Virus record (IMG/VR): IMGVR_UViG_3300032046_000018 | Span: 6,985 to 70,984 of that record | DNA: 64,000 bases | DNA from: a virus | Strand: one strand, 5' to 3' | Shown: piece by piece, positions 1 to 64,000 of the stretch | Numbering within the stretch: position 1 is the stretch's first letter | Layout: each line of letters starts with the position of its first letter | The notes under the pieces: generated by a model | Seen by the model: the letters and a program-made list of their open reading frames with translations, nothing else | What the model was told of the DNA's origin: nothing | Database searches by the model: none | Program-made: the position numbers and the translations under genes

Positions 1-822
1 CGATACACGTGCCAGCTTCTCAAGGACATCCCAACCGGGATGTCGCTCGCCACTAGCGTCGATGCATGGACAGGGAATGTGGATTTCACTGCAGACCCAT
101 TCGAGGCATTCGAGAAAGGCGTTCCTGGCAAGGTAACACCAGAAGGGAAGGCCATGCTCGAGGAAGCATACAATTTGGGGATGCGGGCCGTCTACAAGAA
201 GGGGACATCCGAGCGCGTTGACATGAAATGGAAAGACGCCGAGAAGGCCAATGAAAAGGCCGAGAAGGCAGGGAAGCCTATCCCATACACCGTGCGGGCG
301 CTTCCATTTACCAGGATCACCATGGAGAACCTGAGGGAGTGGCACGAGAAATACCAGATGACGAACGACGAGTTCGGGGTCGCCATGAGGCGCACTGCCG
401 ATGATTCAGGCGAGAAGCAGGTCAAGAACTACACGAGATACGCGCTGCTCGAATGTTCAGCCACCCCCGCCGATTCTTCTGGCGAAGGGCAGTCCGTGAG
501 AATGGTACTGCAGGATTCAATGAATCCAGACGTGAAAATGAGCGTGTTCCTCCCGCGGCACATCACGCAACTTAGCTTCACCGGCATGGCAGATATCAAG
601 TTCTTGTGCCAAACTCGCAAGAAGGCTGATTATTGGGACACTGCTGCTAATGCACGGGTCGAGGATGGAGATGGCCGGTTTGGCGAGATCACTGTCGACA
701 TCTACAGCATGATGGTAACGTTCGTGCACCCTGAAGATGATGGAGGAGATGGCGATGATGATGACGAGGAGGAGAAGAAGAAGCCTGAAGACAAATCTGT
801 CGAGGAGAGGCCTGATGTTTGA
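1..822 (+). CDS. 5'-truncated putative ssDNA-binding (OB-fold/RPA-like) protein
   Basis: Frame open from base 1, beta-rich C-terminal half, very acidic tail (DDGGDGDDDDEEE), next to the ATPase and clamp genes. Confidence 0.45.
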   Translation, partial: RYTCQLLKDIPTGMSLATSVDAWTGNVDFTADPFEAFEKGVPGKVTPEGKAMLEEAYNLGMRAVYKKGTSERVDMKWKDAEKANEKAEKAGKPIPYTVRALPFTRITMENLREWHEKYQMTNDEFGVAMRRTADDSGEKQVKNYTRYALLECSATPADSSGEGQSVRMVLQDSMNPDVKMSVFLPRHITQLSFTGMADIKFLCQTRKKADYWDTAANARVEDGDGRFGEITVDIYSMMVTFVHPEDDGGDGDDDDEEEKKKPEDKSVEERPDV

Positions 823-2105
823 TGATGCCACAGCCGAAATCAAGCGAAAAGGCATTCTCCAATCCCGCTACGCCTCGTAGCGTCGACACACCAACACAAG
901 CGCCGGTCGATGACACTGCATCGAGAATAGAGGATGCACGTGCCAGGCCCACCGCCTTCAAGGAATACGAGAAGGGAAAGGGGACCGGTCTCGTGATTGC
1001 CATCATTTCTCTTGGGAAAGGCAAGAAGACCGTCTTCTCCTGGCTCCCCTGTTACATGAACCTGGATTTCAAGGGCTCCATGGGACCTAAGACATATGAA
1101 ACACTGCACACTGGACAACTCCCGGAGGTCGAGCAGGTATGTGCGGTCGATACGGAGGAATCCATCAAGCGGGACATGGACCACGGATATCTTGGCGAGA
1201 TAACGAAGGATTTCAGGAAAAACCACAAGATACACATCGAATCGGCACCCCTCATTCGTACCCGAGAGAAGAGCAAGGATGGGGAGATCATCAAGGTTGA
1301 TAGGGACTTCGACGCCGAGAAGATGCGGGAGAACTTCGAGGCCGCAGTATGGCAGGCTGCAGAACGGTACAAGGGAAACACGCTTCTCATTCTCGACTCT
1401 TTTAGCGACTACCGTGACATGATCACGGATGAGCAGGACGACATGGCTGGAAAGACAGTCGTCAAGAAATACGGCAAGAAGAAGGGTGTGGAGGATGACG
1501 AGGAGACTGGCACCGACCGGCGGTTCTACCGGTATCGAAACAAGTGGTGGACCAATGTACTGATGAAGCTGCGCACCACCGAATGCTGGGTCGTCGAGAC
1601 CTTCAAACTCGAGGTGCGGGAACCAGAATGGCAGTGGAAGGATATAAAGGTCCGTGTTGGTGCCGACCCGAAGAACCCGAATAGCTATGTCATGCACAGC
1701 ATCAAGCTCCCGGAGACGTATCCCGTGATGATCAGCAAGACGGACTACCGGATCGACCAGGGGTACACGCTGCGCCAAGTTTATGACATGAAAACGGGCA
1801 CGTTCGTGGACAAGATACGGACGGACTGGTATCGACATCCACACAGCACCATGCCGTATCTCAAGATTCCCCAGGAACAGCGGGATTCACTCGAGGAGAA
1901 ATGCTTCCTTGACTATCCACAGTACGATCGGATGGCGTTCACGTATCTCATCGAGGACATGGCACCGTCGATACTACAGAACAGCGGAAAGACAACATGG
2001 GGGAAATATGAAGGCGCTCAATATGCGGACGATGAAAAACAAGAAGCGGTGATTGAGAATGTCAAAGAAAGCAAACCAGCAGCCACACAAAGAAGAAGGA
2101 AGTAA
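819..2105 (+). CDS. RecA-like/AAA_24-type ATPase (putative recombinase)
   Basis: Degenerate Walker A (IISLGKGKKT), AVDTE strand, Walker B LLILDSFS. Confidence 0.65.
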   Translation: MMMPQPKSSEKAFSNPATPRSVDTPTQAPVDDTASRIEDARARPTAFKEYEKGKGTGLVIAIISLGKGKKTVFSWLPCYMNLDFKGSMGPKTYETLHTGQLPEVEQVCAVDTEESIKRDMDHGYLGEITKDFRKNHKIHIESAPLIRTREKSKDGEIIKVDRDFDAEKMRENFEAAVWQAAERYKGNTLLILDSFSDYRDMITDEQDDMAGKTVVKKYGKKKGVEDDEETGTDRRFYRYRNKWWTNVLMKLRTTECWVVETFKLEVREPEWQWKDIKVRVGADPKNPNSYVMHSIKLPETYPVMISKTDYRIDQGYTLRQVYDMKTGTFVDKIRTDWYRHPHSTMPYLKIPQEQRDSLEEKCFLDYPQYDRMAFTYLIEDMAPSILQNSGKTTWGKYEGAQYADDEKQEAVIENVKESKPAATQRRRK

Positions 2106-3132
2106 ACCGGCTGACGAGACGCCGAAGGAAGCACCTGTCGAGGAGAAGCCTGCGGCAGTGAGGCCTGTTGATGCGAACGTCGCCGAGGTCCTGGTGAACC
2201 GGGAAGCGCTCAAGCGATTCGTTGAAGACGTGCGATGCAAGGGTATTTCCGAGGTGAGCGATAAGGAGAAGGTGACGCAGGCCGAGCTCTTCGAGAACTT
2301 CCTACTGGAAGCAAAGAAGGGGCAGGGAGCAATCGTCACCGCGACGGATACACATATCAATCTGGTGATAGCACAACACCTCCTCAAGGAGGGAGATGAA
2401 CTCAAGGTCGTGAACGAGGGACGGATTCCCGTCACGAACATAGCCGATTGTCTCACCGCAATAACGCGTGTTGGTGGCGACAAGAAGGGGCGGAACATTC
2501 AACTCATCTACCCGGATGAGGAGAACAAGGTGCGGCTCACCAGGATTGGCACGGAGACGGCGTGGTCGTTCATCACCGAAGGCGAGGAGAAACTCACGAG
2601 CCTGGAGAAGACCGATAGCCTGCGGCACAAGTGGTCCCCGGAGAAGGATTGCGTCATCTCGTATTCCAAGGATAACATTGAAATCCCGTGGCCAGTCAAG
2701 GTCAAGGTCATCCCGAGCATGCTTCGTGAATTGGCGAAGGACGTGAGCAGTTTCGTCAAGCAGGGCGTTACCAATCTCAAGCTCGCCGATGGAAAGATGC
2801 TCTTCTTCTTAGGTGACGCGACCGCGTCGAGGAAGGGCTCGAGAGACTTGCAACCCATCACCAGGAAAAAACTGGAAGTGGAGATGGCCAAGGAGGAGCG
2901 GAAAGGAGTGGAGTGGAATGTCGTGAAATCCACGAAATGGGTGGACGCGGCAGACGACGCTACGCCCATAGAAGCGAGATACTATCACGGGCTGTATGCG
3001 GTGATAGGGAACATCGACGACAGCTTCACGACCGAGATTCACTTCTGCAACATTCTCGGGGGATGGATGATGTGGGTGCACGCTGAAAATGCAACCGCCC
3101 GCATGGACTACATGATTCCATACGATAAGTAG
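2059..3132 (+). CDS. pcn: DNA sliding clamp, PCNA-like
   Basis: PCNA-like pattern in both halves (LKRFVEDV, IVTATDTHINLVIAQHL, VKVKVIPSMLRELAKDV, EARYYHGL, RMDYMIP). GGTGA upstream of ATG 2059. Confidence 0.75.
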   Translation: MSKKANQQPHKEEGSKPADETPKEAPVEEKPAAVRPVDANVAEVLVNREALKRFVEDVRCKGISEVSDKEKVTQAELFENFLLEAKKGQGAIVTATDTHINLVIAQHLLKEGDELKVVNEGRIPVTNIADCLTAITRVGGDKKGRNIQLIYPDEENKVRLTRIGTETAWSFITEGEEKLTSLEKTDSLRHKWSPEKDCVISYSKDNIEIPWPVKVKVIPSMLRELAKDVSSFVKQGVTNLKLADGKMLFFLGDATASRKGSRDLQPITRKKLEVEMAKEERKGVEWNVVKSTKWVDAADDATPIEARYYHGLYAVIGNIDDSFTTEIHFCNILGGWMMWVHAENATARMDYMIPYDK

Positions 3133-3141
3133 ATAACACGC

Positions 3142-3246
3142 GGAGCCCTGGCGGTAGGTGGTTAGACCGCCATCAAACCATGGACACTTGATGGGGATAC
3201 GCCAATAGCCGAATCCCCTAACGCGGTGAAAGCCGCGGGTGTTCCA
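3142..3246 (+). ncRNA. Aberrant tRNA-like cloverleaf RNA
   Basis: Acceptor GGAGCCC/GG(T)GTTCC, D arm GCGGT-AGGTGGTTAG-ACCGC, arm CATCAA/TTGATG with 11-nt loop, long variable arm GGGAT/ATCCC, T arm CGCGG-TGAAAG-CCGCG. Confidence 0.5.
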
Positions 3247-3254
3247 CAAACCAT

Positions 3255-3411
3255 AGCAACGTGGTGTAGCCAGACCAACACGCCAGACTCATAACCGCGA
3301 GGGCCACGAATGAGATTGCGATTTGGCAACTTATATCAATAATGCCTAGGAATCGTGACCGGGCTTCGGGAAATCTGGAGGTCGGAGGTTCAAATCCTCC
3401 CGTTGCTACCA
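3255..3411 (+). tRNA. tRNA-Met(CAT), initiator-like scaffold, 79-nt intron at 37/38 (3294-3372), encoded CCA
   Basis: Acceptor AGCAACG/CGTTGCT, D stem GTGT/ACAC, anticodon stem CCAGA/TCTGG, CAT at 3290-3292, T arm GGAGG-TTCAAAT-CCTCC, ACCA end. Relaxed bulge-helix motif at the 3' splice site. Confidence 0.9.
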
Positions 3412-3434
3412 ATTATAACAAAGGTGAAGTAAAA

Positions 3435-3935
3435 ATGGCAGATAAACACGAAAACGAGCAAGAATTTGCAGATGGCATTCCGATGTCAACGGCAATTGCC
3501 ACGCTAATGGACCACATCAACGCTCTGGAGAGCTGGAGGAACGCCGTTATTGAATGCCTTAGCACGCACAAGAAGCGCATGGACGAGTTCATGGGTTTGG
3601 CTGACATTTTAAAAGTGTATGGCCACTTGATTAGTGATGTCGGCAAGGAGGAAGTTAAAAACCTGCTTCTCGAGACAAAGGTCATGGCGCTGGAGGAGCT
3701 CCTTGATTCATACGTCAATGTATTAAGGCCTGCGATCCACGATCACCCGAACTGGTCGACTAATCCCAGCGATTATCTATCGGCGACACTCCCAGGAATA
3801 ATTGACCGGGCGGCGACTCTGGATGACCTGCTCAAGGATATCAAGGACCCCGAGGTAGATAATGGGGAAATCATCTTGAAAATGAATGGCCTCGCGGACA
3901 AGTTTGGACCGAAGAAGGAGGGTGAAAGTAAGTGA
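3435..3935 (+). CDS. Hypothetical coiled-coil protein
   Basis: AGGTGA before ATG 3435; overlaps the next gene. Confidence 0.7.
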   Translation: MADKHENEQEFADGIPMSTAIATLMDHINALESWRNAVIECLSTHKKRMDEFMGLADILKVYGHLISDVGKEEVKNLLLETKVMALEELLDSYVNVLRPAIHDHPNWSTNPSDYLSATLPGIIDRAATLDDLLKDIKDPEVDNGEIILKMNGLADKFGPKKEGESK

Positions 3936-4546
3936 GCGAGCCATACAAGTGCACGAAATGCGGTCGCACGCACGTGAAGGGAAAGATATATGACGATCAC
4001 AGGGAATTCGCCGAGCGAAAGCCGACCGAGATACCCGTGAAAGGGCAGGGATCAATGGGGATTGGCGATGACTTCAATGGAGTGAAGGCTGCGCCGAAAC
4101 CAATAGAGATGGTGAAGGTCGAGAGCACGCCCAATCCAATGGACCGGTTAAAGTATGTCCATGACATGAAGGGCGCCAATCTCAACGAACTCGTGCAAGG
4201 GTTAAAAGTTTCCACGGTGAAGGAGAATGGAAAGTCGGCGAAAGTCGAGATATCAGGCGAGAAGAAGGGCGGATTCTGGGACACTCACGCACTCGATGCA
4301 TTCCTGCTCAAGGCCACCAGGAGCCAGGTAAAACTCATGCTGGACGAGAATCCACAGGTGGATAGGGGAGGCGTGATGTACAAGGTCAACTGGCGAGCGA
4401 ACGCTTGGGAAAGCAAGGATGGCGTGAGAATACCATTCAATGTCGAGGAGATGCTCAAGTATGGTGCCATGATAGCAATGGCCAACGGGAAACATCCAGG
4501 GATGCTCGTGAAGCGGAGAAGCAAGAAAGCTCTTCGAGGTGAATGA
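3932..4546 (+). CDS. Hypothetical protein with N-terminal C2H2-like Zn finger
   Basis: CTKCGRTH...H motif; coupled in the operon. Confidence 0.7.
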   Translation: MSEPYKCTKCGRTHVKGKIYDDHREFAERKPTEIPVKGQGSMGIGDDFNGVKAAPKPIEMVKVESTPNPMDRLKYVHDMKGANLNELVQGLKVSTVKENGKSAKVEISGEKKGGFWDTHALDAFLLKATRSQVKLMLDENPQVDRGGVMYKVNWRANAWESKDGVRIPFNVEEMLKYGAMIAMANGKHPGMLVKRRSKKALRGE

Positions 4547-4547
4547 C

Positions 4548-4703
4548 ATGGCAATAAAATTCAAGATATTTGGGGGCTCGCCAATCGAGCTCGAGAAGGA
4601 CCTTAACGAGTTCGTCGCTAAGATAGGAGATTCTAATTTCATCGACATCAAGGTCGTCGAGATAGCGTCATACTTGCATTGCGTGGTGATATATGAAGCA
4701 TGA
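4548..4703 (+). CDS. Small hypothetical protein (51 aa, not in ORF track)
   Basis: GAGGTGA upstream; MAIKFKIFGG...IYEA fills the gap and ends in an ATGA overlap. Confidence 0.65.
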   Translation: MAIKFKIFGGSPIELEKDLNEFVAKIGDSNFIDIKVVEIASYLHCVVIYEA

Positions 4704-5134
4704 GGTGCACGGGGCTCGCCATCTCCAGAACATTAGGTCCTGGCATCGAGGGAACGTCCACCGGCGTGTGGCTGCGTGATTTCTTTCGCAAGTTGAAGAC
4801 TGCAGTCATCGTGGTCCCGTGGAGCAGCAAGGAGATAGTTGAAATGCAGTGTAAATACGCCCCCGGTGCCAGGCTCATCCCGATCCTCCCGAACATGACT
4901 AAATATCGAAAAAAAGCCGAAGCGTACCGGGAGCGGGCAGTGGAATTGTGCGAGGCCGCGCAAGACATGCATGCAATTCACGATTTAGACGATTGGACGA
5001 AATCAGCGGTGATGATAGCGGATATTTTTTTTAACGTGCACCCTGGATACGAACTCGACACCAAGCTTGTCGTTGATGGCGAGATCGTTGATGTATCACT
5101 CGAGGAAATGAAAAAAAGGAGCGGGTATAAATGA
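4700..5134 (+). CDS. Hypothetical protein
   Basis: ATGA overlaps at both ends. Confidence 0.65.
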   Translation: MRCTGLAISRTLGPGIEGTSTGVWLRDFFRKLKTAVIVVPWSSKEIVEMQCKYAPGARLIPILPNMTKYRKKAEAYRERAVELCEAAQDMHAIHDLDDWTKSAVMIADIFFNVHPGYELDTKLVVDGEIVDVSLEEMKKRSGYK

Positions 5135-8100
5135 GTGACTGGAGAACTATTTGTCTCATCAACAAGAACCACGAGACCATGGACAAGGATGGCACGGCCG
5201 TCCCGGTCTGGATCGTCGCTGGCAAGGAGAAGGACGGAACGCATCACGTTCTCAGGATACATGGCGAGCGGGTGCGCCCGTCCTTCGGCGTCCCCTATGA
5301 GGAGTTCTGGAAGGTGATGGACGACCCCAGGATAACAGGGTTTCACCGTGGCCCAGATTCACCATTTGGGGAGCCAGTGATGGAGGTGTACTCGAAACTT
5401 CCAAAGGATGTTGGCACAGGGCAAAGCGCCATTAGGAATTTCGTGAGCCATTCATACCAGGGCGACATCCGATTCGAGGACAAGGTAGGAATCGACCTTC
5501 TCATCTGGGAAGGTTACATGATGTTCGATTTCTCAATGGTGGAGCAATATGGATACCTCGACGACAAGTTCGTGCAGCCCCCGCCTGAGGGATACGAGAA
5601 ATTCTACGTCAACAAGCACAAGGTGTATTTTGACTCCGAATGGACCATGAAGGCCTTGATTGACGATGTCGGGCGCCTGCGCTTCCGCCAACGTCTCAAG
5701 AAGAAGGAGGATGAGGAGGAGCGATATGTCAAGAGCAAGGTCATCACCATTTCATTTCTCCAGTCGTGGGACTGGACATTCCACGTGTTCACGTGGCACC
5801 CACGAGTAAAGGAGAAATGCACGTACCAGGAAAGATATATTAGTCGCATCTCGGAGGACGCTCGCCAGAAAATAAAAGTAATGCCAATGGAGTTCCATGT
5901 TGAGGTGCACGCGTGCGAAAATGAAAAGCAGTTATTAACGGGCATGGTCGATTATCTCTCAGGCACGCAAATTGACGCGCTCATCGGATTTAACGCGTTC
6001 AGCGGGATACATGGACTTGGAGATAGCAAGAAGTGGCAGAATGGGTTTGACATGCCCTGGTTGTACAGGCACTGCATGGTCAAGCCTAACAAGGACTACC
6101 AGACCTGGGTACCGAGAGACCCTGACGTGAATCTCCATCGGATTAGCCCGGCTGGTGTCACGTACTTTAGAGATGACTTTGGCAAGGAGGAGGTCGTCAT
6201 CAAGATGTTGACGTGCCTGGACCTCTATCACATGATGGCCTTCTTTGAGTATCACAAGAAGGATAAATTGAAAAACGAGAAGCTCGACACGTACATGGAC
6301 AGGTACCTGGGAATAGGGAAGGTAAAACACCCGCAATACAGGTGGGTGTGGGACATGTGGGAGAAGGAGCCCCCATTAGAGAGGCTCTACAACATGGGTG
6401 ACACCGAGGGAACGGCTGGCGTCGAGCAAATATTCAAGCCTAGCGAGGACGCATTTAACAGGGCCACGTTCTCGGGGGCGAGCTGGGATGCGGGGATGGC
6501 AGCGAGCAGGTTGCACGACCTCGTGAACCTTCACCTTTACAAGGATTTATATTATCTCGATACGAAAACATATGGAGATAATAAATATGAACGGATTTGG
6601 TTGTGGAATGGATTTACTGACGAAAAGGTCGGGGGATTTAACAAGGAAGTCAATAGAGGGATGAAACGGCTTGTTTTTGGGATGGACTTCAACAAGTTCT
6701 ACCCGATGGCCGGGATAGGGTCGAATTGCGCGCCAGAGACGTTCGTCAACATGGCAGGGCTCAGGTTGACGGGGAAAGGGCTCATGGTCGTCGATCGGCG
6801 GCCGTGCCTCATCAAGGAGGTAGAGGATTGGCCTGAATTTGTCAAGGAATGTAAACGCGAGCAGGCGGCCATGGGTGATGACGTGAGCATGGCATTGAAG
6901 AGCTTGCAATCCATCATCTCGAATAAACTGATCGGTTGGAAGGAGACCCTTTATAATTGGAGCGACCTGGCAATAACCCCGGCGGGGATATTCAGGAAGG
7001 ACATCATCGCCAGGAATGTATTGGCGTTCAAGGCGATGCTGGTCGAGAGGAAGAAGCTACAGAAGGTAGCGGACGCCATCCTCGAAAAGGTAAAAGACAT
7101 GGATGATTTCGACTATGTCGTGGCTGATGGACGGCAGTTCTCCTACAAGCAATACATGAATGGCAGGTTCGGCACGCAGGGAATGGATTGGGATAGGATG
7201 TACTTCTTGCCACTGTTCAACACGTACACGCTCGTCTGCCAGGAAATAATCAAGGAATGCATCGACTACGTCGAGAATGTCCTCGGGTATCCAGTTGATT
7301 TGGCGAGCACTGATTCGATGTATGCGGAGCACAAGCGCCCGATTGAATGGATTTGGAAGGAGATAGTAAACAAGGACGGCACCGTGAAGAAGCTGTGTTA
7401 CAGCAAGGAAGCGGAGGAGGTCGTGGAGAAGGTGCAGGCGCACGCCCAGGAATTTGCCAAGCGCGAGTTCAACATCGACGATCCGGGCGTGTTCACGCTC
7501 GAATGCGACATGATCTGCAAGACCATGTTCATCGAGAACATGCGCTTCTACATCAAGAACGTGATGTGGGCCAAGGGGAAGCTGATTGACCCGCCACAAC
7601 TGGAGTTCAAGGGAATGAAGGTGGTGCGCCGGGAAGTTGCAGCCGTTACTGAGGAGGTGCAAGAGAGACTTGGGAAACTCTACATGAATGATGGCACCGC
7701 TGACGATATCATGGTAGAGGTTATGAAGCTCCACGAGGAGTTTATTGCCATGCCACTCACTGAGGTCTGCAAGACACTCCCGGTCAACAAGCCATATCGT
7801 GATTATGACGAGAAAAGCGAGCAGTACAAGGCGTTTGCATTGGCAGATGAATTCTTCGACGTGGACATAGCCGTCGGTGATAGATTCTTCATCGCACCCC
7901 TAAAGTACTGTCCGAAGATGATTCACGGTAAAAAAGTGCCAGATAATCTTGGAGATAAGGTGGCGTTTGACGAGGACTCGATACAACGAATGCTCGACGC
8001 CGGTGTCCAGGTGGACATGCACGAGCTCGAGGATTCTGGAGTGGCGTCCCCGGCGGATGAGATACTCGAAGTCTTTGGTACTTCGTATTGGAAGCAAGTA

Positions 8101-8139
8101 AACAAGAGCAGGACAGCAAATACACATGGTGACTTTTAA
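5131..8139 (+). CDS. polB: Family B DNA polymerase with 3'-5' exonuclease
   Basis: Exo motifs YFDSE, GFN...FDMPWL, YNMGD; polymerase motifs DFNKFYP, KQYMNGRFG, ASTDS; KGMKVVRRE. Confidence 0.95.
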   Translation: MSDWRTICLINKNHETMDKDGTAVPVWIVAGKEKDGTHHVLRIHGERVRPSFGVPYEEFWKVMDDPRITGFHRGPDSPFGEPVMEVYSKLPKDVGTGQSAIRNFVSHSYQGDIRFEDKVGIDLLIWEGYMMFDFSMVEQYGYLDDKFVQPPPEGYEKFYVNKHKVYFDSEWTMKALIDDVGRLRFRQRLKKKEDEEERYVKSKVITISFLQSWDWTFHVFTWHPRVKEKCTYQERYISRISEDARQKIKVMPMEFHVEVHACENEKQLLTGMVDYLSGTQIDALIGFNAFSGIHGLGDSKKWQNGFDMPWLYRHCMVKPNKDYQTWVPRDPDVNLHRISPAGVTYFRDDFGKEEVVIKMLTCLDLYHMMAFFEYHKKDKLKNEKLDTYMDRYLGIGKVKHPQYRWVWDMWEKEPPLERLYNMGDTEGTAGVEQIFKPSEDAFNRATFSGASWDAGMAASRLHDLVNLHLYKDLYYLDTKTYGDNKYERIWLWNGFTDEKVGGFNKEVNRGMKRLVFGMDFNKFYPMAGIGSNCAPETFVNMAGLRLTGKGLMVVDRRPCLIKEVEDWPEFVKECKREQAAMGDDVSMALKSLQSIISNKLIGWKETLYNWSDLAITPAGIFRKDIIARNVLAFKAMLVERKKLQKVADAILEKVKDMDDFDYVVADGRQFSYKQYMNGRFGTQGMDWDRMYFLPLFNTYTLVCQEIIKECIDYVENVLGYPVDLASTDSMYAEHKRPIEWIWKEIVNKDGTVKKLCYSKEAEEVVEKVQAHAQEFAKREFNIDDPGVFTLECDMICKTMFIENMRFYIKNVMWAKGKLIDPPQLEFKGMKVVRREVAAVTEEVQERLGKLYMNDGTADDIMVEVMKLHEEFIAMPLTEVCKTLPVNKPYRDYDEKSEQYKAFALADEFFDVDIAVGDRFFIAPLKYCPKMIHGKKVPDNLGDKVAFDEDSIQRMLDAGVQVDMHELEDSGVASPADEILEVFGTSYWKQVNKSRTANTHGDF

Positions 8140-8140
8140 A

Positions 8141-8626
8141 ATGGACATTTTAACGACATTATATCTAATCATTGGAAGCGATTGCGTGTGCTTGGTCCTA
8201 GGTGCAGCCATGCACGCCATGTCAGTAGCCATGCACCACTGGAGAGAAAAGAGAGAATACTTGGAGGAGCACCCAGACGCCCGTGCATTAGAGTTCGTGC
8301 AGGCGGTGGACAAGCTAGAAGATGCCGAGGATTACCTCGCCAGGTGTGATGCAGTATTGGGAAATGAGCCGCGTGAACCAGTGAAGCAATTAACCGAGAA
8401 CGAAATCTACTGGTTAGATGCTGCCGATTGGCGCTTGTTCAGGTGGCAGGACGCTTTAAAGATGTTTTACCAAGACGCTTTTGACCGCTTCCACTACTGG
8501 CTTGGCGAAAAGCGAGATGACATCATTCTACACACCGGTAACTTCCAACAAAAGAACACCATTCGCTCCAAACGCGCCTACCGTGCACTTAAAATAAGCG
8601 AGATGTTTCCAAATGGGAAGGAGTGA
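8141..8626 (+). CDS. Hypothetical protein with N-terminal TM segment
   Basis: GGTGA 8 nt upstream of ATG 8141; hydrophobic N-terminus. Confidence 0.6.
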   Translation: MDILTTLYLIIGSDCVCLVLGAAMHAMSVAMHHWREKREYLEEHPDARALEFVQAVDKLEDAEDYLARCDAVLGNEPREPVKQLTENEIYWLDAADWRLFRWQDALKMFYQDAFDRFHYWLGEKRDDIILHTGNFQQKNTIRSKRAYRALKISEMFPNGKE

Positions 8627-9044
8627 TACCGTGAGAATGGGATTCACTGGAACGCAGTTGGGAATGACCAGGGCGCAGAAATCGGAAGTCGCCCGTGTCC
8701 TGGTGAATGCGAAAGCGACAGAGGTGCACCATGGCGATTGCATTGGTGCGGACGCTGAGTTCCACGACATCGTGCGGATGGTCGATCCGAAAATCAAGAT
8801 ACACGTCCATCCTCCAGCGGAAGACAAGAAGCGAGCGTTCAAGCGAGGCGACGTGCTCTACCCCGAAAAACAATATCTCGAGAGAAACCACGACATTGCG
8901 AAAGCGTGCGAGATACTCATCGCAACACCGGCGCAGAAAAACGAGGTGTTGAGAAGTGGCACGTGGGCCACGATAAGATACGCCAAGAAGATTGGAAGGA
9001 GCACGATCATCATCTCGCCTAACGGGAATAGTGAACTGAAATGA
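8613..9044 (+). CDS. SLOG-superfamily (DprA/YspA-like) nucleotide-binding protein
   Basis: GFTGT, HHGDCIGAD, RNHDI, SGTWATIRYA motifs. Confidence 0.75.
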   Translation: MGRSDTVRMGFTGTQLGMTRAQKSEVARVLVNAKATEVHHGDCIGADAEFHDIVRMVDPKIKIHVHPPAEDKKRAFKRGDVLYPEKQYLERNHDIAKACEILIATPAQKNEVLRSGTWATIRYAKKIGRSTIIISPNGNSELK

Positions 9045-9250
9045 TACAATCATTCAATAACTTCTGCCCGAAATATGCAATTGGAGACTATGGACCCGCT
9101 AAATGTAATGGCCCAAGCATGGAAAACGAGGACGGTACTTTCACGTGCACGAAATGTGGATATACAAACAGTACACCTATCCTTTCTACTAATTGGAAGC
9201 GAGAGGGTGTAAAATGGGTGAAAAAAGAGAATGCCAAGCTGGAAAAATAG
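9041..9250 (+). CDS. Small Zn-finger protein
   Basis: C...C...CTKC; starts with the same MIQSF as the methyltransferase. Confidence 0.55.
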   Translation: MIQSFNNFCPKYAIGDYGPAKCNGPSMENEDGTFTCTKCGYTNSTPILSTNWKREGVKWVKKENAKLEK

Positions 9251-9719
9251 AGGAGAGTTAAAACCCTGGAGTGATGAGGAAATACGAATCATCAATGAGA
9301 ATTATGATAAAATGACCTGGGGTGAAATAGGAGCATTGCTTGGCAGGACGGCTATTTCCGTTAGACAAAGGGCATTGAGACTCGGCCTGAAGCATGGATT
9401 AAAAGGGAGAATGAATCCAGCATATAAGAATGGTAATCTTGTTGATAGATATGTCAAACTATATGGAAAGTATGAATGCCCTTATGCTGATGAAAAGGGT
9501 AATGTTAATGAGCATGTGTATGTATGGTGGCTTAATCATGGCGCCACAATAGAAGATGGTGAAGTTATACATCACAAGGACTTGAATCCTTTAAACAATA
9601 ACATCGAGAATCTTGTAAAAATGACAAATGAGGAGCACTGTAGAATGCACTCTATAGAAAATAGCAAGCAAAAATTCCGTGACGCTTCCGGGAAATTTGT
9701 GAGGTTGGGGGTGAACTAG
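9231..9719 (+). CDS. HNH homing endonuclease with N-terminal Myb/HTH-like domain
   Basis: WSDEE...LGRTAISVRQRA HTH; EH...IHHKDLNPLNNNIENL...EH HNH motif; C-terminal RDASGKFV. Confidence 0.9.
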   Translation: MPSWKNRGELKPWSDEEIRIINENYDKMTWGEIGALLGRTAISVRQRALRLGLKHGLKGRMNPAYKNGNLVDRYVKLYGKYECPYADEKGNVNEHVYVWWLNHGATIEDGEVIHHKDLNPLNNNIENLVKMTNEEHCRMHSIENSKQKFRDASGKFVRLGVN

Positions 9720-9720
9720 A

Positions 9721-10564
9721 ATGATACAATCATTCGGCTGGTTTCGGTGGTAAAGCTTGGCTCGTGCCAACGCTAATCAAGCTAACACCATCACATCTCG
9801 TGAGCATAGAAGCGTTTGGTGGAGCAGCGTGGTACACGCTTAACAAACCCAAGTCACACGCGGAGGTTATAAATGACGTGAACGACTTGCTCGTCAATCT
9901 CTGGCTCACGTTACAATCTGACATCGAGAGATTCAAGGAACGCAATACATACATCATAGACGCTCGAAAACTCTACATCGACTACGAGAAGAGTTACAAG
10001 GAGAATAAATGGGAGAACTGCGATAACGTGGAGAAGGCGTTTCGATTCTACTATCTCATCACCCATAGTTTCTCGTTCATGCTCCACGGATTCCACGCGG
10101 TAAGATTTGACAAGGCGCCAAGCCAGCAAGGCAGTTACCTCCACAAGATCGAAGCAATCGACAACATCTACGAGCGCATCAAGGAGATACAATTCCGCAA
10201 CGAAAACGTGTTTGACATGCTCCCCAGGTACGACAAGGAGGGAGCATTCATGTACCTGGACCCTCCATACGTCCAGGGAGGGTATGCGTATGCCGAGATG
10301 CTCGGGGGGAAGCCATGGACTGAGGAGGATAAGTACAATCTGAGAGAAATGATCTGGGGTTTCAAGAATGCGAAAATCTTGCTGAGCGTCGACAATGGAG
10401 AGTACTACATGACGGATGGGTGGACGATGCGGGTCATGGACAAGGGCGGGCGCTTGACACGGGCGGGAGCAACCCCGAACCGGGAATGCCTCGTGATGAA
10501 CTACGAGCCACCAAAGCGCCAGTTCAAGGAAACGAATGCTGCGGACACGGGTGGTGATTTCTGA
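9721..10564 (+). CDS. D12/Dam-family N6-adenine DNA methyltransferase; needs a +1 frameshift at 9742-9745
   Basis: MIQSFGWF in frame 0 joins GGKAW in the +1 frame (motif X); EAFGGAA, INDVN and catalytic YLDPPY motifs. Confidence 0.85.
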
Positions 10565-10565
10565 G

Positions 10566-10721
10566 GTGTGGTGCGTGCATTGCAAATCAAAGAGCTTCCA
10601 CCAGCATGGCACTGGAGGATACGTGTTCAAGTGCGACTCGTGTGGCAAGCTCTTCACGAAGACGGAACCAGAATTCAAAGGGCACGAGACGAATGCAGCA
10701 AATACATTTGGTGATTTCTAA
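10566..10721 (+). CDS. Small Zn-ribbon protein with GDF tail
   Basis: CVHC...CDSC; GTG 10566 is 8 nt after GGTGA (start uncertain); ends ETNAANTFGDF. Confidence 0.7.
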   Translation: MWCVHCKSKSFHQHGTGGYVFKCDSCGKLFTKTEPEFKGHETNAANTFGDF

Positions 10722-11398
10722 TGGTGCTGATGATAGCAGCGATTGAAAAGTGTGCCATCGCGGAGTTTGATGGCGCCATAACATGCGTGATATTCTTGCA
10801 GGGCTGCGACATGAAGTGCTCCTACTGCCAGAATAGCGCTCTTATCAAGCCCTACAGCGAGAAGGCCATGGAGGCCACTGCAGAAGAAATAATCGAGGAA
10901 ATACCATGGGACGAGATCGACGCCATCTCCATCACTGGTGGCGAGCCTCTCTGGTCAGCATTAGGTACCCAAGAAGGAGGAGCGGATTTAATGCGGCTTC
11001 TTATGCACGCCAGGGACCGGCGAAAGAAGACGAACATCGACACGAATGGAAACTTTGCCAACGAGGAGAAGATGCGCCTGCTCGAGCACGTGGCTCCCTA
11101 CCTTACTTCTATTAGCGTTGACATTAAATATGGAGCACCGCCGTACATCAACCAGATGGCGATGTCACTCCGCAAAGCCATGCTTTTCTCTCAGGCACGA
11201 TTTCGGATGGTGTTGTTCAAGGGAAGGTGGCAGCCGAAGAATTGCATCGAAAGCGGGATATCAGCACTGCTCCTCAACAATATCAGGCTGATAACTGGCG
11301 TGAGAAACGAGAACGTGGCGCCGATGATGACGGATGAGGAGTGCAAGGAAATGAAAGAGGCGTGGCACAAGCTCGGGATAGAGTTGGTGATAAAATGA
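10721..11398 (+). CDS. nrdG: Anaerobic RNR-activating radical SAM enzyme
   Basis: IFLQGCDMKCSYCQN (CxxxCxxC), ITGGEP, IDTNG, VDIK; NrdD is present in the window. Confidence 0.8.
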   Translation: MVLMIAAIEKCAIAEFDGAITCVIFLQGCDMKCSYCQNSALIKPYSEKAMEATAEEIIEEIPWDEIDAISITGGEPLWSALGTQEGGADLMRLLMHARDRRKKTNIDTNGNFANEEKMRLLEHVAPYLTSISVDIKYGAPPYINQMAMSLRKAMLFSQARFRMVLFKGRWQPKNCIESGISALLLNNIRLITGVRNENVAPMMTDEECKEMKEAWHKLGIELVIK

Positions 11399-11964
11399 AT
11401 GATGCGGTGAAGAAGGCCAAGGAAAGATATCCTGGGGAAACATGCTTGCACGGCACTGATGATTTCATCATCATGTTCGCCATATATGGAGTTGGAAACA
11501 AGAAGGCGTATTTCGAGGATGTTAAGGCTGCATCCATTGATGGAATCAAGGTGCTGTTCGAGGAGAATGTGGGGGTCAAGCGCCCGGAAGCCAAGATAAA
11601 TAGCGGCGATTATTTCACGTGGCACGGGTTCGCGTATCTCATGTATCCCCTTGCAGACATGGACTTGATAGGCCCAGTCGTGAAGGCGAGCATCGTTGAA
11701 TACACGATCAAGCAAAAGAAGGATGAATCAGAAGACGAATTTAGCGAGATTTATGATACCTTCTACAAGAGCGAGGAGGAGAAGGCGTTCTTCAGCGATC
11801 CAACTGCCAGGACACTTGTCCTCGAGGACAACAGGGGAGATTGCCTGTGCATAGCGACGTGTGGCAAGGCGGAAGGACGAAGGAAATATGTAGAAGATTT
11901 CGAGGCTAACATGGACCTCAGTTCATTAATGGTAAAAACGGCAGACCCGTTTGGTGATTTCTAA
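11395..11964 (+). CDS. Hypothetical protein with GDF tail
   Basis: GGTGA before ATG 11395; ends KTADPFGDF. Confidence 0.7.
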   Translation: MNDAVKKAKERYPGETCLHGTDDFIIMFAIYGVGNKKAYFEDVKAASIDGIKVLFEENVGVKRPEAKINSGDYFTWHGFAYLMYPLADMDLIGPVVKASIVEYTIKQKKDESEDEFSEIYDTFYKSEEEKAFFSDPTARTLVLEDNRGDCLCIATCGKAEGRRKYVEDFEANMDLSSLMVKTADPFGDF

Positions 11965-12348
11965 ATGATCATTAACGACGAGAACGATTTCGAGGAGTGG
12001 AAGGCTGAAGTACTCGCCACCAAGATGTCACACGATGGATGGCAGAGGGACCCTACAAGACAAGTGATCTCGTGGATAGAACACGATCCACATGAATGGG
12101 TGTTGAAACTTGAATGGCACGTCGCCATCCCCGATGTACGAGGTAATAACTTCACGGGGATGCTTTCAAGACATAGTATCAATGGGATAACAGAATTCAG
12201 GACGCCATTGGAACCTGGGCCCCACGAGCCAGCGGTGATGACTACAGTGAGATTGTGCCACAAGGTGTTTGCTGGCTTCTTTAAAATTGAAGAAATATTC
12301 AATCGTGCAATACAATTTGTAAAAGATTCGGTATTTTCAACAAGATGA
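11965..12348 (+). CDS. Hypothetical protein
   Basis: Abuts upstream stop; GGTGA SD. Confidence 0.6.
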   Translation: MIINDENDFEEWKAEVLATKMSHDGWQRDPTRQVISWIEHDPHEWVLKLEWHVAIPDVRGNNFTGMLSRHSINGITEFRTPLEPGPHEPAVMTTVRLCHKVFAGFFKIEEIFNRAIQFVKDSVFSTR

Positions 12349-12360
12349 GATGATGAAAAA

Positions 12361-12585
12361 ATGGCAAGCATAGAACAAATGAAAGAGTTTTTGGATAGCG
12401 TCGAGGAAACATGCAAGGAAAACGGACGGATAGACTCGAAAGAAGTGCGCCGTCTCTGGGAGGAAATAACTGGAGATGGGTGCATTGCCATCAGCATTGG
12501 CAGGATGCTCTGCACCATGAGAATCTTTACCAGATGCGTCGAGGGGCTCTTCGTCTACTACAAGCTGAAGGATGAGAAAAAATGA
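12361..12585 (+). CDS. Small winged-helix-like protein
   Basis: Helix-turn-helix-wing pattern (SIGRML...YYKL); ATGA overlap. Confidence 0.5.
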   Translation: MASIEQMKEFLDSVEETCKENGRIDSKEVRRLWEEITGDGCIAISIGRMLCTMRIFTRCVEGLFVYYKLKDEKK

Positions 12586-12953
12586 GCGACAATATAAACC
12601 ATCCTGCGCATTACACGCAGGGAAGGATAGAGGTCATCGAGTACATCGAAGACCAGAAGATGGGCTATTGCCTCGGCAATGCCATCAAGTATATTAGCAG
12701 AGCCCGATTCAAGGGCAAGTACAAGGAGGACTTGGAGAAGGCGGCATGGTACATCAACCGTGCCATCAAGGAGTTCGACGAGCTCGGGAGCATTGACATG
12801 GAAGTACAGATTCCCGTGCAACCTGATAACGAGATCAAGGACAAGCTCAACGAGCTCATCAAGATGTTTGACGACCACTACCACGGGATAGCTGAAGGGG
12901 CGGACTCGACGGCGTGCAATGGGTCGGCGTTCAACGTGAAAGAGTTGAAGTAG
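12582..12953 (+). CDS. DUF3310-family protein
   Basis: INHPAHY...IEVIE...GNAIKYISR...EDLEKAAWYI signature. Confidence 0.9.
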   Translation: MSDNINHPAHYTQGRIEVIEYIEDQKMGYCLGNAIKYISRARFKGKYKEDLEKAAWYINRAIKEFDELGSIDMEVQIPVQPDNEIKDKLNELIKMFDDHYHGIAEGADSTACNGSAFNVKELK

Positions 12954-12956
12954 ATC

Positions 12957-14006
12957 ATGGAGAAAATAGACCTGTCGGCGTACTTGAAGGAGAACGTGGT
13001 CGTGGACCACCTCAAGTTCAGGGACATGCCATGGGTTGACAAGTCGAAATGGCGGAAGCACAAGTGGTGCCCGAAAGCGTTCGAGCTCAAGACCATGGAG
13101 GAGATGACTGGAAAACTCGTGACACGTGACTTTGACTTCGGCCACGATGCCATGGAGATGGGCAGCGACGCGCATCTCGTGTTCTCGCATTTCTTCAAGG
13201 CCATCGTGGACAACGACCTCATCGCCAGGTTCATGGAGGTTCCGATAGAACACGAGTTCAAGAAGAGCAGGTTGTACTACACGTTCCTTGATATCTGTAA
13301 CCAGATTCTCCCGGAGAATCTCAGGTCTGACCCATATCGACAGCGGATCATTTCAAACTTCTGCGAGTACCAGAAGGACTACTGGAATCAATTATCACAG
13401 CAGTTCAACCACAAGAAGTGGGCGTTCAAGAAGTTTTTCATCCCCATCTACCAGGAACTCTATCTCGAGAATTTTGACATGATGATATACGGCACGCTCG
13501 ACGCCATGTACCACAATCCCCTCTACGGGACAAACACCGACTGGGGTGACAAGAAGTACACGATCATCGACTACAAGGGTGGGAACGTGCCGAAGGGCGT
13601 GAAGGAAGGCGAGTCGTCGACGGACATGAAATCTGCCGATCGGCAGGAGATGCACGTCTACGCGTGGCTCGTCGCCCATGCTCAGAAACAAGTGAAGGAC
13701 GTTGACCCGGTGACGATGGAGGAGGTCATACGAAACGTGAAGGTGTTCCCCGACATCGAGGAATACACGGATGTCATCGCAAACATGTTGTTCCTCGGGG
13801 ATGACAAGCCATACTACCTGCCACCGATGTTGATGCAAAATCGCAGTCTCGAGGCTATATTCAAGGAGATACGGAGAATGCGTGAAACATGGACTGCCGG
13901 AGGGAAGTACGCCATGGTGAAAATGGAATCCGCACCATACAAATGCCCGGCGTGTGAATACGTGAACCACTGCAACTCGATTCGATTAAAGGAGGCGTTT
14001 AATTAA
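12957..14006 (+). CDS. Cas4-like PD-(D/E)xK exonuclease with Fe-S cysteines
   Basis: WCPK, G...H, GTLD, IIDYKGG, VY and CPACEYVNHC motifs. Confidence 0.85.
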   Translation: MEKIDLSAYLKENVVVDHLKFRDMPWVDKSKWRKHKWCPKAFELKTMEEMTGKLVTRDFDFGHDAMEMGSDAHLVFSHFFKAIVDNDLIARFMEVPIEHEFKKSRLYYTFLDICNQILPENLRSDPYRQRIISNFCEYQKDYWNQLSQQFNHKKWAFKKFFIPIYQELYLENFDMMIYGTLDAMYHNPLYGTNTDWGDKKYTIIDYKGGNVPKGVKEGESSTDMKSADRQEMHVYAWLVAHAQKQVKDVDPVTMEEVIRNVKVFPDIEEYTDVIANMLFLGDDKPYYLPPMLMQNRSLEAIFKEIRRMRETWTAGGKYAMVKMESAPYKCPACEYVNHCNSIRLKEAFN

Positions 14007-14684
14007 ATGGTAAAGGAAAAAACGTACATTATCCATGTTGAGTTCCCCCCTGCGAAGGAGGACCGCACCATTCACATGGACCGCAAGGAATTGACCATGG
14101 ATGTGAAGAAGGGCGATCCCGTGGTGATGTCGTGGCAGCTTGTCGTTGATGACGACGCTTCCATGGCCAGCATCCAGGAGTTTGATAGTGACATGAATTT
14201 CGTGCAGGAATTCACCCTCGCCGGGAACCCCGCGCCGCCCGCCCTAACCGTCTATTTCGATAGAGAACCGAGAACCGAAGATGACATGGTAATCGTGAAG
14301 GATGAGACGGTCGCCGCCGAGTTTATTCACCAGGACGAAAACACGACTCGATCCGTGCCCGCCGCGACGAAGCCTACAAGTGACGACATCGTGAAATGGG
14401 CGTTGGATATCAAACCCACCCCGAATGCCCCACCCTTTTCGGATAATCTCGTGCTCTGCCCATATTGTGGTGTAGCAGACGTTTGGTTATCCTATCCAAA
14501 CAGTTACACCATTGCCGAGTACAAGTGTCACTCGTGTGGCAAGGAGTGGAAACAAGAGAACGCTCAAGATAAGCCAGCGAGTGACATTCCAAACTGGCGG
14601 ACGTGCAAGCGCCGTTTCAACGATGACGACATTGAATGCAAGGGCTGCGCCGGGTTTAGCGAGTGCATGAAAATGCTTGGATGA
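14007..14684 (+). CDS. Hypothetical protein with C-terminal Zn ribbons
   Basis: CPYC...CHSC and C...CKGC...C. Confidence 0.65.
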   Translation: MVKEKTYIIHVEFPPAKEDRTIHMDRKELTMDVKKGDPVVMSWQLVVDDDASMASIQEFDSDMNFVQEFTLAGNPAPPALTVYFDREPRTEDDMVIVKDETVAAEFIHQDENTTRSVPAATKPTSDDIVKWALDIKPTPNAPPFSDNLVLCPYCGVADVWLSYPNSYTIAEYKCHSCGKEWKQENAQDKPASDIPNWRTCKRRFNDDDIECKGCAGFSECMKMLG

Positions 14685-14696
14685 AGGTGGAATCTC

Positions 14697-14891
14697 ATGC
14701 AGAGCGAGAAAACGTTCAAGAGTAGCAGGGAGTGCCGATTCTGCGACCACCCTCCATTCAAGACCAAGAAGGCGCGGGATAAACACGAGCAGTTTGCAGA
14801 AGGTGTTGATCACGGCTTCGACAAGAAGGGCAAGCGAATACGGAGGGACGACTACACCGAAACAGTAGAGATTGTTGGTGATGGACGCTGA
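14697..14891 (+). CDS. Small C2H2-like Zn-finger protein
   Basis: CRFC..PF....ARDKHE...H; AGGTGG SD. Confidence 0.55.
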   Translation: MQSEKTFKSSRECRFCDHPPFKTKKARDKHEQFAEGVDHGFDKKGKRIRRDDYTETVEIVGDGR

Positions 14892-15963
14892 ATCATTATA
14901 TTGGGAGACCCTCATACCCCAGCGACCAGTCCGGCGGAAATGCTTCGCTGGATGGAACGCTGCACTCCGGGATGCAAAGTGGTGGATGGCCGCTGGAGCC
15001 GAAGCATATATATCAAACTACGGCTACCGGGAACTTGTTGACGACCCAGGATCGTACGGATACGACCGGTCGATGGTCCCCGACTACGCCACAGCAGTTA
15101 TCAATTGTATATTTATTGATATTGACTACACGCTCGTCATAGACGGCGAGAATGAAATCATCGAATATAGGCCGGATATAAACATGGATGTCGTGAAGAT
15201 GGATGACTGGTGCGCCGCGAATGGCGACCTCAAGCGAAAGTGGCGATTCACGGGCGGAGGCTTTCACGGCCTCATCAAGGCCGAAGGTCCCGCCTCGAAG
15301 CTCGATGACGCTGTCCGGTTCATCGCCAGCGAGACCCATGCCAGGATTGACCCAGGAAGCGAGACGACTGCCACGTGCAAGCGGGTCATTAATTCGGTCA
15401 ATCGCAAGCATGGCAATCACGTCATCCCGGTATCCATTGACGAAATACGTTCAAGTACCCAAGATAAATTGCTACAACTGGCGTCGATGCCCAGGGATGA
15501 CGAGTTCTCTCTTGGGCACGGCACCTGGTATTTTGAAGGGGTGAAATCTTCAATGAAGAAGCAAATGGATATAATTGGGAAGTACAGCAAGAAGATCATT
15601 GCTGACAGCAAGGATGCAACACTGGAGAAGTATGGGCTCTCGTGGAATGACGATTTCTGCCCTGCACTCCAGCATTTGATAATGAAACAAAATCCAGGAA
15701 ACGACGATAGGAGATTTGTCATAAAGTATCTGCGGGACGTGCTAAAAATCCCATTCGTTGACCTGGTAGACGAGACGAAGACGGTGATAAATCTCTTCAT
15801 TAACATCATGGAAAACAAGGCCAAGGCGAAACACGCGGCGGTGAAGGAAAAACAATGTATAATGATTTACAGACGGAAACGACGGTTCCATCCATACGAA
15901 CTGCGATTGGAAGGTTTGTGCCCGGAGGGATGTGCTGAATGCCTGGAGAAGAGGAATGCGTGA
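14881..15963 (+). CDS. Archaeo-eukaryotic primase, PriS catalytic domain fused to a PriL/PriX-like C-terminal domain
   Basis: FIDID, FTGGGFH and RID motifs; C-terminal FCPAL...RRFVIKYL...CPEGCAEC. Confidence 0.8.
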   Translation: MDAESLYWETLIPQRPVRRKCFAGWNAALRDAKWWMAAGAEAYISNYGYRELVDDPGSYGYDRSMVPDYATAVINCIFIDIDYTLVIDGENEIIEYRPDINMDVVKMDDWCAANGDLKRKWRFTGGGFHGLIKAEGPASKLDDAVRFIASETHARIDPGSETTATCKRVINSVNRKHGNHVIPVSIDEIRSSTQDKLLQLASMPRDDEFSLGHGTWYFEGVKSSMKKQMDIIGKYSKKIIADSKDATLEKYGLSWNDDFCPALQHLIMKQNPGNDDRRFVIKYLRDVLKIPFVDLVDETKTVINLFINIMENKAKAKHAAVKEKQCIMIYRRKRRFHPYELRLEGLCPEGCAECLEKRNA

Positions 15964-16124
15964 GTGAATCGCTTGCCGAGTTGATGAACGAGATGAAGGA
16001 GCGATTCTTGTCACACGGGTTCGCGTGCAGGATAACAGTGGATGAGACGACATCAGTAGAGACGATAGAATTCAAATTTGTAAGGGATAACACGAGGGAT
16101 GTAGCATGGGGGATGGTGACTTGA
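15960..16124 (+). CDS. Small hypothetical protein
   Basis: GTGA overlap with the primase stop. Confidence 0.45.
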   Translation: MSESLAELMNEMKERFLSHGFACRITVDETTSVETIEFKFVRDNTRDVAWGMVT

Positions 16125-16444
16125 TAGACTTTAGCGTGCGCACCTCGCCAGAGTGGGACTCGTTTATTAACAGGTTTGATTGCCCCGCGTGCGGGCAGGG
16201 TCTCGTGCTGGTAGCGGTGACCGCGACGATAGAATGCGTGATGGAATTGACACACCCGCCAGAACTCGTGACGCTCGGACTTGATCCACCAGACCTGGTG
16301 CACAAAGGATTCAGGTTCTTGATCAATGCATTTGATAGGTGCCCGGCGTGCATGGGGGAATTCAGGAAAACGTATCACATCGAGGACAACGAGCAAAAGG
16401 CGCTGCTCAACTTGATAGCGACGGTGGTGACGAAAAATGGCTGA
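16106..16444 (+). CDS. Zn-finger protein
   Basis: CPAC twice. Confidence 0.55.
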   Translation: MGDGDLIDFSVRTSPEWDSFINRFDCPACGQGLVLVAVTATIECVMELTHPPELVTLGLDPPDLVHKGFRFLINAFDRCPACMGEFRKTYHIEDNEQKALLNLIATVVTKNG

Positions 16445-17078
16445 AAAGGTAACGACAAGAGAATTAATAAAAAAAGTGCTGACCGAGTCTGGCGTTCCTA
16501 TGACGGCAACGCAGATTTATAATGAAAGCAAGGCGATGAAGATACCATGGGAAAGTGTGCATGAGCATCCAGAGGCAATTATAAATTCATTTATCTCCAA
16601 GGATGTGAAGGGGGAGAAATCTGAATTTATGAGGACCTCATCAGAACCAAATACATATGCGATGAACACACCCGAGATAAAGGACGCCACACCAGCAAGA
16701 GAGACTGCAAAAATATCAGATGGGCCAAGCGCCAAGAAGGTTGTAAATCTTCTACAGAAAATAAACATCTCCAAACTCTCCATTTCTAATGAGCATGAGC
16801 TTGAATTGGTTATGTGGGGTGCTTTGTGTGGTAGGTGGCCCGACTGGATAAAATGGCGCAAGAATATCGGTGGGAGGACGTGTGATGTTGGATTGTCTGG
16901 TGTTGCAGTTGAAATGAAATACATCAAGACAATGGCAGATAGAGATAGATTGGTAGGGCAGGTCCTCGATTACCTGAAGGAAGTGGACGAGGTCGTCGTG
17001 GTAGCTGTTGATGATAAGGGGCTACTAAGGGAGTCTCCCCTGAATACATTTGATAATGTGTTTATGATGATAGTATAG
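16437..17078 (+). CDS. HARE-HTH domain fused to a PD-(D/E)xK restriction-like endonuclease
   Basis: IKKVL...PMTATQIY...PEAIINSFISKD...F.R N-domain; CDV...VAVEMK...GQVLDY nuclease motif. Confidence 0.7.
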   Translation: MAEKVTTRELIKKVLTESGVPMTATQIYNESKAMKIPWESVHEHPEAIINSFISKDVKGEKSEFMRTSSEPNTYAMNTPEIKDATPARETAKISDGPSAKKVVNLLQKINISKLSISNEHELELVMWGALCGRWPDWIKWRKNIGGRTCDVGLSGVAVEMKYIKTMADRDRLVGQVLDYLKEVDEVVVVAVDDKGLLRESPLNTFDNVFMMIV

Positions 17079-17095
17079 ATACTGAGGAGAGGAAA

Positions 17096-17935
17096 ATGGT
17101 TGAAACTATCTACATGGATGATGGCGAGAAGAGCTCCGATGGTGTCGTGAAGATACTGGAGGAGGATAGAGAGTTTGCTGATGAAGGATACCGCGTGGAA
17201 CGAGCCCGGCTCAGGGCCGTGCAATGCCCATGCGGGAAGTGGTACCATGCCCTCCTCGACCTCGGGTACAAGTGTCCCGTGTGTGGTGTTGGCGAAGACA
17301 AGGCCGTCGACTCGGAACGGGTAGCCGACTTCTCGCAGGCCAGCGGAAAATGGGCGATTGAAAAGAAGCTCGCAAGCAATTACTACTCGTCATTGAAAAA
17401 CAAGGAGATATACCCGCAGCTGGAGAAGTTAGGGGCGGTGTATGGGACCAGCGCATGCATCGCGTTCCAGGGATACATGAGCCTGCTCATCGAGCAGTAC
17501 CCGGCGTTGTCAGCGTGGATTTCAAGCATCCAGGCGGCGGCCCCACTTCGATATGGCGTGCCATTCACGATAGTCGAGGACGACATCGGCATGGCCAGGT
17601 TGATAGATGCATACGTGAAGCAGGCTCGCCATGATGGCGTCCAGGCGAGATTCAAGATTGATGAGGTAAAGAAGGAGAGCTCGAAACTCGCAGGCTTGAG
17701 AGCCAACAAAGGGGTAGGTGATGCAATCGGGATAAAAGCATTCATCAAGTTTGGCAACATCACGAACATGGCGAACGCCACGAGGTTTGATCTGGAGTCG
17801 GTGTTTCACTCGAAAACCGACATGATGTGGGAGTTTTTCCATGGCGATGGGAAGCAGGAAATGCTCGACTTGATAGAGGAGCGGAGAAAAAAGAAGGAGG
17901 AACGCGACGCGTGGAAAGCAAATCGAAGCATGTAA
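17096..17935 (+). CDS. ERCC4 (XPF/Mus81/Hef-like) structure-specific nuclease with HhH
   Basis: EDRE, ADF...AIEKK..NY..S, Q..KL and KGVG HhH; internal Zn ribbon. Confidence 0.8.
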   Translation: MVETIYMDDGEKSSDGVVKILEEDREFADEGYRVERARLRAVQCPCGKWYHALLDLGYKCPVCGVGEDKAVDSERVADFSQASGKWAIEKKLASNYYSSLKNKEIYPQLEKLGAVYGTSACIAFQGYMSLLIEQYPALSAWISSIQAAAPLRYGVPFTIVEDDIGMARLIDAYVKQARHDGVQARFKIDEVKKESSKLAGLRANKGVGDAIGIKAFIKFGNITNMANATRFDLESVFHSKTDMMWEFFHGDGKQEMLDLIEERRKKKEERDAWKANRSM

Positions 17936-20142
17936 TGCCGTGGGAAGCAGTCCAGCAGAAGGTGCTTGACTATCTCGTGAATGGTGACCCCCACCATCCC
18001 CTGGTCATCAGCGTGTATCCAGGCGGCGGGAAAACCACGAACACGCTCGCCGTCCTTTTTGGCTACGCCGAGAAGGTAAACGAGGACAAGAAGGGCGAGA
18101 AGATACGGGAGATAATAACCGTCGCCCTTGGTCCTCATTCGTTTAGATTTGCTTATCTCGCGCCGCGCCACAATGTCGTCTATGACGCAATGGATAGGGT
18201 CTATGGAGATGACAGCGTTCATTTCGAGAGCAGGCTCCGTCTCTGTGATCATCCAGAAGTTAAACGACTGCTCGGGGAACTCGAGGGCGAGAACCGCTCA
18301 TTCTTTCCCCTTCAATACTTTTGCCATTCGTGCCAGTATAGACACGTGTCTAAGAATGAAATTGTACTTGCTAATGGTGTCGAGGCTGAGGCCGGGATTC
18401 AATCACAATGCCCATACGAGCGCCGCAAGTATGACGTGGAGAACCAGGACATGGTACCATGGGGCGGCGTGCACCACCACATCATCACGTATCTCAAGGA
18501 CTACTTGGATGGAGAGATAAACGACATCGGACATGGGAACGTGAAACGAGAGTCAAGAATGGACGCCCTCATCATCGAAGAGAATCCAATGAAGACACTC
18601 ATGGAGACCCAACACATGGACAAGGATGACATTGTCATGGTTCGAGATGAGGTGTACAGGTTCGGGTTGTTCACAGCCGCTAACAGGGAGAGGTTCTGCG
18701 AGAACATGGATTTCTCCGGCCACGTGGGAGTGTACAGGGACATCATGGAGTTTCTCCTCAAGGAAATTCACGAGGTCATCGACCACCCATCCCTTCAGAA
18801 GGGAACGAGAAGTAGCAGCAAAACACCGCGCCCTCCAGACTGCATCGGCAAGGGGATGATAATACCGGCGGCAAAAACTAATTGGAACGAGTTCGAGAAC
18901 CTGGTGAACGAGTGGCGCCTCCTCGACTGGGAGGATTTTGACCGGTACTGGGGCAGATACCTTGGCATGCGCATGTTCGAGGACATCGAGAAGTATGGCG
19001 TGGATGATGACGTTATTCAAGTTACACTGCCACGTCTAAGGTACGTGAGCAAAGCGCTAGGCTTGTTTCATAGGCTGCTTGGAAAGATATTTTCGGTGAG
19101 CAATGTAGAGACCATGCAGCATCACTTTTCGATGGTTGACGAAAATTGGACAGTTGATAGGGACGTGTATTACAACGTCAACTATTTTCATGGAGACGTG
19201 CTCCCGTCAATCAAGTGCAAGATAATAGCACTGGATGGGACGGGGGACAAGGACACGTGGGATAGGATACTTGGGAAGGAGTGCGAGTTTTTCCCGGAGA
19301 AGGGGTTCTATGACAACGTGACAAGGGTGACGTTCAAGAATGATAAAACGTGTGCCTACTACTACACGAGCACGTACCTCAACCACGGGAAGCTCACCTC
19401 GACGGGGAAGGATATCCTCGACCTGGTAGCACTCATCGTGAAGACACACGCGGTCGAACCAGGTGAGGAGGTTGCAATAATCGGACCAAAATCACTGGCA
19501 AGATTCGTGAAGGACGCGTGCGACTCCATGGACATCTCCAAGGATAAATACAGGTATGAGCATTACTATAATCTCACGAGCGATAACCGGATGCAAGGAT
19601 GTGACACGATCATCACGTTAACAACACCTCAGGCGCCGGAAGGGCAGGTGAACGCGTCGATAGCCCTTAGTGGATGGCCAAAGGACGTGTGGATGAAGCA
19701 CTACGTGGATAATGAGATGGTGCAAGCCATCGCCCGCGTGCGGCCAGTCCTCGACACGAAACCGCATGGCCATGGATTGCAGTCGGTGAAACGTCTCAAG
19801 CCGGTGAAGATATACGTGCTCGGCTCCCAGGATATTTTCAGCGGCTCCAGGAAAGAGGAGGTCGTGTGGGAGCATTACCAGGAAATGACACGCACGCAAC
19901 TCGAGGGAAAACTTAAATATGGTGGGGATGGTAGTATAGCATGGACAAAGAAGGAGCTACAGTCCGTAGCGACTGTCATGGCAATGACCAGCAACATCCC
20001 ATGTACCAAGACCGACATACAGGCGCATGCCGGGTTGACGTGGGGCATGGCCAAGCGTGTCGTGTTCAACCTCGTGAAGCTAGGTTACCTATCATTCACG
20101 AAGGGTGAGAAGGTGGTGAAAGTAAAAGATGTCAAAGCCTGA
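17935..20142 (+). CDS. SF2 helicase, XPD/DinG-like with putative Fe-S cluster and C-terminal wHTH
   Basis: PGGGKT, YLAPRH, four Cys (LC..FCHSC..CPY), IIEE, LDGT, QAIARVR. Confidence 0.75.
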   Translation: MPWEAVQQKVLDYLVNGDPHHPLVISVYPGGGKTTNTLAVLFGYAEKVNEDKKGEKIREIITVALGPHSFRFAYLAPRHNVVYDAMDRVYGDDSVHFESRLRLCDHPEVKRLLGELEGENRSFFPLQYFCHSCQYRHVSKNEIVLANGVEAEAGIQSQCPYERRKYDVENQDMVPWGGVHHHIITYLKDYLDGEINDIGHGNVKRESRMDALIIEENPMKTLMETQHMDKDDIVMVRDEVYRFGLFTAANRERFCENMDFSGHVGVYRDIMEFLLKEIHEVIDHPSLQKGTRSSSKTPRPPDCIGKGMIIPAAKTNWNEFENLVNEWRLLDWEDFDRYWGRYLGMRMFEDIEKYGVDDDVIQVTLPRLRYVSKALGLFHRLLGKIFSVSNVETMQHHFSMVDENWTVDRDVYYNVNYFHGDVLPSIKCKIIALDGTGDKDTWDRILGKECEFFPEKGFYDNVTRVTFKNDKTCAYYYTSTYLNHGKLTSTGKDILDLVALIVKTHAVEPGEEVAIIGPKSLARFVKDACDSMDISKDKYRYEHYYNLTSDNRMQGCDTIITLTTPQAPEGQVNASIALSGWPKDVWMKHYVDNEMVQAIARVRPVLDTKPHGHGLQSVKRLKPVKIYVLGSQDIFSGSRKEEVVWEHYQEMTRTQLEGKLKYGGDGSIAWTKKELQSVATVMAMTSNIPCTKTDIQAHAGLTWGMAKRVVFNLVKLGYLSFTKGEKVVKVKDVKA

Positions 20143-20500
20143 CCCTGATAAAGCCGCGAGGAAGCGCATCGAGGATATCCTGAAAGCGAGGCGCCGTGGT
20201 AAGGAGGAGATGCCAACGTTTCGAGGGGGTAGAAATACCAATCAAATCGCTGATGATTTCTCCACGAAGATCATCGCAAAGATGAACAGGGACAATATTA
20301 GCAGTCTCACGATTACTGGAAGCGTGATGAGAGCTGAAGTAGGCGACCCTGAAAACCAGGTGTTCAGGAGCAGGTGCAGGGTACATGGATTGAAAATAGT
20401 AAAGGACAATTACACGAATTCATACACGGTAAGTAAATTTGATAGAGTAGAAAAGGAGTTGAAAAAAATTGGCAAGCAATCGAAAAGTACTGGGCTGTAG
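20129..20500 (+). CDS. Basic hypothetical protein
   Basis: GGTGA upstream; overlaps its neighbours. Confidence 0.6.
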   Translation: MSKPDPDKAARKRIEDILKARRRGKEEMPTFRGGRNTNQIADDFSTKIIAKMNRDNISSLTITGSVMRAEVGDPENQVFRSRCRVHGLKIVKDNYTNSYTVSKFDRVEKELKKIGKQSKSTGL

Positions 20501-21689
20501 CGATTACTTCGAGAACTTCGGGTCGAGCTACGCCCGGCAGTCGAGGCTGGTCCTCGAGATGCTGAATGACTTTGACTGGACATACGTGGCACTGGCGTAC
20601 CATGGTCCTATAATAGAAATGAGCGAAAAGCCTCCAGTGCCACGATATCTCCTGTATCCACAAACATTTTTCTATGAACCTCACGAGGAACCAAATCTCC
20701 AGGGGATTATCAATACCGAGAAGCCGGAGGCTGTTTGGATATACGAGGACGCGCAACACGTTGCTTCATACAAGAATCGGAATCTCACGGGCGCCCCAAC
20801 CATCGGATATTTCGCATGGGACGTGGATTACCATGGTGCCATGCTTGATAATGTCATGCATGCAGTTGATGTCCCCGTGTGTTTCTCGGACTTCGCGGAG
20901 AACCTTATCCATGACCATGGATATGATGTGGATAAGGTGTACAATTGTGTTGACGAGAACGCGTTTGGAAACATTGGCACATTCGAGGATGATGCTGCAT
21001 TTATCCGCAACAAGCTTGGCATCGCACCTGAGAAGAAGATTATATTATACGTGGGTGCATTGCACGCGAGGAAAAACCCTGAGACGCTCATCGCCATGGC
21101 GAGGGAACTCAAGCGACTCAGGGGAGATGATTTTGTACTCGTCATTCACGGGAACCCGGACTTCAGCCTGATGACGTGTGATATCAGGGTTGAGGTATTC
21201 TCTCATGGAGTGCAGGACGTGGTCATGTTCACGCCCCATGTCGACGATTGGAATATTGGAATCCCGCCGAGGAGTCTCAACGCTATATACAACATGGCAG
21301 ACGTGTTCGTGAGCGCCCACGGTGGAGAAGGGTTTGGATTGCCAGCGTGCGAGGCGGGACTGTGCGGGAAGCCTTTCGTGATGACCGACTGCACCACGAC
21401 AAGGGAGTTCTCGGATGGCGGGAGAAATGGTGTCGCCGTCCCGGTCGCATATCATAGGATGAGCGAGAAGAATGTAATGCCACCAGGCGTCGCTCGCCCG
21501 GTGCCGGATCACGTGAAGTTCGCCGAGGAAGTATCCGCGTTGCTTGATGATGGGCCGAGGCGCAGGGTAATGGGGCAGAGGTTCAAGGAGCACGTGCAGT
21601 CCAAGTACACGCAACACGTCCTGGCACCAAAGTGGAAGGCGGTGTTCGAGAAGTGCTTCGCTAATCACGTGGGGGTGAAAGAGATATGA
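20469..21689 (+). CDS. GT4-family glycosyltransferase
   Basis: YVGALHARKN, YNMADVFV, EGFGLPACEA (EX7E). Confidence 0.9.
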   Translation: MASNRKVLGCSDYFENFGSSYARQSRLVLEMLNDFDWTYVALAYHGPIIEMSEKPPVPRYLLYPQTFFYEPHEEPNLQGIINTEKPEAVWIYEDAQHVASYKNRNLTGAPTIGYFAWDVDYHGAMLDNVMHAVDVPVCFSDFAENLIHDHGYDVDKVYNCVDENAFGNIGTFEDDAAFIRNKLGIAPEKKIILYVGALHARKNPETLIAMARELKRLRGDDFVLVIHGNPDFSLMTCDIRVEVFSHGVQDVVMFTPHVDDWNIGIPPRSLNAIYNMADVFVSAHGGEGFGLPACEAGLCGKPFVMTDCTTTREFSDGGRNGVAVPVAYHRMSEKNVMPPGVARPVPDHVKFAEEVSALLDDGPRRRVMGQRFKEHVQSKYTQHVLAPKWKAVFEKCFANHVGVKEI

Positions 21690-21874
21690 GCATGAACAAC
21701 CTTTTCAATTCAGTAGGGAAGGAACTCCTCGACGCCATCAATTACATACGTGAACTGGAGGAGTTCTTTGATATCATCTCCGAATGTGGCACGCTCGAGG
21801 AGAGGTTGAAAAATGATACAGGCCCCATCATCGACAAGCTAAGGGCGGCGAGAAACAAGGTGAACCTGGAATGA
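21686..21874 (+). CDS. Small hypothetical protein
   Basis: ATGA overlaps on both sides. Confidence 0.6.
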   Translation: MSMNNLFNSVGKELLDAINYIRELEEFFDIISECGTLEERLKNDTGPIIDKLRAARNKVNLE

Positions 21875-22287
21875 TGGAAGTGACGATGTTCGTTGATGGC
21901 AGCGTGAGGAAGGCGAGCCAGGCAGATTCTCGTGGTAGAGGGGCGTACAAGTTTGTCGTCACCAATAAAGGAGGCCAACTCCTGCACGACCAGGCATTCC
22001 GCGAGGAAAACCAGACGGTTCCCGAGACCGAGATCAAGGCATTGATCAAAGGGCTTGAATGGTTTGACAAGTGCGCGTACTGCAAAAATGATACCATGTT
22101 ACACGTGCTCATCGACAGCGAGCTCGTGTACAAATGGATGATCTCAGAGTACCGCGTGAAGGCAGAGAACATCATGCCCTTTTACTACAAGGCAAAGGGA
22201 TTGATAGAGACACTCGAGCGAAAGGGCGTCGCTGTTAAACTTGAAAAGATACGGGGCAAGGCAAACCTTGCCCATCTGGAGGCGTAG
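21871..22287 (+). CDS. rnhA: Ribonuclease HI-like protein
   Basis: FVDGS, ETEIKALIKGL, IDSELV, NLAH. Confidence 0.8.
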   Translation: MMEVTMFVDGSVRKASQADSRGRGAYKFVVTNKGGQLLHDQAFREENQTVPETEIKALIKGLEWFDKCAYCKNDTMLHVLIDSELVYKWMISEYRVKAENIMPFYYKAKGLIETLERKGVAVKLEKIRGKANLAHLEA

Positions 22288-22292
22288 AAAAC

Positions 22293-23324
22293 ATGGCTAA
22301 AATAGAATGGATGGCGAACTTCGCCGCCAATAATGGATATGCCGAGGCAGCTCGCCAGTACTGCATCGCGCTCAAGCGCCTCGGCACGGACTTGATACCA
22401 ACGAGCATGAACCAGGAGTATCTAAGGGAGTATGCTTGGATGGCCGAGGATTCAAAAAAGAAGAATGATGGGTATTTCAAGATAGTGCACGATATCCCGA
22501 GTTGCATGAGCCCCGGCTTCTACACGACATTCGAGTTCAAGCCAGCGCCAAATGCATGGGCCCAACATCTAAGGAAGGCCCAGGTGGTGATGGTACCGAG
22601 CTGGTTTTCCAAGGAATGCATTGGTACAGTATGCGATGGCGAGAAAATACACGTCGTGAATCACGGTGTAAACGAAAGATTCGTGCCATTCGGGCCGAGT
22701 GTTGAATTACAATTTGATGGCAAGCTCCCGGAGTTTAAATTTCTCTCGGTGTTCGAGTGGGTCGATCGGAAGTGCGGGGACCGGCTCATCAAGGCATTCC
22801 AGCAAGCGTTCACGCAGGATGATGACGTGGGGTTGTTCATAAAAACCAGGAACGTGAGGAACATCCCGATGTTCATTAACAAGGTACCTGGCTGCAGGAT
22901 ATACGTGATTGATGGATTTGTCAATGACATGAGCCAACTTTACAGGGCTTTTGACGCTTACATCTCCTGCAGTTCTGGTGAGGGATGGGGCGAAACCCTT
23001 AGCGAGGCGATGTCCTGCGGTCTGCCCACGATAGCATCAAGACATAGTGGTAACTTGGAGTTCATGAATGACGAGAACTCCTTCCTGGTCGATGTGGAGC
23101 AATGGCAGCCGATCGGGTACAACAATCTCGAGCCACTCGTCACCCCGTGGATGCAACACCGCCCACCACGATTGGATTGCATGGTAAAAATGATGAAGGA
23201 CGTGAGCGAGAACTCGAACGAGATCAAGAGTATAGCCAAGAAGGGGCGCCGAGTGTCCCAGGATTTCACGTGGGAGAAGGCGGCGAAGAAGATAATTGAA
23301 ATAGTGGAGACGATTCAACAATGA
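22293..23324 (+). CDS. GT4-family glycosyltransferase
   Basis: NGYAEAARQY, SVFEWVDRK, GEGWGETLSEAMSCGLP, FTWEKAA. Confidence 0.9.
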   Translation: MAKIEWMANFAANNGYAEAARQYCIALKRLGTDLIPTSMNQEYLREYAWMAEDSKKKNDGYFKIVHDIPSCMSPGFYTTFEFKPAPNAWAQHLRKAQVVMVPSWFSKECIGTVCDGEKIHVVNHGVNERFVPFGPSVELQFDGKLPEFKFLSVFEWVDRKCGDRLIKAFQQAFTQDDDVGLFIKTRNVRNIPMFINKVPGCRIYVIDGFVNDMSQLYRAFDAYISCSSGEGWGETLSEAMSCGLPTIASRHSGNLEFMNDENSFLVDVEQWQPIGYNNLEPLVTPWMQHRPPRLDCMVKMMKDVSENSNEIKSIAKKGRRVSQDFTWEKAAKKIIEIVETIQQ

Positions 23325-23470
23325 GAAAACTCCTAACAGTGGATATTGACGAAGAACTCCTGGATACTTTCATCGAGTACGTGGCAGAAAATGGCACGAC
23401 CAGGAGCAATGTCGTCGAGAAATTGATACGTGGACTGGTTCGAGGTGAAATACAATGTGCGGACAAATGA
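23321..23470 (+). CDS. Ribbon-helix-helix (CopG-like) regulator, 49 aa (not in ORF track)
   Basis: MRKLLTVDIDEELLDTFIEYVAENGTTRSNVVEKLIR. Confidence 0.75.
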   Translation: MRKLLTVDIDEELLDTFIEYVAENGTTRSNVVEKLIRGLVRGEIQCADK

Positions 23471-23530
23471 GCGTGTGGTGGCTCACGAAGCCACCCGAAA
23501 AGAAGGATGCTGAAACAAGGCGCGTTGAAG

Positions 23531-24430
23531 ATGAAACGAGCGATCATTAACATTGCCTTCAGCCGCCCGCAGTACCTGGAGCGGGTGCTTGAAGGAATAG
23601 AGAAGCAGGATTGGGAGCCGCAGAAATACAGTTTTATATCATTCGTGGACGGCCCCCGCAACGACAACAAGGGAGACAAGGCTGCAATAAGCGAGAACTG
23701 CAAAGTCCTGCAGGATTTCATTTCCCGCCAGGACGACACGTTCGCCAGCGCCACGATCATTAACAGGGTCGAGAACGTCGGCGTCAATGCGAACATTCTC
23801 GACGCCTTGTACAAGGTATTCGTGACGAACAACTATGACGAGGCAATCATCATCGAGGAGGACGTTGTCCCCCTCAAGGGCTTCAAGGAATGGATTGAAT
23901 GGGGCCTGGAGAACCTCGTCGGAAAGGCAGTGGATAAATGCTGCAACAAGGGCACCATTCTCAACGTGCTCGGCTTCGGAGAACCCAAGAGTAAGGATTG
24001 CGACCCATCGGAGTACCAGGTACGCAGGTGGTTCACCCCGTGGGGGTGGGCCACGAAAGGTGAGGTCTGGCGAGAACATTTCGAGCCCATGCTCATCCCA
24101 ATGTACGTGGATGGTTGTCTAACAGAAGCAACTTACTCTAAGGTACATGAGGAAGCTTTCAGGCTGCACCCGTTTAAGGGAAAGAGCAAGTTCATAACTT
24201 ACATGGGCGGGAGACCTGTTCAGTATCAGTGGGGCTGGGATAATTTCACGAACATGACTGGTGAAGTGAAGAACTTGTACGAGGCCCACCCGGTCGTACC
24301 AAGGACGATCAACATAGGAAAGGTAGGAATACACCAGGATGGGAATCAAGTCTACCCGGAACTGGTGGAAAGGAAATGCACCAGCGAGGACTTCGAGTTG
24401 GTGAATGAAGGATTTCACGAGGTGGAATAA
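23531..24430 (+). CDS. GT-A fold glycosyltransferase (GnT-I/GT13-like)
   Basis: IAFSRPQYL, FVDG, IIIEEDV, FTPWGWAT, GWD, RTINIG..G.H. Confidence 0.8.
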   Translation: MKRAIINIAFSRPQYLERVLEGIEKQDWEPQKYSFISFVDGPRNDNKGDKAAISENCKVLQDFISRQDDTFASATIINRVENVGVNANILDALYKVFVTNNYDEAIIIEEDVVPLKGFKEWIEWGLENLVGKAVDKCCNKGTILNVLGFGEPKSKDCDPSEYQVRRWFTPWGWATKGEVWREHFEPMLIPMYVDGCLTEATYSKVHEEAFRLHPFKGKSKFITYMGGRPVQYQWGWDNFTNMTGEVKNLYEAHPVVPRTINIGKVGIHQDGNQVYPELVERKCTSEDFELVNEGFHEVE

Positions 24431-25192
24431 ATGGTAAAGTATGTAGAAGAGAGTTTCGAGATTCTCACGCAGAGAGAGGTTATTGACAACGCGCTGTTCC
24501 TGATAGAGCTTGCTGGCAGGAACTGCTACCAATCGACGCACAAGATTGGCTTGTATTGTGTCGAGTGCCAGGTGAAGGTTGAGAATGCCAGTAGCTCGGA
24601 TACATGGGCTTCTTTTGGAGGATACACGTGTCCCAAGTGTGGCAAGAGCACGCTGGATAGTACGCTGAGGACGGAGTCGTCTGGTAGAGTATTTGCAAAG
24701 CGGCTCATCGCTTTGGACCACGAATCGGTGATGGAGCACGTGAACATCACGGTGGAATTCATAACGTGCAGGGGCATGACCCACGAACTCGTGCGACATC
24801 GTCTTGCGGCATACTCGCAAGAATCGACGCGTTATTGCAATTACAGTGGCGACCAGTTTGGGAACGAGATCACGGTCATCGACCAGCGCCCGCACATCAA
24901 ATCTTCGGACGCGAGGCTCGCGTGGATGGAAGCCATGGAGAGGGCGGAATGCGCGTACCTGGAGATGATCAGGCTTGGTGAACCGCCAGAGACCGCGCGG
25001 GGGGTCCTGCCAAATGATCTCAAGACGGACATCGTGATGACGGCCAATCTAAGGGAATGGCGGCACGTCTTCGAGCTGCGAACCGCGAAGAAGGCGCACT
25101 TCAACATACGAGGTCTCATGCGCGAGCTATGCGAGCAGTTCAAGAAGATGATACCTATCATCTTCGATGACATCACGTGGGAGGAGGATTGA
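24431..25192 (+). CDS. thyX: Flavin-dependent thymidylate synthase with Zn-ribbon insertion
   Basis: HESVMEH, ThyX motif RHRLAAYSQESTRY, ARGVLP, NLREWRH..LR. Confidence 0.95.
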   Translation: MVKYVEESFEILTQREVIDNALFLIELAGRNCYQSTHKIGLYCVECQVKVENASSSDTWASFGGYTCPKCGKSTLDSTLRTESSGRVFAKRLIALDHESVMEHVNITVEFITCRGMTHELVRHRLAAYSQESTRYCNYSGDQFGNEITVIDQRPHIKSSDARLAWMEAMERAECAYLEMIRLGEPPETARGVLPNDLKTDIVMTANLREWRHVFELRTAKKAHFNIRGLMRELCEQFKKMIPIIFDDITWEED

Positions 25193-25475
25193 AGTGTTCG
25201 AGATAACAAACAAGACGGATGGCGAAACGATAACCATCACGAAGCTCTTCGAGATAATGAGAGACCGCGCGCTCAAGATGATACTGAGCAGGGAGTATCA
25301 TTATTATTGCGACACGCTCGGCTTCCGGGATATATACTTCTACAGGCATGATAACCAATGTCTCTTGAAAATAGCACCTGAGTATTGGTGGGGGATGAAG
25401 GAAGAGCTGGAGAAATACAACCACGAGCTTGAGCACGATCCACACGTGGTAGTAATGCCGGTGATGATGGAATGA
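25167..25475 (+). CDS. Hypothetical protein (start uncertain)
   Basis: Fills the gap; ATGA overlap with the next gene. Confidence 0.5.
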   Translation: MTSRGRRIEVFEITNKTDGETITITKLFEIMRDRALKMILSREYHYYCDTLGFRDIYFYRHDNQCLLKIAPEYWWGMKEELEKYNHELEHDPHVVVMPVMME

Positions 25476-26035
25476 TGATCGACGAGAACGAGTTCAATGC
25501 CATCGAGGGATGGCTTACACTGCCAGAGGGAAAGAAGCTTGCCGAGCTTGCCGAGGACGTGGGAATGTTCTCCATCATCGTGGAGATAGGTTCGTGGAAA
25601 GGCAAGAGCACGTACTGCCTCTCCAGAGGAGTTGGGGAGAATGGTATCGTGTACGCCATCGACCATTTCAAGGGGAGCAAGGAACATGGTGATGTGTGGA
25701 CGTTCCCCCAATTCCATGTGAACATGGAGCGGTACAAATGCAATAATGTCGTTCCCATCGTTGGCAAGTCAACCGAGATACGATGGCTCATCAAGGATGA
25801 TTTCGTGGACCTGCTGTTCATCGACGGGAGCCACGAGTACGCTGATGTTGCAAATGACTATGCCATGTATTCCACCGTGGTTAAGAAGGGTGGTATTATA
25901 TGTCTTCACGACACGGGGCCTAATGGATGGGAAGGCCCGAACAAGCTCCTCGACAAGATAATGGCACAGGACAGCGAGAAGGTCGTGAACATGGTTCTCG
26001 TGGATTCGCTGACAGTACTCAGGGTGGTTGCATGA
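25472..26035 (+). CDS. Class I SAM methyltransferase (Methyltransf_24-like)
   Basis: GWL, VEIGSWKGKS, AIDHF, LFIDGSHEY, GG...HD. Confidence 0.9.
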   Translation: MMIDENEFNAIEGWLTLPEGKKLAELAEDVGMFSIIVEIGSWKGKSTYCLSRGVGENGIVYAIDHFKGSKEHGDVWTFPQFHVNMERYKCNNVVPIVGKSTEIRWLIKDDFVDLLFIDGSHEYADVANDYAMYSTVVKKGGIICLHDTGPNGWEGPNKLLDKIMAQDSEKVVNMVLVDSLTVLRVVA

Positions 26036-27042
26036 AAACGATAGCATATACCATCGGCGTGTGGGACCTTCTACACGTTGGCCACATCGACGCACTGCGC
26101 ATGGCGAGCAAGTTTGCCGATATCCTCATCGTAGGCGTGCAGCACGATGAGGATGTTGTCAGGCAAAAGGGCAAGCCACCTGTCATAGGCTTTAGTGACA
26201 GGGTGAAGGCACTCGAGGCCCTTGAATTCGTGGACATCGTCGTCGGGTACAATAGTAATGATTATGTTAGCAACCTGCAGAACTTCGACGTGGACGTGCT
26301 CGTGCTCAACGATCAATACGCCATCGAGCCCAGGTTCTACGAGGCGAGGAAATGGATACTTGATAACAAGAAAAGGATTGCTTACATGCCATACAACAAC
26401 ACGATATCCAGCACGAGCCTCAAGAAAACCTGGAAGGATATATGGGCAGACGTGGGTGGCAGGGCTGACTTGAGCGATGAGCAAGTCGGAGGTCCAACGA
26501 TGTCCATGGAAGCATATGGGAGAATGGCAGCCATGCTCGTCAAGTTTGCCGATCTCAATGATGGACTTGGTGGTACAGTCGTTGACTTCGGCTGCGGCTC
26601 TGGATTGCTGATGAAGGCGCTCATGGACGCCACAGAGAATATCGAGGTGGTTGGCATGGAACCATCACCAAGCATGGCTGCCAGGGCGAGAACAAATAAC
26701 CCGGGGTGCAAGGTGTATGTCGGTGATGGACTCCTCACTGGAGGGAACATCCGACTCTATATTGCGGCCGGTGTCATGCATTATCTCGACTCACCCGAGG
26801 AAGCAATGGAAAGGATAGAGGGCATGAAGTGGGCTGCACGACACGTCGCACTCATATCACTCCCGAATGCTAGCTTCTACACCGAGCGTGAAACGGCCAG
26901 GTCGTTGGCAGGAAAGAACAAATGGCCGAAGCACGTGTACTTCAACACGAAAGACATGGAGAAGAGTGGCTTTGTCATTCACCCTTCCACGTTCTTTGAC
27001 TTCCCGGATTGCGCATTTGACGCGTGGTGGTCGACAACATGA
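26032..27042 (+). CDS. TagD-like cytidylyltransferase fused to a class I SAM methyltransferase
   Basis: GVWDLLHVGH (HxGH), ISSTSLK, then VVDFGCGSG and AGVMHYL. Confidence 0.85.
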   Translation: MKTIAYTIGVWDLLHVGHIDALRMASKFADILIVGVQHDEDVVRQKGKPPVIGFSDRVKALEALEFVDIVVGYNSNDYVSNLQNFDVDVLVLNDQYAIEPRFYEARKWILDNKKRIAYMPYNNTISSTSLKKTWKDIWADVGGRADLSDEQVGGPTMSMEAYGRMAAMLVKFADLNDGLGGTVVDFGCGSGLLMKALMDATENIEVVGMEPSPSMAARARTNNPGCKVYVGDGLLTGGNIRLYIAAGVMHYLDSPEEAMERIEGMKWAARHVALISLPNASFYTERETARSLAGKNKWPKHVYFNTKDMEKSGFVIHPSTFFDFPDCAFDAWWSTT

Positions 27043-28217
27043 GAATAGCACTTGTCCACACCGATGGCCCGACGGAGACCAGGATCAACCACGAGAGTGG
27101 CATGTCAGCCTTGGTGGTAGAACTGGTCAGGAGTGGTCACTCCCTCGATATTATTTCTCTTTTACAGGTAGACCCGGTCAAGGCGGCAAACCTGGTAAAT
27201 GAGAAGTATGACTGCTGGATGACGAGCGCCCATGGAAGTGACTACATTGGAAAATTCCTGGTTAACGTCAAGAAGCCATACATTTTCTACCCACACGATT
27301 TGTACAACGAAAAGGACGACTACACGCGCTTGTGGGATTATCTCCTGCCAAATGTCATCGCATGCGCCACGGCGCCACAACTCGCTGCCGCATCGAAAGT
27401 GCGGTCCGACGCCAGGCCTATCCAATGGTTCAAGAAGGAGATATATGAAGGAATCACCCCCACGCAAGAGGGGTACAACATGTACACGAGAAGGGTGCTA
27501 ACTCCTGAGGAGAAGCGTAGGAACATTCTCCTTGTCGTCGAAAGAGGCAACTTGAAACCTGGTTCAACAATGACCACCCCCGAGGGAATAGTGTATGTGC
27601 ACCCGGACTACGAGGTGATAACCCGTGATCTCGAGAGACATGGATATAGGGTGTTCAAGAAGCAATTCACGTTCAAGACAAGCCACTTGTTCCATGGAGG
27701 ATCATGGGACCCTGCTTTCGCTGACTCCTTCGGCCTGGCCATGCTCCTGCATTGGTGTGACTTTGTTCTCTCGTATGAGTCGAGCATCCTCGTCGAGGCT
27801 ATCCTCGTTGGCAAGATACCCATGCAATACGTGCCCGCGGGTAGTAGCAAGGAGCTGATAAAATTCGTCCCGGATACTCCAACACATGATCTGGTAAACG
27901 AGTTCATGTCCACGCATCTTACCGCATACCAGGACAACAGGGTATTCAAATCGGTGATGCCAGCGTGCTGGATACCGGGAGTAACAGAAAAGATAGCAGC
28001 ACCTACTTTATATGACAAGCTAGAAGCCCTTGAGAATGATGATGTCTACAAGAAGGTGTCAAGGAGACTCCTTGATTACTGGGCTCTCCCTGATAATGCA
28101 CCACCATTCTCCATGGGCATGGCAAAAGCAATCGAAGATATTGAAGGCGCCGAAATGAATGGCACGGTACCGGATAACGTGAGGTCGATATTCTATGGCG
28201 GAGAAAAACAAGTATAA
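27039..28217 (+). CDS. Putative GT-B fold glycan-modifying transferase
   Basis: YPHD, CDFVLSYESSILVEAILVGK, resembling CDP-glycerol/capsule biosynthesis transferases; located in the glycan cluster. Confidence 0.5.
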   Translation: MRIALVHTDGPTETRINHESGMSALVVELVRSGHSLDIISLLQVDPVKAANLVNEKYDCWMTSAHGSDYIGKFLVNVKKPYIFYPHDLYNEKDDYTRLWDYLLPNVIACATAPQLAAASKVRSDARPIQWFKKEIYEGITPTQEGYNMYTRRVLTPEEKRRNILLVVERGNLKPGSTMTTPEGIVYVHPDYEVITRDLERHGYRVFKKQFTFKTSHLFHGGSWDPAFADSFGLAMLLHWCDFVLSYESSILVEAILVGKIPMQYVPAGSSKELIKFVPDTPTHDLVNEFMSTHLTAYQDNRVFKSVMPACWIPGVTEKIAAPTLYDKLEALENDDVYKKVSRRLLDYWALPDNAPPFSMGMAKAIEDIEGAEMNGTVPDNVRSIFYGGEKQV

Positions 28218-28476
28218 TGGCAATGCACTGAACTGCCGGGTAGATACCGCTCTCCTGAAACTCAAGAAGGATGGCGAGACTAACCGGGAGTTCGTGGAGC
28301 GAGCCCTTATCTGTCTACGTGATGGGGCTAAGAAAGGTACCGAAGATGAATTGCAATATAGCATCTTGTTAAAACTTATCAAAGCGTTTATTGACAAGAG
28401 ACTCGTGGTTAAAACCATCACCGAGCAAGAAGGCGATGTGCTGGTGAAATTGATCGAGAAGGAAGGATTAGCATGA
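28195..28476 (+). CDS. RHH-like DNA-binding protein
   Basis: LNCRVD...LKKDGETNREFVERAL. Confidence 0.5.
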   Translation: MAEKNKYNGNALNCRVDTALLKLKKDGETNREFVERALICLRDGAKKGTEDELQYSILLKLIKAFIDKRLVVKTITEQEGDVLVKLIEKEGLA

Positions 28477-28793
28477 CACCGACACCTAAAGGATTCGACT
28501 TCGGTAAATTCACTCCCGTGGCCCAACCATCACCGGTCCAGGATAATGAAGAGACCGAGGAGGTAGAAGCCGCCGATGAAGCCCCCCGGAAAGCACCAAT
28601 GGGGAAGCGGAGCACTGGAGTTGATTTGAAAACAATGCTACGGTCCGTATCACTACTGTCCGAGGCTCTACCCTATCTCCGAAAGTTCGCAGATTACAAG
28701 ATGAACTCTAAAAAGAAGGGCACGAAGCAAGGTGAGGAATGCAAGCAATTGGTCGAAAAGATAGACGTATTCATCGCATCAAGCGATTTATAA
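28473..28793 (+). CDS. Hypothetical protein
   Basis: ATGA overlap. Confidence 0.6.
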   Translation: MTPTPKGFDFGKFTPVAQPSPVQDNEETEEVEAADEAPRKAPMGKRSTGVDLKTMLRSVSLLSEALPYLRKFADYKMNSKKKGTKQGEECKQLVEKIDVFIASSDL

Positions 28794-28844
28794 ATGCACG
28801 ATGACAGGGACATTTTGCCCTTGTTTATTTTACCTGGTGATACA

Positions 28845-30761
28845 ATGGTAGTTGAACTTCAACAAATCTCACTTCCAGGCATGGACAGCGAACCCGATAC
28901 ACTTGACGAGTTCATGTCCATCATGGATAACCTTGATCCTTTTGTAAAGCATAACCTCGGCTTGGACGCCGAGGAACCTCTTAAATGGCTGCGCCGATAT
29001 GATGCTGCTGCAACAGTCGGCGAGATGACGAGTAGCCCGAACGCAAGTGTCGGCAATCAAAAGAACTCGAGAAACAGGGCGTCAGAAATGGCGGCGCCCT
29101 GGCTCAAGATGAGGGCTTTTGATGAAATGCATTCATGGGGCACCATGGCGTTCGGAAACGAGTTTTCGTTAGACCCTATTTTTAATGGCTTGGTGTACAT
29201 TCACAAGGCCTCGAAACTGGATCGCCCGTATTGTGTCGGCGCGTCCGTCCTGGACATCATGCAGGATGGCCGCCCATATGCGGACATTCCAGGAATGAAG
29301 CCGAAACATTTCTCCGCGTTCATGGGCCAGGTATTCGAGTACGTCCTCAACATGGTAGGAGATTGGAATGGTGCCATCGCGGTTTCTGATTGGATGCCAG
29401 GAATGGCTTACTACGTGCAGAAGGAAGGTATCCCGATGAGTGCTGTGCGCCAGGAGTGGCAATCCATCGTCCACAAATTTCATAACAAGTGGCGCGAGGA
29501 TGGCGACCCTCCATTCACGAACACGAGCTTCAATTCCCCTGCGGTGATGCAGCAAATATTCAAGACAGCCGTGTTTCCAGATGGCTCCAACATTCTCGAT
29601 TACATGGACACCATCATGGAAGTACAAGACACGATTCTCCAGTTCATGCACGAAGGTGACCCGTCGAAGGCAGGTATCCAGTACAAGTTCCCGGTGATGA
29701 CAGCTAACTTCACGCCCACCGATGTCGGCACTGATTGGTGGAAGCGAGTTGCCCGGTTGAACCACAACGGGTTCCTCAACATCTGCCACGCCGCCATGTT
29801 CTCCAGTTGCTGCCGCGTCCTCTCTGATTATGAAACCATGCTCAAGATGAAGCAGTACTCTAACGGTGGCGGCGGAATAAAGACAGGTTCCCACTTGGTT
29901 GCTGCACTCAATCTCCCAGGAATAGCAATTCACGCAAACTATAACTACACCAAATTCATGGAACTTCTCGATGATCTCATTGACCACTGCGTCAGGTATC
30001 TCTACATCCACAAACACTTCATCTTAGGTAAGAGAGCTCGTAGCGGATACAATCCATTCCTTGCTAAGTTCAGGGATGAGGCAGGAGATATTCTTGATGT
30101 AGGTCCGTGGCTCCATCTCAACATGTTCTTCTCGACAATAGGAGTTCATGGCATTCCAGAGATGGTGGAATACCTCGGAGAGGACATCGTTGAAAAGGAT
30201 GGCGTGAAACTCGCATCCAGCATCCTCTCACACATCGTGAAGCGTGCCAATGATTATAGCAAGCACTTCACCGAGAATGTTGGTGACGATCATATCATCA
30301 TGGTATTCAATGTCGAACAGATACCTGCTGAGTCGGCCAGCCATACGATGGCTGCTTTTAATGGCGATGATATCTACAGCAACCAGTTCGTCCCGCTCGA
30401 TAGACCTGTTGACATCTGGAAACGTGTAGAGATAGAAGGCGAACTCTCGAAAGTACTCACTGGAGGGAGCATGACATTCCTGCATCTCGGCACGATGATG
30501 GACCAGGACCAGTCGGAGATTTTTCACGAGCGCGTGATGAAGAAGAGTAATTTCAACCTCAATCAATTCTGCGTGGACTACGGGTTCTCGCTGTGCAAGC
30601 CGTGTAATAGAAAAGAAGTAGGCCGCGTGGAGAGATGCTCGTGTGGGAGGCTCATGCGACCATACACGCGGGTTGTTGGATACATGGTACCAGAGGCAAG
30701 TATAAATGAGCCACGTGCCATTGGAGACGTGCAAAAAAGGTTCGGATACACGCAGTGGTGA
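28845..30761 (+). CDS. nrdD: Class III anaerobic ribonucleoside-triphosphate reductase
   Basis: YIH..., YCVG, FPVMT, SCCR, EQIPAES, C-terminal CxxC..CxC and glycyl-radical RVVGY. GGTGA before ATG 28845. Confidence 0.93.
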   Translation: MVVELQQISLPGMDSEPDTLDEFMSIMDNLDPFVKHNLGLDAEEPLKWLRRYDAAATVGEMTSSPNASVGNQKNSRNRASEMAAPWLKMRAFDEMHSWGTMAFGNEFSLDPIFNGLVYIHKASKLDRPYCVGASVLDIMQDGRPYADIPGMKPKHFSAFMGQVFEYVLNMVGDWNGAIAVSDWMPGMAYYVQKEGIPMSAVRQEWQSIVHKFHNKWREDGDPPFTNTSFNSPAVMQQIFKTAVFPDGSNILDYMDTIMEVQDTILQFMHEGDPSKAGIQYKFPVMTANFTPTDVGTDWWKRVARLNHNGFLNICHAAMFSSCCRVLSDYETMLKMKQYSNGGGGIKTGSHLVAALNLPGIAIHANYNYTKFMELLDDLIDHCVRYLYIHKHFILGKRARSGYNPFLAKFRDEAGDILDVGPWLHLNMFFSTIGVHGIPEMVEYLGEDIVEKDGVKLASSILSHIVKRANDYSKHFTENVGDDHIIMVFNVEQIPAESASHTMAAFNGDDIYSNQFVPLDRPVDIWKRVEIEGELSKVLTGGSMTFLHLGTMMDQDQSEIFHERVMKKSNFNLNQFCVDYGFSLCKPCNRKEVGRVERCSCGRLMRPYTRVVGYMVPEASINEPRAIGDVQKRFGYTQW

Positions 30762-30774
30762 CCTAAATTTGACG

Positions 30775-31212
30775 ATGAATAACGAGGATAATGTAGAGGT
30801 CGATGATGACGCGATATTACAGGAAATCGCGTTGGATGAGCCCAAGGAAGGCCCTCAAAAAGGCGAGGGATTGAAGCCCGAGATACCCATACGGGGTCTT
30901 ATCGACGAGTCGACATTCCCGGAAATCGTGCTTCATGGTGCGGAGGCTATATTCCCCGATGATTTTGAATATGTCCTGTGCATCCCGAAGCAGAATAAAT
31001 ATGAGAAGCCCAAAGTCGTGGATGGTGACAACCCAAATCTTGCTCGCCCGGAGAATGTAGTGCCGCAGGATTGGCAAGCGGGCGTGAAGTTTTTCATCAA
31101 CGGTGTTCAGAAGACGTTCCGCAATCTCGTGATCACCATCGACGACAAGATGGAAATTGACGCCATGAACCGGGTGATCCCGAAGTTCGTGAAGGTGGAC
31201 ATCTATGGCTGA
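30775..31212 (+). CDS. Hypothetical protein
   Basis: Acidic N-terminus; continues the operon. Confidence 0.6.
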   Translation: MNNEDNVEVDDDAILQEIALDEPKEGPQKGEGLKPEIPIRGLIDESTFPEIVLHGAEAIFPDDFEYVLCIPKQNKYEKPKVVDGDNPNLARPENVVPQDWQAGVKFFINGVQKTFRNLVITIDDKMEIDAMNRVIPKFVKVDIYG

Positions 31213-31690
31213 GGAGCAGGAATACATTTCAGACGCGGAGATTCCCACGGCCGAGGGAGGTGCCATATTCGCTGGCGCCGACAAGATCAAGGGATTGAGA
31301 CATTTTGACAAGGTCCCGACCGTCAAGATTAACAAATGCCCCTGGTGCGGGGGTCTCGACAGCATTGTTAATAACCAGTGCCAGATGCCTGGGTGTGGCA
31401 AACCCGTCATCTACAAAGGCCCACGACCAAGGGAGGAACCCGCGCTCTCTGAACAAGAGATAGCAATCATCGTGGCGCAGAAGCAAGGAGAGATGCAAAA
31501 AATCCTTTCCATGGGTTCCCTCCCTGGTGACTTGAGAAGCATGCGAGCCGAGATCAACAAGCGCAAGGACGTGATACGTGGAAAGGCAGATATCATCGAG
31601 GATGAAAAACCTGTACCTAAGAGAGAGATGAAGATTCGCAGGAGCTCGTCAATAAGCGTGGGCCCTGGCGATCCTTTCAAGGATTTCTAA
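31205..31690 (+). CDS. Zn-ribbon protein with DPFKDF tail
   Basis: CPWC...CQMPGC; ends PGDPFKDF. Confidence 0.7.
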   Translation: MAEEQEYISDAEIPTAEGGAIFAGADKIKGLRHFDKVPTVKINKCPWCGGLDSIVNNQCQMPGCGKPVIYKGPRPREEPALSEQEIAIIVAQKQGEMQKILSMGSLPGDLRSMRAEINKRKDVIRGKADIIEDEKPVPKREMKIRRSSSISVGPGDPFKDF

Positions 31691-31711
31691 TAACAACGAG
31701 ATGACAACGAC

Positions 31712-32065
31712 ATGGACAATTTCGCAGACTTACCAATGAGAGAAAACATGGATGGCAAGGATTACTTCTTCAAGGCGTTCACGATAGTACAAGACACGCC
31801 ACAGGATATCCTCGCTGACGCGATTGGTGAACTAGGGGAAGTAACACACGTGAGACTGACATCTGATGGGGTCGTTAACCTTCAGGTTAACGGAATCCCT
31901 GTGGTAGTCGCCAATGGGAAAACTGTTCCAGCAGCCACGATGATAGGGTTGACACACGCGCTGATTAGTGCATGGGAGGCCCGCATGCTTTTCACGTCTC
32001 TCATGGCGACATCAAATAGCGGGAGCCCTGACATAGAAGTGGAGTACTGGAACACGCACAGTTGA
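31712..32065 (+). CDS. Beta-rich hypothetical protein, tandem paralog 1
   Basis: Shares DGKDY.FK.F, DILADA..ELGEVTHVR, AWEARMLFTSL, IEVEYWNTHS with the next gene. Confidence 0.8.
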   Translation: MDNFADLPMRENMDGKDYFFKAFTIVQDTPQDILADAIGELGEVTHVRLTSDGVVNLQVNGIPVVVANGKTVPAATMIGLTHALISAWEARMLFTSLMATSNSGSPDIEVEYWNTHS

Positions 32066-32069
32066 TGAG

Positions 32070-32435
32070 ATGGTGAACATGGTCAACAATTTAGGAAACC
32101 TGCTAATGGCGCAGAATGAGGATGGCAAGGATTACTACTTCAAGTCATTCTTTATAAACGCTTTGGAGGACATTGACATTCTCGCTGATGCACTCGCCGA
32201 GCTTGGAGAGGTAACACACGTGAGAATAACAGCAGGGGCTAAGGTTAAAATACAGGTTAATGGAAGCCCTGCAAGCTCGGCGAATGGAAAAACGATCCCG
32301 ACCGCGCAGTCAATCGGGTTGGCGTATGGACTGATCGGAGCGTGGGAAGCACGCATGCTTTTCACGTCCCTACACGCGTATGGCGCCAGCCAGGCAACCA
32401 TCGAGGTCGAGTATTGGAATACACACAGCGATTAG
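32070..32435 (+). CDS. Beta-rich hypothetical protein, tandem paralog 2
   Basis: Paralog of 31712-32065. Confidence 0.8.
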   Translation: MVNMVNNLGNLLMAQNEDGKDYYFKSFFINALEDIDILADALAELGEVTHVRITAGAKVKIQVNGSPASSANGKTIPTAQSIGLAYGLIGAWEARMLFTSLHAYGASQATIEVEYWNTHSD

Positions 32436-33127
32436 GGATGGAATACATCGCACAATTTTTTCTTTATTTTTTCCAAATCAAGGTCCTTCTCCTTTGCGCG
32501 TAGATCATCATTTATGGCCTCGATTTGCTTTCGTTTCTCCCTGTTCTTCATTATGTTCTCATCATTGCGGATGCACTTGATGAGTGTCTCGACCTGGTCT
32601 CGTGCAGCCTTCTTCCTAGAAGAAGCCGCCTGGAGATTGTATCTTTCCATCATGGTGTTGAGTATGGCGTCGAGTGCCTTATCTATCGCAGGATCGTGAC
32701 GTACACGTCGCCACTGCTTCTTGTTTTTCAAGACACCATACTCCTTCCTTCTCCGGTACTCGCGGAGTACCGCATTGACATTTGGCTTGTTGAGTTCTTT
32801 GTTTATTGTGAATATAGCGGAGAGGTCAATTGCAGCGCCCTTCATTTCCATTTTCACCATGTATTCCTTCTTGAACTCGGTGATGAACTTGTCCATGTCG
32901 TCGATGGTCATGTCCTGCGTCATCTCGTTGAGCTTGAGAAGGAGGTCCATGAGTTTTTGCTTGCCTATCGTGCGCACGGTCTTGTACACGATATCACTAC
33001 GGAATTTCAAGACAACTCCTATCAGGATGCATGCGACGGTGACCCATCCACCAATCTTGTTAGCGAACTCGATGAGCAGGTCAACGATATTCTCCACGTC
33101 CTGAAATAAAAAGAGAAAAAAACTCAC
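32432..33127 (-). CDS. Membrane-anchored coiled-coil protein (possible lysis module)
   Basis: N-terminal TM (GGWVTVACILIGVVL); last gene of the late arm. Confidence 0.6.
   Translation of the reverse strand: MSFFLFLFQDVENIVDLLIEFANKIGGWVTVACILIGVVLKFRSDIVYKTVRTIGKQKLMDLLLKLNEMTQDMTIDDMDKFITEFKKEYMVKMEMKGAAIDLSAIFTINKELNKPNVNAVLREYRRRKEYGVLKNKKQWRRVRHDPAIDKALDAILNTMMERYNLQAASSRKKAARDQVETLIKCIRNDENIMKNREKRKQIEAINDDLRAKEKDLDLEKIKKKLCDVFHP
32455..32472 (+). terminator. Putative archaeal oligo-T terminator at the convergence point
   Basis: TTTTTTCTTTATTTTTT about 20 nt after the last + strand gene; it also encodes Lys on the - strand. Confidence 0.35.
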
Positions 33128-33130
33128 CTC

Positions 33131-33670
33131 TTACTTGCCAAATATCTGCATGACAAGAACCACGAGCGTGAGCATGGTAATTATGACACCGAGAAGTGAT
33201 CCCACGAATGTCGTGTACCTGATCGTGATCTCGCCTTTCCCATTTTTCAAGTCCTTGTATTTCTGGCTGAGGTCGCCTATCTGGTAGACGATGTCGGGTA
33301 TCATCTTGATACCCTCGACAATCTTCGGGTCCAAGGTCATGGCATTTGCCCAGTCCGACATGGCATCCGAGATGGCCTGTGCAGAAGTCTTCTGCTTGCT
33401 GGCAATCTCATCCGCCGCTTCATTAAGTTCCTTCTTGAGCTTAGCGAGGGCGTCCACTCCAGCGGCTGTTATTTCACTCGCCGTGCTCTTTCCTTCCTTC
33501 TTCAGGCCATCCAGGTAACCTGAAAGCGTTTTCTTGAGAGCTGCTTCCATGCGATCTTTCACATCATCCGTGATCGATGGGAGTAGCCCCGTGACGACGC
33601 TGGTCACCTGGTTAAACAACGCGTCCTTGACCGCCGTCGCGGTCGTTTCTTGTTGTGCATCTGCAGACAT
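33131..33670 (-). CDS. Helical protein with C-terminal TM anchor
   Basis: FVGSLLGVIITMLTLVVLVM. Confidence 0.65.
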   Translation of the reverse strand: MSADAQQETTATAVKDALFNQVTSVVTGLLPSITDDVKDRMEAALKKTLSGYLDGLKKEGKSTASEITAAGVDALAKLKKELNEAADEIASKQKTSAQAISDAMSDWANAMTLDPKIVEGIKMIPDIVYQIGDLSQKYKDLKNGKGEITIRYTTFVGSLLGVIITMLTLVVLVMQIFGK

Positions 33671-33673
33671 TGT

Positions 33674-33895
33674 TCATGTCACCACCAATAACACGTAGTA
33701 AACAATGATGACCATTAGAATAACAAATACCACCAAAGGCACGAGTATTTTCAAACAATCATCAATATTTTTTCTCATTTCTGTTCCCGCGCTTGATATG
33801 GCGTGTATGACAAACCTTGAAACTTCCCTCCGATTATGTATTCCATCCTCATCATCCAAGAACTCAGAAATGTTATGTTCTTTCATGCCGTCCAC
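33674..33895 (-). CDS. Small membrane protein (holin-like)
   Basis: C-terminal TM helix; position after the tail genes. Confidence 0.5.
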   Translation of the reverse strand: MDGMKEHNISEFLDDEDGIHNRREVSRFVIHAISSAGTEMRKNIDDCLKILVPLVVFVILMVIIVYYVLLVVT

Positions 33896-35430
33896 GACCC
33901 ATCGAGATCGTTCGCAGCCTTCCCCTTCGTCGCGTTTATCGGCGTGGTAAGTACAGCGCTGCCAGCGCCTTTATATACCTTGTTCCCGGTAGCTATGGTA
34001 CACAAGACACCAATCGCGCATGTTTTTGCGGCTCCTGGATTGTAGTACACCGTGCACGAGTTAAATTTAGTACTCCCAGCCGAATAGAAGAGGGCCGTGT
34101 TTATATTGCGGGCGCCAGTAACAACGATATCGCAATTTGATACGTAGGAAAAATCGTTGGTTTGCCCGACAAAAAGCACATTGGCGACATCCGCCGTGAG
34201 AACTATATTGAAAGTGCACCTGGAAATCATTATCTTGGTATAAAAGATACCCCCATCCACCGTAAAAGCACACGCTCCATACGTGAGGTTAAATTCACAT
34301 CCATCAATGTAAACGCGTGAGGATGAGTACATGTCAATGTAGGTCCCGGTGAACTTGCTCCCTGTCATTACCACGACGGACATGGGTTGTAATTGGTGGA
34401 ATGGAGACCCCGCCGTGTTACAAGTTACCACCGTGTTCGTGATGTACACTCTATTCACCACGGTACCAGGGTCCCAACACTCGATACCATTCCCGCTAGT
34501 CGTCGTTATGGCGCAATTCATAACTCTCAAGGTCCATTCTGATGCACCGGACGTTACCCCTATGTAAATTGCCTTCTGTGCGTTATCCCCGACAATGGTA
34601 CAACCATCAATAATAATCGTGCCAGGATCAAAATTGCCACTCGATGCGATTGATTTGATGGTAACCGATCGAAGCATAAAATTCCCAGCAGTTAGAGTTA
34701 TTGCACCGGATATGATCGTGTTGCTAGCGCCACTACCAAATATGGATATTCCAGCACTGCCAATAGTTATATTTCCAGTGTATGTTCCTGGCAGTAGTAT
34801 TATATTACCTGCCCCTCCAAGCGCAGCAACCGCGCTAACAAGACTGTCGCCACTCTTGAGGACGATGGTTCGATATCCGACGGAATCCACGCCCATCTTG
34901 TACACCGTGGACAATCCATCCACGCGGAGATTCCCACCGAGTGCCATGCTCAGGATGTCGTCCTCGGTCTTGATATTGCGAACATCCACGAGTGCATTGT
35001 CAACAGGGCCTCTCGTGGCGACGATAACATCGGTGGATAGCACGCTGGTCTTTGCCTTCACGGTCGAAGTGCCATCATTGCTGGCCACGACACACTTGGC
35101 CACGGCATCAATGTTCAAGCCGGTTGCAGCGGCGACAGGCACTATCCTTGATAACCCGTCGGAATCCCTCGTGAGGATGTTCCCGGCAGCCACGTCACAA
35201 TCACCATACGTGCCACTCGGCTCCAGGTTGGAAGTACCCGAGAGCAAGAGCTGCGCTGTTTCCCGGCTGTGCATGATGTTGCGAATCGCTGCCTGGACGC
35301 CGCCCTGGCCCAGATTATCTAGTTCGTTGTTGACCTGCTCTGGAAGGATTTTCCCCTTGCCATACGCGTTGAACGTCCACCAGTTATTTCCTTCGGGTTG
35401 CACCATCGTCTCATTCCTTTGTCTCGTCAA
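33883..35430 (-). CDS. Tail spike/receptor-binding protein with pectin-lyase-like beta-helix
   Basis: IILLPGTY..NITI....ISIFGSGASNTII followed by repeated I..C.I/F rungs. Confidence 0.75.
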   Translation of the reverse strand: MTRQRNETMVQPEGNNWWTFNAYGKGKILPEQVNNELDNLGQGGVQAAIRNIMHSRETAQLLLSGTSNLEPSGTYGDCDVAAGNILTRDSDGLSRIVPVAAATGLNIDAVAKCVVASNDGTSTVKAKTSVLSTDVIVATRGPVDNALVDVRNIKTEDDILSMALGGNLRVDGLSTVYKMGVDSVGYRTIVLKSGDSLVSAVAALGGAGNIILLPGTYTGNITIGSAGISIFGSGASNTIISGAITLTAGNFMLRSVTIKSIASSGNFDPGTIIIDGCTIVGDNAQKAIYIGVTSGASEWTLRVMNCAITTTSGNGIECWDPGTVVNRVYITNTVVTCNTAGSPFHQLQPMSVVVMTGSKFTGTYIDMYSSSRVYIDGCEFNLTYGACAFTVDGGIFYTKIMISRCTFNIVLTADVANVLFVGQTNDFSYVSNCDIVVTGARNINTALFYSAGSTKFNSCTVYYNPGAAKTCAIGVLCTIATGNKVYKGAGSAVLTTPINATKGKAANDLDGSWTA

Positions 35431-35761
35431 TCATCTTGTGTTCAAAGAGCCAGTTGTAATGCTCGTCCTCTGCATACGGGAGCCGGTGACCATGCTCCTT
35501 CTCGTACTCGATCTCCAGGATACGAAGCTCTCGGGATGCTATCCCTGTTCTCAGTAATCTGAGATCGTCCTCCATGGACATGCTCGCCACGTCCTTTCGC
35601 TTCTTGTGAATTGAGTCTGCTGTTGCTGCTGCCATGATTTCTTTCCTCGAATTTGCTTCTATTTTTCCACATATCTTGCTTGATACATCATCCGAGTAGC
35701 CCTTCTTCTTTTGATCCGCGACGCACGCGGCGAAGTCAGTGTATGGGCCAATCGGCATCAT
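35411..35761 (-). CDS. Hypothetical protein
   Basis: PIGPY.DF..CV...ICG.I motif; continues the operon. Confidence 0.6.
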   Translation of the reverse strand: MMPIGPYTDFAACVADQKKKGYSDDVSSKICGKIEANSRKEIMAAATADSIHKKRKDVASMSMEDDLRLLRTGIASRELRILEIEYEKEHGHRLPYAEDEHYNWLFEHKMIDETKE

Positions 35762-35764
35762 TCA

Positions 35765-36421
35765 TCACCCGAACGTGAGCTTGTACTCGAATAACAATGG
35801 GTTCCCATCCTCGATCTTGTAGAACGGGCGGTCCACGTATTTCGTTGGTGTTACCTCATCATCAACGCCATAATACACGCGGCGTGCTACCATCGCTCGT
35901 GGCTTCTGCGTCGGATCGACCTGTGGGTTATTTTCCGGCTCGGTGGTTAAATGCAGGAATATGCCACACTCCCGAATTTTACACACGTGGCTGGCGAACG
36001 TGAGACTGGCGTCCAGGAAAATGGCGACCGCCGTGGTTGCCTGGTCGACCCTTGCTTTCGAGGAAATGGCGCTTCTCGCCATCTCGGTCGTGAGATGCCA
36101 GTCATCCTCGTCAACGCCAAACCAATCACCGATGTTAATGTCAACGCCAGCGCTCGGCCCGACGACGCCACCATTGGTATTCGTTGAAGTGCCAATAGCG
36201 GCTGCGAGAATCCCATCCCCGCTATTCCACTTGCCGTTGTCGAAAATCTCGTCGAGCATGAACTCCTTTCCAGTCTCGACGACCATGTTCTTGTTCCATC
36301 CAGTATCACCAGTAATTCCATGCTTGGTGAGCCGCATTGGCTGCCGCTTTCCAGTGTTCAAGTCCAGCACGCTCAGCCGCATTTCTCCAGCCGGATGGAG
36401 CATTTCATTAAAGTTTATCAT
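35765..36421 (-). CDS. Tail fibre/baseplate attachment protein
   Basis: NMVVETGK, AIGT, L..E..R, IRECGIF, MVARRV, typical of tail-fibre N-terminal domains. Confidence 0.7.
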   Translation of the reverse strand: MINFNEMLHPAGEMRLSVLDLNTGKRQPMRLTKHGITGDTGWNKNMVVETGKEFMLDEIFDNGKWNSGDGILAAAIGTSTNTNGGVVGPSAGVDINIGDWFGVDEDDWHLTTEMARSAISSKARVDQATTAVAIFLDASLTFASHVCKIRECGIFLHLTTEPENNPQVDPTQKPRAMVARRVYYGVDDEVTPTKYVDRPFYKIEDGNPLLFEYKLTFG

Positions 36422-36454
36422 CGTGGTTATCCTCGTTTATCAGTCTTTTAAATG

Positions 36455-39295
36455 TTACCAGCAGAACGTTATATCATCAAGTCTCGGTGGCGCCGCCGCG
36501 TTGTCGGTTACTGCAATGAAGTACTTTACCCCGGCGGTCCACGTGTTCTTGCACCCCAGCTTCGCTGACCAGGTCCAATGATCAGTGTATTTACCGACGC
36601 GTATCTGCGTGCTACTAACAATTGAAATAGCCCATTTCTCTTCAGTACCGGGCGTCCATGATAACCCTGTACTTATTAATGTTACACCAACATCGACATA
36701 CACGAGATTATCAGAGTCCTTGAACACGACACGAACCCTGGAGTTCGCCGATGTGGTGAACCCGTTTTCACTCAGGCGAATCTCCAAAGGGTACGTTCCA
36801 CCCGAGGGAACCGTGGTGATGAATGTCGTCTTGTACCCGTTGAACGAGGTCCCGCTTGCCACGGGGAACGTTCCTCGAGTCTCGCCGGTGAGCTCGCCAA
36901 GGTGGTTCTCGGCGTCAGGCCCGGCTGATTGCCATGATTGTTTCAGGTCATCGACAGTAAAGCTGAATAATGTTGCAGCGCACGCCGCAAAATAGGACAT
37001 GAATAGATACGTTGGATACCCGCTCGTGAGCGCGTTGTTGTGGTAATGTGCGCCCGCGTGATTATACAGCGTCCCATTTATGGTAACGTCATAATGCGTG
37101 TCGTCAATGATGGTAAAGATGATATCATAATCAGTAGATATCGTGAGAGTGTCAATCGTGTCGTAGTGGTCATTGTCTCGCATCGCGAATTGTCCATTCG
37201 TTGCGATGCGGATCAATGTCAACCAATTTCCCACGTTGTTTTTCCAGCCAAAATAGAAATTATCACCGGTCGGGAGGGATGCGAAGTTAAGCACGAGTGA
37301 GAACCAGCCAGCTGCGACGCATTGCGTTGCCCACGTGTAATAAGGCTCCGATACCGGTGCTTCAGCGACCGATTTTATAAACGCCAGCTTGCCACTTGCT
37401 TGCTTGAACGTGTAAACCACGTGGGCTCCGCCATGCCCTGAGCAACCAGCATCCCAGTTATTCCAGTAAACAGTGTTCTTTACATCCACTCCTTCACCAT
37501 ATATATCAAACCCATCATAACCATGCGGGTCGTTAACGCACGTGAAGAGCCCGCTTACCAGTTCCCATAATGCAGGGGCTTGTGGTGGGATGGATGCAGG
37601 TTCATATCCATCAAAATCGTCGAGGAGGTTCTCGCTGCTCCAGTCATCAAACTCATCCCAGAGGGCCTCGAGCCACTCGCTGCCCTGCCATAAATTTCCA
37701 TACAAATCTCCCTTGGTGTCCCATTGTTGCGAGCTACTCCCGTCGGTGATGGACAGTTCATCACCACCAATCTCCATCCCAGGGAATAACCAGGCGAAGT
37801 ATCCATTGACACCGGCGGGGCACGATCTCTCGACGAGCCCGTCATAGTCCTCGTGGTTTTCTGATTGGCTGGTATATCTCGGGTTTAGCCAGGAAACCGG
37901 GCACCCCGAGTTCCCAGCGCGTGTTAGATTGATGTAGTTAAGTGGTCCTGGTTGGTAATATCCAAGGCCTAGCGTTTCAACATCATCAACAACCACGTCC
38001 CAGGTTTGCGTGTCCGGGTGAACCGTGATGGTGAAATCATACGTGTGGCCATCGGCAGCCTTGTCCAACAATTTCACGAATGTTGCAGGTGCAGGAATCC
38101 CGGCGTGAATAGCCAAGCCCTTTCCAAACGGATCATTGAGGGTGATGTAGATACTTGTCGATCCCATCCCCTCTCCAAGTTCGCAAATCATTATTCCAAA
38201 GATGATCGGGGAGCTCGTCGGCCAGTACACCTGGATAGAGAACTGGTCTCCCTCGCTTAGTGGTTTTTGCTTATAGAGATATGCAGATTTCTCGGTCGTG
38301 TATTCGTTCTCGGTGAGGACATCCCCCTCGTACAGAAGTGTTATGACCCACTCGAGGAAGTTCTCATCCGAAAGCGCCCCGCCTCCAGGTAGCTCCTGCT
38401 GCCACAACGCGCGGCTTCCAAGGCCTGCATAGTACGCGGCGACCCAGAACACCGGCTCATCATCATCAGGTATATCCCACACGAGCAAGTCATCTGGATT
38501 CGTGATGTGCATGAAGTGAGTGAAATATCGTTCAATTTCAGTTTTCGTCGGTATTACATTCCACCTGTATGCCCATATTCTTCTGCCATATACCTCGTCA
38601 GTCTCCCCATTATACCTGGCCTTCCCCGCGTTTCTCCCATGAAAATCAAGTAGTGGGTACGTGGCATTTAGCCCTGCAAACTTATATCCATCGCATTCTG
38701 GGCACGTGGCCCCCTTATACAAGCCTGTTCCCATGCACGTCATGCAGAACTCGGGCTGCGGGAATATCCCTCGCTTCACCCTGAGCAAATTCTGCATCAA
38801 ATCATTCGCCCCGAGTCCATACAATATCCTGGGGCTCGGACTCGCAAGAGCCAGTATAGAGAACTTCTCCTGGTTCCTTCCAGCCCCTCCAGTAATGGTA
38901 ACCGTGGTTATCTCGTACACGTTATTATCTGGTAACGGGTAGATGGTCTCGCTATCAGTGTATGCAGGTATTGTTATCGTCGTGGTCTTATTTTGAGAAT
39001 GCGTGAACACCGGAAACTGTTGCACCGATCCATTCTTGATCTCTTGTACCCAAGAGGTAATTGCTGCCGTTTTATATGCAATAGTCACGATAGTTGCTAC
39101 GTCTCGGGTACGCTCATTTACCAGCAAAAATAATTGACATGGATTGAGTATTGAGCCGTCGGCAAGAAAAACACCAGATGGCTTCCACTGGCCGTTGAGC
39201 CACGTGCCCAGATTCGGTATCCATGACCCTTTCACCGACGCCGCATAGTACCTTGTCCATGCGGACGTGAACGTTGCTATGCTGTATCGCTCCAT
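36455..39295 (-). CDS. Large baseplate wedge protein with DnaJ-like Zn finger and lectin-like beta-sandwich domains
   Basis: LDFHG...RYNGETDEVYGRRI wedge motif, PAGV, CMTCMGTG...CPECDG; directly after baseplate J. Confidence 0.65.
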   Translation of the reverse strand: MERYSIATFTSAWTRYYAASVKGSWIPNLGTWLNGQWKPSGVFLADGSILNPCQLFLLVNERTRDVATIVTIAYKTAAITSWVQEIKNGSVQQFPVFTHSQNKTTTITIPAYTDSETIYPLPDNNVYEITTVTITGGAGRNQEKFSILALASPSPRILYGLGANDLMQNLLRVKRGIFPQPEFCMTCMGTGLYKGATCPECDGYKFAGLNATYPLLDFHGRNAGKARYNGETDEVYGRRIWAYRWNVIPTKTEIERYFTHFMHITNPDDLLVWDIPDDDEPVFWVAAYYAGLGSRALWQQELPGGGALSDENFLEWVITLLYEGDVLTENEYTTEKSAYLYKQKPLSEGDQFSIQVYWPTSSPIIFGIMICELGEGMGSTSIYITLNDPFGKGLAIHAGIPAPATFVKLLDKAADGHTYDFTITVHPDTQTWDVVVDDVETLGLGYYQPGPLNYINLTRAGNSGCPVSWLNPRYTSQSENHEDYDGLVERSCPAGVNGYFAWLFPGMEIGGDELSITDGSSSQQWDTKGDLYGNLWQGSEWLEALWDEFDDWSSENLLDDFDGYEPASIPPQAPALWELVSGLFTCVNDPHGYDGFDIYGEGVDVKNTVYWNNWDAGCSGHGGAHVVYTFKQASGKLAFIKSVAEAPVSEPYYTWATQCVAAGWFSLVLNFASLPTGDNFYFGWKNNVGNWLTLIRIATNGQFAMRDNDHYDTIDTLTISTDYDIIFTIIDDTHYDVTINGTLYNHAGAHYHNNALTSGYPTYLFMSYFAACAATLFSFTVDDLKQSWQSAGPDAENHLGELTGETRGTFPVASGTSFNGYKTTFITTVPSGGTYPLEIRLSENGFTTSANSRVRVVFKDSDNLVYVDVGVTLISTGLSWTPGTEEKWAISIVSSTQIRVGKYTDHWTWSAKLGCKNTWTAGVKYFIAVTDNAAAPPRLDDITFCW

Positions 39296-41175
39296 TAGAG
39301 GTAGCCTCTCGTGAAGTCGGTTCCTGCGCCATATGTTCCAGAGTCCATTTCTGCTATTTCGAGTTGGCTGACGATGACATCTGCCTCGGACGCCTTCGTG
39401 ATTGCTGTATCACCATTCCGCTGTATCGTGCAATCCACGAGCTTCAGGACGCCAGTCGTATTCATTATGGCGTACTCGACCTGTGAAAACACGACATTAT
39501 CTCCTGGACCGAGAGCGTCGATGTATGATGCTATGTTCTCCCTCATGGCATTCACCACCGAATCCCAGTCCTGTGATGGGTCTATGAACACGGTGCCAGT
39601 TACATTTATGTATGCGGTGGTCGCCTCGATCACGTTTCCCTGGATGCAGATTGGCGAGTAGCATTTCCTTTCAAAATCTATGATCATGTCCTCGATCTGT
39701 GTTTGATAGTCGAAGAGATCATAGCCGGGGTTAGTGGCGACGATGAGATTGTATGACGCGCCTCCCCAGTTGGTCTTGAATGCAATATCTGCGGCTGCTT
39801 CATCCGTCCCGTCCACGAACATGAGACCGCCTGCATACTCATTCCCTGCAGCCTGGTACTTGAAATCCCAGTGGTTGTCAACATCGGAGTCGTCATCATC
39901 ACACTCGATGGTGAACATGTACGTGTGCGTCGGGTCTTGCCCACCGAATCTACAGGGTATTTGTATCTCTTGCCAATCATCTGGATTGTCAGGATCGACA
40001 TCATCAGCCGTGAACACCTTGTCAGAGATTGCTGATTTAGAGATGGTCGTTGCATAGTCGGTTTTCCACATGTACAGCTTGAGCCTGAGAGCCCCCGGAT
40101 AGCCTTCCCGCTTTGCATAGATTGTAATATATTTTATCGTGAGCCTGTCGCCGGTAGGCACGAATGTTTGCCCGAAGACGACATCATCGGCGTCATACAT
40201 GGACATCGTCTCGAATGTCGTCCACGTGCCAGCCACGTCCCAATCACTCGTGGGGAATGCGACATCAACTCCTACTGTTTGGAAGCATTTCGCTGCACGC
40301 ACAGCTTCGAGTTCACCAACAATCTGGGCTATCTTCTGGTAGCCAAACTGCACGTTTTGATTGGATTTAATGCGACGCCTGTATGCAGCATTCGATTCGA
40401 TGTCAGCCCCTCCAATGCTCGCATAATTATTCGCCACGCTACTCACGCCACCAAGTCCACCAGTATTCTCGGTGATTTGACCCTCGCTCACGCTACTATC
40501 TGCACCTGCCACTACAGCGATTGCAGATGCATCAACACTCACGTTTTCGGTCGCATCAAGCCCGATGTAATAGTATGTTCCTTCCGCAGGTTCGTCGGCC
40601 CCGGTCCAAGTTATCTGGTCGCCCGCATACCCCCAACCTGTCGTCTCTGCGTATGGCGTGCCAGTCTGGCTCGGGTTCGAGTTAATCCACGAGATCGACG
40701 TGACCCCCGAGTATTTAGTAGGGATATCATCCACGCCAGCCGACACTCCCTTCTTCACCCTGATGATGTTCGGGATCACCACGTCGGAAGTAGTTTGGTA
40801 TGCAATTCCGGTTCTCGTTGAAAACGTGCTCCCGGATGCTACTAAATATGCAGCCGCAAGTCCTGTGAGCGTGAGCACGACCGTCGCCCTCGATGCGTTT
40901 TTCCGTATCACGCTCAGCGAGTTGCCCCATGATTCGAGAGACCAGTCCTGAGCGTTATCATAATTGATGATATTTGCAAGTGATCCTATTGCCTTGTCCA
41001 ACTCGTTATACTCGAGCGCCTTGCTCTTGTAAACCTGCCATATCCACGTTCCTTTTGTGGTGGCAATCCTGGGATCGATTGCATGTAACCTGGCAAACGC
41101 CTCCTCGAGTATGGTCGCAAGTGGCTTTACCACGTATCCGTTTTCCGTGAATCCATAGCTCATCTCATTCACCAA
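39295..41175 (-). CDS. Baseplate J-like protein with inserted domains
   Basis: YGFTENG, ATVVLTLTG, GGADIESNAAYRRRI, LGPGDNV...GV. Confidence 0.9.
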   Translation of the reverse strand: MVNEMSYGFTENGYVVKPLATILEEAFARLHAIDPRIATTKGTWIWQVYKSKALEYNELDKAIGSLANIINYDNAQDWSLESWGNSLSVIRKNASRATVVLTLTGLAAAYLVASGSTFSTRTGIAYQTTSDVVIPNIIRVKKGVSAGVDDIPTKYSGVTSISWINSNPSQTGTPYAETTGWGYAGDQITWTGADEPAEGTYYYIGLDATENVSVDASAIAVVAGADSSVSEGQITENTGGLGGVSSVANNYASIGGADIESNAAYRRRIKSNQNVQFGYQKIAQIVGELEAVRAAKCFQTVGVDVAFPTSDWDVAGTWTTFETMSMYDADDVVFGQTFVPTGDRLTIKYITIYAKREGYPGALRLKLYMWKTDYATTISKSAISDKVFTADDVDPDNPDDWQEIQIPCRFGGQDPTHTYMFTIECDDDDSDVDNHWDFKYQAAGNEYAGGLMFVDGTDEAAADIAFKTNWGGASYNLIVATNPGYDLFDYQTQIEDMIIDFERKCYSPICIQGNVIEATTAYINVTGTVFIDPSQDWDSVVNAMRENIASYIDALGPGDNVVFSQVEYAIMNTTGVLKLVDCTIQRNGDTAITKASEADVIVSQLEIAEMDSGTYGAGTDFTRGYL

Positions 41176-41572
41176 AGTCTGTTTTTAACGTTAGAATATT
41201 TCCATTCACTGTTCGTACCCCAACATCAACATAATATGATCCTTCATTATCCTTGTCCTGTTCAACCTTCTGGACAGAAACTTGTGTTATCTGCGTGATT
41301 TTAGACGGGTCCAGGCATGCCATGACCGCACTCGTGATGAGGGATACTGGCTCGACGAGGAACGGGTTCCTAATTATCCCGAAGATGTCCAACCCCCAAT
41401 CCATGTCAAATACCTCCTCACCGATGATGGTCTTGAGCGCCACGAGACATTCCTGCATCGCCAGGCTCGCATCCTCTATGGTGACGAGATTCCCGTCCTT
41501 GTCAACATACACGTCACCCGTCCTTTGGTCCTGGAGGACGGCTTTCCCAAGATCGTTAGCTCCTGTTGGCAT
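41165..41572 (-). CDS. Baseplate wedge subunit (gp25/DUF2634-like)
   Basis: GD..DGNL, LKTIIGEEVFDMDWGLD. Confidence 0.75.
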   Translation of the reverse strand: MPTGANDLGKAVLQDQRTGDVYVDKDGNLVTIEDASLAMQECLVALKTIIGEEVFDMDWGLDIFGIIRNPFLVEPVSLITSAVMACLDPSKITQITQVSVQKVEQDKDNEGSYYVDVGVRTVNGNILTLKTDFGE

Positions 41573-41575
41573 TTC

Positions 41576-41884
41576 TTATCCCCTTCTTATCCTCCGTATA
41601 GTCGAGGTAATTTCTGGAATTTCATCGCTGCATCCCATCCTGTATCTATCGACATCACTCAGGTCTATACCTCCATCAACCGTCCAGCAATAAAATATTT
41701 TATCATCGAAATCCGTGAAGTTATAAATGTAATTTCCATGCCCGATCTCGATCAACGGGGCATCGCTCACGACGAGCTCGCCAGTATCTATCCTGTGTAT
41801 TGATATTGTTGGCGTCAGCCCGGTCCTCGGGACGCCGAGTTCCGTGAACCCTGCCCAGATTGGATATGTTGCCATCGCCATCAT
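41576..41884 (-). CDS. Ig-like virion protein
   Basis: TGLTPTISI...EIGHGNYIY; GGAGG SD. Confidence 0.6.
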   Translation of the reverse strand: MMAMATYPIWAGFTELGVPRTGLTPTISIHRIDTGELVVSDAPLIEIGHGNYIYNFTDFDDKIFYCWTVDGGIDLSDVDRYRMGCSDEIPEITSTIRRIRRG

Positions 41885-41888
41885 CCTC

Positions 41889-42227
41889 CTAGTATCCAGC
41901 CATGATGAGTGCCTGTGCATCGTCCACGGCACTCTTCGTCTTCTTCACGACATCACCAGCACTGCCTGAGATTGCGTGCAGCGATAGCAATCTATCCCAG
42001 ACAGCAGCCGCTATTTCTGTGGCATTGACATCAACGTCTGGTGTAAGGGCAACTGCATCACTCGTTACCTTCATTGCTACGGTAACCATGTAATCTCCTA
42101 CCGTGTGTATGAATACCTGCTCCCCATATGTTTCAGGTTCGTCAACGAACAGGTTGCCGCCGATATTAAGGCAGTGGTTGCATTTGCCCATGCGTTCATA
42201 CCTGGCGAGTTTGCTTTCCATGTTCAC
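41889..42227 (-). CDS. Hypothetical virion protein
   Basis: EIAAAVWD..L..H...GSAG motif. Confidence 0.6.
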   Translation of the reverse strand: MNMESKLARYERMGKCNHCLNIGGNLFVDEPETYGEQVFIHTVGDYMVTVAMKVTSDAVALTPDVDVNATEIAAAVWDRLLSLHAISGSAGDVVKKTKSAVDDAQALIMAGY

Positions 42228-43024
42228 GTCACCACGATTCCTGTAATTACCCCGTTACCATCCCTGGTGATTGTCCACGTCGTTTCTCCGACGAGGGTAA
42301 CGTGGTCTATTCCATAAGCATTCCTGGTTATGGTGTATTGCCTTTCATCATCGAAATCCATTTGCGTTATGTTACCATCGCCATCCCTGGTTATATCCAT
42401 GTTGCTCGGGACGTGCGCGTGCTTCTTGGCAATAGCGTCCGCGATGTCGGTATCCGCCTTCACCAGTGGGAGGGTCGTGAACGCGCTCGAGTGCGCCTCG
42501 TTACCATGAGATGCGGGTGTCCTCGAGTTGGTATTTCGCGGATCATTATTCGTCACGTACTTGTTAGTATATCCAGGGGTCCCGGACGTTCCCACCAGCG
42601 CAGCCTTCTGCCCTGTTGTAGGGTCGTTCGTGCTATCATGTTTCTTGCTCACGGCGTCCGAAACTTCGGTATCCGTGTTCGTCGCCTGCGCGGGGAGTCC
42701 GTTCGCATCGGCCTTGAGCATTCTCCCAGGCGTCGCCACGCTGCTATGATCGCTCGTGGACGAGATGGCGTGCAACCGGTCATGGTAGTATTCCCCCGTG
42801 CCAGAGATGCTCGATACCTTTACTTTTTTCCTGTTATAACTATCAGCACTATCATCAATGGCAATCTCATCATCATTTGCAGGAACTGCCTTGAGTGATA
42901 GAGCGTGAATATCAGTCCCGACATCCAGCTGGCCATGCGTCTTCGTGCCCTTGTTAAGTAGCAACACGTGGTTGTTGGTGCCTTCACCGGCACCATACGG
43001 ATTCGCTCCTGATCGCCCTGGCAT
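42224..43024 (-). CDS. Tail-fibre-like protein with His-containing repeats
   Basis: DTEVSDAVSKKH / DTDIADAIAKKH, YVTNNDPR and ITRDG.G.IT repeats. Confidence 0.6.
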   Translation of the reverse strand: MPGRSGANPYGAGEGTNNHVLLLNKGTKTHGQLDVGTDIHALSLKAVPANDDEIAIDDSADSYNRKKVKVSSISGTGEYYHDRLHAISSTSDHSSVATPGRMLKADANGLPAQATNTDTEVSDAVSKKHDSTNDPTTGQKAALVGTSGTPGYTNKYVTNNDPRNTNSRTPASHGNEAHSSAFTTLPLVKADTDIADAIAKKHAHVPSNMDITRDGDGNITQMDFDDERQYTITRNAYGIDHVTLVGETTWTITRDGNGVITGIVVT

Positions 43025-44676
43025 TATTCAGCCTTCGTTTTCGATGTATTAGAATTTGACCCACCCATGACCCCTCCAAACGCACCAGGAACGTAAAGCT
43101 GCGAGCAGAACACGCTGGCGAGACTGTGCGTGTGATCGGCAAGCGCCACCATTTTTGCTGCATTTTCCCCGAGATTGATGTGAGTTCCTTCGACATTGAT
43201 GATCGTGCCCTTCACCGTCACGCTGCCATCATTTTCTATCTTGATGTACGTTCCAGATTCCGGCGTCGTGTCAGGCTTTGTCGTCGCAGCCGCCGGGGTG
43301 GCGGCCTCAATTTTAACCGTAGCGGACCGTAGCAACCACGTGGCATTCGCCTTATCAAAGTAAATGTATCCATCTTCTAACCTAAGAAGAAAGTCATCAT
43401 CTTCCTTCTCGGGTACTTGTTGCTTGTCCTTCCCCTCTTTCCATGTCATCGGGCCAATGTAACCATGATTATGATGCTCATTCGGGGAGAATATGAGAGC
43501 CCGTGACTTGGTTGTCTTGGGGAACAAGAGGCCCACGCCATCCCCTGCGAATGGCGTCGTTTTCGTGAGTGGTAACATTTTTATCTCATCACTAAAGTCC
43601 CACGCACCAGAATCCTGCTTGCTGCTATCAGAGGGAGCGACGAGCGCTTGATATCTACCATGCACGTGATCCTTGTCGCTCATGCCATCTCGCTGGCTCA
43701 CGTCCCCTACTTTTATCAGGTCTCCTACTTCCGGGAATGATGAGTGAATATCCTCGTCCTCCAGGACCGCCAGGAGGAGATCATCACACAACACGTCGGC
43801 CCTTAGTAGTTTCACGTGATTCTCCCGCTCGCCATCACCACGTGCATAGTACGACCCTTTCACGACCTTCCACAACCAGCCATCAGCCATGGCAGCGAGT
43901 GACCCAGGGAGCGCGTACAATGCACCCGGTATCACCGCGTCATACACCACCTTTGCGTCACCGCCCCCACCTGGGATGGCGTACTTCACGTGCCTCCCCG
44001 CGCCCGCGAGCCTTCCAAGTCCTTCAGTGTCGAGTTCCTCATCAGATGGGCTTGGCGATCCAATGTACAAGTCATTTCCGAATGGCGAGTAATAATACTC
44101 GAGTTCTAACTCGTGAGCTATCCTGTTGATGATGAATGCGACGGTCTGGTTGAAGCTGAAGATGTAATCGAACGCCTTGCTAACTTTATCTTTATTATAG
44201 TGCACCGTGAACTTGTCTGGTAATCCATTGGCATCCATGGCCGCCCGCATGAGCTTTGATATTGCTTCGCCATAGTCCTTCGATTTTCCTAGGTCAATGG
44301 TTCCGTTGTACTCGCAATGTCGCATCCAGTAATAAAGAGGGGCTTCCCCGGTTATCTCCAATCTCCAGTTCTCGTCTCCAAGCGTGTCCTTGTACCTGAC
44401 ATTTGATATGATAAAAATCAACGTCCCGTTCTTTATGCCGTGCACCACGACGCTGATCGGGTCCCCTATCTGAGGGATGGATTTTTTCGTGGTTATCGGG
44501 TCTATCACGTGGATGCATGCTTCGCAATACGTTCCATCAATCCCAAATGACGAGAACACCTGCATCTCATTATCGTCATTGCTAATGATGGCTTTCCCAA
44601 TTACCTCTCCATCCACATCCCTCATGGGGATGATGAACGTGAGAGCAGTGGTGAACTCGTTGGTAGGCATTTTCAA
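43024..44676 (-). CDS. Baseplate hub-spike fusion (gp27/gp5, VgrG-like)
   Basis: Hub-like N-half, OB-like GVGLLFP, beta-repeat IKIENDGSVTVKGT, C-terminal HTH tripeptide (ADHTHS). Confidence 0.65.
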   Translation of the reverse strand: MKMPTNEFTTALTFIIPMRDVDGEVIGKAIISNDDNEMQVFSSFGIDGTYCEACIHVIDPITTKKSIPQIGDPISVVVHGIKNGTLIFIISNVRYKDTLGDENWRLEITGEAPLYYWMRHCEYNGTIDLGKSKDYGEAISKLMRAAMDANGLPDKFTVHYNKDKVSKAFDYIFSFNQTVAFIINRIAHELELEYYYSPFGNDLYIGSPSPSDEELDTEGLGRLAGAGRHVKYAIPGGGGDAKVVYDAVIPGALYALPGSLAAMADGWLWKVVKGSYYARGDGERENHVKLLRADVLCDDLLLAVLEDEDIHSSFPEVGDLIKVGDVSQRDGMSDKDHVHGRYQALVAPSDSSKQDSGAWDFSDEIKMLPLTKTTPFAGDGVGLLFPKTTKSRALIFSPNEHHNHGYIGPMTWKEGKDKQQVPEKEDDDFLLRLEDGYIYFDKANATWLLRSATVKIEAATPAAATTKPDTTPESGTYIKIENDGSVTVKGTIINVEGTHINLGENAAKMVALADHTHSLASVFCSQLYVPGAFGGVMGGSNSNTSKTKAE

Positions 44677-46709
44677 ACCCCCAATAACGGGTAGAAGAAA
44701 AACCCGAGCACGTGGTAATATTCTCCAGCCAACTCGATTGACTTGAAGTAGAAGTATATCTCGTCCTTGACCGGCTTGTTAACATGTATCATGTAGTCAT
44801 CGGGATTCATCAACCATGATGGGCGTGCTGATGTCCCCATGAAATACGTGAGCCCTGGCTGCACCGGAAACTCCGACCCGCTCGACCCTGCCATGTAGAT
44901 GGTGAGCTGCTCGCCCGCGATGTTCTGCTGCAAGTCCACCCGGAACGAGCATTTCACCGGTGTCTCGAACTCGAGCTCGCCATTGTATGGCACGGCCCCT
45001 GTTATCTTGAACAGCCTACATCCACAATAAATGGTTTGCTCCATGTCGAACTGCTTGTTCACGGGAGTTGCAGCGAGAATGTCGATGATATCATCAACTG
45101 TATTATCCTCGCCCATGAAATCAAGAAAATCCTTCCATTTCACGAGTGGCGTGTTGTATTCCGTCACGCCCGTCTTTCCATTAAGCGTGGTACTTGCCAG
45201 TGATGGGTCCTGGTTGAATGCTGCGACTTGCGTGAATGACGTGCTCGATGCGCTTCCATGATTGATTGATGGTGCCTGATGTGGTGCGGTTGGAACCGAT
45301 TCATCATCATCCTCTATGACATGGGCAAGTATTGGTGGTTCGCTTGATATCCCGGTGATCTTTCGCCCTGCGGCACCTGCATTCGCAGTGCCAAATCCAA
45401 CAGCACTCAGCATCCTTCCCATTATCGGATCGGTAGCGAATGGTGATGGGCTGAAGATCATGTTTAATGCCGTGCCCACGGCCCTCCATCCACCATTTAT
45501 CCACAGTGAAACGGCGCCCGCGTTAATAATGTCATCTGGATTAACCCCGACAACCTGCCACTTCGTGAGCCCCTCCCCGGCCGAATACCTGGTTCTTGAT
45601 GATTCTTGAACGAGGTTCGGGGACCCCGATCTCGCGGCGCCGACCTTATCCATGAGATCAAATTTCTGCCTCTGGACATCTGCGATTTCAGTAACCTTGG
45701 ACGCCGTGAGCTTCTTTGACAATCCCTGCAATAACAAGAGCTTTGTCATTTTAGCATCCAGTTTAGCGCCTTGCTTGAGCATTTTATCTATCCCGGCCTT
45801 GTCCTTGCTAACTACTTTTTTGTTGTCAGCGCCTGGGACGGATTCCTTCCCTGCAAGCTTATACAGGTATCTCGTTTTCACCGGTTGCTCGGTGTACTTC
45901 CTGAGAAGCATGTCCACCTCTATCTCGCCTTTCGCCATGCCATGTCGCTCGGTCCTGAGGAGGTGCTCGATGTACATCCTTGGATAAATTTCATTCTTCG
46001 TGATCACGTTAAACGTGCGTCTTTTTGTAATGAGTTCCCAATCATCATTCTCCACGTCCTGCCCAATGGTGTTCTTGTGTGTCGTCACCTGGCTGGATTC
46101 CGCCCCGACAAGGTCAACTTCAGCATTCTGTGTCATGTCAAATTTCGTGTCATTCGGGAGCTCCATCGACCCTCCAGACGCCATTTCCTGGTTGAACGTT
46201 CCCTGTGTCGCCACGTCCGAAACTTGCCCGAATCGCATGGTCATGCTGGTCGGCCCTGTTATCGCAGGAATAGCACTGGCAAGCGCCCCTCCAGGGAGAT
46301 TAGGAAAACTCCCAATAGTATTGAAATTTTGTTTTTCAGTGTACTCCGATCCACTGTAATAGTACATCTCGAGTATCTGCAGGTATATCGGCGCAATTGG
46401 GCCAACGAGTGAAAACTTGATGATGAGCGTGTCCCCGATACTCTTGTTAAACGCCAGCAAGTGGCCGTTTATCCCCCTGAACCGGAGATTCTTTCCAGAC
46501 TTTCCAGTCTCCAGGTCTGTCACCAGGTACAATGGAAATATCCCGAGTAACACGTCCGGCACGATACCAACTAATCCCAGTGCCTCATACTCGAGCATTT
46601 GCGGTCCAAGGTCGTTGACCAATTTAAGGAGTTCAACATTAGATGCCTTGTTAAGCTTGTACACGCTCCCGGCATTCGCCAGGCTGCTTGCAATGTTTAT
46701 CCCCATCAT
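44673..46709 (-). CDS. Tail/baseplate protein following the tape measure
   Basis: Position; FNVITKNEIYPRMYIEHL resembles tube-initiator domains. Confidence 0.5.
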   Translation of the reverse strand: MMGINIASSLANAGSVYKLNKASNVELLKLVNDLGPQMLEYEALGLVGIVPDVLLGIFPLYLVTDLETGKSGKNLRFRGINGHLLAFNKSIGDTLIIKFSLVGPIAPIYLQILEMYYYSGSEYTEKQNFNTIGSFPNLPGGALASAIPAITGPTSMTMRFGQVSDVATQGTFNQEMASGGSMELPNDTKFDMTQNAEVDLVGAESSQVTTHKNTIGQDVENDDWELITKRRTFNVITKNEIYPRMYIEHLLRTERHGMAKGEIEVDMLLRKYTEQPVKTRYLYKLAGKESVPGADNKKVVSKDKAGIDKMLKQGAKLDAKMTKLLLLQGLSKKLTASKVTEIADVQRQKFDLMDKVGAARSGSPNLVQESSRTRYSAGEGLTKWQVVGVNPDDIINAGAVSLWINGGWRAVGTALNMIFSPSPFATDPIMGRMLSAVGFGTANAGAAGRKITGISSEPPILAHVIEDDDESVPTAPHQAPSINHGSASSTSFTQVAAFNQDPSLASTTLNGKTGVTEYNTPLVKWKDFLDFMGEDNTVDDIIDILAATPVNKQFDMEQTIYCGCRLFKITGAVPYNGELEFETPVKCSFRVDLQQNIAGEQLTIYMAGSSGSEFPVQPGLTYFMGTSARPSWLMNPDDYMIHVNKPVKDEIYFYFKSIELAGEYYHVLGFFFYPLLGV

Positions 46710-47839
46710 CCATGCCTCTGTCTGCCTATTTCTTCAATCGCTGAACGTTTCTTGACGCTTCCACCACCCGTGGAAGGAGCCTCCTCGCCACTGGACGCAT
46801 CTGCGCTTCCGATGATCGGCGCTGGCTGTTTCGAGGTCGCAGTGGCCGCTGCATTCTTTCGATATGCTGACATGAGATCGCCGACCCTGCCCTTGAGCTT
46901 GTCAAACTTTTCGCCGAGCCCATCAGTACTCTTGAATATATTGTCCACCTTATCCCTCATGTCTCCAAATCTATCCGTGAACAATTTCCACTCGCTCGAG
47001 AAAAACAGGTCGATCTTCCCAAGAGCCGTGTCGGTATCCCTATCAAATTTACTCCGTCTGCCTGATGTTACTGCAGGCTGGGTCTGCTGCTGCTGGGGCA
47101 ACACCTTCAGAAGCTCATCAACGATTTTCTGCGCCAATGCAGCCTCATCAATCCCAGCTTGTACTTGCGATAGAGGTACATTTATTTTTTTAATGGCTGA
47201 CTCTATCGCGGTCATTACATTTAGTCCTGCTCGAGTTGCTCTCTCCGATTCAGCCTGAACACGAGAAACCTCACCAGCGAGCGTCGTTATTGGCTCCCGG
47301 AACGCGTCTGCGACCGCTAACGTTACCGTGGTTTGTATATCAGGGCCCTGCGTTCCTCCAGCAGTGGCCTCCTGGCGGGTTGTTGCCATTTCCCCGAGTG
47401 CTGATTGCATCCCGATGAGGCCCCTCGCCTGTGCCACGATTTCAGTAATTTTTTGTGACACCGCTTCGAGTGACGTGTTCCCCTTTATCTCATCTATCGC
47501 TGCACTAATATGGCTCGTCGCTACTCGTATCCCACCGACGATCCCCCCAATTTCAGCACGCATCTCGGCGATCCCGTCCCTGGCAGCCTCATCAATCCCC
47601 TTCCATTGATTAAAAGTTTGTTGGAAGGCTTGCGAGAATACCTCCAATAAACCCTGCATTTGTGGCGCATTCGCGTTAACCTGTGCAACCTTTGCGCCAA
47701 GAACCCCGGCGCTCTTTGATGCTACCTCGATTGCCGATATCACGGCGCCAGACATCGCCTCCACGTCATGCATGAGCTTCGCTGCCTCCTTGAGGCTTCC
47801 CACGTCACTGATACCGATTCGCACCGAGATGTCGTCCAA
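46706..47839 (-). CDS. Putative short tape measure protein
   Basis: Ala/Gly/Gln-rich helical protein, DISVRIG N-terminus, located after the chaperone. Confidence 0.55.
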   Translation of the reverse strand: MDDISVRIGISDVGSLKEAAKLMHDVEAMSGAVISAIEVASKSAGVLGAKVAQVNANAPQMQGLLEVFSQAFQQTFNQWKGIDEAARDGIAEMRAEIGGIVGGIRVATSHISAAIDEIKGNTSLEAVSQKITEIVAQARGLIGMQSALGEMATTRQEATAGGTQGPDIQTTVTLAVADAFREPITTLAGEVSRVQAESERATRAGLNVMTAIESAIKKINVPLSQVQAGIDEAALAQKIVDELLKVLPQQQQTQPAVTSGRRSKFDRDTDTALGKIDLFFSSEWKLFTDRFGDMRDKVDNIFKSTDGLGEKFDKLKGRVGDLMSAYRKNAAATATSKQPAPIIGSADASSGEEAPSTGGGSVKKRSAIEEIGRQRHG

Positions 47840-47844
47840 GCTCG

Positions 47845-48543
47845 TTATTGTTCACCTTTTTTGATGGCGTCCAGCTTGGCAATTATGTCAAGCTGTGCGT
47901 TGTCATAACTAAATTCAGGCCTGAAATGAACCTTCCGCATCGCTTCCTCGACGGTGGATGAAATCTCCGACTTCCATTCACCGGTGTACTTGTCCAGGCT
48001 CGTCGAAAGGAACTTCAACTGGAGTTCCGTCACGTCTCCTAGATTCTCGAGTAATGGTATATCCAATTTCCACGTTGCCATTCCAAGGGTCTTTCCATCG
48101 GCAGTTTCGAGGAAGCTGTCCATCCTATCTCCAGGAGAAGTGCTTAGTTCAAGGATTTCAGTAGCGAATGCGTCTACCTCTAAGGCGCATGCGTCTTCTC
48201 GCATGGCGTGTATCCCGAGAGGTAAGCCATCTTGCTCCTGCCTCCATCGAGGTGGTTGGAAATCCTTTACCGCGTGGTACACGATCCACGAGTTAATGAT
48301 CGACCGGATCGAGTTTATCTCCATGGCGAGTTCAACTGTTTGAATAGGTGTTATCTTGTCACCCATGCGATGCATGGTGATAAAATTAACGGCGTCGATG
48401 GACCTGCCTTTAAACGCCTTTTGGTAGCAGTCCTCGACCTCCTTGAGCGTGAGGGGGCGATATTCTATTGCCCCATAATATTTAGAATAAAAAAATGCAC
48501 GGGTTTTGATACCCCGCAAGATGGCGTCTATGAGATCGACCAT
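47845..48543 (-). CDS. Tail assembly chaperone
   Basis: ILRG...IEYRPLT..E; lies between tube and tape measure. Confidence 0.6.
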   Translation of the reverse strand: MVDLIDAILRGIKTRAFFYSKYYGAIEYRPLTLKEVEDCYQKAFKGRSIDAVNFITMHRMGDKITPIQTVELAMEINSIRSIINSWIVYHAVKDFQPPRWRQEQDGLPLGIHAMREDACALEVDAFATEILELSTSPGDRMDSFLETADGKTLGMATWKLDIPLLENLGDVTELQLKFLSTSLDKYTGEWKSEISSTVEEAMRKVHFRPEFSYDNAQLDIIAKLDAIKKGEQ

Positions 48544-48548
48544 TGATC

Positions 48549-49094
48549 TCACGTCGATTCTTTCGCTTCTGATGGAACGCTTGGTGGTGATACAAATTTC
48601 CCATCGCCGATTACCATGTATCCCGTGCCTGTCACGTATCCATAGTTCATCCACGTGAACGGAAATGTCCGCATCGGCAAATCATTGTCCCATCGCTCGT
48701 CCATCGGGTCTATCTTGCATCCGAATAATGCCCGCTGCCCGTAGATGAGCTGGCCCTGGCCAGCGTTCTGATCGCCAGGTATCTCGTCGAGATAGATGTC
48801 GAAAAACTCGTCGAACTGGGCGAGCCAATTTAGCATGGCGAATGCTTGCTCGGTCTGCGCTACCATGAGACGGCCAGACTGGCTTTCATTGCGCTTGGTG
48901 ACCATCACCTGATTCCACACCGACAATCCACCACGCAGGTCGTGGTTGTAGCCAATCCCGTTAATCTCCAGGCCGTCGCACACCGCCACGATGGTGGAGC
49001 CTTCCGAACCGGAGCCACCATCCTTCACTGACTTGTACGAGATGGTGATCTTCATCCGGTCGTTCCATGATTTTTTTGCTGTCTCTGTTGGCAT
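48549..49094 (-). CDS. Tail tube protein
   Basis: Beta-rich, follows the sheath; LFGCKI motif; AGGTGA SD. Confidence 0.65.
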   Translation of the reverse strand: MPTETAKKSWNDRMKITISYKSVKDGGSGSEGSTIVAVCDGLEINGIGYNHDLRGGLSVWNQVMVTKRNESQSGRLMVAQTEQAFAMLNWLAQFDEFFDIYLDEIPGDQNAGQGQLIYGQRALFGCKIDPMDERWDNDLPMRTFPFTWMNYGYVTGTGYMVIGDGKFVSPPSVPSEAKEST

Positions 49095-49095
49095 G

Positions 49096-50637
49096 TTAGA
49101 TATCACCTAGCGCGCTGATCACGATTGTTTCGGGGTTTGGACCCCACAGGTATGTTACTTCAATGTTGTCGACTATGGCGCTGTCCTGCGCCGCCGTCAC
49201 GATTGTCTGGTCCTCCACGGTCCGTTTTCCGACCGGGATGGCGAGGTACTCCTCTATCGGGATGGACATGGAGACGAGTCCATCGCACAGGCCTTTTTGC
49301 TCGCATTCCGTGATGGTCGCGGCGATGACCGACTTGATACGCCGGATTCCTCCGATGTCATAGTGCAGGTCTGGTGAAAGCACCAACTGCAAGAGAGCCG
49401 CCAGGAGCGCGTGTTTTATCTGGTACAAGCACCGGACATTATTGATGGTCTTTCGGCGCCCGACGCCAAACGTGTACCCGAAATTCAGGAAGGGCAGTTG
49501 CCCCCTCAGATTTTGTATCTTGGACCATGTCATTATCTGCGCAACCTGGTACGCCCTGAGAATGGATTCGTTCTCCTCTGGTGTTACCGCTAGTTGTGGC
49601 GTGTATCCGGTGAGCGTGTTGCGGATTTTCGTGTTGCGCACGGCCGCAGCAATCATGGCACTCGTATCCCGTTCACCAAAATATCCACTGGTTGCCAGGG
49701 TTTGCTTTTCTCCTGCCACCATGACATTTTGATTCGCCCCGAGTTCATTCGCTTTGAAATCCGCGAAATACTCGGAATACGACCCACCATACTTGCCGGT
49801 CGCGTCCGTGAGCGCGGCATTCGCCGGAAGCCCACAGCATAGCTGCCGATACCATCCACTGTTCGTTCTCGATGTGCAATGCGCCAGTGCTATTTTCATG
49901 TCATCAATGAACGACGTTCCACCATAAATGCCCTGCGCGCTGGATGCACCACTCATTTTCCCTGGATCATACGCCAAGCACAAGAGCTGCACGTCCTGGT
50001 TGTTGAATATCTTGAGTGCCTCGGATGTCGTCGCCGTCGTGTAGCTAATGAGTACCGTGTCGGTTGCCAGGTTTACTGCTTGCTCCACGGAGCCACCATT
50101 TCCCGGATACCCGGCCTTGAACGTGATCTTGCCCGTGTACTTCCCGGTTTCATCCTGCTCAGCCGTATATCTGGGAGCATCTTGTGACACTGTCTCATCC
50201 ACGCCGCCATTCCCGGCGTGATAATGAACCTTCACGCCAGTAACGGCCGTCACCGGAGACGTTACCGTTTTCCATTCCTTCACGCCGCCAGCAGGTATTG
50301 CCGTTTGATCGGTGTATGTCCCGCCTGCTTCCCCGCCGAACCTGTAGAAAAACACGGTTGCTGGGTCTGCCCCGCTTTTCAGCTCTCCGAAATACGTCGT
50401 CATCCACTTGTATAACGCCGTGTTTCCTGGCGTTGTACTGTAGAGGGCGTTGAAATCCTCGAGCTTTCCAATCTTGTAACCCTGCCAATTTGCAGGGTCA
50501 ATGCGAACACCACTCGCCGAGAGGAAGTAGGCATCGTTGGCAGCGTCATATCCAACAACCGCCACGTTCGCTTTCCCGATCGGCACCCGTGCCGGGATTG
50601 GTGTCCGCTCGCTCACCCGCACGTACATGTCTGCCAT
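49096..50637 (-). CDS. Contractile tail sheath protein
   Basis: VAVVG N-terminus, INNVRCLYQIK, YDIGGIRRIKSVI and C-terminal IEVTY...ETIVI. Confidence 0.8.
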   Translation of the reverse strand: MADMYVRVSERTPIPARVPIGKANVAVVGYDAANDAYFLSASGVRIDPANWQGYKIGKLEDFNALYSTTPGNTALYKWMTTYFGELKSGADPATVFFYRFGGEAGGTYTDQTAIPAGGVKEWKTVTSPVTAVTGVKVHYHAGNGGVDETVSQDAPRYTAEQDETGKYTGKITFKAGYPGNGGSVEQAVNLATDTVLISYTTATTSEALKIFNNQDVQLLCLAYDPGKMSGASSAQGIYGGTSFIDDMKIALAHCTSRTNSGWYRQLCCGLPANAALTDATGKYGGSYSEYFADFKANELGANQNVMVAGEKQTLATSGYFGERDTSAMIAAAVRNTKIRNTLTGYTPQLAVTPEENESILRAYQVAQIMTWSKIQNLRGQLPFLNFGYTFGVGRRKTINNVRCLYQIKHALLAALLQLVLSPDLHYDIGGIRRIKSVIAATITECEQKGLCDGLVSMSIPIEEYLAIPVGKRTVEDQTIVTAAQDSAIVDNIEVTYLWGPNPETIVISALGDI

Positions 50638-50652
50638 TTGTGTCTATTCCTC

Positions 50653-51270
50653 CTAATCATTCATTACAGTCGTCGGCTCGTCCTCTGATGCATCGACATC
50701 TGAAGCCCCAAACTCGATGGTCAAGATACTGCCATCCTCGGCTGTCTCTCCGTCAAGCATCTTTGTCCAGTGCCGCTCATATTTTATTTGGAATCTTAGG
50801 AGCCGCATTGACTCCGTTGTACCTTGCACGAACTCCTGATAATCCCTGGTCTCATCCAAGGTAGCGTCGCTTACCGATCCATAATAATCAATGAGTATCC
50901 TGTCCCACGATGCCTGGACACGCTTCACCACCTTGTCAAACATGGCCTTCGTGATATCTCTCGGGTGAAACATCACTGCACCCTTCTTGTACTCCCTGGC
51001 GTGCATCCTCAGTTCCACGCTCGCCGTGAACGCCCTTGAGAAGTTATGCACGTTAAACTCATCCACGCTCGCCAAGTTACTTATTCCCCCATAACCAGGG
51101 GAGTGATCATAAATCGCCACCACCACGGTTGGCACTTCCTCGTCAGCGAACTCGTTCCCCGGGAAGCTGTGGATCGTGAATGACTTGGTCTTCGTTACCC
51201 CCTTGTCATTCTTTCCAGTCACGGTAAAAGAGAGACTGTTCAAATCATCGACCAATCTCTCGAAGCACAC
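50653..51270 (-). CDS. Tail terminator/completion protein (start uncertain)
   Basis: P....PTVVV motif; position before the sheath. Confidence 0.55.
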   Translation of the reverse strand: MCFERLVDDLNSLSFTVTGKNDKGVTKTKSFTIHSFPGNEFADEEVPTVVVAIYDHSPGYGGISNLASVDEFNVHNFSRAFTASVELRMHAREYKKGAVMFHPRDITKAMFDKVVKRVQASWDRILIDYYGSVSDATLDETRDYQEFVQGTTESMRLLRFQIKYERHWTKMLDGETAEDGSILTIEFGASDVDASEDEPTTVMND

Positions 51271-51271
51271 C

Positions 51272-52252
51272 TCATCGAGCAACGCAATCCACCTCCACGT
51301 TATCCAATTCAATGGTCGCACCACTTGCCGCGATACCACAAGTGAGTAGATGCTTGATAAGCACGGTGAAGCCAGAAATGTCGACATCACTGATCACTTC
51401 CTCTCCATTGATCTCGACCGAGCCGAGCCCCTTCGAGCCGACGGCTTTCACGTGTACCCAAGATGAAGCAGTGATTGTTTTCGTGAACAGAGTTCCCGTG
51501 AAGTCCGTGATGGATAAAACTCCACCTGTGTTCACCACCAACAAGTAGAGAAGGACATTGCTGCCTAAATCTATAAGGTCAGTTATTTCGCCTAATATGA
51601 ACCTTGCCACGTTTCCAGTGGCAAGCGTTCCAGTGATCTTGAAATCAAATTCAATAGTAATTGCCGGTCCTTCGCATTCATCGAGGACGTTGATGGCAAC
51701 TTGTGAATATTTCGTCGCGGCACTCGTCATGGCCACCACGTTGGTAGTACCGTCAATTGCTACCGCTGCGGTGGTGCCAGTTGGTACCGTTACCGTGCAG
51801 CTCTCTGGCGCCTGGCCCACGGTATCATCTTCAAAGTCCCACTCGTGTATAAACGTGGGATAGTCATCCCTGGTGCGTTCCGTGAACAGCCTGACGATCC
51901 GCTCCCGTCCGAGCGGTTCCATGGCCGTTACCTTGTGCACCTGGCCAGCATGGAACACCCGCAAGTACTTCTCGTCCGCGAGTGTTATGCCGATAGCGTC
52001 GAGATCGCTCTTCACGATTTGGAACTCTCTCGAACCGTTAAATCTAACACCATCCTCACCAGGGTTCATGTTTCTCGTTCCTCGCCCCCTCAAACTTAAT
52101 CCCCTAACAACAGCAATGATGTTCGAGAGCGTGGAAACGTGTTTTCCTCCAGCTCGCCGTTCTGCTACCCCTTGTTTCTCGATGATGATGGGGTCCCCGG
52201 CATTTCGTTCTCCATTGAACTGGATCAGCGTGAAGTCGGTGAGCATGCCCAT
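51272..52252 (-). CDS. Head-closure protein fused to a lectin-like beta-sandwich
   Basis: N-domain like head-tail joining proteins; C-domain WDFEDD.VG..P...W.HV...LDNV. Confidence 0.55.
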   Translation of the reverse strand: MGMLTDFTLIQFNGERNAGDPIIIEKQGVAERRAGGKHVSTLSNIIAVVRGLSLRGRGTRNMNPGEDGVRFNGSREFQIVKSDLDAIGITLADEKYLRVFHAGQVHKVTAMEPLGRERIVRLFTERTRDDYPTFIHEWDFEDDTVGQAPESCTVTVPTGTTAAVAIDGTTNVVAMTSAATKYSQVAINVLDECEGPAITIEFDFKITGTLATGNVARFILGEITDLIDLGSNVLLYLLVVNTGGVLSITDFTGTLFTKTITASSWVHVKAVGSKGLGSVEINGEEVISDVDISGFTVLIKHLLTCGIAASGATIELDNVEVDCVAR

Positions 52253-52782
52253 TATGATAACGTCCCTCCAGAAGTGTATATTTCCCACCGGTTCGTGGAA
52301 AGATCAAATCTCGCCGACCTGCTACCAAATGCAACCTCATCCGGCTTGTTTAGCCTGAATTGCGACATTTTCCACTTCCTGACGAGGTCTGCCGCCATCA
52401 TCCTATACGAATCATGCGGGAGAAGCTCGTAGAAACCCGGGGCGTTCCCCTGCGCAAAAAAGAACATTGGTGACCACCGCTGGTACTTGGTGGTCACGTC
52501 TCCTACCTGTTGCTCTGCTACATCACCAGTGTTCCAGTGATATTGGCCTCGCTGGGATATGAGTTCAAGATACATGGCCATCCCCGACCCCCAAATATAA
52601 AACTTGGGGTCCGCGAGGTCAGCAAGAGAAGAAAAATTAATATTGCCACCCTCCTCAACGAGGCCACAAATCCGCCCGGTGACAAGCTTGGTCAGTACGG
52701 ATGGAAGGTGACTGGACGTTAACCCGAGTCCAGCGTACTCGAGCCACTCGAGTACCTCCTCGATTGTTGGGATGGTGGCCAT
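52252..52782 (-). CDS. Head-tail adaptor
   Basis: Follows the MCP; EQQVGDVTTKY hairpin. Confidence 0.65.
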   Translation of the reverse strand: MATIPTIEEVLEWLEYAGLGLTSSHLPSVLTKLVTGRICGLVEEGGNINFSSLADLADPKFYIWGSGMAMYLELISQRGQYHWNTGDVAEQQVGDVTTKYQRWSPMFFFAQGNAPGFYELLPHDSYRMMAADLVRKWKMSQFRLNKPDEVAFGSRSARFDLSTNRWEIYTSGGTLS

Positions 52783-52794
52783 TTGTCATTCCTC

Positions 52795-53925
52795 TTATGC
52801 CGTTACTGGACATACGTTGTCGAGACGCACCATGTTTGCGAAGTCCCCGACACCGAGTGAGAACTTGAGCTCGAAGCGCGTCCGTGCGATGTGCGGGTCG
52901 TGATCAACCCACGTGTACTCGTACAGGCCATTGCCGTCGTGATACTGGTTGCACCGGCTCGTGAACGTGAAACCGAGGTCGTCATTCGCCAGGAATGCAA
53001 ACTCGTATCCACCAGCCCGCATGAACCAATACTTGTTGTCATTGCCCCACTCGGCTGCTGCGTTATCACCCATGTTGGACTCGCCGTTGATGGCGCCCGC
53101 ATTCGCAGCACTGGTCTTGTACGTGTGCGCGACCACCTTGTGAATCTTCATGCCGTTGTCGAGACCTGCGTAGAATGCCTGGAGTGTCCCGCCTGAGAGA
53201 TCACGAACATACTTGAGTCGCTCGATGATCACGCGGTGATTCTTGAGGACTTTTGCGGCCTTGCTCCCGATGAACAGGTTGTTCAAGGGGAGATCGCCGA
53301 GTCCTTCTTGGTGGTCGATGGCATTGTCGATGTCCCGGAAAGGGTCGCTGGACGTGTAGTTATTCCATGCTGCACCGATCATGCCGTTCGCAGCAGCCGT
53401 GAGATCGAAGTGAATCAGCCTGTTAGTTGATTGATTGCTGAAGTTGCTCACGGTTGCAGGGTTGCCCCACATGTAGTTCACGAGTTCCAGTTCTACACGT
53501 CGCTCGATTGCACGTGCGCACATCTCGGTGAGACGCCGCATCCGTACATCCGTGCCAAAGTTGAACTGTGGCGTGAATTGCACGAGGAATTCCTCGGGCT
53601 CCATCATGAAGCCGATTTTCGTCATTCGACTCCACCATCTCTCCATGTCAGCCCCGAGACTCAGGTAGTCTTCAGTCCGAGCATACGGGGAGTACATGTT
53701 AGAGATTGGTTGGGGGTCGATCACCAGCGGCCATCCAAAAGTTGAAGCTCCGCCGCCAGGAGCGCGGATACGCTTCATTACAGTGGAGAGCACCGGCTGC
53801 CATTTAGAGTCCCACATTCGCACCATTTCGACAAATGCTGGGCTCAGGGCCCATATCGGGATGTTTGCGCCGTAGGTAAAATTGGGCAATTGAAGCCCTA
53901 CCGGATCGTTAAAGTTCCAGCTCAT
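52795..53925 (-). CDS. Major capsid protein (HK97 fold)
   Basis: 376 aa after scaffold/decoration genes; AIERRVELEL, W......DPFRDI, LKNHRVIIERLKY. Confidence 0.85.
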   Translation of the reverse strand: MSWNFNDPVGLQLPNFTYGANIPIWALSPAFVEMVRMWDSKWQPVLSTVMKRIRAPGGGASTFGWPLVIDPQPISNMYSPYARTEDYLSLGADMERWWSRMTKIGFMMEPEEFLVQFTPQFNFGTDVRMRRLTEMCARAIERRVELELVNYMWGNPATVSNFSNQSTNRLIHFDLTAAANGMIGAAWNNYTSSDPFRDIDNAIDHQEGLGDLPLNNLFIGSKAAKVLKNHRVIIERLKYVRDLSGGTLQAFYAGLDNGMKIHKVVAHTYKTSAANAGAINGESNMGDNAAAEWGNDNKYWFMRAGGYEFAFLANDDLGFTFTSRCNQYHDGNGLYEYTWVDHDPHIARTRFELKFSLGVGDFANMVRLDNVCPVTA

Positions 53926-53937
53926 GTGTCATTCACC

Positions 53938-54492
53938 TCAAGGCCCGTTATCGAGCCAGCCTTCGCCATTGTTGTTCACGTGTAGTGGCTCGATGATGAT
54001 GGGTCCCCTAACGTTATACGCGATGGGGCCGCTCTTGACGCGACCTAGATATGTCATCGTCGATGTTCTCGGGACAAATCCACCTGGATACGGTGCCACC
54101 TCGTCATTGTCGTAGACGATTGACCCGGACTTCTTGTTAATCATGTCCCGGACACCATGGACCACGACTGCAATCTCTCGCTGCCCCTGGCGCCATTCTC
54201 CCATGGACTTGTAAATCAAGTCATATGCTGCGCGACCTATCGAACCAACCAGGCCTCCACGAGTCGGTATTTGACTGTCAGAAACACCAAGACACCGCTG
54301 CTTGCTTGCCGTGTCGTTGTATGGCGCAACAATGATGATGCTGTCATACGGTGGTCCCCCGACTGCCGCTCCCGGCCCCGTGCCCGTGTACTTGAGCGGG
54401 TCACCGAAGAACGTGCTAAACGAGTCGTGAAGCCTCGTCTTGTGCCCCTTCAGATAATCCGCCGGGTCTTGTCTGTTATGCCGAGTGCTCAT
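53938..54492 (-). CDS. Capsid decoration/cement protein
   Basis: Between protease and MCP; LGV...IAVVVHG beta-tulip-like pattern. Confidence 0.6.
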   Translation of the reverse strand: MSTRHNRQDPADYLKGHKTRLHDSFSTFFGDPLKYTGTGPGAAVGGPPYDSIIIVAPYNDTASKQRCLGVSDSQIPTRGGLVGSIGRAAYDLIYKSMGEWRQGQREIAVVVHGVRDMINKKSGSIVYDNDEVAPYPGGFVPRTSTMTYLGRVKSGPIAYNVRGPIIIEPLHVNNNGEGWLDNGP

Positions 54493-55580
54493 TATTTATC
54501 AGCCTCCATGCCCTGGGCCTTGAAAAATTCAGCCATTTTCGGACGGAGGTCAGGAGCACACATCTCCAAGGCCTTCTTCACGTCCGTCTTTGGTGCCTCG
54601 AGCTTCTTCCTCTGCATCTCAGCCAGGAGTTTCTCCGCTGGATTTCCTTGCGTCGCGGTCTCTGCCTGGCCAGTCGCCGAGTTTACCTCCAATCTCTTTA
54701 CTTCCTTTTGAAGGTACTCGAACGTCTGCTTCTTGTAGAAGTCCTCGAGCTCCGGGCGTTTCTCGAGTGCGATGATCTTGTCCACGAGCGGTTTCTTGGT
54801 CTCGGCGTAGTCCAGGCGATTTGTCAGCGCCTGCACGCCAAGGCTAAGCTTTGCCGTCTCGGCCACGAACTTTGCGTTCTCGGCCTTCACCGTGGAAAGG
54901 TCGTCCTCGATCTTAGCCTTTTCACTCTCAGCGGTCACGAGCTTATTCTCCAGCTCTACCTTCTCTTTCGTGAGCTTTTCGAGCCGGGCCTCGTATTCCG
55001 CATGCTTTTTTCCTGCTTCTGCTTCCACTTGTTCATCTTCCTCTGCCAAGATAGTTTCACCTTGCTCATTAGATTCCATTTCCAACACGTGCCTGCAATC
55101 AACACACGCGGGCACGTGCGTTCCCGAGGCTTCGTACATGTCAATCCAGTACGCTTTACCATCCTCGAGTTGCAGGATAAACGCCATTGAAATGCCAATC
55201 GGGTTACCCTCCTCAGCACTTGCATTTACCCAGTCTGCAAAGAGCTTTTTATCATCCAGCTCGTGCCCGTTGGGAGCCTTCAGGGGAACCTCGTAGTCTA
55301 TGATCATGTACGAGATATCCTCCTCCTTCTCAATCCGTCCCCCAGTAGCACGGCCAAAGATAGGCACCACCTTATCTTCATTACCAGCAGGATGGCGATG
55401 CCTGAAAAGAAGGGGCAAGCCTTGGACCTGCCCTAATGCAATCTTCATCATTGGTTCGCATAGTTCGTTCGTGGAGATGCTGCGTGCCGTGAATTTGAAC
55501 ACGCTGCCGTCCAGCACTCCAGGACCTGTTGATTGAAGATTTAGTCGGCGTACCAGGGTACTTTTCAATGAAGGTCTCAC
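54492..55580 (-). CDS. Prohead protease-scaffold fusion
   Basis: PLLFRH, FGR, GISMAF, EASGT..PAC, then a long acidic coiled coil. True start may be TTG 55568. Confidence 0.8.
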   Translation of the reverse strand: MRPSLKSTLVRRLNLQSTGPGVLDGSVFKFTARSISTNELCEPMMKIALGQVQGLPLLFRHRHPAGNEDKVVPIFGRATGGRIEKEEDISYMIIDYEVPLKAPNGHELDDKKLFADWVNASAEEGNPIGISMAFILQLEDGKAYWIDMYEASGTHVPACVDCRHVLEMESNEQGETILAEEDEQVEAEAGKKHAEYEARLEKLTKEKVELENKLVTAESEKAKIEDDLSTVKAENAKFVAETAKLSLGVQALTNRLDYAETKKPLVDKIIALEKRPELEDFYKKQTFEYLQKEVKRLEVNSATGQAETATQGNPAEKLLAEMQRKKLEAPKTDVKKALEMCAPDLRPKMAEFFKAQGMEADK

Positions 55581-55601
55581 CTGGTCCTAGGAACGTCCAT
55601 G

Positions 55602-55625
55602 TCGTATTTAAATATTGGCTACAAG
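55602..55625 (-). promoter_or_regulatory. Putative late promoter, copy 1 (capsid operon)
   Basis: CTTGTAGCCAATATTTAAATACGA on the - strand; contains TATA box TTTAAATA; 22/24 identical to 63061-63084. Confidence 0.7.
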
Positions 55626-56060
55626 AGCCAGGGCCACGGCCAGGCACGCCGACGCTAGACCATGCCAGAACAGGCACGCGTCAGTTTGCTTTACCGAAAG
55701 ACGATTCCTTTTAACCAGGTAAATGAGGTAAGTCCCCCTCTTTCCAGCCCTGCCGATCTTGATGTCGCAGAGCAAATGGACGCCGTGTGACATGCAAAAA
55801 AATGCAACGCCCATTATATCCCGCACGCTCGTCACAGGCACCAGGATCAAGCACCCGAGAAGAATTGCACAGGGCGCCGATGAATGAAAGAACCAGTGAC
55901 GATGCATGTCGAGTTTCAGGTCCGTATCTGCATATGACGATGCGGACATGAAAGAAAATAAAGTGAATGCAGAAACCCACTGCCATTTCAACGATGCACA
56001 CATTATCGCAAAAACAACAAGTGCTGCATTGGAGAACATGAAATGCTGCCAGTAGTTCAT
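55608..56060 (-). CDS. Membrane-bound metal-dependent hydrolase (YdjM-like)
   Basis: H, D.D, HRHWFFHS, SHGVHLLCD and TM helices. Confidence 0.7.
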   Translation of the reverse strand: MNYWQHFMFSNAALVVFAIMCASLKWQWVSAFTLFSFMSASSYADTDLKLDMHRHWFFHSSAPCAILLGCLILVPVTSVRDIMGVAFFCMSHGVHLLCDIKIGRAGKRGTYLIYLVKRNRLSVKQTDACLFWHGLASACLAVALALVANI

Positions 56061-56344
56061 CCTTTCTGCATCCTCTCGTAGTCGTGGTTAGCAGGGTTCC
56101 ATTCCCCTGGCTTCCAGTTCTTGTTAATTGGAGCAGTTGCCATTATTGGCGGTTTCTCGGTTTGTGCACAAGCTGCGCAAAATTTGAACACGTCATATGC
56201 GAGCTGCTTGTCGGCTTCATTTCGAGTCTTCTTCTCAGGCACGTAGAATTGGTCGGTACATCGCCTGCACTTCAATATCACGTACCCTTCGACATCTTTT
56301 AGTACCAGTGATTTTCTTGGTGTTTGTTTGAAAGGTTGGCTCAT
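56057..56344 (-). CDS. Zn-finger protein
   Basis: CRRC...CAAC. Confidence 0.6.
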   Translation of the reverse strand: MSQPFKQTPRKSLVLKDVEGYVILKCRRCTDQFYVPEKKTRNEADKQLAYDVFKFCAACAQTEKPPIMATAPINKNWKPGEWNPANHDYERMQKG

Positions 56345-56355
56345 TTTATCACGTT

Positions 56356-56727
56356 TTAAAAGTGTTGTTCCTTTGTTTGCATTGATTTATGTGACTCTCC
56401 CATCCTGTACCACTCTGGCATGTTCGGGTCGTTCTTGCAGCCAGAAGTTGGGCACCCATACAGGATTTCCAAGTCGGTCTCCTCGTAGAAGAACATTTTC
56501 GCACCGCACCACCTGCAGTGAACCTCGTTCTTGTCAAAGATGTCATCCCATCCAAGTTTACCGACGGGGTGATATCCATTCTTCAAGCTCAGCGTTCCAG
56601 GAGCTTGGAACCCAGCGGTGAGCGGGTCCCTCGGCTCGATTGGAATGTCGCGTCCTTTATGATCCTTCTCAAAGAGATTGAAGTGCTTCAATCTCATGGT
56701 CAAATCCGTGTCTCTTGATACTGGCAT
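56356..56727 (-). CDS. Zn-ribbon protein
   Basis: CRWC...CPTSGC. Confidence 0.6.
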   Translation of the reverse strand: MPVSRDTDLTMRLKHFNLFEKDHKGRDIPIEPRDPLTAGFQAPGTLSLKNGYHPVGKLGWDDIFDKNEVHCRWCGAKMFFYEETDLEILYGCPTSGCKNDPNMPEWYRMGESHKSMQTKEQHF

Positions 56728-58644
56728 TCACTTTACCTCCCAGTCACCAGTTGCTTCATTAAATTCTCCACCTTTAGCCATCTTGTCGAAAACTGACTCG
56801 AATTCCTCTTCTTGCTTCTTGTCGGCCTCGTCAAGTATCGCTTCTGTTTTGTGGGTGATTTCCTTACCACCATGTATCACGTCGTTGATATATTTAATTA
56901 TTGTATCCTTTGCCATCTGCCTTACCTTTCCAAGTACCTTTTGGTGTGCCAGGAAGTTAAAATTCTTCAACACGTACCTGGCAACATCATACATCTGATC
57001 CCCGGTAACGGGGTGAATCATTTGGTTCGTTTTGAATATACCATATAAGACGGACCTTGTAGTGTACGACACCTCAGATGTTATTGAGTTCACGAGTGTC
57101 CCGGTCCATAGCAACGGGTGTGTAGGATCGGTGGTTATCTCTGCGACCTTTCCAGTAACCCCATGCACTGGTATCTTGCTCCCTTCCTTCCTTGATGGGA
57201 AATCATGGAACCACGTTTTCCCAGACTTGTGCATGGTACCATGCCTCAGCATTTTCTCCCTATACTTCACCCATTTACTCGATAACGTGAAACCGTACTC
57301 CCGGCCGATTATCGCCTCCTGAACGATGGTAACAGCATTCTCACCGATGTCTCTCAAGAGTGACCCGCCCATGTGTACCATTCCTTTAACCCCGCCAGCC
57401 TCACCCATCCACCCGGCCACTGCAGAGCTTCCTCGTCTCGGCGCATTCGGTGGCCTGTAATCAGGGTCGCCAATGGCCACGAGCATGTCAAGTACATCGG
57501 CTGCCTGTCCAACAGACATCTCACCCCCACTAATCCCCACGCCCTCCATCCAACTTCTCTTGGTCCATGACTCCTTTACCATGAAAGGTGCGAGCAATTC
57601 CTTCCAATCTCTACCACCGGGAGCGTATCCAGTGAGTTTCTCGTGTTTGACAGTCCCATCGGGGAACACGATCCTCACGGTCCCAATCTCGGTCCTGGTG
57701 CCGATAACATTTGCCCTGTGTGATTGTTTCGTGTCACGACTTGCCTGCATCAATATAGGGTACACCTTAGCACCCTTCTCGACGAGGTCCTTGTACACGT
57801 GTTGCACCATCTCGGTTGCGATCACGTGGCGCTCCTTCGTGAGCTTCTCCTTCCTTCCAGGTCTCTCATAGTGAGGACGCTCCTTATATCTCGTATGTCC
57901 AACGTCTTGCTCGATGGAGAGGCCCTTGATGTCCTTCGCCTCTTGTTTCGTTATCGGGGCTCGTTTCCACCATTCGTGGCGAAATTCAGCCTCTGCCCTC
58001 TTTAATCCGGTCGGGTCCTCAACCACTTTCCCACTGCTCTTTCGCACCTGCCACTCTCCATTCTTTCCTTTGAAAGACCACGACACGTGGCTCATTACCT
58101 TTTCAATGCTGAAACTCCTTCTAACTGATTCGGCCTCGATTCTCTGTAGTTTCACGGAAGTAGGCACGCCACCTCGCCCATAGCTCCCGAATCGCTTTAC
58201 ACCAAGCTTCGCTGCCTTTTGGTACGATTTCCTGCTCCTGTACTTGTAAGCCTTCGCATTGGCCTTCTCCACCGCTGCCTCTGCAGCCGCTACGACAGGT
58301 AGCGCCGCTGGATTTACCTTCGCCATCCTTGTCTTCTTTCCACTCGTCCCTATATGGGAAGCATTGCCCCTCGCAACGAGTTGCTCATCAGGTGTCATCC
58401 TCGCGTGCGTTATCTTCTTGTTAAACCAATCTACCGGGTTCTCATCACCCCATTTCGTCCTGGGATTGAACCTCTTCTTAAAAATATCTCCTGCCGCATT
58501 GGTTGTTAGCTTGTTGTCCCTGACCAGGTCCTTGAGTACCCGCAATGCCTCGACCTGCCACTCGACGTTCCGCCTCCGCTGGGAGACCCTCTCATGTCTC
58601 TCGCTATCACGCTGCGTCGGGTTTTCCGGGGAACGTCTAACCAA
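56728..58644 (-). CDS. Highly basic protein with C-terminal virion-morphogenesis (neck/tail completion) domain
   Basis: K/R-rich N-terminal ~300 aa; LRDIGE...LS.KW...R and PLLWTGTLVNSI motifs. Confidence 0.6.
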   Translation of the reverse strand: MVRRSPENPTQRDSERHERVSQRRRNVEWQVEALRVLKDLVRDNKLTTNAAGDIFKKRFNPRTKWGDENPVDWFNKKITHARMTPDEQLVARGNASHIGTSGKKTRMAKVNPAALPVVAAAEAAVEKANAKAYKYRSRKSYQKAAKLGVKRFGSYGRGGVPTSVKLQRIEAESVRRSFSIEKVMSHVSWSFKGKNGEWQVRKSSGKVVEDPTGLKRAEAEFRHEWWKRAPITKQEAKDIKGLSIEQDVGHTRYKERPHYERPGRKEKLTKERHVIATEMVQHVYKDLVEKGAKVYPILMQASRDTKQSHRANVIGTRTEIGTVRIVFPDGTVKHEKLTGYAPGGRDWKELLAPFMVKESWTKRSWMEGVGISGGEMSVGQAADVLDMLVAIGDPDYRPPNAPRRGSSAVAGWMGEAGGVKGMVHMGGSLLRDIGENAVTIVQEAIIGREYGFTLSSKWVKYREKMLRHGTMHKSGKTWFHDFPSRKEGSKIPVHGVTGKVAEITTDPTHPLLWTGTLVNSITSEVSYTTRSVLYGIFKTNQMIHPVTGDQMYDVARYVLKNFNFLAHQKVLGKVRQMAKDTIIKYINDVIHGGKEITHKTEAILDEADKKQEEEFESVFDKMAKGGEFNEATGDWEVK

Positions 58645-58939
58645 TTTTCTGCATCTCCCTCGCTATCACGCGCCACGTGTCCTTCTCGATCTTGCCAACC
58701 TCCTTGAAAATGGAGACGCTTATCAACGGTGCTGAAAATAAGCCGTTCGCCTTCTCATAAGCGCTCAAGAGCTCGCATTTCACTCGCATGGCAATCATTA
58801 CCGCCTCCATCTCGTTCTTGGCAGTCACCTTGCAGTTTTTCACGACATGCACGACAATTGATGGCACGATTGGTGGCTTCCCGATCATCGCACGCTCCAT
58901 GTTATCATGGAGCACGTGCCTTAGAGAGAGGTCACTCAT
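58637..58939 (-). CDS. Hypothetical protein
   Basis: Overlaps its neighbours in the operon. Confidence 0.55.
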   Translation of the reverse strand: MSDLSLRHVLHDNMERAMIGKPPIVPSIVVHVVKNCKVTAKNEMEAVMIAMRVKCELLSAYEKANGLFSAPLISVSIFKEVGKIEKDTWRVIAREMQKIG

Positions 58940-59253
58940 TTTAGTAAATCTTCCTCGTTTTTTGCTTTTGCTTTCAAATCTCTAATCATTTGATGTAATT
59001 CCTCTTGATATTTTCTCAGGGCTTCGATAGTTTCCTCGGACCGCTTCAGCTTGTTGAGTGTAGGTGTATCTTTGATGGGCTTCAAGTATTTCTTGGCCGG
59101 GACTTTTTGTACTGTTTCGACATGACCATGAATACTATAAACAACCAAGCCACAATCCATGCAGACAAGGTCGAGCGATTCTCCACTTTCAGCATTGAAT
59201 TTAATGGCGACGAGCTTGGCATTGCCACAGAGGTAACATTTCAAGTCCTTCAT
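58936..59253 (-). CDS. Zn-ribbon/coiled-coil protein
   Basis: CYLC...CMDC. Confidence 0.6.
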   Translation of the reverse strand: MKDLKCYLCGNAKLVAIKFNAESGESLDLVCMDCGLVVYSIHGHVETVQKVPAKKYLKPIKDTPTLNKLKRSEETIEALRKYQEELHQMIRDLKAKAKNEEDLLK

Positions 59254-60668
59254 TTCTTTCCACCGCTCGCTGGTTTCTTTCCCCCGCCAAATGCTGGCGC
59301 CGGTTCTGGCTTCTTGTTAAGTTCCATGAAGTCATCCTTGAGCTTCTTTGCCGTGGCTTCATCCACCGCTCCGATGTTGTCATAAATCTCTCGTACCCAT
59401 TCACGGGGCTCGTTCACGTCCTTGAAGATGCATTCCTGCTGCCCCTTCTCGATGGCGTTCATCAAATCGACGATGTTCACCTGGCTCATTGGCGAGAACG
59501 AGAAATGGAATTGCTGGTGGGTCAAGTGAATGCCATTCTCCGGGAATAGTTGATTCAAGAAGAAATTCGTCCATATGCGTTTGTGGCGAGTCCTCTTGCC
59601 ACTATTCACCCGCAGCCACGCATCCTCGATGGACCGAGACACGGCGAGCTCGTTACCACTAGCGTCCCGCTGACCCATGGAACCACCCAGCGCGTACATG
59701 GTTTGCTTGTCCAGGTGGTCAATGAATGCCGGGTATACCTCAGACGAGGCGGCGCTGTTCTTGCCATATTCCTCGATGCGGTTGTATCCAGCAGTTGCCA
59801 TGGCGCCGCTCGTCCGCATGTTAAGCATTGCATTGAGTAGGTCATTCTGCTGATTCGCCATTACATCTGGATCGTTTGGAAAGATGGTTTTTGGGTCGCC
59901 AACGTAGCCAACCTTGTACGGTGACCAGTAGCGGTCTGAATACATCTTCATGTACCAGAGAATCCACTGCTTGTACAGCAGGCCGTCTAGGATCGTCGAT
60001 ACAGGCGGGTGCTCGTAGAACTCGAACTCCACGACGTACTCTGGCTTGTTCGGGATGACGATGTTGCCATTCATGTTCAGGGGACCTGACGTGCCTAGCA
60101 AGCTGGACGAGTCCTTCATGGCGTTGTAAAAAGCGTTCTCCGACGCATACGTGCCATCAATCTTGAATGGCTTCTGCACGTAGCATTCCGTCCCCTTCTT
60201 ATCATCCGTGTGCTTCTCGAACGTGAGCGGGTCGAGCCGAGACAAGTCAATGCCAACCTGCGAATCACTCGTGTACAGGATGCGCCACACCGATGTCGCA
60301 TAGAGATTGTTGTCGATGGTTGACCTGGTAAACGCGTCATCTATCGTCTGGCGCCCGGCGTTCATCTCCGAGAAGAATGACTCGACGACCTCGAGTGCCT
60401 TCTTTCGCTGGGCGGTGTCATCGACGATGGGCTTCATGCCGTTTCCATGGATCGTGTACGCCTCGATGTTCGAGAACGAGAACGGGACCGGGTCGCGGTA
60501 GTAGAGCACCGTCCGGTTCTGCTTGGTATCTGGCACCGCCTGGCGAAGCACTTCCCATATCTGCTGGTTGTCTGAACCCGTCCTGAGTATCTGATTGAGT
60601 ATTTCTACCAACGCGGGCCCATTATACGTTGAATTATTGTTCCTATACACTCTATTTATTGAAAACAT
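59250..60668 (-). CDS. Portal protein
   Basis: 472 aa directly after terL; LSRLDP, RYWSP...G.VG, IDHLDKQTMYALG. Confidence 0.8.
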   Translation of the reverse strand: MFSINRVYRNNNSTYNGPALVEILNQILRTGSDNQQIWEVLRQAVPDTKQNRTVLYYRDPVPFSFSNIEAYTIHGNGMKPIVDDTAQRKKALEVVESFFSEMNAGRQTIDDAFTRSTIDNNLYATSVWRILYTSDSQVGIDLSRLDPLTFEKHTDDKKGTECYVQKPFKIDGTYASENAFYNAMKDSSSLLGTSGPLNMNGNIVIPNKPEYVVEFEFYEHPPVSTILDGLLYKQWILWYMKMYSDRYWSPYKVGYVGDPKTIFPNDPDVMANQQNDLLNAMLNMRTSGAMATAGYNRIEEYGKNSAASSEVYPAFIDHLDKQTMYALGGSMGQRDASGNELAVSRSIEDAWLRVNSGKRTRHKRIWTNFFLNQLFPENGIHLTHQQFHFSFSPMSQVNIVDLMNAIEKGQQECIFKDVNEPREWVREIYDNIGAVDEATAKKLKDDFMELNKKPEPAPAFGGGKKPASGGKK

Positions 60669-62455
60669 TATCTCGTCACCGTCCTTGATTCTATGAATGG
60701 TTGCTGGTGCGCTGCCAGGTACGCGAGCGCATGTGCTATTACCCGGTCATCGTGATAGTTCTGCGTTCCGAAGACAAGCCTGCGCACGGCCCCGTTCTCC
60801 GATACCTCGTAGCCGAAATTGAGCATCTCGTTCCAGAACTCTCCTATTTCAGGTATTGCTCTCGATGGAATGGCAATATCATGCCGCTTCGAGTATCCCT
60901 CAATGAGATAGTTGATGAGATCGACCTTGGAGCGCACGTCAAAGATAAATCCCTTCCTGGAGGCCACGAAATACGAGCTCGGCACGAACCCGCCGGAAAA
61001 CAACTGCTTTGCCCCCTTGTTGCTAAAAATACTTGCTCTGAGGCGCAGTGCCTTCAAATCCCTATATATCTCATCGACGATGGAGTCACCGATACCCGTG
61101 GCGTCAGGGTTTATCCAGATCGGATTGTAGAGCACGCAAAATTCGAGGAACGTCTTGCGGATGTCGTGATAGTCAATACCACCATATTGGCCATTAATGG
61201 CGAACATGTGGTCAAATACGACCTTCCCGGTCGTGTAATTCTTATGCATGACACATAAAACGGAGTTATCGTGAACCTTGCCGAAATCCATGCCAATAAC
61301 ATAGTTCTTGATGGACGGGTCAGGCCTTGGATTGTTCGTGAGCCCCAGGTCAATTGCAGCATTGAGCAGCGCCTCGCTGAAGACGTTGGCGCCCTCCATG
61401 ATGATCTCGCCCAGTATTTCCTGGCGTGCGAGAGGCGTGTTCCCCGCATCCTCGAGCTCCTGCTGTATTTCCTCGGGTGTTTTCCACGAGCAATGCCACG
61501 GGTCCACTGGAATTACCGCGTACCGTCCAATGCCATATACCCAAGATGAATTGCCACAAACAGGGCACACGGGTAATCCCGTTGGGACGTTGTAAGTAGT
61601 GAACTTGTGATACCATGGCTTAAGGGCTTCCGAGTCCTGGGCCATTGTGTGCTGGCAGTAGATTGGCTTGTTAAAGGCGTCTATGCCAGTGACTGCGCCA
61701 CACACGAGTGGCCTGGTCTGCATTGCCTTGAAGTAGTGGTCAGCGAGACCCCCTCTTGCACCAAATGGCGTCGAGAGGAGAATCCATCGCTCGCCCACGC
61801 GACGCATGCAGTAAAGTATGGCACCGTTTAGTATGGCGTCGCCAATTTGGGCTGCTTCGTCGACGAGCCCCAGGTTTACTGCCTCTCCACGGCAGGAGTC
61901 GTTTGCCGGGTAGGCTTTCAAGTGTACCTTGCCACCCTTCTTGTAAATCTCGAGCTTGTTCGAGTCCTCGATCATGTACTTGAACGGGGAATGGCTAATG
62001 AAAAGGTATATTTTATGGAGGAGAGATTTCGCACGATCCTCGTTTATAGACCAGGTGGCAATCTCGTATGGCCTATCCATGAAGATGAAAGCGGCAGCGG
62101 CTGCAGCAGCCACGGCGGTTGATTTGCCAAATTGCCTGGGCCACAGCATCACGATCTCCTTGGACCTCTCCTTCTCGGGCACGATCCAAGGATATGCAGA
62201 GATGTCGTAGCCGAATTGGATGGCGTTGATGGCCGAGCGCTGCGCTATTTCCAACTTTAGGGATTTGTCCCAATCCATCGGGTTGGGCATGTACATCTCG
62301 GCGAAGCGTGCCCAAGAGTAAGTTGCTAATTGGTAGTGGCGATACTTGTCGACCTCTGTTTTGGGGTCAATGCCGAGAGTTTCAAAGTACTCCTTGGCAA
62401 AAGAAGTGTCCACGGCTGCGGCGAGGCCTGCTCCCTTGAACGCGAGCTCGACCAT
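60668..62455 (-). CDS. terL: Terminase large subunit
   Basis: PRQFGKS, CRG, LVDEAA, LSTP, GMDFG, DATGIG, HDDRVIAHALA. Confidence 0.95.
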   Translation of the reverse strand: MVELAFKGAGLAAAVDTSFAKEYFETLGIDPKTEVDKYRHYQLATYSWARFAEMYMPNPMDWDKSLKLEIAQRSAINAIQFGYDISAYPWIVPEKERSKEIVMLWPRQFGKSTAVAAAAAAAFIFMDRPYEIATWSINEDRAKSLLHKIYLFISHSPFKYMIEDSNKLEIYKKGGKVHLKAYPANDSCRGEAVNLGLVDEAAQIGDAILNGAILYCMRRVGERWILLSTPFGARGGLADHYFKAMQTRPLVCGAVTGIDAFNKPIYCQHTMAQDSEALKPWYHKFTTYNVPTGLPVCPVCGNSSWVYGIGRYAVIPVDPWHCSWKTPEEIQQELEDAGNTPLARQEILGEIIMEGANVFSEALLNAAIDLGLTNNPRPDPSIKNYVIGMDFGKVHDNSVLCVMHKNYTTGKVVFDHMFAINGQYGGIDYHDIRKTFLEFCVLYNPIWINPDATGIGDSIVDEIYRDLKALRLRASIFSNKGAKQLFSGGFVPSSYFVASRKGFIFDVRSKVDLINYLIEGYSKRHDIAIPSRAIPEIGEFWNEMLNFGYEVSENGAVRRLVFGTQNYHDDRVIAHALAYLAAHQQPFIESRTVTR

Positions 62456-63018
62456 TATGTCTTGGCCTCCGTGGAAACGTTGGCGAGCATTTCTGCTTGC
62501 TCTAGCTCCTTGATCATGCGAATCTTGAAGTCATCACGCAGCTCGGTGTTGGAGGAAATCGTGGCGATTGCGAGGTCCATTTTCTTCAAGGCGACCTTAT
62601 CCTGGAAGCCGTCGGTCATTTTATGGACCTCCGCGAGCGTAGTTCGTGCTTCTTTCATCCACGTGGCGAGCTGGTGGGGTATCTTTCCTTTCTCGGCCCA
62701 CTCTCCGATGAGATTGGCAATCACGTTTTTCTCGATGTGGTAGAGCATTTGCATCTCGATGACAGTGTCGATTGGCGCCGACGAGACGATGTCTATCGAG
62801 ACCGGGTGAATTGCAATGCGATTAGTTTCGTCTGCGAGGTCCACGATTCTCTTTTTGGCGGAATTAATGGCTGCTGGCAAGCTTTCACTCTCGGGTTCGC
62901 TCACGACTTCCACGATCTTGGTAGGGGCATGCTTGTTCCCGGAGCGCCATTCGTCTGCCCAATCAGCAAATTCCTTCATTGCAACGTTTGGAAGGGCTGC
63001 GGGTTCTTCGTCTGCCAT
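62455..63018 (-). CDS. terS: Putative terminase small subunit
   Basis: Helical 187-aa protein directly upstream of terL; AGGTGG SD. Confidence 0.55.
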   Translation of the reverse strand: MADEEPAALPNVAMKEFADWADEWRSGNKHAPTKIVEVVSEPESESLPAAINSAKKRIVDLADETNRIAIHPVSIDIVSSAPIDTVIEMQMLYHIEKNVIANLIGEWAEKGKIPHQLATWMKEARTTLAEVHKMTDGFQDKVALKKMDLAIATISSNTELRDDFKIRMIKELEQAEMLANVSTEAKT

Positions 63019-63060
63019 GGCGAGCCACCTGGCTTCTTTACAAGGGCATTGGCGTCCCGT

Positions 63061-63084
63061 TCGTATTTAAATCTTGGCTGCAAG
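63061..63084 (-). promoter_or_regulatory. Putative late promoter, copy 2 (packaging operon)
   Basis: CTTGCAGCCAAGATTTAAATACGA on the - strand, 43 nt upstream of terS. Confidence 0.7.
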
Positions 63085-63106
63085 TTTTTTTGCAGCAATA
63101 AACGGG

Positions 63107-63247
63107 CGAGGTACGGCGCTGGATGGTACCTTAATTTTTCTGGAATGAAGAAATCTTTGCCGGGAAACAAGGAGAATTTATTCTGGAGAAGTGTGGAGTA
63201 ATGTACTTTTACTCCACGAGGTACGTCTACGAGATGGTACCTTAATT
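63107..63247. repeat. Bipartite direct repeat CGAGGTACG-N6/7-GATGGTACCTTAATT (2 copies) with a 9-bp inverted repeat between them
   Basis: Copies at 63107-63136 and 63217-63247; GTGGAGTAA/TTACTCCAC at 63193-63217. Confidence 0.8.
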
Positions 63248-63420
63248 GTTTTTTGTACTTGATGATTGAAATTGTATCCAGATGAGTCGAGACCGACCTA
63301 CCGGCCTAAAAGTCCAAGAATTACTTATCTTAAATTAAAGCCATCTTAGCCTTTTATCATTTTATTAATAGCATTTTATTGATTTATTATTAATCTTGTT
63401 GTATGCTTGAGACAAGTCTT

Positions 63421-63850
63421 ATCTCGTGAGCCATCTCATCGAAACTACTTGTATAGTCAACGACCAAGTAGTGTAGTATCAATTCGTGTACTAAACACAG
63501 CTTTAGGCTGTTGAGCGTGCACGCGTGATAAGCGATAAGCGATCAATACCCGGAATGCCTCGTGAAGGCTTATGGTCTGAAGGCGTGAAGGCGGCATAGA
63601 GTTAGCGAGAATAAGACGTGCCCTCCAACGAGGGCTAAGCGACCAGACAAGTCGGCGTGAATAATCCCGAATAGCTAACCCCGTACACGGGGATGCCAAG
63701 GTTCGACGACTACACGCCGGCGTGAAGTATCGAAGAGTTGAATGAGCCTACACCGATGGCTGATAGGAGTTCTGCTCGCATGGCAATGCACGAGAAAAAC
63801 TTTCCGCGTGAAAAACGACCCTATAGCAATAGGCAATACATGCATGCACG
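63421..63850 (+). ncRNA. Candidate structured non-coding RNA
   Basis: No credible ORF, many nested helices, 7 CGTGA motifs, preceded by an AT-rich promoter-like tract (about 63350-63395). Confidence 0.4.
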
Positions 63851-64000
63851 AGGGTACACGCATCTATAATGGGGCTTATTATAAACAAGCTGCCATCAAG
63901 CAAGAGGCCACGAAGAGGCATGCGGGAACGCGTTTTATTATAATGGTTTAGATGATAGCCTCCCAAAGCCAGTAATAACGGGGAGCGACTGAATCGGCCA

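Follow-up and report, generated by a model that had tools for sequence, protein, structure and literature searches.

A short C-terminal ending shared by six replication-side proteins of an uncultured archaeal-type tailed virus is probably a non-canonical, Q-less clamp-docking tail that marks the members of a viral clamp interactome. In the window (the whole 64,000-nt stretch of DNA analyzed), five plus-strand ORFs end in [GK]DF, and their C-termini (stops at 8139, 10564, 10721, 11964, and 31690; Table 1) read exactly as quoted in an earlier, sequence-only reading of this DNA. A six-frame scan of the window for DF-stop in ORFs of at least 40 aa returned these five tails and one further ORF; the latter, on the minus strand with its stop at 15742, lies antisense inside the gene 14872–15963 and was dropped as non-coding. 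A sixth carrier was found just upstream of the window, a 380-aa AAA+ protein (contig 4834–5976, minus strand) that ends in ..KKMNLDDF-stop. The 70,984-bp contig as a whole has 90 strand-consistent genes, of which 6 end in DF, whereas the frequency of the DF dipeptide in the proteome predicts 0.30 (Poisson P = 7e-7). Among antisense or wrong-frame ORFs, the ending occurred in 1 of 333. By genome side, DF endings were found in 6/58 replication genes and 0/31 structural genes, which bears out the claim that no virion protein is tagged.

Table 1. Features of the window (window coordinates, unless the contig is named).
Feature	Position	Strand	Remarks
558-aa replication-module gene, 3′ part	40–822 (contig 6130–7806)	+	Starts upstream of the window; context only
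Candidate divergent sliding clamp, predicted PCNA fold, 357 aa	2059–3132	+	AF2 and Foldseek; proposed tail receptor
Family B DNA polymerase (PolB), 1002 aa	5131–8139	+	Pfam DNA_pol_B E = 4e-8; PHROG 262 E = 5e-42
PolB tail RTANTHGDF	8110–8136	+	GGTGA at 8128–8132 doubles as SD for the ATG at 8141
D12-class (Dam-like) N6-adenine DNA methyltransferase	9764–10564	+	Pfam MethyltransfD12 E = 3e-15
Dam-like methyltransferase tail NAADTGGDF (..TNAADTGGDF-stop)	10535–10561	+	
Cys4 zinc-ribbon-like protein, 51 aa	10566–10721	+	GTG start; tail NAANTFGDF at 10692–10718
189-aa protein, function unassigned	11395–11964	+	Tail KTADPFGDF at 11935–11961; longest ORF from 11341
Cys-rich protein (CPWCGG..CQMPGCG), 161 aa	31205–31690	+	Tail GPGDPFKDF at 31661–31687

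The carriers had been described as otherwise unrelated, and an all-against-all BLASTP among them agreed with this. The best of all pairings joined the C-termini of the Dam-like methyltransferase and the 51-aa protein (E = 0.012), followed by weaker C-terminus-to-C-terminus pairs of the 161-aa with the 189-aa protein (E = 0.22), the 51-aa with the 189-aa protein (E = 1.1), and PolB with the 51-aa protein (E = 2.3). The only other pairs with E < 1 were two weak internal ones, Dam-like methyltransferase 15–31 with PolB 979–995 (E = 0.70) and PolB 94–177 with the 189-aa protein 33–142 (E = 0.78). All six tail copies form the extreme C-terminus of their proteins, beyond low-complexity linkers; in a structural model of the 189-aa protein, the tail residues 181–189 had pLDDT values below 50, and a fold search with this protein gave no match. 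Zinc-ribbon profiles matched the 51-aa Cys4 protein weakly, and an analogous 52-aa Cys4 protein with the tail ..CTFNPMEW is present in the related locus L010. Profile searches assigned the 161-aa Cys-rich protein to no family, and a homologue of it was not found in the complete relative G001. The 5′ end of the Dam-like methyltransferase gene is uncertain.

The C-termini were compared in six related genomes or loci (L001 = L011 and L009 ~ L010 are near-duplicate pairs), and the tail was retained in all four conserved carrier families. It was kept in 11 of 11 PolB homologues whose C-terminus is complete, at 39–70% identity (endings ..ANTHGEF, ADTFGEF, MNPFGDF, GDPFGEF, VDVDDF, FDPHDF, YDPWEF, FDPFAW, and FDPTAW), a twelfth protein, P0004, being left out because its ORF is truncated and lies on a mirror-image contig. 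It was likewise kept in 6/6 clamp loaders, 5/5 distinct Dam methylase homologues, and 4/4 members of the 189-aa family, of which the homologues in L002, L004, and G001 (L019) are 24–39% identical and all end in T-x-DPF(G)DF, the tail being the sole invariant block. Ten other families conserved in the related loci had no such tail. G001, a complete relative of 88.6 kb with terminal repeats, contains five D-P-[FW]-x-F-stop sites, in the RFC large subunit (RFC-L), PolB, Dam, a second, CcrM-like methylase, and the 189-aa family member, while the reversed pattern used as a control gave 0 forward and 1 reverse.

From these copies, the ancestral tail reads T-[FYAV]-[DN]-P-[FW]-x-[FW]-COOH, or more shortly [FY]-D-P-[FW]-x-[FW]-COOH, and this virus and its nearest kin have lengthened it by one Gly to [DN]-[PT]-x-G-[DE]-F-COOH. 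The consensus proposed from the window fits this local Gly-inserted form but does not cover the wider motif. The PolB (..NTHGDF) and clamp-loader (..NLDDF) tails of this genome are among the most degenerate copies. Tails of non-homologous proteins shared 3.72 identities in their last seven residues within a genome vs. 2.13 between genomes, a difference that none of 5000 label permutations reached, although the inserted-Gly part of this within-genome likeness could reflect use as a Shine-Dalgarno (SD) sequence instead of a shared receptor.

The SD overlap offers another explanation, in which translational coupling produces the endings incidentally, with a GGTGA(T) SD, spacer, stop, and next start happening to read G-D-F-stop. 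Four of the five window copies do have GGTGA, as had been noticed before, at a distance of 12 nt from the stop, and so do 6/9 tails of L002, L004, and L013, with a start codon close behind. However, the copies free of GGTGA keep the peptide, namely the tail at 31690, that of the clamp loader, and those of the more distant genomes (G001/L001/L019 and L010), where in-frame GGTGA was found in 0/9 sets of tail codons. Further, an SD includes neither the terminal Phe/Trp nor the [DN]-[PT]-aromatic residues ahead of it, and in-frame GGTGA at the same distance elsewhere in this genome also yields GDI and GEQ; within gene 3′ ends, GGTGA is spread over the three frames (13/12/11). The peptide is also conserved through synonymous change, and the synonymous differences between the 10564 and 10721 copies are present as first described. 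The homologues thus conserve the peptide, also where GGTGA is absent, and not the GGTGA nucleotides alone. These results indicated that the tail is a selected peptide, as had been argued, that the coupling explanation is effectively refuted, and that, since the distant relatives lack GGTGA, the SD overlap is dual coding and not the cause of the tail.

The strongest single argument for the clamp-docking reading is the tailed clamp loader. The 380-aa AAA+ protein matched the PHROG "clamp loader" family (PHROG 168; E = 3e-17) and the NCBIfam RFC large-subunit profile NF003229 (E = 3e-14), both matches covering its AAA+ core only, and a Lys-rich linker precedes its tail. The adjoining 326-aa gene matched the RFC small subunit over its full length (NF001679; E = 8e-61) and has no tail. 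As all RFC scores fall below the NCBI equivalog cut-offs, the two proteins are RFC-like and not equivalogs. The RFC-L-like protein and PolB are both tailed here and in five related loci, whereas the RFC-S-like subunit is not. PolB and the RFC large subunit are canonical clamp binders, so this choice of carriers supports clamp docking. The clamp loader was missed by the sequence-only reading, its gene being just outside the window. The 558-aa gene, conserved and syntenic in five related loci and without a DF tail, lies between the clamp gene and the two clamp-loader genes, which are on the minus strand outside the window (contig 3538–5976).

The gene for the proposed receptor lies three genes upstream of PolB, and its synteny holds in L001, L002, L004, L010, and L013, all five of the loci that extend to it. 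Its product carries a ~45-aa low-complexity N-terminal extension. An AF2 model of the residues from window position 2167 on (mean pLDDT 85.4, pTM 0.85) matched, among the best 50 PDB entries listed by Foldseek, exclusively PCNA or sliding clamps with probability 1.00 (TM on target 0.63–0.77, 9–14% identity), and its fold matches in BFVD were viral PCNAs and clamps. The fold matches included the PDB entries of P. furiosus PCNA with an RFCL PIP peptide and with PolB. In contrast, sequence searches of Pfam, PHROGs, NCBIfam, and PDB gave no hit, the best sliding-clamp matches in a PDB profile search reached just E = 0.2–0.4, and PCNA profiles (Pfam PCNA_N/PCNA_C or equivalent) matched neither this protein nor a single one of 31 scanned members of its family, which counts 26 representatives among 1.84 billion. 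The earlier assignment as a viral PCNA is therefore upheld by the predicted two-domain clamp fold and not by sequence profiles, and the 2059–3132 product is supported as a PCNA-fold sliding clamp at the fold level only, recognizable by its predicted fold alone.

Clamp-binding C-termini are known from T4-type phages, where a peptide of RB69 gp43 has been co-crystallized with the gp45 clamp and where gp33 and gp55 use the same clamp as gp43. Similar to that system, the virus here has a family B polymerase with an acidic-aromatic extreme C-terminus in a tailed virus with its own clamp and loader, and the tail type is reused on non-polymerase proteins. RB69 gp43 ends in ..KKASLFDMFDF (NC_004928), and its F-D-x-F-D-F-COOH is in register with the [FY]-D-P-[FW]-x-[FW]-COOH found here, as in the endings ..AFDPFSF, ..SVDPFDF, and ..TFDPHDF, while the window's own tails fit this register only if the inserted Gly is allowed. 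RB69 gp55 ends in ..SLDFLYEDDN, its motif not being at the very end. The two systems differ in several respects: this virus has a PCNA-like clamp with an unrelated sequence and long insertions (~310-aa core), its loader is of the RFC large/small type and is itself tailed, DNA methyltransferases are among the clients, and the tail has a fixed third-position Pro and, within the clade, a fixed extra Gly.

Archaeal PolB, RFC large subunit, Fen1, and RNase HII carry C-terminal PIP boxes. The tails here resemble these in their core carriers, PolB and the RFC large subunit, in a flexible, often basic linker, and in a proposed receptor with a predicted PCNA fold. The PIP box, however, has the archaeal/eukaryotic consensus Q-x-x-[LIVM]-x-x-[FY]-[FYW] (PMC3201878), while the tails have no Gln and no adjacent aromatic pair, carry an acidic residue before the terminal aromatic, show a conserved D/N-P/T without counterpart in the consensus, and in this genome have no Leu/Ile/Met at position 4. 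Among 24 compiled tails, none had Q at the expected place or the adjacent aromatic pair, so that, strictly speaking, they fall outside the PIP-box motif class. Hence, of the proposal that the tail is a Q-less PIP variant, the absence of Q stood, together with a register matching RB69 gp43, while membership in the strict PIP-box class did not. PolB of a cultured distant relative, halovirus HSTV-2, ends in ..QSGLGAFI, a canonical-looking PIP.

A different hub for the tails, either another replisome protein or the host PCNA, is unlikely but deserves consideration. In T7, the SSB gp2.5 and the helicase gp4 have acidic, Phe-terminated tails whose receptor is the T7 DNA polymerase, and the tails here are acidic and aromatic-ended in the same way. 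A helicase, primase, or SSB-like protein could serve as such a hub, for example the conserved 558-aa or 428-aa proteins beside the clamp gene, and the module holds two large conserved proteins without an assigned function; the clamp of the host is also a candidate. Yet a tailed polymerase together with a tailed clamp loader is the clamp-client pattern of archaea and of T4/RB69, the register fits the clamp ligand of RB69 gp43, and a viral loader encoded along with a viral clamp would be expected to act on that clamp. We consider it very unlikely that the tail is a turnover or sorting signal, such as a degron or a localization or packaging tag: a free C-terminal motif on diverse early proteins that is absent from virion proteins would suit such a signal, but the choice of PolB and the RFC large subunit, and not of the RFC small subunit or the clamp, would be left unexplained, as would the likeness to the RB69 tail, and we know of no archaeal or phage degron or cargo tag of this form.

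Under the preferred clamp-docking reading, the ending would act as a short linear docking motif at a free C-terminus, by which the polymerase, the clamp-loader large subunit, the DNA methyltransferase(s), and the small proteins dock, singly per clamp subunit, on the virus-encoded PCNA-like clamp, presumably in the hydrophobic pocket used by PIP boxes and by the T4/RB69 polymerase tail. The motif, the conservation of the peptide, the identity of its carriers, and the clamp fold were observed here; the clamp as receptor, the pocket, and all functional consequences we infer. Docking of PolB would allow processive synthesis, docking of the RFC-like complex would allow clamp loading, docking of the Dam-like enzyme would let new viral DNA be methylated at the fork, and the zinc-ribbon proteins and the 189-aa protein would be brought to DNA under replication. 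The GGTGA of the Gly-Asp/Glu codons has a second role in this clade, as the ribosome-binding site of the gene that follows.

Eukaryotic DNMT1, a C5 maintenance methyltransferase, is tethered to PCNA by a PIP box in its N-terminal part. Similarly, a clamp-binding peptide would here bring a DNA methyltransferase to newly made DNA, although the enzymes are Dam-like and CcrM-like N6 enzymes with a C-terminal non-PIP tail. A further-reaching reading, tentative and rather doubtful at present, is that the divergent clamp and the tails build a self-contained viral clamp interactome without host PCNA cross-talk, which couples synthesis with N6-adenine methylation of nascent DNA and with replication-coupled late transcription. 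Methylation would then be self-marking or anti-restriction during synthesis, and the tailed zinc-ribbon proteins would give an archaeal virus late transcription like that of T4 gp33/gp55. In that case, the tail could be used as an "address label" in searches for unrecognized replisome clients, the 189-aa family being one example.

Both T4/RB69 and the archaeal PIP boxes already illustrate the general principle, of which the tail sequence here is a well-supported variant. If the tails bind the viral clamp, viruses can rewrite the clamp-docking code, in this case with a Q-less, acidic, Phe-terminated motif and a clamp beyond the reach of sequence profiles. Methyltransferases of two families would then be recruited to the fork by the polymerase's tail type, protecting or marking viral DNA during synthesis. 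The pair would also provide a naturally orthogonal clamp–peptide combination for tethering enzymes to DNA, and scanning for the tail would give small uncharacterized viral proteins a place of action.

All five endings quoted by the sequence-only reading were confirmed at their stop codons, and a sixth was located in the 7 kb of contig upstream of the window, where a 380-aa AAA+ protein ends in ..KKMNLDDF. Among the 90 proteins of the strand-consistent gene set, 6 have a DF ending, versus 0.30 expected from the DF dipeptide frequency of the proteome (Poisson P = 7e-7), and among the antisense or wrong-frame ORFs 1 of 333 does so. The window is taken from a single viral contig of 70,984 bp; its plus-strand genes up to ~32.4 kb make up the replication and nucleotide-metabolism side, and the minus-strand genes beyond make up the structural side. 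The DF endings are distributed as 6/58 replication genes and 0/31 structural genes, in agreement with the claim that virion proteins lack the tag. An antisense, minus-strand ORF ending in NEWDF (window stop 15742), an ORF of 221 aa on the opposite strand of locus L001 ending in ..QVLDDF, and short opposite-strand or wrong-frame locus ORFs ending in E/A plus W/F/Y were left out of the counts. The carriers had also been described as otherwise unrelated, and this held in an all-against-all BLASTP: the strongest alignment joined the C-termini of the Dam-like methylase and the 51-aa Cys4 protein (E 0.012), three further C-terminus to C-terminus pairings had E values of 0.22 to 2.3, and the remaining pairs at E < 1 were two weak internal matches with PolB (E 0.70 and 0.78).

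The sixth carrier belongs to a complete RFC-like clamp-loader operon (L016) just upstream of the window, and its tail is preceded by a Lys-rich linker. Besides the genes compiled in the table, those of the replication side include genes for a radical-SAM protein, a PD-(D/E)XK nuclease, glycosyltransferases and an anaerobic ribonucleotide reductase. The longest ORF of the methylase gene begins with a GTG and adjoins the HNH gene. Between clamp loader and clamp lies the gene of a 558-aa protein, for which profile searches returned no family; this protein and its homologues (L001, L002, L004, L010, L013) end in an acidic run and then ..PDV, ..PEV, ..VRV or ..MKV, Val being always terminal, and this ending is possibly a C-terminal docking tail of another type, perhaps SSB-like.

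Coordinates of the genes and segments discussed (window positions unless marked as contig positions)
Feature	Position	Strand	Remarks
RFC-large-like gene, 380 aa, tailed	contig 4834-5976	-	AAA+ core: clamp-loader PHROGs 3e-17, archaeal RFC large-subunit models 3e-14
109-aa ORF	within contig 3538-5976	-	member of RFC-like operon
RFC-small-like gene	within contig 3538-5976	-	E = 8e-61, full length; without tail
558-aa protein	contig 6130-7806 (3' part, window 40-822)
428-aa protein	819-2105
PCNA-like clamp gene, 357 aa	2059-3132	+	ATG start, GGTGAT ahead of ATG
Conserved clamp C-terminus	3108-3129
Family B polymerase (PolB)	5131-8139	+	replication side
HNH endonuclease	9231-9764	+	replication side, directly upstream of methylase gene
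D12/Dam-class methyltransferase	9764-10564	+	replication side
Methylase tail	10535-10561
51-aa Cys4 protein (Zn51)	10566-10721
Zn51 tail	10692-10718
189-aa protein	11395-11964
161-aa Cys-rich protein	31205-31690

The comparison set was obtained by scans with a PolB alignment, which returned one IMG/VR record and 14 metagenome loci. A scan of viral contigs with the single PolB sequence found no relatives, a scan of genome contigs gave no match and no provirus, and scans with the distant clamp relatives P0026 and P0029 added no further relatives. Haloarchaeal tailed viruses are the closest entries of the phage collection, with just 25% identity over one third of PolB. Near-duplicate loci were counted once per pair (L011 equals L001, L009 is nearly L010, and the PolB tail is identical in L007 and L008). 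One locus, L003 (7240 bases), mirrors itself perfectly, with a PolB fragment and its neighbours on both strands, suggesting an artefact of assembly.

In four of the five window tails, a GGTGA Shine-Dalgarno (SD) sequence lies 12 nt ahead of the stop, with a start codon a few bases on, so the endings could be by-products of the SD of the following gene. The homologues were compared at the peptide level. PolB has 12 homologues at 39-100% identity, and a related tail was found on all 11 with a complete C-terminus (ANTHGEF, ADTFGEF, MNPFGDF, ADTTGEF, GDPFGEF, VDVDDF, FDPTAW, FDPHDF, FDPFAW, YDPWEF); the twelfth (P0004) was set apart, its ORF being truncated because of the mirror-image contig. Most of the distant PolB tails are unable to encode GGTGA, which is absent from their tail-codon DNA. 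Similarly, the tail was present in six of six clamp-loader homologues (NLDDF, VDPFDF, STFGEF, DPFGDF, FDPFSF, DIFGDF), in five of five distinct Dam-like methylase homologues (DTGGDF, DPWYF, ETTGEF, NPFEEF, DPLQF) and in four of four members of the 189-aa family, in which T-x-DPF(G)DF is the sole invariant block and the rest is 24-39% identical. Ten other conserved families of these loci, including the clamp, the neighbours of the RFC small subunit, the radical-SAM protein and the nuclease, carried no such tail.

Elsewhere in this genome, GGTGA sequences within gene 3' ends occupy all three frames (13, 12 and 11 cases), and in-frame GGTGA at -12 also yields ..GDI and ..GEQ endings. Because the PolB tails, the other carrier families and this spread of frames agree, the peptide is the conserved unit, as the sequence-only reading had proposed, and an origin of the tails from the SD alone was rejected, since the peptide is kept in homologues without GGTGA and SDs fall in every frame. 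The overlap of SD and tail is taken to be genuine dual coding, a probable source of the additional Gly of this clade and no explanation of the tail as such.

Aligning the tails across the loci revealed a wider motif in two registers. In the first, found in the complete 88.6-kb relative G001 (L001) and in L010, the tail reads T-[FYAV]-D-P-[FWLM]-x-[FW]-COOH, all 9 of its tails having D/N at -5 and P at -4. In the second, found in this genome, L002, L004 and L013, it reads [DN]-[PT]-[F>others]-G-[DE]-F-COOH, with G at -3 in 12/15, D/E at -2 in 15/15 and F at -1 in 15/15. The consensus proposed earlier fits the second, Gly-containing register and misses the first. Over the last seven residues, non-homologous tails shared 3.72 identities within the same genome versus 2.13 between different genomes, and when genome labels were permuted within families, 0 of 5000 permutations reached the observed difference. 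In detail, Trp at -3 is confined to G001 (three of its five tails), and six tails from this genome and L002 have Thr in place of Pro, a change absent from the tails of the other genomes. If the tails share a receptor, concerted change within a genome is expected; the Gly register could follow SD usage equally well, and the genomes compared are few.

Further carriers were found in G001, which has a second tailed methylase, CcrM-like (NCBIfam E = 9e-20), and five D-P-[FW]-x-F-stop sites, with the reversed-pattern control giving 0 forward and 1 reverse. The G001 homologue of the 428-aa protein (L001 6328-7512) ends in ..KTDDDLW and the homologues in other loci do not; this ending could be a further, degenerate tail and was left out of the tail counts. 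Small Cys4 carriers comprise Zn51 in this genome and an analogous 52-aa protein in L010 ending in ..CTFNPMEW. The methylase and Zn51 tails share 10 of 12 residues of E-T-N-A-A-[DN]-T-x-G-D-F and 27 of 36 nucleotides, and the Zn51 gene is missing from the corresponding position in L002; the Zn51 tail may have been acquired through local duplication of the methylase 3' end. The 189-aa protein had no credible match in Pfam, PHROGs or NCBIfam, and its homologue search in the protein collection returned only itself; AF2 produced a weak model (pLDDT 64), with which a Foldseek search of the PDB had no match at E <= 0.001, and the ESM Atlas gave sub-threshold leads only (0.80), to palm-domain families. 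For the 161-aa Cys-rich protein, neither a family nor a G001 homologue was found, and its Atlas model was poor (pTM 0.19). Analogy with T4 gp33 and gp55 suggests that the zinc-ribbon proteins might be transcription factors; for phage Mu, one recent paper reports the beta clamp to be enlisted for late transcription (PMC12867686).

The proposed receptor was then assessed. Searches with the clamp sequence gave no detection in Pfam, PHROGs, NCBIfam, PDB phmmer or PDB profiles, and the family is tiny, counting 26 representatives among 1.84 billion (E <= 0.001). An AF2 model built with nine homologues reached pLDDT 85.4 and pTM 0.85, and in Foldseek against the PDB the best 50 matches listed were all PCNAs or sliding clamps (probability 1.00, TM on target 0.63-0.77, 9-14% identity), including P. 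furiosus PCNA with the PolB and with the RFC-L PIP peptide. Matches in BFVD were viral PCNAs or clamps, one of them an uncharacterised protein from a tailed virus of haloarchaea. The assignment of this gene as a viral PCNA thus stands at the level of fold, with no sequence-profile support, and the modelled product is PCNA-like by fold only. Wherever a locus reached far enough, the clamp and PolB genes were syntenic. The clamp C-terminus has a conserved Y-[ML]-[IV]-P-[YFP]-[DE]-K, also in homologues, which may resemble the terminal Y-L-A-P-K-I-E stretch of human PCNA that lines the PIP pocket. In complex models of the clamp with the last 50 PolB residues, run without controls, the three runs scored 0.66, 0.02 and 0.02 against a mark of 0.32 on the median, an outcome that weighs neither for nor against binding.

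In archaea, PolB and the RFC large subunit carry C-terminal clamp-binding peptides. In HSTV-2, a cultured halovirus, PolB ends in a canonical-looking ..QSGLGAFI, in contrast to the D-P-aromatic/G-D-F tails of this clade. In its sequence record, RB69 gp43, a T4-family polymerase, ends in ..KKASLFDMFDF; this F-D-x-F-D-F-COOH pattern is in register with ..AFDPFSF, ..SVDPFDF and ..TFDPHDF of this clade, and the gp43 peptide has reportedly been crystallised on the gp45 clamp. In the literature searched, no description of such a tail or of this virus clade was found. The tails had been proposed to be Q-less PIP variants that dock onto the viral clamp, and this proposal is partly supported. The conserved peptide, its presence on PolB and the RFC large subunit, and the PCNA fold of the clamp are in favor of docking. 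The tails fail the strict PIP consensus and are therefore classed as a putative non-canonical clamp-docking peptide rather than a PIP box. Their closest functional counterparts would be the clamp-client tails of T4/RB69 and the C-terminal PIP boxes of archaea. We consider it fairly likely that these putative docking tails bind the viral clamp, whose clients would then be PolB, the large subunit of RFC, the Dam-like methylase, in G001 also the CcrM-like one, the 189-aa family and the small Cys4 proteins.
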